DNA from: Haplodiscus bocki
Taxonomy: Eukaryota
Reading direction: 5' to 3'
Assembly: GCA_965655095.1 (NCBI GenBank)
Contig: OZ296649.1
Location: 87,854,001-87,918,000 of the forward strand
DNA: 64,000 bases
Position 1 is the stretch's first letter. Each line of letters starts with the position of its first letter. Position numbers and translations under genes: made by a program. Positions 1 to 64,000 of the stretch are shown one piece after another. The notes beneath the pieces are model-generated. The model was not told the DNA's origin and ran no database searches. It saw nothing but the letters and a program-made list of their open reading frames with translations.

Positions 1-499
1 CTTGGGCTGCTACCTGCATGAAGAAACTTCCAAGTCTCATTACTTCCAGTTTGAATTAGAATGAAAAGGTTTGTTGACAAGGAAATATTATATCACTAAG
101 AAGGGAGGTTATAAACAACTGGGCAGCGGCTCAATCGACAGGGACAGAATAGGCGAACAATCTGGCGTTTTTACAGTTTTATTTTCCCAACTTGACCTTT
201 GGAAATAGGCTTCCAAGGTTCGATTTTTGGTCACTGTCGATGACTCAGAAAAACGCCGATCCAAAATGGGAGGTTTTGAGCATCCAAAACCTTGAAAAGA
301 TGGACTAAAGGATATACTCGGAAAATCAGACAATTCAGATTTGCGATTGTGTCAAAATGGATCCGAAAAATTAACTTTGAAAGTCACTCAAATTAGAAAA
401 TTTCTGGTCCATTTTATTTGGGGTTTATGTTCCAAAAACACAGTTGCTGGTTACAAGCTAAGTCTAATGGTACTGAGGCAGTCTGCGCTATTTACAAGG

Positions 500-905
500 T
501 TGGTGAATTGTGATTGTAACATGTCAACAAGAAAAACAACTGAAAAAACTGTTGGCCAATGTATTTTATCGTAGCCATGAGTTTAGGAAGAGCAAGGTTT
601 CGAGCATTACAGCGCTCCAGGAGTTGAATTATTGCTTGGAGGATCAATTCGAGCGTCTCACACAATAGTTTACTAAAAGAGCGTCTTTTTGTCACTGAAT
701 TGTAGATATAACGCTGATTTTGTTGGTCTGAAAAATCAATTAAAGGGCCGGGAAGAAAGTTGTTCAGAGCAATTTCCCCATTTTCAGTAGCTGAGGATGG
801 CAAGCTAGTGTGGAAGCTAACCCTTTGCCCATAGCAAAATCAGAGGACACACAGTGTGCTAAACACGTAGCAGCCGTTGAAATATTGGACTGAGAAAAGT
901 GAAAG
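500..905 (-). pseudogene. OARD1/TARG1 (Poa1p-like) macrodomain at the C-terminus of the Gypsy pol region, frameshifted
   Basis: Three joined frames read LAHCVSSDFAMGKGLA / RYIYNSVTKRRSFSK...LALPKL / GYDKIHWPTVF. These match the OARD1 family motifs AHCISxDxxMGxGIA, YIYxLxTK and PxIGCGLDxLxW. Confidence 0.85.
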
Positions 906-1699
906 TTCGGTTGAACACGTGACTCAATTGCTGCATTCATGTCAATCTGCTTCGATACCTTTTCTGAAGGTTTTTCAAGGAGAACCATTTTTTCATCTTC
1001 CTTCGTCGTTTGAATAACTCAGACGGCGTTTGCTGCTGCAAGGAATGGCAGAGAATTCGGGATGGAAGAAGTAGTTGACGGGTTTGAATTTCTCACGGTA
1101 GCGTTTCGAATTTGTCCACGATTGCGCTCAAGTGACTCAAAAAACGCTTGGCGTTTGTCGGCCCTAGCTCTTATCAGACACTGTTATTTCTCAAAGAAGG
1201 CTGAAAACGTCCACTTGGTGCGAGAGTTCCCTCTCGTTTGAAACGAGTTCCAGAATAATTATTTTTATGTAGGTTTCTTCGGAGAGGGCGGCGTGGAGAA
1301 TGCCGGTTAGTAGTTATTGCCCCAGTTGGTAGTCTTTTCTCAGTTTGAGCGATTCTAAGGGGAGTTTCCGGTAGCGTTCGAGTACCTTGTGAGGTGTGAC
1401 TAGGCAAAGATTCATCAGAACTGTCAGAAAACGAACAACCTGTATAGCATTAAAAGGTCGCTCTAGCGACGGTGGCTCTACCCTTTCAATTTCGACTGGT
1501 TGAGGTAACACCACTGGAGCTAGGGCCAATGCCGCATCAAGTGGGCGTACAGGAGCCGGGTCCGCTGCCAGTCCGACTGGTATGCGCGCTGGAGCGACTG
1601 GAAACAAACAGTTACAGTTGGCGGATCTTCCGTCTCATTTTGTGTTATCAACACTGTGGTGGGAGGTTCAATCAAGGAAAGAATCTTTTCATCAAACAG

Positions 1700-2960
1700 C
1701 GTTGGTTCAGCGCGAAAATGGCCCATCGAAGGATTGCATTGAAGGTTTCCAAAACCGAAGACAGTGAGATCATCAACTCGACTTTGCGGATTTACAGGTC
1801 GCAGTCTGACGCGATGCACACATTGTGTAAAGTTAGTTCCCACTTTTCGAATTAAAATAATAGAATTTGTCAAGGTTTTTAACACAATAAAGTGGCAGCC
1901 AAACCAAAAACCATTTACCAGCAAAATCAGATTGAGTCATCAATTTAGGATTCAGTAAAAGACAGTATGAAAAGAGAGCCAACGGTTTGAATTCGGCTTT
2001 GCATTCATAGTAGGCGCGGTACTTATTGTATATTTGAGTCAATTTAAGCTTCGTTTCAATTTTTTTTCTTCCCGTGCATCTTTTAATGCGAAAACACATT
2101 CACTGATCGGAGAAAAACGTTCAATCAGATTGTTAGTAAATCGTAGGTCTCATGGCTTAAATGGTTCAAGTCCGTGAACAAGAACTGTAAGGCTACAGCA
2201 GTTTGCTGAATTGTGGGACGTGTTGTGAAAAAAGTTTCCTAATTGCACGTATTTCAGACAAAAATCCATAGTTCTTTGGTATCCAACTTGAGAATACGTT
2301 CAGTTGAGCTAAGAGAGCGTTCAACAACTCCCACCGTTTGTCGGTGTTTAAAACTTGCATGTTCTAATTGAATTTTACGTGATTTAGTTGATTCATGCAT
2401 TAGTTCAGCAACAAAGGCGGTTCCAAGGTCAGAAAAAATTGTTTTTGGCAAAAAACTATGTCGGAAAAATATTGATGTCAGTTCACATGCAATGATGTCT
2501 GCTGACATTTTTCAAAGGTAAAGCAAACAAAATTTTCGTGAAAACACCAATAGCTGTCAACACATAACGGTGAGCTGGTGATTTCAGTGGTCCAACCGGC
2601 TCAACTTGAAGTGTTTCGCCAGGATAAGAAGTTAGGGATGAAACTGGCGTTAAAGGCGTTTTCAAGTTTTCAGACGAAGCTCGTTTAAGTTGTAAGCATG
2701 TAAGACATATTTTGATCGCTGAGGATGAGAAATCCGTGAAGTTAGAGAAATGAAACCGTTTGCAAACTTCTTCAAACATTTTGGCAATGCCAAAATGTGC
2801 AGCGATTGTTGGAGTGTGTAGACGTAAAACTATTTCTCGCCATAAATTTTTAGGTTAACAAAACTGTTTTTATTTCACTTTTCCACAATCGTCGTAGAAA
2901 AGACGATAGCCAATATCATCTTCTAGTATGAGGCGGTTAATTTCACAAAGCAGTAGGTGA
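1700..2960 (-). pseudogene. Gypsy integrase remnant (HHCC zinc finger, rve core, C-terminal domain)
   Basis: H..AHFGIAKMF...ICLTCLQLK zinc finger; YVLTAIGVFTKILFALPL; IFSDLGTAF; QTVGVVERS (ORFs 2483-2779, 2254-2508, 1520-1924). Confidence 0.9.
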
Positions 2961-3169
2961 AATTGTGGATTGATCAGGAGAACCCCTATTTTTCCACAAA
3001 ATTACTTCACGAATGACTCCATCAGTTTGTGGTTCCTGCTTCAAGCTAAGAAGCTGGTGATTTATTACGTAAATCACCCAGTACATCTTCGAAATCATTG
3101 GTTTCCATTGAGTTGACTTGTGGGACTAGTGTGAAAGAGATGAAACCAGTTAACGAAATATCCGGTTCA

Positions 3170-4750
3170 TCAATAGGTTTTTTTCGCTAGCAAGTGATCA
3201 TAAAGAACATGAGCTTTTAGCAAGTTAATGAATTGTTCGTCAACAACATTAGATAAGTCATCAAGGAAACGAAATCCTTCAATGTTTGACAGCGATATAT
3301 CTGGTGCTTTCGATTTTTTCGATTTCAATTTCACGGATAGGCACATGAGCCGTGAGCTTCGTCTGTTCCACTTGCATGCGTGAAAGAAAATCTGCGGCAG
3401 AGTTTGCTCTCCCAGAAATGTAAGCAAGCAAGATATTAGAAGACAAAACTCGCTCTACGCAGTTCCATAGAGGCAGACGAATACTTTTTTCCACTGAAAA
3501 AAAAATGAGTTAAGCTTCGATTATCTGTTACAACTAGGACCGGTTTCGTTGCCTACCAAATGAAGTGAGAAAAATGGTCTAAAGCAAAATACAATGCCAA
3601 GAAATCTCTGTAATACACGCAAAACTTTAATTGCGTAGCAGTGAAAAGTGTTGAGCCAAAAATTGTGGCAAAGGTCTTCCTTTCTTTTCGACTTTGATCA
3701 ATCAGGTAATCTTCAATCATTAGCACAAGTCCAGTGCCATAGATACTAGAATCACAAAGGATGACAGACTGGAGACCTGATTTCGCTGAGTGTAGCATCA
3801 AATTTGTAGCACGTATCAGATAAACTTCCAAAGTGTTCAAAGCTTCATGAAGATCATTAGTGATTGTAAATGCTTTTTCTTTTCGTAATAATCGGTACAA
3901 TTGTATTAATTTTGGCCCATTAGGAAGGAAGTTTCGGAAAAATTGTATGATGCCGATCAGAAATTTTACTTGTTTTACAGCGTTTGGAATTGGAATTTGT
4001 TCAAAAAGTTATTCAATTTTGCACTTTCGGGCGAGATTACTCCAAGAGTAATTGTGCTACCAAAGTAGTCACTTTTTGTCGTTCCGAACTCAAATTTTTT
4101 TTCAGGGAGCAGTTATCAATTCATCAAAATTATTAACTTCGGCGGCAATATCAAACATAAACTGTGTACAAACATTCGCTGCTAGGCGGGGGTCAAGAAA
4201 GTGCTGACAAATGAATTCAAGCCCGTGACGGATTTATCCAAGCCTTGAGCTAAGCAATTGTAGGCGAATGTTCGCGAGGCGAAATTGAATGCCAAAAGTT
4301 GAACCAGAGGGTCATCTGCCATTTGAACACAATGGTATGCTTGTGAACAATCTAGTTTCCAAGAGATAGTTTTCCCGGCGAAATGATTCGTGGCTTCCGT
4401 CATATTTGAAAATGGAAAACTTCTATTCAAAATTATTCTCGGCGTGGGAGATGGTTCACGCGGCGTAAGTTAACTAGAACTCTCAGTTTACCGGATGATT
4501 TTCGAAGAGCAAATATCGGACTACTGCATTTGGGATGTGATAAAGTTGTTTTAATGTTAAAGTACTGCAACAATGTGAGTTGAATAAAACTTTGATGACG
4601 TACATGAAATGGAGCTGGTGGACTTTGCACGTGTTCAGGCATTAGTTTAATCTTGAGTTGTTTTGTAACCCATATCAAAACGGTATCTGGCAAACACATT
4701 ATGGTATACAACGAGAAAGTCCTCAAGTTGCCTCTTTCAGTCAGCATTTA
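3170..4750 (-). pseudogene. Gypsy reverse transcriptase and RNase H remnant
   Basis: ORFs 4433-4747, 4182-4430, 3553-3900 and 3279-3494 carry Gypsy RT/RH motifs. The catalytic DD is mutated (FMFD near 4150-4162). Confidence 0.9.
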
Positions 4751-5377
4751 GGATATAGGTGGTGTCACATTAACACTTTTTGAAAAATTCCATTCCAAAA
4801 AAAGTGATTACTTTTAGCATCCATTTTTTCAAGGCGTTGAAATTTCAAAATCTTACCATAGACTTCTCTTTGAAAAGGCGTTAAACTGGAAAAAATCATC
4901 GCACATCTCTGGAGTTGGAAATCAGAGTTTCGAGTAATTCGGAGTTGGGCGACCCTGTTGGTTTGTCAAACCTGTGAAAATGAAAATCTATAATCAATTG
5001 AGTCAGTCCGACCCCAAAATCATCCGGGTTACGTATTTTTGCTAATGGAATCAACTGAGGGTCAATTTCAATCAGGTTTTCAGCCTATGCTTCATTTAAA
5101 ATTTCGCAATGCACTATTTCAGTTTGATTAATGTTATTTGATTATCGGAAAGATTTATCGCTGAAAAGAAAACTTTTCTGTCATCATCAATTGCACAATG
5201 AGACGAAGCAGTGCAAGGCTATATTGGTCCTCTAGTTGAGCACTACGATTAACAAGTCCTGGAGAAGATTTGTACTCAAAGAAAAAACTTTGAGAGTAGA
5301 TTCTGAAAGTACTTCCGATTGAAGCGCAACACGAACTTTTTTCGTCAAAATCAAGGGAATTTTCGGGAATTTTTTAC

Positions 5378-6644
5378 CTATAGTACGACATAATATGATT
5401 CAACTGAACAGTTAGGTCCGGTATTTGTAACAAAATGATCTTCGGATCGATAAAAAAACTGTCTTTTTTTTTTGAAGAAAGGATTTCCAAGACTAGCGCT
5501 AATTATTGTAGGCAGTATCAAAAAACTGTCTCGGAAACAATGGGGCCCGATTTGGAATGACACATTCGCTTATTTAAAAATCGAAACCCACTGACCAGAC
5601 GCCATTAGAATTAAAAGAACGTTTTCCTATATCTATAAATTTAGCGTTATTTAATTTAGGGTTTTTAAACAATGACTCGAGTAATGCATTACCACAGGAG
5701 CCTGTATCTATCAATACTCGCCGTTTCATTTGCTCAAAAAGTTTAGGTCTAGCGTAAAAGAAGTTTTTTCCCACGATAAAGAGAACAGCACACATTTTTG
5801 GAGTGTCAATCTGAGAAAAATCGTTATATGTATCTGGTTTTTCCGACTGGACTTCCTTTACACAAATAGGTTTTTCAATCATGTACCGCTTAGTTTTGGA
5901 ATTCTGATTAAATGTGCAATCGGCGTATAGGAGGATTTTCTCTGAAGGTGCAATAGGTTGCTAAAAGATTACGAGAGCCGCATTCATGACACGCCGTTGT
6001 GGACTGTTGTGAAAAAGGGCTTTAATTAGAATCAGGCGTAAAAACTTCAAACGTAGGTCTTACTTGAAAGTTAGAGCTCTGAGCATGAAAAAGAAATTTC
6101 TGATTTTTTTCCCCGGAAACTATGATTTTTCGGCGGAAGCTTCGAGGTATGTGGCTGGAGAAAAGAATTCGAAATTTGCGAGTGAAAAAAATTCTCTTGA
6201 GACTATTATTGTGGCGTATAACTGGTCAATATTTAATTTCGCCACTGAGGTCGTTGAAAGTTCGGCGGAGGTCCTCTGAATCCTCGAGTGCTACCGCAGG
6301 AGAGGCCTCTGAAATTACCACAATTTCCTCGCAAAGAAATTGGATTTTGCCCTCCATTTTGTGAGAAAGAGCCTCTCTGTGGCTGATTTTGGTTTTTCAG
6401 AGAGTCATTTTTGTTGAGGTAGCATTGCGTTTTTCGAGCTTTTTGGACACTTCTTTTGAGCGATTATCCATGGCTTTTTCAGTAGTGCTCGGTTTCGTAA
6501 GGGCACTAATAAATGTCACTATTACTGAAAGACCCACACCACTAAAAGCATCCATCACAGAGTCATCACAGGTTAGGGATTGACCACTGTTTGCGTGTAA
6601 AAGTATATATGTCTTCAGCCGTAGTGTTTGAAAGTTGTTGCGGC
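5378..6644 (-). pseudogene. Gypsy gag C-terminus and aspartic protease remnant (copy 1; copy 2 at about 12022-13290)
   Basis: RRVLIDTGSCGNAL protease motif, FLILPTIISASLGNPFF, and a degenerate CCHC knuckle. Confidence 0.85.
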
Positions 6645-6903
6645 ACCATCGGAACTCACTTCGCTAACCACTTAATCTGAGCTGACCTAGCAGCAGGAAA
6701 GAACGAGAAATGAAGCACACGGTTCATGCGGAACCTCGCCGAGGACAAAAATCCACCCAGAAAATTCATTCGCTAACAAGTCATGGAGACCTGAAACACA
6801 TCACATTGGGCGACAAAGTGGCATTCGAGCGTTTTTCCTACAAAAGTCCAACTGAAGGAAATACCCCAGACACATGGTTTCAATTAATAAAGTTCTTTTG
6901 TTC

Positions 6904-7371
6904 AACAAGACACCTGGCTACCGGGATATTTTCCACCCTCCGACTTGTTAAAAATGCGTTTTTAGGAAAAAATTACCCTTCTATCTGCGTTGTATATCAC
7001 AGTGGCTAATTTCTCCCAACTTTGAAATGAACGCAGTTTTTATGCAAAAACCTAACATTTCGAAGCGAACAGGTATTTTTCAAAAATATTACCTTTTTTT
7101 GTCCGCATTCTACATCAAATTTGCAGCTTTCTCCCATTTTTTTCAAATTTCGATTTCCAAAATTTTTTTTCACTAAAAAACCCTATTTTCGTACGTTCTC
7201 AAGAAAACCTACTTTTCATTCGCACTATACGGCAAATTTGACGTAATTTGGTCCCAACTTCGCAAACTCAAAATATCTCTTCCCGAATCATAAATTGGCA
7301 CGTGAGCGTATAAAACCGCACGCTTTGAGTTGATGATTTTCATTCCATAATTGAATTTGGGCGGAAACAAA
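6904..7371 (-). mobile_element. Non-autonomous Helentron-like element (HINE/DINE-1-type); further copies at 13550-14018 and 22127-22580
   Basis: Terminal AACAAGAC, small hairpin CCTGGCTACCGGG, and an imperfect subterminal inverted pair ATATTTTCCACCC / GGGCGGAAACAA. The internal sequence is related (reverse complement) to 18503-19004. Confidence 0.5.
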
Positions 7372-7978
7372 TTCTGTGTTTTCCAACATTTCTCCAACAT
7401 TAAGGAACAAATCGAACAAAAACTGATTTTTAAAGAAGCTACGCTACTACTAGTACTGCTGATTAACCCTTTACTGGCGACTGATCTGGTAAGCTTTCAA
7501 CAAACGGTTTCTCAAAATTAGGCTCAAAACAATGGGTGACTATACTTTGCGCAAAATAAATTTCCCAAAGGGCTAAAATTCCGGACTATTTACAACGTCG
7601 AAAAGCCATGAGTTATCGATAGATAGCCACGAAATTTTCTACGCTTTCAATAGTCTGGAATTTTTCTGGGCTTCGAATGTTCATAGCGATGGGAAGTCAC
7701 CCAAAGAAGCAGTCAGAACAAATTTTTATGTTGTCAAACTTAATAAATAACCTTGATCGGTTCAATAAATCAACTTCAAAGAAAATGCTGCTCTTCTGGA
7801 CAAGAGTTGCTGACAGGAGCTACTGGTACGATCATCGCAATGGGTATATCTGCCAAAGTTGCAGTGGTGTCAGCCAAAGACGACAATGGCGAAATAAGCA
7901 ATCGAAGAGGATCATGCAAAAAGGGTGATAAGATTGGCGATGACAGGATTCAATGTGATATATGTGATGGCTGATATC

Positions 7979-9734
7979 ACAGAAGAAGAAAAACTTTTAT
8001 TCAAAAACAGATAGAGCATCCATTTTCACTAGGAAACATAAAGATTAAATCTGATAAGAACGCAGTATACGAGAGGGAAATAGTCTTAGTTCATGTTCAA
8101 ATTTGGTTGCCTCAACTGGTGGACTTTTTTCTCGTAAACCGGACGTTCCTAAGGCTCTTTTTGGCAGTATTTCGTGGAGGACATGATTCTCCCCTTGGTC
8201 AAGGATCTGTCTGTATAGTTTTTTATCGGAGATACGGATGATGTCTTTTATAGGAGTGTACTCGTTGATGATCCCAAGACGAACTGCTTTAGACTGAACG
8301 CTGTCAATCTTTCGGAGGTTCTCATCAGATCTTCCGCCCCAAACTGAGCAGCAATACGTAAGTGTGGGTGATACCAGAGCCTTATAAAGAAGTGCTAGTT
8401 CACGAATAGAGAACCCAATTCACCTTAACCGAAAAACAACGTATAACTTGGCAGTGGCTCCTTTTGTGATGCCTTTCACATGATCATTGAAACTCAACTT
8501 TTCGTCGAATAAGATGCCAAGTAATTTAACAGAAGACTTCCTGTCGATGCCAGAGATAGGTGGAACGTCATGTCGACCAAAATTCAACAGCATTTCGGAG
8601 CTTTTGTCGGCGTTGAAAGAGAGGTTCTTGGAGCAGAAGTGGTCACCAAATTTATGTATAATATCGAGTGCGTTGCCTCCGTCTGTACAAGTTCCGCCTA
8701 TCAAAGGAGTGTTATCATCAGCATATACTGTGATTCGTGTACTAGGTGACATTAAAAATTCGCATCGAAAGGTGTCATTGACGGCATAATTGAAGAAAAT
8801 AGGACCCGTTATTGTCCCCTGGGGAACACCAAGATTAGTTGAAGCCGGCGGCGAAAATCTGGAACCCAATGATGTGTAATGACTGCGAGAAATTGGAAAA
8901 CACTTTGAAACGTGCACCATATATTCATTAAGCGGGGATACGCATCGGGAGATTTCTTTGAAGATTTTCGAATGTTGAATAGTGTCAAAGGCCTTTGACA
9001 TGTCCAGTGTAATAAGTCGAATATAGTTGTAATTTTTCGCAGAGAATACACGCCATGAAGTAGGTTAATACGGACGCTGCACAATCAACTATTCTGTCGA
9101 AAACAAAATTGATTCGAGCAAATATACGTGTTATGGGGCTTCTTTATCTATTTATCGAATAGCATGCGTTCAAATAAACCTCGACAATATTGGAGTGACT
9201 GCGATTGGTCGAAAATGATTCGGAAGTGTTGGTCGAGCGACTTTTGGAATAGGTATGATATTAGATATCTTGAAAAAGTCAGGGACAGTGCGTGAGAGTA
9301 AGATAAGATTAAACAACGAGCAAATGTGTTCTAAAGTTTTAGCTGCGTAAGTAATTATCCAAAAGGGAAGACCACTAACTTCGTGTGACGTCTGTTTCTG
9401 TTTCTTCAGATAATGATGAACCTCTAGAGGGTAAAAACAGGGGATTTCCCCTGTTGGAAATTCAATTTTCTCTAATTGTGGCTGGCCGTTAGGGTCATTT
9501 GAAAACGAATTGAAATACCGATTATAGTTATTCACATCAACGTTGACAGGCGACGCAGGTTGTTTCTCTTTCGAAAGACTATTGATATGTGTCCACCATT
9601 TGCGGGAGCCAACTTTATCGAGAGTTCGGCAGTTCTTCCGAACAAGTTTTCGAATACGCTCCTTCAAGTCTATAACTTTAGCTGCATTTTGTTTGCGTAA
9701 TTGTTCGTTTCGCTGTTTTATTAGCAGTTTGACG
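7979..9734 (-). mobile_element. CR1-group (L2/Crack/Daphne-like) LINE, 3' half with RT core, copy 1
   Basis: RPIAVTPILSR, DMSKAFDTIQH, GVPQGTITGPIFF, YADD, VKLLGILFDEKLSF. The 3' end is AATAAAAG followed by a (TTC)n tail at about 7980-8000. Confidence 0.93.
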
Positions 9735-10050
9735 CTTCTTGAGCACAACGAATGATTTCTGCAGGACGCGTTGTGTCTTGATCGAACCGAGCTTGTTCAG
9801 CAGCCCTAGCTGCTGCACATGCGTCAATTGGTGCAACTGCCGGAGGATTTGGATCCGGATAGGCTTTCATGGCTTTGGTTTGCAGGGTTACAAGAAAATG
9901 TCCCGAAATGTCAGTTTTACAGTCAAAGTTAATGTTTTCAAGAACTAAAACATGTAAATCGTACAATTGTGGATTGCAAAAGCGATCCAGAAGAGTTGAT
10001 ATCGAAAGTTCTACATTTTGAAGTCTAGCCGAATGCAAAGATTGAAAATA
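9735..10050 (-). pseudogene. Probable N-terminal gag fragment of the Gypsy element (duplicate at 16382-16697)
   Basis: FLVTLQTKAMKAYPDPNPPAVAP...AEQARFDQDTTRPAEIIR lies on the same strand as, and upstream of, the gag C-terminus. Abrupt junction with the LINE at 9734. Confidence 0.55.
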
Positions 10051-10532
10051 TCGAGAGCTGCATCTCGAAGATACAATTGCAAAATGTTAGCTTATTGATT
10101 AGCAGGAATCGCTGTTACGGCTAAAATACTTGGTAGTAGTTATTCAAAGTAGCGAGAATTTTTTTCTCAGCCAGAATAAGCCTTGAGTGTAAGTTCAGGA
10201 TGAGCCAAAATTAAAGAGTTTAAAAGTTAGGTTAAGTTAATTTAAGTTCAAAGGATTAATGATTTAATTAGATTAAAGAACAAAAAACTGGAAACCAATC
10301 GAAAGAAAACTGTTATTGAGAACAAAAAGTGGTCCTTGAAACAAGTTTGTTACTCTTGAAACAATTTCTTGCAAAGTGGAAAAATACGTGCAAAGAGTTT
10401 TCGGAAGTGTTTTTTTGTGCAGTTTTTCGTAAAAACCGTTGAATGAATAACAATCGACGGAGAAAGTGGAGAAGACGACTGTGCCACCCAAGTAGACAAT
10501 AAAATCAAACTGAAAATTCAGACCTTCATACA

Positions 10533-11480
10533 ACTAGATTTTTGTAAAAATAAAATAAAATTGAGGAAGTGGCAGAGAAGGAAATTATCTCGAAAATTTC
10601 GCTGAAAGTTGAATTAATCGAAAAGAAAATCAAAAATGAAAGGAAGAAGTTGGCAGATGTTGCTCCAAGTTGAATGAAAACAATTTGAAACAGGTCGAAG
10701 CGCTGGAATATCTTCAAACTTAAAATATCAAAACAATCTTCGAACTCACCAACATCTATGATAAACTTCTTGAATTGAGACATCTCATCAAACAACTGAC
10801 TAAAAATGGAAATCCAAGCATCGCATTGTCGTTATGCCCAAACTGAACATCAGTCGTACGTCAATTGCAGAAGTGCCTCTCCAAAGGTTAAACTGCTACT
10901 TGTCGGGTGTCAATAGCGAAATCACACCGAAGTCCAAATTTTTGACCAGGAAAAGTTTTACAACAACCGTTACATTGAAATCCAGTGATTTTTGAGATTT
11001 TTTTCTGCAAGACACACAGCACTCGCGTCAGACAACTTTTGCAATCTTTGTCAATTTTCAAGGATACTGCCGATCCTTCTTTTGTAGTTGTGCAGCTCCG
11101 TGAATCTGGAACTGGACTTGAGCGTGTAACTGGATCTGGTGTTGATGATGCGTGACTGGGTTTGGTGGATGATGTGAAGGGATCGCAGCGGGTGGTTGGT
11201 AGGGAGCACAAGCGGGGCCCTTTACTCCAAAAAGGATAGTATTTCTCTGTATAGCAGGACAGCATTGTCTCCTTCCTATCAACAACTTGAATGTTTGTCT
11301 CTTGGGTCTTGTATTTTTCGACGAGACAAGAGATTTTGGCTGAGCGGGAAAGAGCTTCAGATGCTTGGGTCACAATCCGTTCCGTTAGTTAAAACCAAAT
11401 CTTTCAATTACTACTCTCCTGAGCTCGTTATTTTATGCTCAGTATTGTTTTCCATTAACTAAACATGATGAAAAAATTAT
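10533..11480 (-). mobile_element. 5' fragment of another LINE-like element (ORF1 with PHD-like Cys cluster and coiled coil); duplicate at about 17183-18240
   Basis: DCKSC...LCVLQKKISKITGFQCNGCCKTF in ORF 10888-11373; the K/E/N-rich frame continues toward 10533; frameshifted. Confidence 0.45.
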
Positions 11481-14400
11481 TTGAAATTTCAAAATCTTAC
11501 CATAGACTTCTCTTTGAAAAGGCGTTAAACTGGAAAAAATCATCGCACATCTCTGGAGTTGGAAATCAGAGTTTCGAGTAGTTCGGAGTTGGGCGACCCT
11601 GTTGGTTTGTCAAACCTGTGAAAATGAAAATCTATAATCAATTGAGTCAGTCCGACCCCAAAATCATCCGGGTTACGTATTTTTGCTAATGGAATCAACT
11701 GAGGGTCAATTTCAATCAGGTTTTCAGCCTATGCTTCATTTAAAATTTCGCAATGCGCTATTTCAGTTTGATTAATGTTATTTGATTATCGGAAAGATTT
11801 ATCGCTGAAAAGAAAACTTTTCTGTCATCATCAATTGCACAATCAGACGAAGCAGTGCAAGGCTATATTTGTCCTCTAGTTGAGCACTACGATTAACAAG
11901 TCCTGGAGAAGATTTGTACTCAAAGAAAAAACTTTGAGAGTAGATTCTGAAAGTACTTCCGATTGAAGCGCAACACGAACTTTTTTCGTCAAAATCAAGG
12001 GAATTTTCGGGAATTTTTTACCTATAGTACGACATAATATGATTCAACTGAACAGTTAGGTCCGGTATTTGTAACAAAATGATCTTCGGATCGATAAAAA
12101 AACTGTATTTTTTTTGAAGAAAGGATTTCCAAGAATAGCGCTAATTATTGTAGGCAGTATCAAAAAACTGTCTCGGAAACAATGGGGCCCGATTTGGAAT
12201 GACACATTCGCTTATTTAAAAATCGAAACCCACTGACCAGAGGCCATTAGAATTAAAAGAACGTTTTCCTATATCTATAAATTTAGCGTTATTTAATTTA
12301 GGGTTTTTAAACAATGATTCGAGTAACGCATTACCACAGGAGCCTGTATCTATCAATACTCGCCGTTTCATTTGCTCAAAAAGTTTAGGTCTACCGTAAA
12401 AGAAGTTTTTTCCCACGATAAAGAGAACAGCACACATTTTTGGAGTGTCAATCTGAGAAAATTCGTTATATGTATCTGGTTTTTCCGACTGGACTTCCTT
12501 TACACGAATAGGTTTTTCAATCATGTACCGCTTAGTTTTGGAATTCTGATTAAATGTGCAATCGGCGTATAGGAGGATTTTCTCTGAAGGTGCAATAGGT
12601 TGCTAAAAGATTACGAGAGCCGCATTCATGACACGCCGTTGTGGACTGTTGTGAAAAAGGCCTTTAATTAGAATCAGGCGTAAAAACTTCAAACGTAGGG
12701 CTTACTTGAAAGTTAGAGCTCTGAGCATGAAAAAGAAATTTCTGATTTTTTCGCCGGAAACTATGATTTTTCGGCGGAAGCTTCGAGGTATGTGGCTGGA
12801 GAAAAGAATTCGAAATTTGCGATTGAGAAAAATTCTCTTGAGACTATTATTGTGGCCTATAACTGGTCAATATTTAATTTCGCCACTGAGGTCGTTGAAA
12901 GTTCGGCGGAGGTCCTCTGAATCCTCGAGTGCTACCACAGGAGAGGCCTCTGAAATTACCACGATTTCCTCGCAAAGAAATTGGATTTTGCCCGCCATTT
13001 TATTTTGTGAGAAAAAGCCTCTCTGTGGCTGATTTTGGTTTTTCAGAGAGTCATTTTTGTTGAGGTAGCATTGCGTTTTTCGAGCTTTTTGGACACTTCT
13101 TTTGAGCGATTATCCAGGGCTTTTTCAGTAGTGCTCGGTTTCGTAAGGGCACTAATAAATGTCACTATTACTGAAAGACCCACACCACTAAAAGCATCCA
13201 TCACAGAGTCATCACAGGTTAGGGATTGACCACTGTTTGCGTGTAAAAGTATATATGTCTTCAGCCGTAGTGTTTGAAAGTTGTTGCGGCACCATCGGAA
13301 CTCACTTCGCTAACCACTTAATCTGAGCTGACCTAGCAGCAGGAAAGAACGAGAAATGAAGCACACGGTTCATGCGGAACCTCGCCGAGGACAAAAATCC
13401 ACCCAGAAAATTCATTCGCTAACAAGTCATGGAGACCTGAAACACATCACATTGGGCGACAAAATGGCATTCGAGCGTTTTTCCTACAAAAGTCCAACTG
13501 AAGGAAATACCCCAGACACATGGTTTCAATTAATAAAGTTCTTTTGTTCAACAAGACACCTGGCTACCGGGATATTTTCCACCCTCCGACTTGTTAAAAA
13601 TGCGTTTTTAGGAAAAAATTACCCTTCTATCTGCGTTCTATATCACAGTGGCTAATTTCTCCCAACTTTGAAATGAACGCAGTTTTTATGCAAAAACCTA
13701 ACATTTTGAAGCAAACAGGTATTTTTCAAAAATATTACCTTTTTTATCCGCATTCTACATCAAATCTGCAGCTTTCTCCCATTTTTTTCAAATTTCGATT
13801 TCCAAAAATTTTTTTTTCACTAAAAAACCCTATTTTCGTACGTTCTCAAGAAAACCTACTGTTCATTCGCACTATACGGCAAATTTGATATAATTTGGTC
13901 CTAACTTCGCAAACTCAAAATATCTCTTCCCGAATCATAAATTGGCACGTGAGCGTTAAAAACCGAAAGCTTTGAGTTGATGATTTTCGTTCCATAATTG
14001 AAAATGGGCGGAAACAATTTCTGTGTTTTCCAACATTTCTCCAACATTAAGGAACAAATCGAACAAAAACTGATTTTTAAAGAAGCTACGCTACTACTAG
14101 TACTGCTGATTAACCCTTTACTGGCGACTGATCTGGTAAGCTTTCAACAAACGGTTTCTCAAAATTAGGCTCAAAACAAGGGGTGACTATACTTTGCGCA
14201 AAATCAATTTCCCAAAGGGCTAAAATTCCGGACTATTTACAACGTCGAAAAGCCATGAGTTATCGATAGATAGCCACGAAATTTTCTACGCTTTCAATAG
14301 TCTGGAATTTTTCTGGGCTTCGAATGTTCATAGCGATGGGAAGTCACCCAAAGAAGCAGTCAGAACAAATTTTTATGTTGTCAAACTTAATAAATAACCT

Positions 14401-17400
14401 TGATCGGTTCAATAAATCAACTTCAAAGAAAATGCTGCTCTTCTGGACAAGAGTTGCTGACAGGAGCTACTGGTACGATCATCGCAATGGGTATATCTGC
14501 CAAAGTTCCAGTGGTGTCAGCCAAAGACGACAATGGCGAAATAAGCAATCGAAGAGGATCATGCAAAAAGGGTGATAAGATTGGCGATGACAGGATTCAA
14601 TGTGATATATGTGATGGCTGATACCACAGAAGAAGAAAAACTTTTATTCAAAAACAGATAGAGCATCCATTTTCACTAGGAAACATAAAGATTAAATCTG
14701 ATAAGAACGCAGTATACGAGAGGGAAATAGTCTTAGTTCATGTTCAAATTTGGTTGCCTCAACTGGTGGACTTTTTTCTCGTAAACCGGACGTTCCTAAG
14801 GCTCTTTTTGGCAGTATTTCGTGGAGGACATGATTCTCCCCTTGGTCAAGGATCTGTCTGTATAGTTTTTTATCGGAGATACGGATGATGTCTTTTATAG
14901 GAGTGTACTCGTTGATGATCCCAAGACGAACTGCTTTAGACTGAACGCTGTCAATCTTTCGGAGGTTCTCATCAGATCTTCCGCCCCAAACTGAGCAGCA
15001 ATACGTAAGTGTGGGTGATACCAGAGCCTTATAAAGAAGTGTTAGTTCACGAATAGAGAACCCAATTCACCTTAACCGAAAAACAACGTATAACTTGGCA
15101 GTGGCTCCTTTTGTGATGCCTTTCACATGATCATTGAAACTCAACTTTTCGTCGAATAAGATGCCAAGTAATTTAACAGAAGACTTCCTGTCGATGCCAG
15201 AGATAGGTGGAACGTCATGTCGACCAAAAATCAACAGCATTTCGGAGCTTTTGTCAGCGTTGAAACAGAGGTTCTTGGAGCAGAAGTGGTCACCAAATTT
15301 ATGTATAACATCGAGTGCGTTGCCTCCGTCTGTACAAGTTCCGCCTATCAAAGGAGTGTTATCATCAGCATAAACTGTGATTCGTGTACTAGGTGACATT
15401 AAAAAATCGCATCGAAAGGTGTCATTGACGGCATAATTGAAGAAAATAGGACCCGTTATTGTCCCCTGGGGAACACCAAGATTAGTTGAAGCCGGCGATG
15501 AAAATCTGGAACCCAATGATGTGTAATGACTGCGAGAAGTTGGAAAACACTTTGAAACGTGCACCATATATTCGTTAAGCGGGGATACGCATCGGGATAT
15601 TTCTTTGAAGATTTTCGAATGTTGAATAGTGTCAAAGGCCTTTGACATGTCCAGTGTAATAAGTCGAATATAGTTGTAATTTTTCGCAGAGAATACACGT
15701 CATGAAGTAGGTTAATAAGGACGCTGCACAATCAACTATTCTGTCGAAAACAAAATTGATTCGAGCAAATATACGTGTTATGGGGCTTCTTTATCTATTT
15801 ATCGAATAGCATGCGTTCAAATAAACCTCGACAATATTGGAGTGACTGCGATTGGTCGAAAATGATTCGGAAGTGTTGGTCGAGCGACTTTTGGAATAGG
15901 TATGATATTAGATATCTTGAAAAAGTCAGGGACAGTGCGTGAGAGTAAGATAAGATTAAACAACGAGCAAATGTGTTCTAAAGTTTTAGCTGCGTAAGTA
16001 ATTATCCAAAAGGGAAGACCACTAACTTCGTGTGACGTCTGTTTCTGTTTCTTCAGATAATGATGAACCTCTAGAGGGTAAAAACAGGGGATTTCCCCTG
16101 TTGGAAATTCAATTTTCTCTAATTGTGGCTGGCCGTTAGGGTCATTTGAAAACGAATTGAAATACCGATTATAGTTATTCACATCAACGTTGACAGGCGA
16201 CGCAGGTTGTTTCTCTTTCGAAAGACTATTGATATGTGTCCACCATTTGCGGGAGCCAACTTTATCGAGAGTTCGGCAGTTCTTCCGAACAAGTTTTCGA
16301 ATACGCTCCTTCAAGTCTATAACTTTAGCTGCATTTTGTTTGCGTAATTGTTCGTTTCGCTGTTTTATTAGCAGTTTGACGCTTCTTGAGCACAACGAAT
16401 GATTTCTGCAGGACGCGTTGTGTCTTGATCGAACCGAGCTTGTTCAGCAGCCCTAGCTGCTGCACATGCGTCAATTGGTGCAACTGCCGGAGGATTTGGA
16501 TCCGGATAGGCTTTCATGGCTTTGGTTTGCAGGGTTACAAGAAAATGTCCCGAAATGTCAGTTTTACAGTCAAAGTTAATGTTTTCAAGAACTAAAACAT
16601 GTAAATCGTACAATTGTGGATTGCAAAAGCGATCCAGAAGAGTTGATATCGAAAGTTCTACATTTTGAAGTCTAGCCGAATGCAAAGATTGAAAATATCG
16701 AGAGCTGCATCTCGAAGATACAATTGCAAAATGTTAGCTTATTGATTAGCAGGAATCGCTGTTACGGCTAAAATACTTGGTAGTAGTTATTCAAAGTAGC
16801 GAGAATTTTTTTCTCAGCCAGAATAAGCCTTGAGTGTAAGTTCAGGATGAGTCAAAATTAAAGAGTTTAAAAGTTAGGTTAAGTTAATTTAAGTTCAAAG
16901 GATAAATGATTTAATTAGATTAAAGAACAAAAAACTGGAAACCAATCGAAAGAAAACTGTTATTGAAAACAAAAAGTGGTCCTTGAAACAAGTCTGTTAC
17001 TCTTGAAACAAAATTTCTTGCAAAGTGGAAAAATACGTGCAAAGAGTTTTCGGAAGTGTTTTTTTGTGCAGTTTTTCGTAAAAACCGTTGAATGATTAAC
17101 AATCGACGGAGAAAGTGGAGAAGACGACTGTGCCACCCAAGTACACAATAAAATCAAACTGAAAATTCAGACTTTCATACAACTAGATTTTTGTAAAAAT
17201 AAAATAAAATTGAGGAACTGGCAGAGAAGGAAATTATCTCGAAAATTTCGCTGAAAGTTGAACTAATCGAAAAGAAAATCAAAAATGAAAGGAAGAAGTT
17301 GGCAGATGTTGCTCCAAGTTGAATGAAAACAATTTGAAACAGGTCGAAGCGTTGGAATATCTTCAAACTTAAAATATCAAAACAATCTTCGAACTCACCA

Positions 17401-18130
17401 ACATCTATGATAAACTTGAATTGAGACATCTCAATAAACAACTGACTAAAAATGGAAATCCAAGCATCGCTTTGTCGTTATGCCCAAACTGAACATCAGT
17501 CGTACGTCAATTGCAGAAGTGCCTCTCCAAAGGTTAAACTGCTACTTGTCGGGTGTCAATAGCGAAATCACACAGAAGTCCAAACTTTTGACCAGGAAAA
17601 GTTTTACAACAACCGTTACATTGAAATCCAGTGATTTTTGAGATTTATTTCTGCGAGACACACAGCACTCGCGTCAGACAACTTTTGCAATCTTTGTCAA
17701 TTTTCAAGGATACTGCCGATCCTTCTTCTTTTGTAGTTGTGCAGCTCCGTGGATCTGGAACTGGACTTGAGCGTGTAACTGGATCTGGTGTTGATGATGC
17801 GTGACTGGGTTTGGTGGATGATGTAAAGGGATCGCAGCGGGTGGTTGGTAGGGAGCACAAGCGAGCCCTTTACTCCAAAAAGGATAGTATTTCTCTGTAT
17901 AGCAGGACAGCATTGTCTCCTTCCTATCACCAACTTGAATGTTTGTCTCTTGGGTCTTGTATTTTTCGACGAGACAAGAGATTTTGGCTGAGCGGGAAAG
18001 AGCTTCAGATGCTTGGGTCACAATCCGTTCCGTTAGTTAAAACTAAATCTTTCAATTACTACTCTCCTGAGCTCGTTATTTTATGCTCAGTATTGTTTTC
18101 CATTAACTAAACATGATGAAAAATTTACTT
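11481..18130. repeat. 6.64-kb tandem segmental duplication, unit 2
   Basis: Near-identical to 4838-11480. Homology ends at ...ACATGATGAAAAATTTACTTGAA (about 18130); TTGAA is shared at the junction. Confidence 0.97.
14626..16381 (-). mobile_element. CR1-group LINE 3' half, copy 2
   Basis: Duplicate of 7979-9734 (ORFs 15067-15648 and 15817-16395). Confidence 0.93.
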
Positions 18131-18502
18131 GAATTGTTTAAAGTTCAAAATTAAATTATTCGAATGTTAAGGAATTTTGAGTTCTAAATTCAAGTTCAAC
18201 TGTCTTCAGCTGATGCAATTTGTTCCAGCACATGACAGCTCTTGTTACAACGAACTTGTTTTGTTTTCGTACTGAAGTCGCATTACACTGAATAAATGAT
18301 TTACGAGCCCGAAATTATTGAAACGCAGCAAGTTTCGAGATAGGCGTCTACACAAAATAAATCTCCACGAGCATTGCCAAACCACAACGACTAAAAGAAC
18401 TTGGCTTCAAGAAGAAGTGTTCTGAACAAAAAATAACAGGACATATTTTAAATTTGATAGTAAAAAAATTGCAAAAAAAGGATCCCAGTGACAAAAAGCG
18501 TG

Positions 18503-19004
18503 TTATTTTGCGCCATATTCTTAGGAAAAAGAGGGCAAAATCTGCTTCTCAATTGAGCCATTTCCGACGTTTTTTTTTCAGCCGATGTTTGCCGATTGCG
18601 TTCACGCCACTTCGGCAAGTTTACTCACGCTACTGAACGTGGAACTACTTATTGACCAAATTGTAGCAAATTGGCCGTCGAAAGCGACAGAAATAGTAAA
18701 ATTTCTCAAAACGTTCGAAATTTGGGTCTTTTTTGAAAAAATAGATGGGTTTCTCCAAAAAAATTGATTTTTTTGACATCCCTAAAGGTGGCAAATTTGC
18801 TGCAGAATGCGTATCAAATGGTAATGTTTCCACCCTAAATTTGAGGTTTTTTTTGGCAAAAAAAATAAACATTGAGCGTGGAAAAAACTAGAGAATATGA
18901 TGAGTGCTTTTTTTCGAAGAAAAAACGTTTTCATCTTTTTTAAAAGCCTTCTTTACAAAAATGGGAAGGCGCAAAATATGCCGCTGGTAGCCGGCCGTTT
19001 TGTT
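18503..19004 (+). mobile_element. Non-autonomous Helentron-like element (HINE/DINE-1 architecture); 3' remnant repeated at 20293-20380
   Basis: Perfect 11-bp subterminal inverted repeat TATTTTGCGCC (18504-18514) / GGCGCAAAATA (18968-18978), a partial inverted copy GGGCAAAAT near 18533, a 3' hairpin GCTGG-TAG-CCGGC, and a TTGTT end. Confidence 0.65.
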
Positions 19005-19095
19005 AGATTTTCCAGGAAAACTGATATAAAGTTTAAAAAGCGTTGTCAAAGCACCTTAGATTTCATACGACAATAGTGGTCTTCGGGTTTAAAAC

Positions 19096-19179
19096 CTACA
19101 GTATCCGGGCATGAGTTTCATCAGCAGGTAGGGTAACCACAATTCCATCCATCCATTCTTCTATTTTAACCTGGCATCC
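19096..19179 (-). pseudogene. Orphan diverged copy of FDX1 exon 4, 5'-truncated
   Basis: Reads [27 protein letters not shown] versus [27 protein letters not shown] in the intact gene. It is part of the duplication 18916-19179 = 20293-20555. Confidence 0.9.
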
Positions 19180-20288
19180 TTTCGTCAAAATCAAGGGATT
19201 TTTCAGGAATTTTTTACATGTAGTACGACATAATATGATTCAACTGAAAAGTTAAATCCGGTATTTGTAACAAATTGTTCTTCGGATAGATAGTAAAACT
19301 GTGTTTTTTTGAAGAAAGGATTTCCAAGAATAGCGCTAATTATTGTAGGCAGTATCAAAAAACTGTCTCGGAAACAATGGGGCCCGATTTGGAATGACAC
19401 ATTCGCTTATTTAAAAATCGAAACCCACTGACCAGAGGCCATTAGAATTAAAAGAACGTTTTCCTATATCTATAAATTTAGCGTTATTTAATTTAGGGTT
19501 TTTAAACAATGATTCGAGTAACGCATTACCACAGGAGCCTGTATCTATCAATACTCGCCGTTTCATTTGCTCAAAAAGTTTAGGTCTACCGTAAAAGAAG
19601 TTTTTTCCCACGATAAAGAGAACAGCACACATTTTTGGAGTGTCAATCTGAGAAAATTCGTTATATGTATCTGGTTTTTCCGACTGGACTTCCTTTACAC
19701 GAATAGGTTTTTCAATCATGTACCGCTTAGTTTTGGAATTCTGATTAAATGTGCAATCGGCGTATAGGAGGATTTTCTCTGAAGGTGCAATAGGTTGCTA
19801 AAAGATTACGAGAGCCGCATTCATGACACGCCGTTGTGGACTGTTGTGAAAAAGGCCTTTAATTAGAATCAGGCGTAAAAACTTCAAACGTAGGGCTTAC
19901 TTGAAAGTTAGAGCTCTGAGCATGAAAAAGAAATTTCTGATTTTTTCGCCGGAAACTATGATTTTTCGGCGGAAGCTTCGACTATGTGGCTGGAGAAAAG
20001 AATTCGAAAATTGCGATTGAAAAAAATTCTCTTGAGACTGTTATTGTGGCCTATAACTGGTCGAATTTTAATTTCGCCACTGAGGTTGTTGAAAGTTCGG
20101 CGGAGGTCCTCTGAATCCTCGAGTGCTACCGCGGGAGAGGCCTCTGAAAATACGACGATTTCCTCGCAAAGAAACTGGGGTTTGCCCGCGATTTTGTGAG
20201 AAAGAGCCTCTCTGTGGCTGTTTTTGGTTTTTCAGAGAGTCATTTTTGTTGAGGTAGCATTGCGTTTTTCGAACTTTTTGGACACTTC
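19180..20288 (-). mobile_element. Third partial copy of the Gypsy gag/protease region (equivalent to about 5341-6453)
   Basis: ORF 19411-19719 translates identically to ORF 12216-12524. Confidence 0.95.
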
Positions 20289-20471
20289 ATTTGAAGAAAA
20301 AACGTTTTCATTCTTTTAAAAGCCTTCTTTACAAAAATGGGAAGGCGCAAAATATGCCGCTGGTAGCCGGCCGTCTTGTTAGATTTTCCAGGAAAACTGA
20401 TGTAAAGTTTAAAAAGCGTTGTCAAAGCACCTTAGATTTCATACGACAATAGTGGTCTTCGGGTTTGCAAC

Positions 20472-21415
20472 CTACAGAATCCGGGCATCAGCTTTATCAG
20501 CAGGTACGGTAACCACAATTCCATCCATCCACTCTTCTATCTTGACCTGGCATCCCAGTCGAGACCTAAACAATTTAACTGAAACAACAACATTCGATAC
20601 TTTCGGAGACAGACCTTTATTTTGTGAGCAGAAAATACGTTAGTATATTCTTTGAAAAACCAAGAAACATTTAAAAATCTCCAATAGAAATGGGCGAGTT
20701 ACTATATTGCAAACTGATAAACGATGGTCATATTCCATCGTTGAGCGTGCCGTGCCGATCAAGATTTGTGATTAATTACTGAAGCAACACTCAAATATCA
20801 GCTTTTTGTTACAGAGTTTCCGCGGGAGCTGAACGTCTTGAATCAGTCGTATTTTTCCTGGCCAAAGTATGGATTTTCGTTTGAAGTTAGTTATACATCT
20901 CATAATTAAAACAAATAAATCAACCAACTAACGTATCTGACAACCCGATTGCCATGTCAAGCATATCTAATTCATCTTCAGTAGCAGTTGCAGCCAGCTT
21001 CTTGAAATCATTTTCCGAATAAATTAAATGGCATGTTACACAAGCCATGGTTCCTTCACAGGCGCCTAAACACAAGCGGAGAAGTTTGTTTCTTTGTCAT
21101 GACACAAAAACTAAATGCCATAAAAGGAAGCAAACCGAATCCATCCAAATCAATATCATTGTCGATAACAACATCGTAAAAATTCGACCCAACTTTGCCT
21201 TTAGTTGTGAGAATCTCTCCAGTTCGTTCCTTTTTGAAATGTAGCGTCACCAGTCTTTTGCTGAAGTTTAGAAATGTCAAACTACTTTAACCATTAGCGG
21301 AAACTTCAATTCACATGGAAGAAAATTACCTTGCATTTGATGAGGAAAGTCGCAGTGCACCAGGTTGACCAGTCAGCGAAAATATTAATCGAGTGTTTTG
21401 AAGATAGCTTCTCAT
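20472..21415 (-). CDS. FDX1: Mitochondrial 2Fe-2S ferredoxin (adrenodoxin), 4 exons: join(21415-21330, 21260-21136, 21065-20933, 20565-20472), 145 aa
   Basis: Three GT-AG introns (69, 70 and 367 bp) splice in phase to a 438-nt CDS: [145 protein letters not shown]. All four Cys ligands are present and the leader is acid-free and R/S/L-rich. The DGFGACEG motif and the lack of a C-terminal PKPH indicate FDX1 rather than FDX2. Confidence 0.95.
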
Positions 21416-21866
21416 TGAAAATGCTTCATTTCACGTACAGAATCGTAATTCCGTTTATTTGACAAAAATACTTTGGAAAAGCCGACTTCAACGGAAACTG
21501 AAATTTCTTCTCCAAATAAGATTATCAATCGTGAAGATCTTAATCTTTATCACTAAACTATTGCCATCTACCTGTCGCTTTGATTTTTATTAAATTTATC
21601 ATTTTTTCACTAATACAGGTTTGATAATTAGTTTATCTAGTTTCATGTCAGCATAAGAATATAGTGTCGTTTACTCTTGAAAAGCATTTTGTGCCAAGTC
21701 CTGTATTCAGCATAATGGTTTTCTATTTAGGTGCTAGAATTTCATCTCAAACAAATAAATTAAGCGTAAAATATTTCATCAAAACTGGCAACCTGTTGTC
21801 GAGGGATCGGAACGTTATCCTAGAATCATCAGTAGTGACAATTTTTCTGAATGTTTCAATGTTCAA

Positions 21867-24406
21867 CACCATCGGAACTCACTTCGCTAACCACTGAATC
21901 TGAGCTGACCTAACAGCAGGAAAGAACGAGAAATGAAGCACACGGTTCATGCGGAACCTCGCCGAGGACAAAAATCCACCCAGAAAATTCATTCGCTAAC
22001 AAGTCATGGAGACCTGAAACACATCACATTGGGCGACAAAGTGGCATTCGAGCGTTTTTCCTACAAAAGTCCAACTGAAGGAAATACCCCAGACACATGG
22101 TTTCAATTAATAAAGTTCTTTTGTTCAACAAGACACCTGGCTAACGGGATATTTTCCACCCTCCGACTTGTTAAAAATGCGTTTCTAGGAAAAAATTACA
22201 CTTCTATCTGCGTTCTAAATCACATTGGCTAATTTCTCCCAACCTTGAAATGAACGCATTTTTTAAGCAAAAACCTAACATTTTGAAGCAAACAGGTATT
22301 TTTCAGAAATATTACCTTTTTATCCGCATTCTACATCAAATTTGCAGCTTTCTCCCATTTTTTTCAAATTTCGTTTTTTTACTAAAAAACCCTATTTTCG
22401 TACGTTCTCAAGAAAACCTACTGTTCATTCGCACTATACGGCAAATTTGATATAATTTGGTCCTAACTTCGCAAACTCAAAATATCTCTTCCCGAATCAT
22501 AAATTGGCACGTGAGCGTTAAAAACCGAAAGCTTTGAGTTGATGATTTTCGTTCCATAATTGAAAATGGGCGAAAACAATTTCTGTGTTTTCCAACATTT
22601 CTCCAACATTGAGGAACAAATCGAACAAAAACTGATTTTTAAAGAAGCTACGCTACTAATAGTACTGCTGATTAACCCTTTACTGGCGACTGATCTGGTA
22701 AGCTTTCAACAAACGGTTTCTCAAAATTAGGCTCAAAACAAGGGGTGACTATACTTTGCGCAAAATCAATTTCCCAAAGGGCTAAAATTCCGGACTATTT
22801 ACAACGTCGAAAAGCCATGAGTTATCGATAAATAGCCACGAAATTTTCTACGCTTTCAATAGTCTGGAATTTTTCTGGGCTTCGAATGTTCATAGCGATG
22901 GGAAGTCACCCAAAGAAGCAGTCAGAACAAATTTTTATGTTGTCAAACTTAATAAATAACCTTGATCGGTTCAATAAATCAACTTCAAAGAAAATGCTGC
23001 TCTTCTGGACAAGTGTTGCTGACAGGAGCTACTGGTACGATCATCGCAATGGTTATATCTGCCAAAGTTCCAGTGGTGTCAGCCAAAGACGACAATGGCG
23101 AAATAAGCAATCGAAGAGGATCATGCAAAAAGGGTGATAAGATTGGCGATGACAGGATTCAATGTGATATATGTGATGGCTGATACCACAGAAGAAGAAA
23201 AACTTTTATTCAAAAACAGATAGAGCATCCATTTTCACTAGGAAACATAAAGATTAAATCTGATAAGAACGCAGTATACGAGAGGGAAATAGTCTTAGTT
23301 CATGTTCAAATTTGGTTGCCTCAACTGGTGGACTTTTTTCTCGTAAACCGGACGTTCCTAAGGCTCTTTTTGGCAGTATTTCGTGGAGGACATGATTCTC
23401 CCCTTGGTCAAGGATCTGTCTGTATAGTTTTTTATCGGAGATACGGATGATGTCTTTTATAGGAGTGTACTCGTTGATGATCCCAAGACGAACTGCTTTA
23501 GACTGAACGCTGTCAATCTTTCGGAGGTTCTCATCAGATCTTCCGCCCCAAACTGAGCAGCAATACGTAAGTGTGGGTGATACCAGAGCCTTATAAAGAA
23601 GTGTTAGTTCACGAATAGAGAACCCAATTCACCTTAACCGAAAAACAACGTATAACTTGGCAGTGGCTCCTTTTGTGATGCCTTTCACATGATCATTGAA
23701 ACTCAACTTTTCGTCGAATAAGATGCCAAGTAATTTAACAGAAGACTTCCTGTCGATGCCAGAGATAGGTGGAACCAACTTGTTTCGAGCAAATATACGT
23801 GTTATGGGGGTTTTTAAGTATTTATCGAATAGCATGCGTTCAAATAACCTCGACAATATTGGACTGACGGCGATTGGTCGAAAATGATTCCGAAGTGTTG
23901 GTCGAGCGACGTTTGGAATAGGTATGATATTAGATATCTTGAAAAAGTCAGGAACAGTGCGTGAGAGTAAGATAAGATTAAACAACTAGCAAATGTGTTC
24001 TTCTAAAGTTTCAGCTGCGTAAGTAAATATCCAAAAGGGAAGACCACTAAATTCGTGTGACGTCCGTTTTTGTTTCTTCAGATAATGATGAACCTCCAGA
24101 GGGTAAAAACAGGGGATTTCTCCTGTTGGAAATTCAATTTTCTCTAATTGTGGCTGGCCGTTAGGGCCATTTGAAAACGAATTGAAATACCGATTAAAGT
24201 TATTCACATCAACGTTGACAGCCGACGCAGGTTGTTTCTCTTTCGAAAGACTATTGATATGTGTCCACCACTTGCGGGAGCCAACTTTATCGAGAGTTCG
24301 GCAGTTCTTCTGAACAGTTTTTCGAATACGCTCGTTCAAGACTATAACTTTAGCTGCATTTTGTTTGCGTAATTGTTTGTTTCGCTGTTTTATTAGCAAT
24401 TTGACG
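21867..24406. repeat. Segment upstream of FDX1, also present at 6645-9734 and 13291-16381
   Basis: Homology starts at CACCATCGGAACTCAC and ends at TTGACG. This copy lacks about 540 bp of the RT core. Confidence 0.95.
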
Positions 24407-27400
24407 GCAGGAGTAATGTAGATCGGATCTCAATCACGGACAGTCACTTGGCGAGTTGGCAAGAGATGTGAAATGCGGAAAACTTGATAGAATTCAGTTG
24501 ACACAGAGCTTCCTTGGGATCCATTGATCTGTACACACAGTTCTAATTTGCATCAGGAAGAAGTTTGTAACACATTTGACGGCAACTTTCACGTTGGTCT
24601 CTGAAAGAGAAGACTTTTTTCCGCTCTTGGGAATCTGCAAAGAACATAATACTAAATCGTGGTCTGTTGAAACAGTCGGATTTACGGTTTGAACTGTCGA
24701 TATAATCCATGGGCAAGAAACTAAAAATTTGTCGAGAAATTTATTATTATGTGTGGGTTCAAAATTGATCTGCGTCAAGTTGCATTCAGCAATGACATTG
24801 TCAGTGCAAAAATCATTGAAATCACCACACATAATAAACTGCCAGTAGTTTTTTGCGAGGCAAAGATGTTCGTAGGCCTGAATCAAATATGCACACAGAT
24901 CTTTGTCATAATCGCAAAAGGGTGGGTAGTAGACAACACAAATAAGAGCACAGAAAATCATAATATCGATTTCTAACCACAATACTTCGAATTGCTCATT
25001 GTCTTGAGGGTATATCTGGGTACATAAGAAATTGCTCCGAATATAGGAACATACCCCACCTCCATGGTTCTTTTTTGAGTTTTTTGCGAATCTGTCACAG
25101 CGAAAGAGATTGTTATTTGGAATTGGGATGAAAATATTGTCGATATCAGAAATTAGCCACTATTCCGTGACAAAACACCAGTCTATAGATTGTGCAGCAA
25201 GATCAGTGGACAACTGGAAAACAGCGTTGGGTTTCTTAACTGAGCGAGCGTTAATCAACATCAAATTGCAGTATGTTGGTTGTCATAAAGTTGCCGGTTG
25301 CTCATTTCCATCAACATAGAGTTTCAAGTTACGATTTCTGATAGACGTCCAGTTTGTTCCTTTTTCATTGAGATTGCGACGCTTCTTAAGGCGATTTTTT
25401 CTATTATACGCTCTTCGTGTGTTAATTTAGGTGATAAAAAAACACGGTAATCAGCTGGATAATCTTTCATACGATGAGAATTTGCCAGAATTTTTCGTGT
25501 CGTCCAAATGTTTGAGAGCTTCACGATGATGCCTGTTTGCTTGGTTTCGTCATATTTACCAAATCGGAAATAAAAGTTTCTTCGCCAATTGTATGTTTCA
25601 AAATAGCCATGACGTGCTTCATGTCGTGGTGAAGCATCTGCGGTGATTTTTGTGATGCAATTTTCGGGAGGTTTTGAATTGGAATGCCGGTACTACAGTC
25701 TTGTGAATGTTGTTTGCGTGCGTTTTCGTGAGTCTTCACTTCACATTCATTCACTTTTTTCTCGACGAATTGAACTGCCTTTTTGACTTTCTTTTCAAGG
25801 GACGACAAATTGTTTTTTGTTTCTGCGCATTGCAATGTGGCATTGACAGTTGTCTTCGGGAAACAATAGTCACAATAGTATCTGAAGTTTGGAAACCTCT
25901 TCAGCGTTTGGTACTCATCCGCTGTCATAGACATACACTATGCGTGGGACCAGGAGTCACAAGCATCGCATTGAAACAAGCAGCCACCGCTCTTTTTCTT
26001 GCATTTGACACAGTTGTCCTCCGATACGGAGCCACCACGGCGGCCCCTCGCAGCTGCCATCAGACATGAAACATTTTATTTATTAAGTTTATCACAACAA
26101 GTAGGCTTGCTCTGGGTTTTCTCTGCAACATAAATCCAAAAGAACGCAAGTTCAAACCAGATATCTTTCATACAGATGTAAAAGTTGCTTTGAGAAGTTA
26201 GTTGTTACTGAACCGCCTTGTGAAAAACTCCAAGTCACTTTTGAAGAACTTTCGCAATTGGTTGTGAAATCTACCCTAGAAAAATTGAAACTTATTGATC
26301 TATCGAGAGTGGTGTCGAATTCAAAGGTGAAGTAAAACTGTTAAAACGAAATCGGGATAACCCTTCGAGCCTGGTCCTGAGTTGGAAGATGGTACTAAGT
26401 CTAAACATCATAATGATCGCGACAAAGTTCTTACAACAACTGGAAACGTAACTTCATCAAAACAAGGCTCAAGTGATGTTTTTTACCAAGTCCAGTCTGC
26501 GAAGGTCACAAACGTGACAAAAAAAATCTGGCTTGAAACTGGTACTTCGGAAAATACGAAACATAGAAGATGTTGCGAGGCCAGCGCCCACTTTACAATT
26601 GATGTTTGGAAAATTCGCAAAAATGTCATATCGCTGATCTGATGATAACGCCTTGGACATCCTCCACTTTTGGAACCAATCCTTTCATGACTCTGATTGT
26701 AATTTTCAACATTCTGTTTTGAGTGAAAAGATAACTGATCAAAAATTGTTTTCTGTGGCCTGCAAAATACTTTTTGGCAGATTTAGGCAGGAAGGAAAAG
26801 CACGTGAGTGGCGGAAAAATCTAACTCACAGTCTGACTGGAAGAAAACAAAAAAGTTTGAAAATTACAATCCTCTGCTTAAAGCAAGGTCAGTGAGACGT
26901 AAAGTTTCCGGAACTCACCCTGCAACCACCTCCGTATTGTCTGACCTCGTTATAATAAGAGGACTTTGGTTGATTGGTGATAATTAAAATTTTATTATCG
27001 ATCAAACGACTGCATTGTAATTGTTTGTTTCAAGAACTCAAAGCAATCACAATGCTGAATGAGTTATGCTTGTTTTAGGGTAATAAGTGGAATTTACAAC
27101 CTGACAATCTAGCTGTGATAAATAATTTGACAATTTTGTTTGTTCTGTTCACTTTTTACACTTCTTTTTTTGTCTTTTTTTCGCTACAAGCGCCTGCTGG
27201 CCTTCTGACAAAGTTTTCGACGACGTGCAAGTTGTTATTGTTTCCTTTTTTTCTGAAACATTTTTATGTTTCGGTGATTTAAGTTTGCAACTCAATAAAG
27301 CGTATACCTCCGATCTGTGGTTTGTTTTCCAACTTTCTGCCCGAGTTGGGATTACTTTCGTCTCTCAACCCTGTTTGAAATAACAAAGGCAATGTTCTTG

Positions 27401-29710
27401 ATCCAATGTTAGCAGCTGAGCGTTTGCATAAATCTGCAATAGAAAACGACATTTGTGATCAAAAATAGTTGAAATTCAGTTTTCTGTTGCACCGACACTT
27501 ATTCCCACGAAACGTTTTTTGTTCTACAAGAACACAAAAGCTCGGACTTTATCCCTCTCCAGCGTAAACTGCACTACAACGGGTGAGCCTACTGCGAACT
27601 TCCTTGAAACTTCAACACTAATCCTGATCAAAAACTCCTTGTCCGAAAGACACTTATACAAATCATTACTGTCCTTTCTGTGTTTAAGAAATGTGCACTT
27701 CCAAAAAGAAAAGACGCCATTGTGAAAGACATTTTTAAATAAGGCCCAGTTATTTTGACCGGCTGAGATATGAATTTAGTAAAAAAGAATAAATCATTCT
27801 GTCTGATACAAAGCGACATAATTTTCTTGATTGAAAAAGTGCTGAAGCGGATACCATCAAATTATCCTTATGTGCAGTCGTTTCTCTTTTGGTTTTAATA
27901 AAAAACGGACTTTAGTTTCTGTTTTTGTAAGAACCAACTAGTCAAAAAATTTGATAATTACCCTTTTTCCAAAAGAGATGTTTTTATAACACCACTGCGA
28001 CTCATGCTGAAATTGCTCTCCCACAAAATGATGCCGCCCACAAAAAAAAAACGTATAAGTCGTGTCTATCATCTTATCCGTGGCATCTACTGCGTCCCAG
28101 CCTGGCCAGGTTTTGCAATCACCTCTTTTGAAGAAACTTCCTTCCTTCCTATGAACTCTTCTGTTAGTTTTCAAATGAATTCTCAAAGAACGGTACTTTT
28201 ACTCACGAACTCAAACATGGTAAAGTTTCACCGATCAACACAATTGTGTATTCGAAGATCATTTTAGAAATTTTCGACAAAAAACCATCATTTGGCTTCA
28301 ATATTTTTTGAAAAAAAACAATGTTTTACAGATTCAATCTTTTTCCAAAAAACAGTATTTTATCAATTATGTTCAATCTGCCTTTGGAAAGTTCCACTCC
28401 ACCGAAACAACTTCGTTGGACATGTCTTCCGAACTATTCTCGGACCGAAAAAAGAAGCAGAGTTTCCTGTGTATTTACCTTGACTTGTCTTCTGCTTCTG
28501 AAACTGCTGATCTTAGTATTTTGCCTAACATGTTACTCAAAACATGAGTAAACGACATTATTCTCTTTTTATTAGTTCTCTTATGTGGAAGGCGGTGCAA
28601 AATGAGTATTGAGTAATGGCCTGTTTTCTGACTTGAAGACCTTTACAAAAATTGTGCCTCAAATATTGATATTGGGGCCACTACATTTTGTTCTGTACGT
28701 GCTGCTTTTCTATAGTCACTTGAAAGAATGGCTTCTCCATTATCATATCCATGCAGATGATATAACAATCTATATGACTCGACTGGAGTATTACTTTAGT
28801 TGCGTATCTTTGGTTAATTGTCAGTGGAGAGACATCGGAAAAGTGTTAATAACGATACTTAACCTGAAACTCAAAGTGAATAGTTCCATAACGTATTGCA
28901 TGTTCGTAAAACCTCTGATAGTCGCATAACCGGAAAGGCACGTCAAGGAGGGATAAAATTTTAGAAAGATAAGGTGAACTAACGTGGTTGGCGTAGTGCT
29001 TGGCGGATGATTGAGTTACTGCACAATTTTTAACGTGCCGTGTGCTAGCTGTTATTCTCACCTGCGGGGCATTTTGACATTTAGAAGACAACCATCCCTT
29101 GAAACTACAAAGTTATTAATCTTAATTTTGTGACCAGCCGTTTTGACTATTGTTACTTTACAGCTCACTTGATTAATTGAGCCAGAAGCTACAGAGAGTT
29201 CAGAATAAAGCAATTGAAAAATTTTTTTTTCGCAACAGTACCCTATCGAATCCAGTGAGGCTCCGCGAATTACATTGGTTTCTTATCCGAGAAAGAATCT
29301 CTAACAATAACAGAGTCCTCCTTTAGAGTAGTTTTTCATCAGCTACCTGTGCCTTCCCACTTGTGAAACCCTTTAGTCAGATAAAGATAGTTATTGCATT
29401 ACATTTCCAAACAAACGCTTGACGTGAAACTTTCCTTCATTTGGACCGAAAGTCCGCTGTTGAATGTTGTTTCTGGGTGGCTGGTCCAAAGAATTGAAAA
29501 TTTCTCCCTGAAGATATATGAAGCGATATATGATCTTAATACGTTCATGTGTGGAGTGAAAACAAACAACTGCATTCTACGAACAGTTTGACCTGGAAAA
29601 AAGCAATAGCTTGAGTTTCAACTTCAGCTTCAATTCATTAAACAAATATTAGTGAACAGCTAAAACAAGAAAAAACTGTAGTATCTGCTTACCTTTTATA
29701 AAGTACGTCA
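22960..29710 (+). mobile_element. Old decayed L2-type LINE (PHD ORF1, APE endonuclease, RT), split by a nested LINE at 23190-26060
   Basis: RIQCDICDG*YH (23150-23190) resumes as ...VGLLWVF after 26065. EN-like FLCFGDL and GNVLDP (27260-27410). RT motifs QSAFGKFHSTETT, YLDLSSA, VPQILILGP and HADD. L2-type C-terminus VTSRFDYC, KLQRVQNKAI, LHWFLIRERI, FWVAGPKN*KFLPEDI. The 5' boundary is approximate. Confidence 0.8.
23190..26060 (-). mobile_element. CR1-group LINE, copy 3: ORF1, endonuclease and 3' tail, with the RT core deleted
   Basis: ORF1 from ATG 26060: MAAARGRRGGSVSEDNCVKC...FQCDACDSWSHA*C...YYCDYC (PHD C4HC3). APE motifs INARS, VTE*WL, GGGV, MCGDFND, LDKFLV, STDHDLV. Deletion junction at 23775/23776. 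Confidence 0.93.
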
Positions 29711-32700
29711 GAAAAACGTGCTTCACCCGGCAATCTGTAGATCTTCCTCACAGGGTTAAAATTGGTCCAACATATTAAAGAAAAAGCGTCTAGATCAGCC
29801 GCAACATGAGAAAAAAAGTCAGGTTTAGATCAACGTATTGCATTCAAGACCACATCGACTAACTGAAAAACAAAAGAAAAGTCACCTCTGATGGCTTCTG
29901 CAAATGAATGAGGACAATCGTCTTGCTTCAGCAACAGCGGAAGTTTTTGGGTCTTTGAAATCCTGTCGTCGACTCGAAGGGCTCGGCCGCAGACAAGTTA
30001 TGGAAATGCGGAAGAAAAAAAACGAAGTTTTAGACGATTGTAGCCAATCGTATTGGAGTAGCAATTCTGATCTTTGTTGCTGATCTTGAGCGCAAACCCA
30101 GAGATAAGCTCATAAGCAAGTATATCTCTCCCTGATGATATATGGAGCGATATACGAACTTAATACGTTCTTATCTGGAGTGAAAATGTACAACTGCATT
30201 CTTCGAACATATTGACTGGAGAAAAAGCAACAACTTGAATTTCAACTTCAGCCCAATTCATTAAACAAATATTAGTGAACAGCTAAAACAAGAATACACT
30301 GTAGTATATGCTTACCTTTTATAAAGTACGTCAGAAAAACATGCTTCACCCGGCAATCTGTAGATCTTCCTCACAGGGTTAAAATTGGTCCAACATATTA
30401 AAGAAAAAGCGTCTAAATCAGCCGCAACATGAGAAAAAAAGTCAGGTTTAGATCAACGTATTGCATTCAAGACCACATCGACTAACTGAAAAACAAAAGA
30501 AAAGTCACCTCTGATGGCTTCTGCAAATGAATGAGGACAATCGTCTTGCTTCAGCAACAGCGGAAGTTTTTGGGTCTTTGAAATCCTGTCGTCGACTCGA
30601 AGGGTTCGGGCGCAGACAAGTTATGGAAATACGGAAGAAAAAAAAACGAAGTTTTAGACGGTTGTAGCCAATCGTATTGGAGCAGCAATTCTGATCCTTG
30701 TTGCTGATCTTGAGCGCAAACCCAGAGATAAGCTCAAAAGCAAGTATATCTCTCCCTGAAGGTATACGAAACAATATACGAACTTAATACGTTCATGTCT
30801 GGAGTGAAAAAATGCAACTGCATTCTACAAACAGTTTGACCTGGAAAAAAGCAACAATTTGAGTTTCAACTTCAACTTCAATTCATTAAACAAATATTGA
30901 TGAATAGTTAAAACAAGAATATTCTGTAGTATCTGCTTACTTTTTATAAAGTACGTCAGAAAAACATGCTTCACCTGGCAATCAGTAGTTCTTCCTCACA
31001 GGGTTAAAACTTGTCCAACATTCTAAACAAAAAGCGTCTAAATCAGCCGCAACATTTGAAAAGAAGTCAAGCTTAGATTAACGTATTGTATTCAAGACCA
31101 AATCGGTTAACTGAAAAACAAAAGAAAAGTCACCTTTGATGGCTTCTGCAAATGAATGAGGACAATCGTCTTGTTTCGGCAACAGCGGATATCTCTGGGT
31201 CTTTGAAATCCTGTCGTCGACTCGAAGGGCTCGGGCGCAGACAAGTTATGGAAATGCGGAAGAAAAAAACACGAAGTGTTAGACGGCTGTAGCCAATCGT
31301 ATTGGAGCGGCAATTCTGATCCTTGTTGCTGATCTTGAGCGCTAACCCAGAGATAAGCTCAAAAGCAAGTATATCTCTCCCTGAAGATATATGAAGCGAT
31401 TTACGAACTTAATACGTTCTTATCTGGAGTGAAAATGTACAACTGCATTCTTCGAACAGTTTGACCTGGAAAAAAGCAACAACTTGAATTTCAACTTCAG
31501 CCGCAATTCAGTAAACAAATATTAGTGAACAGCTAAAACAAGAATACATTGTAGTATATGCTTACCTTTTATAAAGTACGTCAGAAAAACATGCTTCACC
31601 CGGCAATCTGTAGATCTTCCTCACAGGGTTAAAATTGGTCCAACATATTAAAGAAAAAGCGTCTAAATCAGCCGCAACATGAGAAAAAAAGTCAGGTTTA
31701 GATCAACGTATTGCATTCAAGACCACATCGACTACCTGAAAAACAAAAGAAAAGTCACCTCTGATGGCTTCTGCAAATGAATGAGGACAATCGTCTTGCT
31801 TCGGCAACAGCGGAAGTTTTTGGGTCTTTGAAATCCTGTCGTCGATTCGAAGGGTTCGGGTGCAGACAAGTTATGGAAATACGGAAGAAAAAAAAACGAA
31901 GTTTTAGACGATTGTAGCCAATCGTATTGGAGCAGCAATTCTGATCCTTGTTGCTGAGCTTGAGCGCAAACCCAGAGATAAACTCAAAAGCAAGTATATC
32001 TCTCACTGAAGATATATGAAGCGATTTACGAACTTAATACGTTCTTATCTGGAGTAAAATTGTACAACTGCATTCTATTTACAGTTTGACCTGGAAAAAA
32101 GCAACAACTTGAATTTCAACTTCAACCTCAATTCATTGAACAACTATTAGTGAACAGATAAAACAAAAAACAAACTGTAGTATCTCCTTACCTTTTTAAA
32201 GAACGTCAGAAAAACATCCTTCACCCGGCAATCTGTAGATCTTCCTCACAGGGTTAAAATTGGTCCGACATTTAAACAAAAAGCGTCCAAAATATCCGCA
32301 ACTTGAGAAAAGAAGTCACGCTTAGATCAATATATTGCATTCAAGACTACGTCGACTAACTGAAAAACAAAAAAAGTCACCTCTGATGGCTTCTGCAAAT
32401 GAATGGGGACAATCGTCTTGCTTCAGCAACAGCGGAAGTTATTGGGTCTTTGAAATCCTGTCGTCGACTCGAAGGGTTCGGGCGCAGACAAGTTATGGAA
32501 ATACGGAAGAAAAAAAAACGAAGTTTGAGACGGTTGTAGCCAATCGTATTGGAGCAGCAATTCTGATCCTTGTTGCTGATCTTGAGCGCAAACCCAGAGA
32601 TAAGCTCAAATGCAAGTATATCTCTCCCTGAAGGTATACGAAACAATATACGAACTTAATACGTTCATGTCTGGAGTGAAAAAATGCAACTGCATTCTAC

Positions 32701-35700
32701 AAACAGTTTGACCTGGAAAAAAGCAACAATTTGAGTTTCAACTTCAACTTCAATTCATTAAACAAATATTGATGAATAGTTAAAACAAGAATATTCTGTA
32801 GTATCTGCTTACTTTTTATAAAGTGCGTCAGAAAAACATGCTTCACCCGGCAATCAGTAGTTCTTCCTCACAGGGTTAAAACTTGTCCAACATTCTAAAC
32901 AAAAAGCATCTAAATCAGCTGCAACATTTGAAAGAAGTCAAGCTTAGATCAACGTATTGTATTCAAGACCAAATCGGTTAACTGAAAAACAAAAGAAAAG
33001 TCACCTTTGATGGCTTCTGCAAATGAATGAGGACAATCGTCCTGTTTCGGCAACAGCGGATATCTCTGGGTCTTTGAAATCCTGTCGTCGACTCGAAGGG
33101 CTCGAGCGCAGACAAGTTATGGAAATGCGGAAGAAAAAAACACGAAGTTTTAGACGGCTGTAGCCAATCGTATTGGAGCGGCAATTCTGATCCTTATCGC
33201 TGATCTTGAGCGCAAACCCAGAGATAAGCTCAAAAGCAAGTATATCTCTCACTGAAGATATATGGAGCGTTATACGAACTTAATACGTTCTTATCTGGAG
33301 TGAAAATGTACAACTGCATTCTTCGAACAGTTTGACCTGGAAAAAAGCAACAACTTGAATTTCAACTTCAGCCCCAATTCATTAAACAAATATTAGTGAA
33401 CAGCTAAAACAAGAATACACTGTAGTATATGCTTACCTTTTATAAAGTACGTCAGAAAAACATGCTTCACCCGGCAATCTGTAGATCTTCCTCACAGGGT
33501 TAAAATTGGTCCAACATATTAAAAAAAAGCGTCTAAATCAGCCGCAACATGAGAAAAAAAGTCAGGTTTAGATCAACGTATTGCATTCAAGACCACATCG
33601 ACTACCTGAAAAACAAAAGAAAAGTCACCTCTGATGGCTTCTGCAAATGAATGAGGACAATCGTCTTGCTTCGGCAACAGCGGAAGTTTTTGGGTCTTTG
33701 AAATCCTGTCGTCGATTCGAAGGGTTCGGGTGCAGACAAGTTATGGAAATACGGAAGAAAAAAAAACGAAGATTTAGACGGTTGTAGCCAATCGTATTGG
33801 AGCAGCAAGTCTGATCCTTGTTGCTGAGCTTGAGCGCAAACCCAGAGATAAGCTCAAAAGCAAGTATATCTCTCCCTGAAGATATATGAAGCGATTTACG
33901 AACTTAATACGTTCTTATCTGGAGTGAAAATGTACAACTGCATTCTTCGAACAGTTTGACCTGGAAAAAAGCAACAACTTGAATTTCAACTTCAACCTCA
34001 ATTCATTGAACAAATATTAGTGAACAGATAAAACAAAAAACAAACTGTAGTATCTCCTTACCTTTTATAAAGAACGTCAGAAAAACATCCTTCACCCGCA
34101 ATCTGTAGATCTTCCTCACAGGGTTAAAATTGGTCCGACATTTAAACAAATAGCGTCCAAATTATCCGCAACTTCAGAAAAGAAGTCACGCTTAGATCAA
34201 TATATTGCATTCAAGACTACATCGACTAACTGAAAAACAAAAAAAAGTCACCTCTGATGGATTCTGCAAATGAATGAGGACAATCGTCTTGCTTCAGCAA
34301 CAGCGGAACTCTCTGGGTCTTTGAAATCCTGTCGTCGACTCCAAGGGCTCGGGGGCAGACAAGTTATGGAAATGCGGAAGAAAAAAACACGAAGTTTTAG
34401 ACGGCTGTAGCCAATCGTATTGGAGCGGCAATTCTGATCCTTATCGCTGATCTTGAGCGCAAACCCAGAGATAAGCTCAAAAGCAAGTATATCTCTCCCT
34501 GAAGATATGTGGAGCGTTATACGAACTTAATACGTTCTTATCTGGAGTGAAAATGTACAACTGCATTCTTCGAACAGTTTGACCTGGAAAAAAGCAACAA
34601 CTTGAATTTCAACTTCAGCCCCAATTCATTAAACAAATATTGATGAATAGTTAAAACAAGAATAAACTGTAGTATCTGCTTACTTTTTATAAAGTACGTC
34701 AGAAAAATATGCGTCACCCGGCAATCAGTAGTTCTTCCTCACAGGGTTAAAACTTGTCCAACATTCTAAACAAAAAGCGTCTAAATCAGCCGCAACATTT
34801 GAAAAGAAGTCAAGCTTAGATCAACGTATTGTATTCAAGACCAAATCGGTTAACTGAAAAACAAAAGAAAAGTCACCTTTGACGGCTTCTGCAAATGAAT
34901 GAAGACAACCGTTTTGCTTCAGCAACAGCCGATATCTCTGGGTCTTTGAAATCCTGTCGTCGACTCGAAGGGCTCGGGCGCAGACAAGTTATGGAAATGC
35001 GGAAGAAAAAAACACGAAGTTTTAGACGGCTGTAGCCAATCGTATTGGAGCGGCAATTCTGATCCTTATCGCTGATCTTGAGCGCAAACCCAGAGATAAG
35101 CTCAAAAGCAAGTATATCTCTCCCTGAAGTTATATGGAGCGTTATACGAACTTAAGACGTTCTTATCTGGAGTAAAATTGTACAACTGCATTCTTCGAAC
35201 AAATTGACCTGGAAAAAAGCAACAACTTGAATTTCAACTTCAGCCCCAATTCAGTAAACAATTATTAGTGAACAGCTAAAACAAGAATACATTCTAGTAT
35301 ATGCTTACCTTTTATAAAGTACGTCAGAAAAACATGCTTCACCCGGCAATCTGTAGATCTTCCCTACAGGGTTAAAATTGGTCCAACATATTAAAGAAAA
35401 AGCGTCTAGATCAGCCGCAACATGAGAAAAAAAGTCAGGTTTAGATCAACGTATTGCATTCAAGACCACATCGACTAACTGAAAAACAAAAGAAAAGTCA
35501 CCTCTGATGGCTTCTGCAAATGAATGAGGACAATCGTCTTGCTTCAGCAACAGCGGAAGTTTTTGGGTCTTTGAAATCCTGTCGTCGACTCGAAGGGCTC
35601 GGGCGCAGACAAGTTATGGAAATACGGAAGAAAAAAAACGAAGTTTTAGACGGTTGTAGCCAATCGTATTGGAGCAGCAATTCTGATCCTTGTTGCTGAT

Positions 35701-38700
35701 CTTGAGCGCAAACCCAGAGATAAGCTCAAAAGCAAGTATATCTCTCCCTGAAGATATATGAAGCGATTTACGAACTTAATACGTTCTTATCTGGAGTGAA
35801 AATGTACAACTGCATTCTTCGAACAGTTTGACCTGGAAAAAAGCAACAACTTGAACTTCAACTTCAGCCGCAATTCAGTAAACAAATATTAGTGAACAGC
35901 TAAAACAAGAATACATTGTAGTATATGCTTACCTTTTATAAAGTACGTCAGAAAAACATGCTTCACCCGGCAATCTGTAGATCTTCCCTACAGGGTTAAA
36001 ATTGGTCAAACATATTAAAGAAAAAGCGTCTAAATCAGCCGCAACATGAGAAAAAAAGTCAGGTTTAGATCAACGTATTGCATTCAAGACCACATCGACT
36101 ACCTGGAAAACAAAAGAAAAGTCACCTCTGATGGCTTCTGCAAATGAATGAGGACAATCGTCTTGCTTCGGCAACAGCGGAAGTTTTTGGGTCTTTGAAA
36201 TCCTGTCGTCGACTCGAAGGGCTCGGGCGCAGACAAGTTATGGAAATACGGAAGAAAAAAAACGAAGTTTTAGACGGTTGTAGCCAATCGTATTGGAGCA
36301 GCAATTCTGATCCTTGTTGCTGATCTTGAGCGCAAACCCAGAGATAAGCTCAAAAGCAAGTATATCTCTCCCTGAAGATATATGAAGCGATTTACGAACT
36401 TAATACGTTCTTATCTGGAGTGAAAATGTACAACTGCATTCTTCGAACAGTTTGACCTGGAAAAAAGCAACAACTTGAATTTCAACTTCAGCCGCAATTC
36501 AGTAAACAAATATTAGTGAACAGCTAAAACAAGAATACATTGTAGTATATGCTTACCTTTTATAAAGTACGTCAGAAAAACATGCTTCACCCGGCAATCT
36601 GTAGATCTTCCCTACAGGGTTAAAATTGGTCAAACATATTAAAGAAAAAGCGTCTAAATCAGCCGCAACATGAGAAAAAAAGTCAGGTTTAGATCAACGT
36701 ATTGCATTCAAGACCACATCGACTAACTGAAAAACAAAAGAAAAGTCACCTCTGATGGCTTCTGCAAATGAATGAGGACAATCGTCTTGCTTCAGCAACA
36801 GCGGAAGTTTTTGGGTCTTTGAAATCCTGTCGTCGACTCCAAGGTCTCGGGCGCAGACAAGTTATGGAAATGCGGAAGAAAAAAACACGAAGTTTTAGAC
36901 GGCTGTAGCCAATCGTATTGGAGCGGCAATTCTGATCCTTATCGCTGATTTTGAGCGCAAACCCAGAGATAAGCTCAAAAGCAAGTATATCTCTCCCTGA
37001 AGATATATGAAGCGATTTACGAACTTAATACGTTCTTATCTGGAGTAAAATTGTACAACTGCATTCTATTTACAGTTTGACCTGGAAAAAAGCAACAACT
37101 TGAATTTCAACTTCAACCTCAATTCATTGAACAAATATTAGTGAACAGATAAAACAAAAAACAAACTGTAGTATCTCCTTACCTTTTATAAAGTACGTCA
37201 GAGAAACATGCGTCACCCGGCAATCAGTAGTTCTTCCTCACAGGGTTAAATCTTGTCCAACATTCTAAACAAAAAGCGTCTAAATCAGCCCCAACATTTG
37301 AAAAGAAGTCAAGCTTAGATCAACGTATTGTATTCAAGACCAAATCGGTTAACTGAAAAACAAAAGAAAAGTCACCTTTGATGGCTTCTGCAAATGAATG
37401 AAGACAACCGTTTTGCTTCAGCAACAGCGGATATCTCTGGGTCTTTGAAATCCTGTCGTCGACTCGAAGGGCTCGGGCGCAGACAAGTTATGGAAATGCG
37501 GAAGAAAAAAACACGAAGTTTTAGACGGCTGTAGCCAATCGTATTGGAGCGGCAATTCTGATCCTTATCGCTGATCTTGAGCGCAAACCCAGAGATAAGC
37601 TCAAAACCAAGTATATCTCTCCCTGAAGTTATATGGAGCGTTATACGAACTTAAGACGTTCTTATCTGGAGTGAAAATGTACAACTGCATTCTTCGAACA
37701 GTTTGACCTGGAAAAAAGCAACAACTTGAATTTCAACTTCAGCCGCAATTCAGTAAAAAAATATTAGTGAACAGCTAAAACAAGAATACAATCTAGTATA
37801 TGCTTACCTTTTATAAAGTACGTCAGAAAAACATGCTTCACCCGGCAATCAGTAGTTCTTCCTCACAGGGTTAAAACTTGTCCAACATTCTAGACAAAGA
37901 GCGTCTAAATCAGCCGCAACATTTGAAAAGAAGTCAAGCTTAGATCAACGTATTGTATTCAAGACCAAATCGGTTAACTGAAAAACAAAAGAAAAGTCAC
38001 CTTTGATGGCTTCTGCAAATGAATGAAGACAACCGTTTTGCTTCAGCAACAGCGGATATCTCTGGGTCTTTGAAATCCTGTCGTCGACTCGAAGGGCTCG
38101 GGCGCAGACAAGTTATGGAAATGCGGAAGAAAAAAACACGAAGTTTTAGACGGCTGTAGCCAATCGTATTGGAGCGGCAATTCTGATCCTTATCGCTGAT
38201 CTTGAGCGCAAACCCAGAGATAAGCTCAAAACCAAGTATATCTCTCCCTGAAGTTATATGGAGCGTTATACGAACTTAAGACGTTCTTATCTGGAGTGAA
38301 AATGTACAACTGCATTCTTCGAACAGTTTGACCTGGAAAAAAGCAACAACTTGAATTTCAACTTCAGCCGCAATTCAGTAAAAAAATATTAGTGAACAGC
38401 TAAAACAAGAATACAATCTAGTATATGCTTACCTTTTATAAAGTACGTCAGAAAAACATGCTTCACCCGGCAATCTGTAGATCTTCCTCACAGGGTTAAA
38501 ATTGGTCCAACATATTAAAGAAAAAGCGTCTAGATCAGCCGCAAAATGAGAAAAAAAGTCAGGTTTAGATCAACGTATTGCATTCAAGACCACATCGACT
38601 AACTGAAAAACAAAAGAAAAGTCACCTCTGACGGCTTCTGCAAATGAATGAGGACAATCGTCTTGCTTCGGCAACAGCGGAAGTTTTTGGGTCTTTGAAA

Positions 38701-41700
38701 TCCTGTCGTCGACTCGAAGGGCTCGGGCGCAGACAAGTTATGGAAATACGGAAGAAAAAAAACGAAGTTTTAGACGGTTGTAGCCAATCGTATTGGAGCA
38801 GCAATTCTGATCCTTGTTGCTGATCTTGAGCGCAAACCCAGAGATAAGCTCAAAAGCAAGTATATCTCTCCCTGAAGATATATGAAGCGATTTACGAACT
38901 TAATACGTTCTTATCTGGAGTGAAAATGTACAACTGCATTCTTCGAACAGTTTGACCTGGAAAAAAGCAACAACTTGAATTTCAACTTCAGCCGCAATTC
39001 AGTAAACAAATATTAGTGAACAGCTAAAACAAGAATACATTGTATTATATGCTTACCTTTTATAAAGTACGTCAGAAAAACATGCTTCACCCGGCAATCT
39101 GTAGATCTTCCTCACAGGGTTAAAATTGGTCCAACATATTAAAGAAAAAGCGTCTAGATCAGCCGCAAAATGAGAAAAAAAGTCAGGTTTAGATCAACGT
39201 ATTGCATTCAAGACCACATCGACTAACTGAAAAACAAAAGAAAAGTCACCTCTGACGGCTTCTGCAAATGAATGAGGACAATCGTCTTGCTTCGGCAACA
39301 GCGGAAGTTTTTGGGTCTTTGAAATCCTGTCGTCGACTCGAAGGGCTCGGGCGCAGACAAGTTATGGAAATACGGAAGAAAAAAAACGAAGTTTTAGACG
39401 GTTGTAGCCAATCGTATTGGAGCAGCAATTCTGATCCTTGTTGCTGATCTTGAGCGCAAACCCAGAGATAAGCTCAAAAGCAAGTATATCTCTCCCTGAA
39501 GATATATGAAGCGATTTACGAACTTAATACGTTCTTATCTGGAGTGAAAATGTACAACTGCATTCTTCGAACAGTTTGACCTGGAAAAAAGCAACAACTT
39601 GAATTTCATCTTCAGCCGCAATTCAGTAAAAAAATATTAGTGAACAGCTAAAACAAGAATACATTCTAGTATATGCTTACCTTTTATAAAGTACGTCAGA
39701 AAAACATGCTTCACCCGGCAATCTGTAGATCTTCCTCACAGGGTTAAAATTGGTCCAACATATTAAAGAAAAAGCGTCTAAATCAGCCGCAACATGAGAA
39801 AAAAAGTCAGGTTTAGATCAACGTATTGCATTCAAGACCACATCGACTAACTGAAAAACAAAAGAAAAGTCACCTCTGATGGCTTCTGCAAATGAATGAG
39901 GACAATCGTCTTGCTTCAGCAACAGCGGAAGTTTTTGGGTCTTTGAAATCCTGTCGTCGACTCGAAGGGCTCGGGCGCAGACAAGTTATGGAAATACGGA
40001 AGAAAAAAAACGAAGTTTTAGACGGTTGTAGCCAATCGTATTGGAGCAGCAATTCTGATCCTTGTTGATGATCTTGAGCGCAAACCCAGAGATAAGCTCA
40101 AAAGCAAGTATATCTCTCCCTGAAGATATATGAAGCGATTTACGAACTTAATACGTTCTTATCTGGAGTGAAAATGTACAACTGCATTCTTCGAACAGTT
40201 TGACCTGGAAAAAAGCAACAACTTGAATTTCAACTTCAGCCGCAATTCAGTAAAAAAATATTAGTGAACAGCTAAAACAAGAATACATTGTATTATATGC
40301 TTGCCTTTTATAAAGTACGTCAGAAAAACATGCTTCACCCGGCAATCTGTAGATCTTCCTCACAGGGTTGAAATTGGTCCAACATATTAAAGAAAAAGCG
40401 TCTAGATCAGCCGCAACATGAGAAAAAAAGTCAGGTTTAGATCAACGTATTGCATTCAAGACCACATCGACTAACTGAAGAACAAAAGAAAAGTCACCTC
40501 TGATGGCTTCTGCAAATGAATGAGGACAATCGTCTTGCTTCAGCAACAGCGGAAGTTTTTGGGTCTCTGAAATCCTGTCGTCGACTCGAAGGGTTCGGGC
40601 GCAGACAAGTTATGGAAATACGGAAGAAAAAAAAACGAAGTTTTAGACGGTTGTAGCCAATCGTATTGGAGCAGCAATTTTGATCCTTGTTGCTGATCTT
40701 GAGCGCAAACCCAGAGATAAGCTCAAAAGCAAGTATATTTCTCCCTGAAGATATATGAAGCGATTTACGAACTTAATACGTTCTTGTCTGGAGTAAAATT
40801 GTACAACTGCATTCTATTTACAGTTTGACCTGGAAAAAAGCAACAATTTGAGTTTCAACTTCAACTTCAATTCATTAAACAAATATTGATGAATAGTTAA
40901 AACAAAAATAAACTAGTATCTGCTTACCTTTTAGCAACTACGTCAGAAAAACATCCTTCACCCGGCAATCTGTAGATCTTCCTCACAGGGTTAAAATTGG
41001 TGCGACATTTAAACAAAAAGCGTCCAAATTAGCCGCAACTTGAGAAAAGAAGTCACGCTTAGATCAATATATTGCATTCAAGACTACATCGACTAACTGA
41101 AAAACAAAAGAAAAGTCACCTCTGATGGCTTCTGCAAATGAATGAGGACACTCGTCTTGCTTCAGCAACAGCGGAACTCTCTGGGTCTTTGAAATCCTGT
41201 CGTCGACTCCAAGGGCTCGGGCGCAGACAAGTTATGGAAATTCGGAGAAAATTAAATCGATTTTTCAACCAGTTGTAGCCAATTGCATTGGAGCAGCGGT
41301 TCTGATCCTTATCGCTGACCTTGACCGCAAACCCAGAGATAAGCTCAAAAGCAAAAATATCTCTCCCTGAAGGTATACGAAACAATATACGAACTTAATA
41401 CGTTCATGTCTGGAGTGAAAAAATGCAACTGCATTCTACGAACAGTTTGACCTGGAAAAAAGCAACAATTTGAGTTTCAACTTCAAATTCAATTCATTAA
41501 ACAAATATTGATGAATAGTTAAAACAAAAATAAACTGTAGTATCTGCTTACCTTTTAGCAACTACGTCAGAAAAACATGCTTCACCCGGCAATCAGTAGT
41601 TCTTCCTCACAGGGTTAAAACTTGTCCAACATTCTAGACAAAGAGCGTCTAAATCAGCCGCAACATTTGAAAAGAAGTCAAGCTTAGATCAACGTATTGT

Positions 41701-44700
41701 ATCCAAGACCAAATCGGTTAACTGAACGACAAAGGAAAAGTCACCTTTGATGGCTTCTGCAAATGAATGAGGACAACCGTCTTGCTTCAGCAACAGCGGA
41801 TATCTCTGGGTCTTTGAAATCCTGTCGTCGACTCGAAGGGCTCGGGCGCAGACAAGTTATGGAAATGCGGAAGAAAAAAACACGAAGTTTTAGACGGCTG
41901 TAGCCAATCGTATTGGAGCGGCAATTCTGATCCTTATCGCTGATCTTGAGCGCAAACACAGAGATAAGCTCAAAAGCAAGTATATCTCTCCCTGAAGACA
42001 TATGGAGCGTTATACGAACTTAAGACGTTCTTATCTGGAGTGAAAATGTACAACTGCATTCTTCGAACAGTTTGACCTGGAAAAAAGCAACAACTTGAAT
42101 TTCAACTTCAGCCCCAATTCAGTAAACAAATATTAGTGAACAGCTAAAACAACAATACACTGTAGTATATGCTTACCTTTTTTAAAGTACGTCAGAAAAA
42201 CATGCTTCACCCGGCAATCTGTAGATCTTCCTCACAGGGTTAAAATTGGTCCAACATATTAAAGAAAAAGCGTCTAGATCAGCCGCAACATGAGAAAAAA
42301 AGTCAGGTTTAGATCAACGTATTGCATTCAAGACCACATCGACTAACTGAAAAACAAAAGAAAAGTCACCTCTGATGGCTTCTGCAAATGAATGAGGACA
42401 ATCGTCTTGCTTCAGCAACAGCGGAAGTTTTTGGGTCTTAAAATCCTGTCGTCGACTCGAAGGGCTCGGGCGCAGACAAGTTATGGAAATACGGAAGAAA
42501 AAAAACGAAGTTTTATATGGTTGTAGCCAATCGTATTGGAGCAGCAATTCTGATCCTTGTTGCTGATCTTGAGCGCAAACCCAGAGATAAGCTCAAAAGC
42601 AAGTATATCTCTCCCTGAAGATCTATGAAGCGATTTACGAACTTAATACGTTCTTATCTGGAGTGAAAATGTACAACTCCATTCTTCGAACAGTTTGACC
42701 TGGAAAAAAGCAACAACTTGAATTTCAACTTCAGCCCCAATTCAGTAAACAAATTTTGGTGAACAGCTAAAACAAGAATACATTGTAGTATATGTTTACC
42801 TTTTATAAAGTACGTCAGAAAAACATGCTTCACCCGGCAATCTGTAGATCTTCCTCACAGGGTTAAAATTGGTCCAACATATTAAAGAAAAAGCGTCTAG
42901 ATCAGCCGCAACATGAGAAAAAAAGTCAGGTTTAGATCAACGTATTGCATTCAAGACCACATCGACTAACTGAAAAACAAAAGAAAAGTCACCTCTGATG
43001 GCTTCTGCAAATGAATGAGGACAATCGTCTTGCTTCAGCAACAGCGGAAGTTTTTGGGTCTTTGAAATCTGTCGTCGACTCGAAGGGCTCGGGCGCAGAC
43101 AAGTTATGGAAATACGGAAGAGAAAAAACGAAGTTTTAGACGGTTGTAGCCAATCGTATTGGAGCAGCAATTCTGATCCTTAATGCTGATCTTGAGCGCA
43201 AACCCAGAGATAAGCTCAAAAGCAAGTATATCTCTCCCTGAAGATCTATGAAGCGATTTACGAACTTAATACGTTCTTATCTGGAGTGAAAATGTACAAC
43301 TCCATTCTTCGAACAGTTTGACCTGGAAAAAAGCAACAACTTGAATTTCAACTTCAGCCCCAATTCAGTAAACAAATTTTGGTGAACAGCTAAAACAAGA
43401 ATACATTGTAGTATATGTTTACCTTTTATAAAGTACGTCAGAAAAACATGCTTCACCCGGCAATCTGTAGATCTTCCTCACAGGGTTAAAATTGGTCCAA
43501 CATATTAAAGAAAAAGCGTCTAGCTCAGCCGCAACATGAGAAAAAAATTCAGGTTTAGATCAACGTATTGCATTCAAGACCACATCGACTAACTGAAAAA
43601 CAAAAGAAAAGTCACCTCTGATGGCTTCTGCAAATGAATGAGGACAATCGTCTTGCTTCAGCAACAGCGGAAGTTTTTGGGTCTTTGAAATCTGTCGTCG
43701 ACTCGAAGGGCTCGGGCGCAGACAAGTTATGGAAATACGGAAGAGAAAAAACGAAGTTTTAGACGGTTGTAGCCAATCGTATTGGAGCAGCAATTCTGAT
43801 CCTTAATGCTGATCTTGAGCGCAAACCCAGAGATAAGCTCAAAAGCAAGTATATTTCTCCCTGAAGATCTATGAAGCGATTTACGAACTTAATACGTTCT
43901 TATCTGGAGTGAAAATGTACAACTGCATTCTTCGAACAGTTTGACCTGGAAAAAAGCAACAACTTGAATTTCAACTTCAGCCCCAATTCAGTAAACAAAT
44001 TTTGGTGAACAGCTAAAACAAGAATACATTGTAGTATATGTTTACCTTTTATAAAGTACGTCAGAAAAACATGCTTCACCCGGCAATCTGTAGATCTTCC
44101 TCACAGGGTTAAAATTGGTCCAACATATTAAAGAAAAAGCGTCTAGATCAGCCGCAACATGAGAAAAAAAGTCAGGTTTAGATCAACGTATTGCATTCAA
44201 GACCACATCGACTAACTGAAAAACAAAAGAAAAGTCACCTCTGATGGCTTCTGCAAATGAATGAGGACAATCGTCTTGCTTCAGCAACAGCGGAAGTTTT
44301 TGGGTCTTTGAAATCTGTCGTCGACTCGAAGGGCTCGGGCGCAGACAAGTTATGGAAATACGGAAGAGAAAAAACGAAGTTTTAGACGGTTGTAGCCAAT
44401 CGTATTGGAGCAGCAATTCTGATCCTTAATGCTGATCTTGAGCGCAAACCCAGAGATAAGCTCAAAAGCAAGTATATCTCTCCCTGAAGATTTATGAAGC
44501 GATTTACGAACTTAATACGTTCTTATCTGGAGTAAAATTGTACAACTGCATTCTATTTACAGTTTGACCTGGAAAAAAGCAACAATTTGAGTTTCAACAT
44601 CAACTTCAATTCATTAAACAAATATTGATGAATAGTTAAAACAAAAATAAACTGTAGTATCTGCTTACCTTTTAGCAACTACGTCAGAAAAACATCCTTC

Positions 44701-47700
44701 ACCCGGCAATCTGTAGATCTTCCTCACAGGGTTAAAATTGGTGCGACAATTAAACAAAAAGCGTCCAAATTAGCCGCAACTTGAGAAAAGAAGTCACGCT
44801 TAGATCAATATATTGCATTCAAGACTACATCGACTAACTGAAAAACAAAAGAAAAGTCACCTCTGATGGCTTCTGCAAATGAATGAGGACACTCGTCTTG
44901 CTTCAGCAACAGCGGAACTCTCTGGGTCTTTGAAATCCTGTCTTCGACTCCAAGGGCTCGGGCGCAGACAAGTTATGGAAATTCGGAGAAAATTAAATCG
45001 ATTTTTCAACCAGTTGTAGCCAATTGCATTGGAGCAGCAGTTCTGATCCTTATCGCTGACCTTGACCGCAAACCCAGAGATAAGCTCAAAAGCAAAGATA
45101 TCTCTCCCTGAAGGTATACGAAACAATATACGAACTTAATACGTTCATGTCTGGAGTGAAAAAATGCAACTGCATTCTACGAACAGTTTGACCTGGAAAA
45201 AAGCAACAATTTGAGTTTCAACTTCAAATTCAATTCATTAAACAAATATTGATGAATAGTTAAAACAAAAATAAACTGTAGTATCTGCTTACCTTTTAGC
45301 AACTACGTCAGAAAAACATGCTTCACCCGGCAATCAGTAGTTCTTCCTCACAGGGTTAAAACTTGTCCAACATTCTAGACAAAGAGCGTCTAAATCAGCC
45401 GCAACATTTGAAAAGAAGTCAAGCTTAGATCAACGTATTGTATTCAAGACCACATCGACTAACTGAAAAACAAAAGAAAAGTCACCTCTGATGGCTTCTG
45501 CAAATGAATGAGGACAATCGTCTTGCTTCAGCAACAGCGGAAGTTTTTGGGTCTTTGAAATCTGTCGTCGACTCGAAGGGCTCGGGCGCAGACAAGTTAT
45601 GGAAATACGGAAGAGAAAAAACGAAGTTTTAGACGGTTGTAGCCAATCGTATTGGAGCAGCAATTCTGATCCTTAATGCTGATCTTGAGCGCAAACCCAG
45701 AGATAAGCTCAAAAGCAAGTATATTTCTCCCTGAAGATCTATGAAGCGATTTACGAACTTAATACGTTCTTATCTGGAGTGAAAATGTACAACTGCATTC
45801 TTCGAACAGTTTGACCTGGAAAAAAGCAACAACTTGAATTTCAACTTCAGCCCCAATTCAGTAAACAAATTTTGGTGAACAGCTAAAACAAGAATACATT
45901 GTAGTATATGTTTACCTTTTATAAAGTACGTCAGAAAAACATGCTTCACCCGGCAATCTGTAGATCTTCCTCACAGGGTTAAAATTGGTCCAACATATTA
46001 AAGAAAAAGCGTCTAGATCAGCCGCAACATGAGAAAAAAAGTCAGGTTTAGATCAACGTATTGCATTCAAGACCACATCGACTAACTGAAAAACAAAAGA
46101 AAAGTCACCTCTGATGGCTTCTGCAAATGAATGAGGACAATCGTCTTGCTTCAGCAACAGCGGAAGTTTTTGGGTCTTTGAAATCTGTCGTCGACTCGAA
46201 GGGCTCGGGCGCAGACAAGTTATGGAAATACGGAAGAGAAAAAACGAAGTTTTAGACGGTTGTAGCCAATCGTATTGGAGCAGCAATTCTGATCCTTAAT
46301 GCTGATCTTGAGCGCAAACCCAGAGATAAGCTCAAAAGCAAGTATATTTCTCCCTGAAGATCTATGAAGCGATTTACGAACTTAATACGTTCTTATCTGG
46401 AGTGAAAATGTACAACTGCATTCTTCGAACAGTTTGACCTGGAAAAAAGCAACAACTTGAATTTCAACTTCAGCCCCAATTCAGTAAACAAATTTTGGTG
46501 AACAGCTAAAACAAGAATACATTGTAGTATATGTTTACCTTTTATAAAGTACGTCAGAAAAACATGCTTCACCCGGCAATCTGTAGATCTTCCTCACAGG
46601 GTTAAAATTGGTCCAACATATTAAAGAAAAAGCGTCTAGATCAGCCGCAACATGAGAAAAAAAGTCAGGTTTAGATCAACGTATTGCATTCAAGACCACA
46701 TCGACTAACTGAAAAACAAAAGAAAAGTCACCTCTGATGGCTTCTGCAAATGAATGAGGACAATCGTCTTGCTTCAGCAACAGCGGAAGTTTTTGGGTCT
46801 TTGAAATCTGTCGTCGACTCGAAGGGCTCGGGCGCAGACAAGTTATGGAAATACGGAAGAGAAAAAACGAAGTTTTAGACGGTTGTAGCCAATCGTATTG
46901 GAGCAGCAATTCTGATCCTTAATGCTGATCTTGAGCGCAAACCCAGAGATAAGCTCAAAAGCAAGTATATCTCTCCCTGAAGATTTATGAAGCGATTTAC
47001 GAACTTAATACGTTCTTATCTGGAGTAAAATTGTACAACTGCATTCTATTTACAGTTTGACCTGGAAAAAAGCAACAATTTGAGTTTCAACATCAACTTC
47101 AATTCATTAAACAAATATTGATGAATAGTTAAAACAAAAATAAACTGTAGTATCTGCTTACCTTTTAGCAACTACGTCAGAAAAACATCCTTCACCCGGC
47201 AATCTGTAGATCTTCCTCACAGGGTTAAAATTGGTGCGACAATTAAACAAAAAGCGTCCAAATTAGCCGCAACTTGAGAAAAGAAGTCACGCTTAGATCA
47301 ATATATTGCATTCAAGACTACATCGACTAACTGAAAAACAAAAGAAAAGTCACCTCTGATGGCTTCTGCAAATGAATGAGGACACTCGTCTTGCTTCAGC
47401 AACAGCGGAACTCTCTGGGTCTTTGAAATCCTGTCTTCGACTCCAAGGGCTCGGGCGCAGACAAGTTATGGAAATTCGGAGAAAATTAAATCGATTTTTC
47501 AACCAGTTGTAGCCAATTGCATTGGAGCAGCAGTTCTGATCCTTATCGCTGACCTTGACCGCAAACCCAGAGATAAGCTCAAAAGCAAAGATATCTCTCC
47601 CTGAAGGTATACGAAACAATATACGAACTTAATACGTTCATGTCTGGAGTGAAAAAATGCAACTGCATTCTACGAACAGTTTGACCTGGAAAAAAGCAAC

Positions 47701-50700
47701 AATTTGAGTTTCAACTTCAACTTCAATTCATTAAACAAATATTGATGAATAGTTAAAACAAAAATAAACTGTAGTATCTGCTTACCTTTTAGCAACTACG
47801 TCAGAAAAACATGCTTCACCCGGCAATCAGTAGTTCTTCCTCACAGGGTTAAAACTTGTCCAACATTCTAGACAAAGAGCGTCTAAATCAGCCGCAACAT
47901 TTGAAAAGAAGTCAAGCTTAGATCAACGTATTGTATTCAAGACCAAATCGGTTAACTGAAAAACAAAAGAAAAGTCACCTTTGATGGCTTCTGCAAATGA
48001 ATGAGGACAACCGTCTTGCTTCAGCAACAGCGGATATCTCTGGGTCTTTGAAATCCTGTCGTCGACTCGAAGGGCTCGGGCGCAGACAAGTTATGGAAAT
48101 ACGGAAGAAAAAAAAACGAAGTTTTAGATGGTTGTAGCCAATCGTATTGGAGCAGCAATTCTGATCCTTGTTGCTGATCTTGAGCGCAAACCCAGAGATA
48201 AGCTCAAAAGCAAGTATATTTCTCCCTGAAGATCTATGAAGCGATTTACGAACTTAATACGTTCTTATCTGGAGTGAAAATGTACAACTGCATTCTTCGA
48301 ACAGTTTGACCTGGAAAAAAGCAACAACTTGAATTTCAACTTCAGCCCCAATTCAGTAAACAAAATTTAGTGAACAGCTAAAACAAGAATACATTGTAGT
48401 ATATGCTTACCTTTTATAAAGTACGTCAGAAAAACATGCTTCACCCGGCAATCTGTAGATCTTCCTCACAGGGTTAAAATTGGTCCAACATATTAAAGAA
48501 AAAGCGTCTAGATCAGCCGCAACATGAGAAAAAAAGTCAGGTTTAGATCAACGTATTGCATTCAAGACCACATCGACTAACTGAAAAACAAAAGAAAAGT
48601 CACCTCTGATGGCTTCTGCAAATGAATGAGGACAATTGTCTTGCTTCAGCAACAGCGGAAGTTTTTGGGTCTTTGAAATCTGTTGTCGACTCGAAGGGCT
48701 CGGGCGCAGACAAGTTATGGAAATATGGAAGAGAAAAAACGAAGTTTTAGACGGTTGTAGCCAATCGTATTGGAGCAGCAATTCTGATCCTTAATGCTGA
48801 TCTTGAGCGCAAACCCAGAGATGAGCTCAAAAGCAAGTATATCTCTCCCTGAAGATTTATGAAGCGATTTACGAACTTAATACGTTCTTATCTGGAGTAA
48901 AATTGTACAACTGCATTCTATTTACAGTTTGACCTGGAAAAAAGCAACAACTTGAATTTCAACTTCAACCTCAATTCATTGAACAAATTTTAGTGAACAG
49001 ATAAAACAAAAAACAAACTGTAGTATCTCCTTACTTTTTATAAAGAACGTCAGAAAAACATCCTTCACGGGGCAATCTGTAGATCTTGCTCACAGGGTTA
49101 AAATTGGTCCAACATTTTAAACAAAAAGCGTCCAAATTAGCCGCAACTTGAGAAAAGAAGTCACGCTTAGATCAAAATATTGCATTCAAGACTACATCGA
49201 CTAACTGAAAAACAAAAAAAAGTCACCTCTGATGGATTCTGCAAATGAATGAGGACAATCGTCTTGCTTCAGCAACAGCGGAACTCTCTGGGTCTTTGAA
49301 ATCTTGTCGTCGACTCCAAGGGCTCGGGCGCAGATAAGTTATGGAAATTCGGAGAAAATTAAATCGATTTTTCAACCAGTTGTAGCCAATCGCATTTGAG
49401 CAGCAATTCTGATCCTTATCGCTGACCTTGACCGCAAACCCAGAGATAAGCTTAAAAGCAAAAATATCTCTCCCTGAAGGTATACAAAACGATATATGAA
49501 CTTAATACGTTCATGTCTGGAGTGAAAAAATGCAACTGCATTCTACGAACAGTTTGACCTGGAAAAAAGCATCAACTTGAGTTTCAACTTCAACTTCAAT
49601 TCATTAAACAAATATTGATGAATAGTTAAAACAAAAATAAACTGTAGTATCTGCTTACTTTTTATAAAGTACGTCAGAAAAACATGCTTTACCCGGCAAT
49701 CAGTAGATCTTCCTCACAGGGTTAAAATTGGTCCAACATTCTAAACAAAAAGCGTCTAAATCAGCCGCAACATTTGAAAAGAAGTCAAGCTTAGATCAAC
49801 GTATTGTATCCAAGACCAAATCGGTTAACTGAACGACAAAGGAAAAGTCACCTTTGATGGCTTCTGCAAATGAATGAGCACAATCGTCTTGCTTCAGCAA
49901 CAGCTGAAGTCTTTGGGTCTCTGAAATCCTGTCGTCGACTCAAAAGGCTCGTGCGCAGACAAGTTACAGAATTGCGGAGAAAAATAAAACGCTGTTTTGA
50001 ACGGTTGTAGCCAACTGTATTGGAGCAGCAAATCTGATCCTTATCGCTGATCTTGAGCGCAAACCCAGAGATAGGCTCAAAAACAAGTCCATGCCTCCAT
50101 GAAGATATATGAAGCGATATACAAACTTAATACGTTCTTATCTGGAGTAAAATTGTACAACTGCCTTCTACTTACAGTTTGACCTGGAAAAAAGCAACAA
50201 CTTGAATTCCAACTTCAACCTCAATTCATTATACAAATATTAGTGAACAGATAAAACAAAAAACAAACTGTAGTATCTCCTTACCTTTTATAAAGAACGT
50301 CAGAAAAACATGCTTCACCCGGCAGTCTGTAGATCTTCCTCACAGGGTTAAAATTGGTGCGACATATTAAAGAAAAAGCGTCTAGATCAGCCGCAACATG
50401 AGAAAAGAAGTCACGCTTAGATCAATATATTGCATTCAAGACTACATCGACTAACTGAAAAACAAAAGAAAAGTCACCTCTGATGGCTTCTGCAAATGAA
50501 TGAGGACACTCGTCTTGCTTCAGCAACAGCGGAACTCTCTGGGTCTTTGAAATCCTGTCTTCGACTCCAAGGGCTCGGGCGCAGACAAGTTATGGAAATT
50601 CGGAGAAAATTAAATCGATTTTTCAACCAGTTGTAGCCAATTGCATTGGAGCAGCAGTTCTGATCCTTATCGCTGACCTTGACCGCAAACCCAGAGATAA

Positions 50701-53700
50701 GCTCAAAAGCAAAGATATCTCTCCCTGAAGGTATACGAAACAATATACGAACTTAATACGTTCATGTCTGGAGTGAAAAAATGCAACTGCATTCTACGAA
50801 CAGTTTGACCTGGAAAAAAGCAACAATTTGAGTTTCAACTTCAACTTCAATTCATTAAACAAATATTGATGAATAGTTAAAACAAAAATAAACTGTAGTA
50901 TCTGCTTACCTTTTAGCAACTACGTCAGAAAAAAATGCTTCACCCGGCAATCAGTAGTTCTTCCTCACAGGGTTAAAACTTGTCCAACATTCTAGACAAA
51001 GAGCGTCTAAATCAGCCGCAACATTTGAAAAGAAGTCAAGCTTAGATCAACGTATTGTATTCAAGACCAAATCGGTTAACTGAAAAACAAAAGAAAAGTC
51101 ACCTTTGATGGCTTCTGCAAATGAATGAGGACAACCGTCTTGCTTCAGCAACAGCGGATATCTCTGGGTCTTTGAAATCCTGTCGTCGACTCGAAGGGCT
51201 CGGGCGCAGACAAGTTATGGAAATACGGAAGAAAAAAAAACGAAGTTTTAGATGGTTGTAGCCAATCGTATTGGAGCAGCAATTCTGATCCTTGTTGCTG
51301 ATCTTGAGCGCAAACCCAGAGATAAGCTCAAAAGCAAGTATATTTCTCCCTGAAGATCTATGAAGCGATTTACGAACTTAATACGTTCTTATCTGGAGTG
51401 AAAATGTACAACTGCATTCTTCGAACAGTTTGACCTGGAAAAAAGCAACAACTTGAATTTCAACTTCAGCCCCAATTCAGTAAACAAAATTTAGTGAACA
51501 GCTAAAACAAGAATACATTGTAGTATATGCTTACCTTTTATAAAGTACGTCAGAAAAACATGCTTCACCCGGCAATCTGTAGATCTTCCTCACAGGGTTA
51601 AAATTGGTCCAACATATTAAAGAAAAAGCGTCTAGATCAGCCGCAACATGAGAAAAAAAGTCAGGTTTAGATCAACGTATTGCATTCAAGACCACATCGA
51701 CTAACTGAAAAACAAAAGAAAAGTCACCTCTGATGGCTTCTGCAAATGAATGAGGACAATTGTCTTGCTTCAGCAACAGCGGAAGTTTTTGGGTCTTTGA
51801 AATCTGTTGTCGACTCGAAGGGCTCGGGCGCAGACAAGTTATGGAAATATGGAAGAGAAAAAACGAAGTTTTAGACGGTTGTAGCCAATCGTATTGGAGC
51901 AGCAATTCTGATCCTTAATGCTGATCTTGAGCGCAAACCCAGAGATGAGCTCAAAAGCAAGTATATCTCTCCCTGAAGATTTATGAAGCGATTTACGAAC
52001 TTAATACGTTCTTATCTGGAGTAAAATTGTACAACTGCATTCTATTTACAGTTTGACCTGGAAAAAAGCAACAACTTGAATTTCAACTTCAACCTCAATT
52101 CATTGAACAAATTTTAGTGAACAGATAAAACAAAAAACAAACTGTAGTATCTCCTTACTTTTTATAAAGAACGTCAGAAAAACATCCTTCACGGGGCAAT
52201 CTGTAGATCTTGCTCACAGGGTTAAAATTGGTCCAACATTTTAAACAAAAAGCGTCCAAATTAGCCGCAACTTGAGAAAAGAAGTCACGCTTAGATCAAA
52301 ATATTGCATTCAAGACTACATCGACTAACTGAAAAACAAAAAAAAGTCACCTCTGATGGATTCTGCAAATGAATGAGGACAATCGTCTTGCTTCAGCAAC
52401 AGCGGAACTCTCTGGGTCTTTGAAATCTTGTCGTCGACTCCAAGGGCTCGGGCGCAGATAAGTTATGGAAATTCGGAGAAAATTAAATCGATTTTTCAAC
52501 CAGTTGTAGCCAATCGCATTTGAGCAGCAATTCTGATCCTTATCGCTGACCTTGACCGCAAACCCAGAGATAAGCTTAAAAGCAAAAATATCTCTCCCTG
52601 AAGGTATACAAAACGATATATGAACTTAATACGTTCATGTCTGGAGTGAAAAAATGCAACTGCATTCTACGAACAGTTTGACCTGGAAAAAAGCATCAAC
52701 TTGAGTTTCAACTTCAACTTCAATTCATTAAACAAATATTGATGAATAGTTAAAACAAAAATAAACTGTAGTATCTGCTTACTTTTTATAAAGTACGTCA
52801 GAAAAACATGCTTCACCCGGCAATCAGTAGATCTTCCTCACAGGGTTAAAATTGGTCCAACATTCTAAACAAAAAGCGTCTAAATCAGCCGCAACATTTG
52901 AAAAGAAGTCAAGCTTAGATCAACGTATTGTATCCAAGACCAAATCGGTTAACTGAACGACAAAGGAAAAGTCACCTTTGATGGCTTCTGCAAATGAATG
53001 AGCACAATCGTCTTGCTTCAGCAACAGCTGAAGTCTTTGGGTCTCTGAAATCCTATCGTCGACTCAAAAGGCTCGTGCGCAGACAAGTTACAGAATTGCG
53101 GAGAAAAATAAAACGCTGTTTTGAACGGTTGTAGCCAACTGTATTGGAGCAGCAAATCTGATCCTTATCGCTGATCTTGAGCGCAAACCCAGAGATAGGC
53201 TCAAAAACAAGTCCATGCCTCCATGAAGATATATGAAGCGATATACAAACTTAATACGTTCTTATCTGGAGTAAAATTGTACAACTGCCTTCTACTTACA
53301 GTTTGACCTGGAAAAAAGCAACAACTTGAATTCCAACTTCAACCTCAATTCATTATACAAATATTAGTGAACAGATAAAACAAAAAACAAACTGTAGTAT
53401 CTCCTTACCTTTTATAAAGAACGTCAGAAAAACATGCTTCACCCGGCAGTCTGTAGATCTTCCTCACAGGGTTAAAATTGGTCCAACATATTAAAGAAAA
53501 AGCGTCTAGATCAGCCGCAACATGAGAAAAAAAGTCAGGTTTAGATCAACGTATTGCATTCAAGACCACATCGACTAACTGAAAAACAAAAGAAAAGTCA
53601 CCTCTGATGGCTTCTGCAAATGAATGAGGACAATCGTCTTGCTTCAGCAACAGCGGAAGTTTTTGGGTCTTTGAAATCTGTCGTCGACTCGAAGGGCTCG

Positions 53701-54049
53701 GACGCAGACAAGTTATGGAAATGCGGAAGAAAAAAAAACGAAGTTTTAGATGGTTGTAGCCAATCGTATTGGAGCAGCAATTCTGATCCTTGTTGCTGAT
53801 CTTGAGCGCAAACCCAGAGATAAGCTCAAAAGCAAGTATATCTCTCCCTGAAGATATATGAAGCGATTTACGAACTTAATACGTTCTTATCTGGAGTGAA
53901 AATGTACAACTGCATTCTACGAACAGTTTGACCTGGATAAAAGCAACAACTTGAATTTCAACTTCAGCCTCAATTCATTAAACAAATATTAGTGAACAGC
54001 TAAAATAAGAATAAACTGTAGTATCTGCTTACCTTTCATAAAGTACGTC
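29501..54049. repeat. Tandem satellite array: 39 complete monomers of about 624 bp plus a partial, with higher-order repeats
   Basis: The anchor TCTCCCTGAAG recurs from about 29503 to about 53843 (24340 bp = 39 x 624.1). The ORF track repeats at 622-625 bp spacing. Confidence 0.99.
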
Positions 54050-54151
54050 CTTTATCGTTCACATACTACTTTGAAGTTAAAGTAAATGTCTGCGTGCTGA
54101 AGCCAGTATTCGTGGAGAAAAACATTAGTGAGCCCTTCTGTATCAGCAGTC

Positions 54152-56200
54152 TGAAAAACATGCTACACGCGGCAGGCTGCACATCCTCCTCACAGGGTTA
54201 AAATTGGTCCAACATATTAAACAAAAAGCGTCTAAATCAGCAGCAAGAGGAGAAAAGAAGTCCAACTGAGGTCAATCTATTGCATTCAAGACCACATCGA
54301 CTAATTGAGAATTTAAAAAAGTCACATTTGATGGCTTGTGGAAATGAAAGAAGACAATCGTCTTTCTTAAACAACAGCGACAATTTCTGGGTCTTTAAAA
54401 ACATGTCGCCGAATCAAACGGCTGGGCTGTAGATAAGTTTTGGAAGTGCAGAGGAAAGTTTTTCAATTTTTCAACCAGATGTAGCCAATCGCATTGGAGC
54501 AGCAATTCTGATCGTTATCACTGATCTTGAGCGCAAACCCAGAGATAAGCTCAGAAACGTGTTCATGCTGTACCCTCCAATTACTTGTGCCATTAGTTGC
54601 ATCTAGTCTTCCTTATCCATATCTCAGTCTTCTCAGAGATTTTTGAAAGGTAGAACCATTTTTGAGATCTTCGGGAAAATACTCTGCAAGTACATTGAAT
54701 ATTTTGGCGCCAAAAAACGTTCTGGAAAATCTAGACTCCCAGAAACCTTTCGTTTGAAAAGTGAGGCGGCATTCATTTTCAGTACATGCTGTTTTGAGAT
54801 CGATGTATTCCCGTTCCAATTCCTGGAGTTTTGTCTCTCTCCACTTCAAGGTCAAAGGAAAGGTCTCATGATTCCTGCAAATGGCAAACGTACCTCGTCA
54901 GGTTTTTGGTTTTAGACTCTTTTTTCACAATGCAGGAGGTCATTAACTCTATGAGTTTCCGAGCAGGGCCATTGCGAGTGTATAACTTGCGTTCTTCGTC
55001 TCCTAACTCTTACCTTTTCGCAAGACTATCATGACTCTCCAAGTTGGTGTGGTTGAAACCGTATTGCTTCATAAACAAGGCCGCAAGCCAGTTTTTTTGT
55101 CCTATGATGGAAAAATTAGGACAATTTTTTGTTGAGTTTTCTCACGCTCGGTTGTTAGGGCGGTGGTTTTTGGCCTCTGCAAGTTCTGTTTTTATTACAA
55201 AATCTGGTGTTTTGCTTCAGACTGTTTTCAGCGGGCAGCCGTGACGTCGTCATCATCCATCTGTGGTCGTACAACTTTCGACCAGTCCAGGTCATCGCTC
55301 CTATCATGCCGCATCAGGATGCTCCAGCCAAACTTATTAGAGGAAAGAGAGAAGAGCGTCACTTGGTGGCTGTGACAAAGCAAAGGCCGGCTACATTCGG
55401 GATCAGTTTTTGTTTTATCAAGAGTTTCGCTGTTGTCGAAGCTCCTTTCAATGTCTGGCTCTAAGAACCACCGCCTACGTTGGACACCTCTGGTTAAAGC
55501 ATTATAAACATTTTCAGTTAATTTTCTGCGTGTTGTGCGAAGTTGCCAAAACTTTGCGTTTACTCCGAAAAAGTCTTCCACTCGAAGTTTCTCGACGCGT
55601 GTGTTGATGCTATAACGGATCCAAAGGCATGTTGTCTCTCTTTCATTTCTATGTCCAGGTTGAGGAACATATTCCGGTCCTTTTATGTGACACTCTGAAT
55701 TTACGACAGTTGGATCTCAACGAGAGAAAAGTGTCTGGAAACTCATTTTTTTGAAAAAAACAAAGCGGGAAGCAGCGCTGCGATATTTTACGTAGGCAGT
55801 GAGTCGAAAAAACCTCAAAACTGTAAAACAAAAGCATCTAGGGTGCACGAAGGCACGCTATTAGTTCATTATTTACCTTTTTGGACAACAACGGTTGTCT
55901 TCTGATTTGTCCTTTGCGTGGTCACAGGAACATTTTGACCCTGAAGTTTTTTCTCAAACTTCGTAAATTATTGTGTTGTTCTCGGACTATGAACCTGTGG
56001 AGTGTTTTTGGTTGCTGGTGTTGATAAAACTGCAGTCTACGTGTCCACTGAATCAATTTGGGATGTTTTTTCCGAAAAAAACTTCAGTTTCTTTTTTCTA
56101 CATAGCGTTACATTCTCCAGGCATCGGGCGTTTACCTCCAGCTATGCTAAAGTAACTTCAAAGTACAGACAACTGCACACATAAATCGGCAGCAACGCAA
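54152..56200 (-). mobile_element. Decayed CRE-like non-LTR retrotransposon (RT C-terminus, zinc finger, restriction-like endonuclease); its 3' end is the parent of the satellite
   Basis: - strand remnants NVYNALTRGVQ, LFSLS..KFG, KNWLAALFMKQYGFN, LLHCEK...DEVRLPFAGIMRD, CRLTFQTKGFWESRFSRTFFGAKIFN and FALKISD...AIGYI match the CRE-clade pattern (ASxWLxxLP, HxxxCxxGG..RH, ARLDI.A.GFW...FFDV..F). The upstream boundary is uncertain. Confidence 0.75.
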
Positions 56201-57422
56201 GCAGCTTCAATACGGACTGACTCCGGATTCTCCAACCTCACCTTTCCTTCACTTCTCTCCCACTTTTCAAGCGGGATATCATGCGTGTTAGTGGAAAAAC
56301 CTTACTCGACAGCTCCAGCAACTTCAGAGATGAGCCGACATCTTCTACAACCACAATACTCTCCTCCGTATTGACTTACAAAACTTTCCTGTCGTTCAAA
56401 TTGAAACACGTGGCTATCAGACTACGAAGCTACTACATGGTGCATTTACATACTTTATCCCATACCCTAGAGTTTTCTAAATTTGATGAATTTGTCTGCC
56501 AGCAAAAACATCAGCATGACATTTCAAGGACACGTTGAGGAATGGAACTCAAATTTTCCTCCTTTCAAATTTTCAATTCTTTGTCGTGTTTAAACACTAA
56601 CATCCTTTAGAGCACACTTAATGTCACTTAACTTCATCATTTTACCCTTCACGGCTGACACTGCAAAGCAGTTCCCACCTCAAAAGAAAACTTCGGAACG
56701 TTTCCGTATTTGCCCCGTCACTTCACAAAGTCCCTTTGGTAAATTCAATGGTTTCTATCGACAAACATAAATCTTCACTTACGAAATGATTCAATTCATA
56801 TGATTGGCTACCTCGCGGCAATTGTGTTTTCTATATGGAACAGCCGTGAACAGCAGAACCCAATGAAAAAACGGGGAAAAGATTCACCATAGAATGTCCT
56901 TTCTTAAAAAGGAGGAGTGTCGCAGCATGCCTGCGAAACCTGGGGATAAGAGTTGAAGCAGAAAAGAATATTCCCAGACCCTCAAAGGAATTGATGAACT
57001 GTAACTAAAACACAATAAACTTCATATTCTATGTTTGTGCTAATTTTCATGTTCCTGAGCCGTATCACATACGGATCATTGTAGTTAACTCATCCGGAAC
57101 AATACGGAATCGTTATGGAAAAAACGGATATTCACAGAGCTTTTCATTCTAAAAGGTGCTATATTTGTTCTATTTTATTCATTTTATTTGATATAAAACT
57201 ACCTCTTAGGTGTAATTGATTTGATTTACTGTGCTAAAGTGCTTTCAAATTGACGCTGTCGATGTTTTAGAATAACGCTACTGCAGTAAAGCGTGAAAAA
57301 CTCCAAGAGTGAAGATTTTTTCCGTACGCGTTCCGTCGCCACTAGTCTGGCGACGTCACAATCATTCCTATAGCTATACTGTACTGCAGTGCTGTGGTGA
57401 ATACGGAGTAGTTCCGCAATCA

Positions 57423-57685
57423 CTCCTCATTCGAGCACAGCCTGCCTCAACTACTAGACGCTAGGGAATTATTCGGAAACCACTAGTAGCTACTCGTCTA
57501 AATGAGGAGTAAACTAATATTGCTACTAGCGTCTCCTCATTTCTGAAGAGATATACTACTACTAATAAATGAGAATTATCCGGAAGCCACTAGTCTCTAC
57601 TCATATGAATTACGATTAAAACTAGTAGTGCTACTTGTTTCTCCTCATTCGTAAAGAGTAATGGGTTATGAACTACTGAGTGAAT
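57423..57685. repeat. Degenerate ~109-bp minisatellite (about 2.5 units) with an internal inverted motif
   Basis: CTCCTCATT at 57423, 57533 and 57641; its reverse complement AATGAGGAG at 57501; shared GAATTAT.CGGAA.CCACTAGT. Confidence 0.75.
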
Positions 57686-58269
57686 GATGATGATATGTGC
57701 ATGAAATACCTTGAATAATTTATAATTACCATCATTTTTAGTTTTCCATACATACTACTTTAGATTTATAAAACTTTTGATTTTCCAAAAAAGGAATTAT
57801 TCAATTTTTACAATTATGGAATAAACATTATTTCATTTGTAAGCTTTATGTTGGCGCGGGAATATACACTATGATATGCATCTCTGATGGCTGAGGTCCG
57901 TCTATTTTCTGTCGAAAGATGAAAAGAACGCGTCGTATCAGGGAAGTAATGGATGAAAAAGTTGTTTAAATCCCGCCAAAGTCAGCATTCAGACTTTGTT
58001 GTTTTAATAATGTAAGTAGTTTTCCCTATTTGTACCTTGACTTGCCGTGTATACAATTATGATTCCTGCCAAGGAAAAGGTATAAAAAGGAGAAATGAAA
58101 GTACAAGAGCACAATTGTTATTATCATTTTGTAGTACTGATGATAATTCCCAGTATTGTTAATTCCCTACGTTGTATTATTGGAAACTGTTAAAAAACGC
58201 AAATTGATTTTCCTTCAGCAAAAAGCTAATCAAGTTTTAACCGCTGATCATTAATTTTCCCCCTAGAAA

Positions 58270-58670
58270 ATGGTAACTTTGAGGAATAAAAAAAAATTGC
58301 AGCACTAAACACGGAAAATTGTGAGTAACATCCAAGTAGCAACTTGGCACAAAACTCAAACGTTCCCAGATCACAGGAAGACTACATCGCTCAAGCTTCT
58401 GAGGATATTGTGTGTAGAGTCACGAAGAAATTGTCCAAGGAGCTCTGTAGGACAGAAAACGGCATTTTAGGTGCTCTATCCCGTCTTGACGACTTTTTCA
58501 TGAACTCGTCATTTCAAGACCACTCCGGAACCGCTCCGGAGACGTTCCGGAACGCATATGGCGCAAACAAGGGAACGAATTAGGCCAACTCGCAGAGTGA
58601 TCCTCATCCTGAGGCAGGCATTTTTCAGAGCCAGACTACGCACAACTCTACCCCAGAACATGGCCACGAC
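58270..58670 (+). other. Degenerate ORF fragment, probably TE-derived
   Basis: MVTLRNKKK(fs)...NLAQNSNVPRSQEDYIAQASEDIVCRVTKKLSKEL...ILGALSRLDDF is protein-like but has a frameshift and a stop. No diagnostic domain. Confidence 0.35.
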
Positions 58671-61099
58671 AATATCATTTTCGGTAAGAAACTCTTTTGA
58701 CCTTATTAAACTGCGTCCACTGCTAAGTCTCAAACAAAAATTAGTTGTCTGATTCTTCGAGACATTTTTCGAAAGTGGACTTTTCCGTTATTTGACGCAA
58801 ATCAATTTGCAAATCGAAAATCAAATCAAGTCTTCTGGAATCTTTTTGCAAAGAAGTCTTTTGTTCAACACTATCATCAATCGAGTGCTTCTTTTCCTCG
58901 TGCAGTTAACGTACCACGTTTTTGACGGCGTCGAACTTTCCTTTTCTTGCCATACATTCTGAGTCTGAATTGCAATTCAGCTCAAATTTCACATGGGAAT
59001 GAAATTTTTGTTGACTTTGCTAATTTTCGAAATTCGAAATATTGGATGATTTTGACAAATATTTAAAGTGTGGGTTGGCGAGGATAGGTTGAAACAGCGT
59101 TTTTATGCTTCACCAAAATTTTTGGTCAGAAAAATTGTAACGACTGATTTTACGTATGAAACGAATATATTCTACGAATATATTTCTTTCGATGTTTTTC
59201 TGATTGAATCGTTGCATTCCCAAGTTTTTGAGCGCCAAGTTCAATTCAGGAAGTGAGAACTTAGGTCACGAAAATCGCGAAACATTTAGCTAAAACTTTT
59301 GATGTTGCCATGCCATGATCATGCAAAAGCTTACTTGAGATTTGCCAAAATCATGTAAAACCTACCAAGGCTTCAACCAACGGGTTAGTTGGACGAAACC
59401 TTTTTATATCTTTTAGTAACATTCAGATTTCTTTCAACCAGACAGTTTTCCGTAATGCGTTGTCAATTGGTTTCTCATTGCACACAACCATTCTTCCTCC
59501 TACAGAAGAAATTAGCCCTTTTTTGTTGTCCCTGTAGGGAAGTTTAATCAAAACGCACAACGTGTGATAGACGAACGTCTCGCAACTGTACAAATAAACA
59601 TTTTCTTAGTTCGTTCACCTACAACCCGTACACGTGATGGTTTATAAAGCAAAAAAAACCAAAGTGGAGCAAAGTCTAAAGCAACAAGATATGCGATTTC
59701 GGAAACGCTCAAAATAAATTTTTTGGTAAAATATTTCCTGTCCCAGATTTATGAGAGCGGACTGCGTTTAATTTGAAGCAGCATCTATTTGAGCGTATTG
59801 GTTGGAGCGTTCTGTTTTTCGAGAACTTGGAAAGCAAGGTAATAATTGGCCATATTGCAATTTTTCGTCTTTCGTAAAGTTTTCGCTGAGAAGTTATTAG
59901 CAGAAACCACTTGAAGGCACCGCAAACATTCAGAGCAAATTGTTATAGCTTATTAGCTTCTGTACAACATGCATGCAAGTAAATGGCTCCTCAAGTAACT
60001 TTATTCATATTATACGCCTGATCCACTCGAAGACACTTGTCTGGAGATTCAAATACGTTAGCAATCAAGTCGTTTTGACAATGCCAATGGTGCAAAGAGT
60101 CGAGGCTGTTGTTTGTGGCAGCTTGGCTTATTGCTGCTTGTAGGTATTGAATGGAAAAGAGTTGTTTGTCCGCTTATGCGGTTGCATTTTCTGTGCATAA
60201 AAACTTCACAAAAGTTTTTTGTTTGTGCTATAATGGAAGAGCAACTAGTATTTAAATTAGGTCAAGAAAGGTCAAAAACTGTTTGACACGAGAGACAATT
60301 CATTTATTTGTGAAAAAAGTGAGTAGCACGGATTGATTTTTTTCCAAAATGTCGTCAAAAACTGTTCCCAAATGTTTAGAAACTTTGTCAGTTGGGAGAG
60401 GCACGAAGGGTTGAAAAATGCATGAGAATGACTTCGAACGCCAAAAAACTTATATACCAAGCAGCAATTAATTAACAAATCTTTCAAAGGCTGAAGGTTT
60501 TCCGCAGATGTGAAGAGGAGGCGTTACCAAGTCCAAAAACGTTCATTTCTTTGCGTGTAATTTGGTCATAATGGCGATATCGTGAACAATCGAATAGTTT
60601 GAAGACAATCTGCTTGAATACACGTTTTTATATTTCATGAAAAACAACTATCTTATTGTAGATTTTTCCCAACAAGCATTGAAAATAAATATATCATCCT
60701 AAGGGACTTGCATATATCCTATTCATCATAGTTATCCTTTCAAAAATAGTCAGTTTTCATGAATTTCATGCACAAACGAAATTTATGTTTTCCTTACAAA
60801 GGTATTCCTCCTAAAAAAAGAAGTACCGTAACCCCAGCCATACCGTATTTTTCTGTTTAGTGCTGTTTCAGAAGATAATCTCATCAATCCTTTGGGCGGC
60901 TATGAAGAAACCAAACCATTGTAGCTCACCACTCAAGTGAAGCTTGTCAGACAAAATGTCTACAATATTTGTTGCCGACACAGTCATGGGGAACAAAACA
61001 GTCAGTCTGCGTCTTGATGTGATTAAAGTCAATTTGCAGGTTGGTAAAGTTGAAACAAATGTCAACAATGTCACTTACACAGAATATTGTGGTACACTA

Positions 61100-63410
61100 G
61101 ACAATGCTGATAACAAAGAGCCACTGCCTGTGGGTTATTAATTGCCCTGCGTATTGCCGGAAGTTGTGGGTGGTGAAACAACCGGAGCATTGACAGGCCT
61201 CACCACTATTGATTTCGGACGTTGTGTTTCGATGCTTCTCAACTACATTGCTATGGTACGTTGACTTTCAGCTCGTTTGGTCATGATTTGAGTCAGTTCC
61301 TTGTTGAGGCGCTTTGTTGCTGATAAACAATTTGCTCTGTTATTCTTATGGTAAGAACACTCTCGACGTCAGTGATCAGCATGACTTTTTTTGAGCAACG
61401 ACCCAATTCTCGATGCTGTTCTCTACAATCGTGTTCTCGAACCAAAGCCCAGCTCCAAAGTCATCTCTCAGGCTACGGATTCATCATGGGAGTGGAATGT
61501 ACAATCAAACTACTCGATATTTTCAACGATTTTGGCCACTGCCCTAGCTTGATTAGGCGTACGCAACCGAGGAGGAGAAGATACAAAACGGGCTTGATCC
61601 TTCGATTACGAGTCGTCAAATTCACAAGTAGGGGACAGCATGAATTATCTGTGGGCCATTCTTTTCTACAAGAGCATTGCATGTGTGGATTATTGAGCTT
61701 ATTCTTGAAAACCCTTTGGTTGTTGGTCTACATGTTAGGAGAATTGATCGTCCCCACGAGTACCGCAACGCAGTTTTGGAAACATGGTGTCGTTTTATGT
61801 GAACTAAAGGTTTCCAAGTTTTACAAAAATTTACGAAAAGACATTGTGAGCTGTGCTAATCACCAGGGGAGTACGAATGAATTGGGCTCAGTGGCTTCCA
61901 ATATAATGGAGTGGAGATTTCGCAACTGGTGGATAGGACGTTTTTAGGGTATTAGGGGAAGGCCATTTTGAAACGTCGCATTTGTGGGGTCAAAGTTTTA
62001 TTTGGGTCTTTGTTTGAGCATGGAAAGGCTGATTGGCTCACTAGTGAAAGGTAAGATTCAAAAATGACTCAAAGTTAAATCAAAAAGAAGACCACCGGCA
62101 ACCTCTGAAAAATTGACACGGAGATATAACTACGATCAGACGTTTTAAGTTTTTCAGATTTGCACGTCAGATTGCAGTTTGTAAGTTCCACTGTAAAATC
62201 CAAATAGTGAACGTCTTGATGCCTACAAAAAGGTTTCCAGTATTTATGAAGTTATGAACCATCGGAGGGAGAACAAGAAGGCAGGGGCAGAGCAACTTCA
62301 TGCGTTCTAAATCGTCAATTTGAAGCCAAAGTACCATAAGCTGGTAACGCTTGTTGTAAGGAAAATAGTGTAAACAATAGGATGTCTCATCAAAACTGGA
62401 CCGGCAACTTCCTGTCAATGATTCCAGGCTCGCTCTAATTAGTAAAAAATCTTGATTTATAAAATATACGGACACGCGCCAGATTCCGTGGTTCGACTAT
62501 ATCAAAACAGGGACATCATGTACACATCTAGACTATATGTTCAAACAATTGGTTGCTTCTATTCAGCCCAGTAGCAGATCGTGGTGTTCCAAATCTCTCT
62601 GACTTACACACGGAAGATTGTTAGCAGTTCTTTCATCAAAAGGACTTTCTTAAACCACCTAAAAGTGGACACGCGAAAATTCTGGCGGATAGTTCTGATG
62701 GTCTGGTTTGTTCCTCCGTTTCGAAAAGGACCCACTAATAGCTCTGTTTTAAGGATGATAAAAAAGCTGGTTTCAGATACAGTAATGGGGTATCGTATCA
62801 GTATATGCCACTAATCAGTAGGATTTTGAACAGTCAAGGCCTCGAACTACACTTAGCTTTGCAAAACATCTCGGAGAACTAAAAACGTGGTTTTAACCCG
62901 CTCGGACGCAATTGTCTTGTATTTTGTGGAAAAAGAGACAAATTTGAGTATCTGTATGAAAAAACTTAGAAGGCTAGCCTTTATATGTGGTAATTGATGT
63001 AATAAAAGGTAAGAGACATCTTCAAATACGGTCTGTCCAAGACAACAAACCATATCAACCTATTACGTCCAAAAACAATCAAATTTGGCATGTGCAAACA
63101 CTTGAAACTCAAGACTTTCCCACTTTTAACTACTTTCAACAGGTTTATTTGCTGAAGGTTGAATTTTCAAAGTTAAAATTGTAGCCAAAGTTTTCGGCTG
63201 ATAGCGAACAAGTTTTTCAGGAAATGATTAACAATTTAGTTTGCCTGTACTGACACATTTTGAACAGAACAAGTTGCAGTTCACGAAGAAATACATTTGC
63301 ATGTCTGAACAACTTTTGGCAGAATGCCAACAAAAGGTATTTGGCAGATCGCGAATTCTTCCTGACACTATTTGAAATAACCTAAAAAATCAAAAATATG
63401 TCCATCTGAC
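61100..63410 (+). mobile_element. Possible very old Gypsy-like gag/protease debris
   Basis: Only weak resemblance in broken frames (e.g. CKIQIVN, KKLVSDT) to the protease-RT spacer; no intact motif. Confidence 0.2.
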
Positions 63411-63416
63411 CTTTGA

Positions 63417-63616
63417 NNNNNNNNNNNNNNNNNNNNNNNNNNNNNNNNNNNNNNNNNNNNNNNNNNNNNNNNNNNNNNNNNNNNNNNNNNNNNNNNNNNN
63501 NNNNNNNNNNNNNNNNNNNNNNNNNNNNNNNNNNNNNNNNNNNNNNNNNNNNNNNNNNNNNNNNNNNNNNNNNNNNNNNNNNNNNNNNNNNNNNNNNNNN
63601 NNNNNNNNNNNNNNNN
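63417..63616. other. Assembly gap (200 N)
   Basis: Exactly 200 N, consistent with a fixed-size scaffolding gap. Confidence 0.99.
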
Positions 63617-64000
63617 AACTGAAGAGAGATTTAGACTGATAAAACACCTAATTACTATGTTGGAATCCTGATAGTCCCAAACAGTTCAAGACTGCTTTCA
63701 ATTTTCACATGATTTGATTTGCAACTCCATCTTCTCAATCACTATTGGCTGGTCTTTTTTCCTCAATATCTTGACCGGCAACATTTTTTTGCGAAAAATC
63801 AAGACGAAAGATAATTTGTTTGTTCTTGTTAGAAACCTGATAATCACAAAATGCCATAATGTGATTATTGTATGGACATACCTCGACATTCAAGTTCGAA
63901 CTTCTTTAAAACTATCATTTTCATTCTTCCAGGAAAAGTCCCAGTCAACTAAGTTTTACGGCGAAAAAATTTAAAAAATCATGCACTCTATTTTGTCGGA

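What the first reader, a model, noticed from the sequence alone, without database searches (positions are those of the whole stretch)
29420..54600. Satellite born in place from the tail-to-tail junction of two convergent LINEs (L2 and CRE-like)
Seen: the first ~208 bp of each monomer continue the L2 on the left in frame (VAGPKN*KF|LPEDI..YDLNTFMCGVKT, the L2 C-terminal motif AGPxLWNxLPxxIR...FKxxLKT) plus downstream sequence. The other ~415 bp are the reverse complement of the last ~85 codons and 3' region of the CRE-like element on the right (FALKISDKDQNCCSNTIGY...AVAEARRL), whose diverged original sits at 54152-54557 and runs on into the element body. Both parents still bracket the 24.5-kb array, a rare complete record of satellite birth. 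Inference: every monomer holds two opposed retrotransposon 3' ends, so read-through from either side could yield dsRNA or piRNA against two LINE clades, or RNA that their RTs could mobilise.
Basis: partly seen in the sequence, partly recalled or inferred. Interest (0 to 1): 0.85.

Follow-up and report, generated by a model that had tools for sequence, protein, structure and literature searches.

The report
Single-locus satellite born from two LINE tails
A 24.5-kb tandem repeat found at one place in this animal genome was copied on the spot from the gap where the tail ends of two dead jumping genes face each other; it is a clean worked example of a known way that satellites arise, with no sign of a function so far.

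Summary
Window 29500-54049 is a head-to-tail array of 39 full monomers of about 624 bp plus one 210-bp partial monomer.

Each monomer has three parts:
- the last ~30 codons and 3' tail of the left LINE (+ strand, ~125 bp);
- ~80 bp of spacer found nowhere else in the genome;
- ~410 bp that are the reverse complement of the last ~70-76 codons and ~180 bp of 3' UTR of the right LINE.

Both parent copies run without a break from their bodies into the array edges. A diverged parental copy (B', 54149-54557, ~81% identical) sits just outside the array. B' and the array share 74 derived bases against other copies of that LINE family, with equal private branches (27 and 26).

Both junction 28-mers and the spacer occur only here in the 1.5-Gb assembly.

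One refinement: the monomers lack 99 bp (54050-54148), including the right LINE's terminal ~58 bp. That stretch survives only at the right edge.

The right element is an R2-group LINE, with RT followed by a CCHC motif and a PD-(D/E)XK nuclease. This fits "CRE-like", but the clade is unresolved. The L2 label rests on C-terminal motifs only.

The dsRNA/piRNA idea is untested: no RNA runs were available.

Earlier notes of this scan report other transposon-derived arrays in this genome on other DNA. This is a new member of a known kind.

The parts
26160..29499 (+). Body of the left, degenerate LINE copy (L2/CR1-type by C-terminal motifs). It runs without a break into the first monomer.
   Evidence: Dispersed family copies align over 26160-29625 at 63-67%, in single stretches across 29500. 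Weak RVT_1 hit at 28606-28926. Motifs LQRVQNKA..LRELHW match those of copy L022/L047.
29500..53839 (+). 39 full monomers of ~624 bp. Each holds A (left LINE's last ~30 codons and tail, ~125 bp, then ~80 bp unique spacer) followed by B (~410 bp, reverse complement of the right LINE's 3' coding end and 3' UTR).
   Evidence: monomer coordinates, 87.7-99.5% to the reference monomer; identity matrix: three subfamilies and higher-order units; a central monomer hits both LINE families.
53840..54049 (+). Terminal partial monomer, A part only (the 40th A copy), 94% identical to the reference.
   Evidence: A contig of run X3 bridges 53976-54126 with no differences, at single-copy depth.
54050..54090 (.). 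Unique spacer remnant between the last A part and the right LINE's 3' end. Absent from all monomers.
   Evidence: Genome DNA search: only the self match covers query positions 91-136. Junction alignment.
54091..54148 (-). Terminal ~58 bp of the right LINE's 3' UTR. Present in the parental copy, deleted from the monomers. The trinucleotide GTC lies at both deletion ends.
   Evidence: More than 20 family copies begin alignment at 54090-54098. The older copies stop resembling each other a few bases past that point. Junction comparison.
54149..54557 (-). B': the parental, non-homogenised copy of the monomer's B part (last ~70-76 codons and ~180 bp of 3' UTR of the right LINE).
   Evidence: 80.6% identical to the monomer. 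74 shared derived states with the array against 6 outgroup copies; 27 array-only and 26 B'-only. Frame. The ORF end is projected at ~54330-54346 from the intact relative L059.
54558..56101 (-). Body of the right, degenerate R2-group LINE copy (post-RT region, CCHC/RHN motif, PD-(D/E)XK nuclease). It is cut at 56102 by a younger, abundant repeat.
   Evidence: tblastn of the intact 1010-aa ORF of L059: residues 755-784 match 55102-55013 and residues 824-913 match 54897-54619, E 5.8e-17. phmmer hits P0002-P0005. Family DNA hits reach 55684.

Best explanation
Two LINE copies once lay tail to tail, about 100-125 bp apart. On the left was an L2/CR1-type element on the + strand, ending near 29625-29645. 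On the right was an R2-group element (with a restriction-like endonuclease) on the - strand, ending near 54088. A ~718-bp stretch spanning both tails was duplicated in tandem. It ran from inside the left ORF's C-terminal motif to ~70 codons before the right ORF's stop. The duplication created the new B|A joint, which carries about 10 unmatched bases. One copy then lost 99 bp between two GTC trinucleotides, and this shorter ~624-bp unit was amplified to 39 copies. Amplification was most likely by unequal exchange and segmental duplication. It produced three monomer subfamilies and recent 4- and 5-monomer higher-order units. The rightmost unit kept the 99 bp. Its B part (B'), cut off from the array by that non-homologous stretch, then drifted on its own.

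Shown: the anatomy, the homology, the single locus and the sister relation of B' and the array. Inferred: the order of events and the recombination mechanism. I take the array to be a neutral by-product with no shown function.
For: Structure L-(A B)x39-A-g-B'-R, with 40 A copies and 39 B copies plus B'.

Left family copies align across 29500, and right family copies across 54557.

A central monomer alone hits both families: positions 35-126 match the left family and 192/209-622 the right family.

Polarity test: 74 shared derived states, 27 array-only, 26 B'-only.

Junction 28-mers occur 35 and 37 times in the 1.5-Gb assembly, all within C2:87883695-87907841, which is the window array. Reversed-pattern controls give 0.

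The spacer search gives 40 matches, all in this array, and the 41-bp remnant is unique.

Junction sequences show GTC at both ends of the 99-bp deletion and about 10 bases of filler at B|A.

Higher-order units: monomers 30-33 and 35-38 are ~100% identical pairwise, and the 3.1-kb units are 98.8% identical.

Short-read contigs from runs X1-X3 (at most three samples, one study) reproduce the A|B joint at high depth and the A|g edge at single-copy depth.
Against: No relative's genome could be searched, so the unamplified state was never seen. The order of events is therefore a reconstruction.

B' is 81% identical to the monomers while the adjacent last A part is 94%. This needs the added assumption that the 99-bp stretch blocks homogenisation.

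The runs laid are Logan contigs, not long reads. Copy number and internal order therefore rest on the assembly alone.

A run labelled as another organism (X5) already carries the deleted A|B joint at 96% identity. It gives no view of an earlier stage.
Confidence: 0.85

Rival explanations
1. The repeat is a dispersed composite element or a pre-existing satellite family that arrived here from elsewhere. On this view its resemblance to the flanks is coincidental, or the flanks are merely decayed edge monomers.
For: Both LINE families are dispersed and common, so chimeras could arise elsewhere. The first DNA search missed even the window's own array, so one search mode is blind to it.
Against: Junction words and the spacer are found only at this locus. 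The flanks continue for 1.5-3.4 kb as ordinary LINE bodies, far beyond monomer content. B' shares 74 derived states with the array.
Confidence: 0.03
2. The array is real but was made by a circular intermediate: excision of the A-B segment as extrachromosomal circular DNA, rolling-circle copying, then re-insertion by homologous recombination. On this view unequal crossing-over was not the founding step.
For: Both array joints are non-homologous joins with 0-3 bp of microhomology or filler, as expected for end-joined circles. Re-insertion by homology would leave exactly the observed L-(AB)n-A-g-B'-R layout.
Against: Nothing in the sequence tells this apart from duplication followed by unequal exchange. 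The three deep subfamilies and the nested higher-order units show long stepwise growth in place rather than one burst.
Confidence: 0.15
3. The array is kept because it works as a two-strand source of small RNAs (dsRNA or piRNA) against the two LINE groups.
For: Each monomer carries the 3' regions of two LINEs in opposite orientation. Related R2-group families with open ~1000-aa ORFs still exist in this genome.
Against: No RNA run holds the stretch. There is no Rfam match, and the monomer folds no better than shuffled sequence (z = +0.95). The monomer is only 60-74% identical to dispersed copies of its parent families and gave no DNA hit to the younger intact families L058-L069, which is too little for small-RNA targeting. 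Monomers diverge by up to 15% with no sign of constraint.
Confidence: 0.05
4. Assembly artefact: a short duplication inflated, or a much larger satellite collapsed, by the assembler.
For: Long tandem arrays are often mis-sized in assemblies. No read spanning the array was available.
Against: Contigs from runs X1-X3 recover several monomer variants. Their summed word depths are about 14-40 times those of the flanking single-copy contigs in X2 and X3, which points to tens of copies (the tool warns that depth is no copy number). The monomer variants form an ordered, non-random higher-order pattern.
Confidence: 0.04

Closest known systems
Chicken HinfI (SCR1) satellite derived from the CR1 LINE, and the common cetacean satellite derived from the L1 3' end (as listed in the review PMC9659126)
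   Same: The satellite monomer is built from the 3' UTR and a partial ORF2 end of a LINE.
   Different: Those are abundant, multi-locus satellites from one LINE, and the parental copy is not known. Here there is a single 24.5-kb locus, two LINE families in opposite orientation plus unique spacer, and both parents still attached.
[quoted passage not shown]
   Same: A tandem repeat whose unit combines pieces of two different non-LTR retrotransposons.
   Different: 18HT comes from telomere-specific elements that naturally lie head to tail, and it sits at the Y centromere. Here two unrelated, dead LINE copies lie tail to tail in an ordinary chromosome arm.
TE tandem dimers as seeds of satellites (McGurk and Barbash 2018, PMC5932611)
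   Same: A transposon-containing tandem duplicate at one site is the substrate that later expands into an array.
   Different: In that model the dimer arises from two insertions of the same element at one target site, with a target-site-duplication-sized joint. Here the unit is a segmental duplication across two different elements, with end-joining-type joints.
Tandem repeats derived from centromeric retrotransposons in maize (Sharma et al. 2013, PMC3648361)
   Same: Local tandem amplification of an internal retrotransposon segment, with monomers traceable to the element.
   Different: That case involves an LTR retrotransposon in a centromeric setting. I did not read that paper beyond its abstract.

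Membership tests
Transposon-derived satellite / tandem repeat | Head-to-tail array of similar monomers | tested here: met
   39.3 copies of ~624 bp, each 87.7-99.5% identical to the reference monomer.
Transposon-derived satellite / tandem repeat | Monomer homologous to dispersed transposable elements | tested here: met
   A central monomer hits copies of two LINE families elsewhere in the genome. The flank analyses agree.
Classical satellite DNA (abundant, many loci, heterochromatic) | High copy number at several chromosomal sites | tested here: not met
   All 35, 37 and 40 matches of two junction words and the spacer lie in this one array.
Higher-order-repeat satellite | Blocks of several distinct monomers repeated as a unit with higher identity than neighbouring monomers | tested here: met
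Monomers 30-34 against 35-39 are 98.8% identical over 3.1 kb, while neighbours are 85-92%.
L2 clade of LINEs (left parent) | Conserved ORF2 C-terminal block (..LQxVQNxAA..LHWL..AGPxLWNxLPxxI..FKxxLKT) and a short-repeat 3' tail | tested here: inconclusive
   The motifs are visible, and a TTCAAC/TTCAGC/TTCAAT tail lies at ~29620-29640. That these motifs define L2 is my own knowledge; no reference sequence was compared.
L2 clade of LINEs (left parent) | RT phylogeny placing it in L2; an APE endonuclease N-terminal to the RT | tested here: inconclusive
   Only a weak RVT_1 hit (E 0.0016). No APE hit in the degenerate upstream pieces. No named references were at hand.
R2 group of LINEs (CRE, NeSL, R2, R4, Hero; right parent) | Single ORF with RT followed by a CCHC motif and a PD-(D/E)XK endonuclease; no APE (definition from PMC3636483) | tested here: met
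   The window pieces align to the C-terminal third of an intact 1010-aa relative that carries WYADDG, CxC..H..C..RHNEIRD and RPDI...FFDVKIF. Of the 120 listed relatives, of 619-1426 aa, those with precomputed Pfam domains carry RVT_1 and none carries an endonuclease family. The CCHC/RHN stretch of the relative aligns weakly to PDB chain 8gh6_A, which I know to be R2Bm.
CRE clade specifically | RT phylogeny within CRE | not testable with these tools
   No named CRE, NeSL, R4 or Hero references were available. Database relatives are unnamed.
CRE clade specifically | Insertion into spliced-leader genes (classical trypanosomatid CRE) | tested here: inconclusive
   Family copies lie on many chromosomes, and their sequence past the 3' end differs. 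Their targets were not examined.
Dual-strand small-RNA (piRNA) cluster | Small RNAs from both strands | not testable with these tools
   No RNA run holds the stretch.

The most novel reading that the evidence does not exclude
The array is more than debris. Because every unit carries opposed 3' regions of an L2-type and an R2-group LINE, read-through from either flank would make double-stranded RNA. The locus would then be kept as a small-RNA trap against two LINE groups, caught at a stage where its birth can still be read from the flanks.
Probability: 0.05. Interest if true: 0.6.

Novelty: new member of a known kind. Interest (0 to 1): 0.35.

Why it matters
Transposon-derived satellites are well known, but the founding locus is usually lost. 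Here the whole path can be read in one 30-kb stretch: both parental LINE copies, the unique spacer, the two new joints, an edge unit that still keeps the 99 bp lost from all other units, and later higher-order duplication. That makes it a useful teaching and calibration case. It could be used to date the steps of satellite growth, and to test how non-homology blocks homogenisation (B' at 81% against the adjacent A part at 94%). It does not change what is known about how satellites arise, and no function is shown.

Tried and rejected
1. TRF found nothing because the period exceeds its 500-bp limit. I used k-mer spacing and BLAST instead.

2. The whole-genome DNA search with a full monomer did not return even the window's own array. 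I discarded it as evidence for a single locus and replaced it with pattern and spacer searches.

3. Searches showed that this stretch is the degenerate PD-(D/E)XK nuclease core (RPDI...FFDVKIFNP in the intact relative), and that the ORF runs on to ~54330-54346. I withdrew that reading.

4. Pfam on the degenerate pieces of both flanks gave almost nothing.

5. The five extended copies of the right family hold no long ORF.

6. The protein atlas gave no clade information for the left element.

7. phmmer against 1.84 billion representative proteins gave only 4 fragmentary relatives.

8. Rfam and RNA folding of the monomer were negative.

10. No relatives of this genome are available, so the unamplified locus could not be sought.
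Full report
**What is there.**
K-mer spacing in the window peaks sharply at 623-625 bp between 29631 and 54012. TRF reported nothing only because its longest period is 500. BLAST with one monomer, rotated to start at the left edge, gives 39 full copies from 29500 to 53839. A 210-bp partial copy follows at 53840-54049. Beyond a 99-bp gap lies a diverged copy of the other part of the monomer, at 54149-54557, 80.6% identical. The layout is therefore L-(A B)x39-A-g-B'-R. A is ~208 bp, B is ~415 bp, g is 54050-54148, and L and R are the flanks. AT skew is uniformly high across the array.

**The left parent.**
Dispersed copies of an old LINE family (63-67% identical) align to window 26160-29625. Several of them form single stretches that cross the array edge at 29500 and stop at 29621-29625.

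- The frame FWVAGPKN*KFLPEDI spans the edge.
- A second frame reads YDLNTFMCGVKT..., with a stop at 29589-29591.
- Upstream pieces read LQRVQNKA and LRELHW. These match RLDYCNSL..VHNKAA..LRELHWL in a better-preserved copy.
- A short run TTCAAC/TTCAGC/TTCAAT follows near 29620-29640.

From my own knowledge this C-terminal block and the short-repeat tail are typical of L2/CR1-type LINEs. I had no named references, Pfam gave only a weak RVT_1 hit, and no endonuclease hit appeared. L2 is therefore a likely label, not a tested one.

Only about 125 bp of A are LINE. The remaining ~80 bp have no dispersed relatives. A genome search with 53960-54095 returned 40 matches, all of them the 40 A copies of this array, and the next 41 bp (54050-54090) matched only themselves.

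**The right parent.**
More than twenty genome copies begin to align at 54090-54098, and some run on to 55604-55684. In the older copies, similarity to each other ends a few bases past that point. The element's 3' end therefore lies near 54085-54091 on the - strand.

I first misread its ...FFGAKIFNVLAEYFPEDLK... as an L2-like C-terminus. A phmmer search then found fragments P0002-P0005, which place the window piece 55231-55716 downstream of a WYADDG reverse-transcriptase motif.

A related family in the same genome has an open 1010-aa ORF (L059). Along it lie these motifs, in order:
- RT (RVT_1);
- SSWLNALPLERYGFNLTKGEFRD;
- a CxC...H...C...RHNEIRD motif;
- RPDI...FFDVKIFNP;
- a tail ...KLAEKISIKK...SEAAINQ.

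tblastn places residues 755-784 and 824-913 of that ORF on window 55102-55013 and 54897-54619 (E 5.8e-17). A weak colinear match places the FALKIS... stretch 44 residues before the stop. The window ORF therefore ended near 54330-54346.

Of the 120 listed database relatives (619-1426 aa), those with precomputed Pfam domains carry RVT_1 and none carries an endonuclease family. The CCHC/RHN stretch of L059 aligns weakly to PDB chains 8gh6_A and 8ibw_C, which I know to be R2Bm. A single ORF with RT followed by CCHC and a PD-(D/E)XK nuclease defines the R2 group, which comprises CRE, NeSL, R2, R4 and Hero (PMC3636483). 'CRE-like' is thus right at group level, and the clade is open. The copy is cut at 56102 by a much younger, very abundant repeat.

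**Is the array descended from these very copies?**
A central monomer, taken alone, hits left-family copies with positions 35-126 and right-family copies with positions 192/209-622.

I aligned B', the 39 array B parts and six outgroup copies of the right family, and counted well-supported sites. B' and the array share 74 states that differ from the outgroup majority. 27 states are private to the array and 26 are private to B'. B' and the array are therefore sister descendants of one inserted copy, with equal branches since they separated. They differ at about 17% of the polarised sites.

**Single locus.**
A 28-mer across the A|B joint and one across the B|A joint, each allowing 3 mismatches, occur 35 and 37 times in the 1.5-Gb assembly. 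All lie in C2:87883695-87907841, which is the window array. The reversed-pattern controls give 0. The spacer search agrees. The earlier whole-monomer search is uninformative, because it missed even the window's own array.

**Joints.**
- At B|A, homology to B' ends at ...GATAAGCTCA and homology to the left flank starts at TCTCCCTGAAG. About 10 bases in between match neither.
- At A|B, the array reads ...AAGTACGTC|AGAAAAAC. The edge unit reads ...AAGTACGTC|(99 bp)...CAGCAGTC|TGAAAAAC. The 99 bp were thus lost between two GTC trinucleotides.

The lost stretch includes the right LINE's genuine terminal ~58 bp. The edge unit is therefore the older state, and the monomers carry a deletion.

**Later history.**
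The identity matrix shows three monomer subfamilies that differ by up to 15%. It also shows nested higher-order units. Monomers 30-33 and 35-38 are ~100% identical pairwise (3.1-kb units, 98.8% overall). Monomers 22, 24, 27 and 28 are identical. The deepest within-array divergence is nearly as large as the distance from the array to B', so growth began soon after the founding duplication and is still recent.

**Independent reads.**
The stretch is held by four runs of one organism and study, and weakly by one run under another organism label. None is recorded as RNA.

All runs laid were Logan contigs.
- A contig of X3 bridges 53976-54126 with no differences, at single-copy depth.
- Contigs ending at 54049 carry the loose end AGAAAAACATGC..., which is the A|B joint, at high depth.
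- Summed word depth over monomer bins is about 14-40 times that of the flanking contigs in X2 and X3. This fits tens of copies, though the tool warns that depth is no copy number.
- Run X5 (organism B) holds a 141-nt contig across the deleted A|B joint at 96% identity. The array therefore exists in that sample too. What organism B is was not disclosed.

**Function.**
There is no Rfam match on either strand, and the monomer folds no better than shuffled sequence (z = +0.95).

Several results weaken it:
- The monomers lack the right LINE's 3' terminus.
- Every scored copy of the left family carries stop codons, and the five extended copies of the right family have no long ORF.
- The monomer is only 60-74% identical to dispersed copies of its parent families.
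- The monomer gave no DNA hit to the younger intact R2-group families L058-L069.

**Comparison and verdict.**
LINE-derived satellites are established. Examples are the chicken HinfI satellite from CR1, the cetacean common satellite from L1, and Drosophila 18HT from HeT-A plus TART (PMC9659126). Transposon tandem duplicates as seeds of satellites are also established (PMC5932611).

Earlier unchecked notes of this scan report other transposon-derived arrays made on the spot in this same genome, which one note calls a probable reef coral.

This locus is a new, unusually legible member of that kind. It is not a new kind.

Noticed in passing
window 4837-18133, with partial third copy at 19180-24406: A 6.65-kb unit is duplicated in tandem (4837-11485 and 11481-18133, 98.5% identical). 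Pieces of a third copy follow at 19180-20294, 21867-23775 and 23773-24406 (94-98%). A second, much larger tandem duplication therefore lies just upstream of the satellite.
   Followed up: partly
window 56102 to at least 58600: A very abundant younger repeat (over 10,000 first-look candidates, copies 80-86% identical) starts sharply at 56102 and cuts the right LINE copy. It was not identified.
   Followed up: no
window 54091-54317; loci L007-L012, L014, L015, L017-L019, L021: The terminal ~227 bp of the right LINE's 3' UTR also occurs (71-74% identical) as an internal module of a younger, abundant repeat family. Its copies are highly similar to each other and continue for more than 130 bp past the LINE's end. 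This may be a non-autonomous element that borrowed a LINE 3' UTR.
   Followed up: partly
L059:733-3765 (-), also L058, L060-L062 and others: R2-group LINE families with uninterrupted reading frames of about 750-1100 aa are present at many sites of this genome. They may still be active.
   Followed up: partly
L047:2206-4735 (-): Next to an old copy of the left LINE family lies a well-preserved APE-type LINE. It has two overlapping open frames of 491 aa (Exo_endo_phos) and 357 aa (RVT_1).
   Followed up: no
window 23986-25934 (-): Minus-strand ORF fragments that look like the endonuclease and N-terminal parts of another LINE (GDFNDF motif; a cysteine-rich N-terminus) lie upstream of the left parent.
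   Followed up: no
run X5 (organism B), laid on window 52716-52856: A run filed under a different organism and study holds monomer sequence with the same deleted A|B joint at 96% identity, at depth 2. It is either a close relative or the same species under another label.
   Followed up: partly
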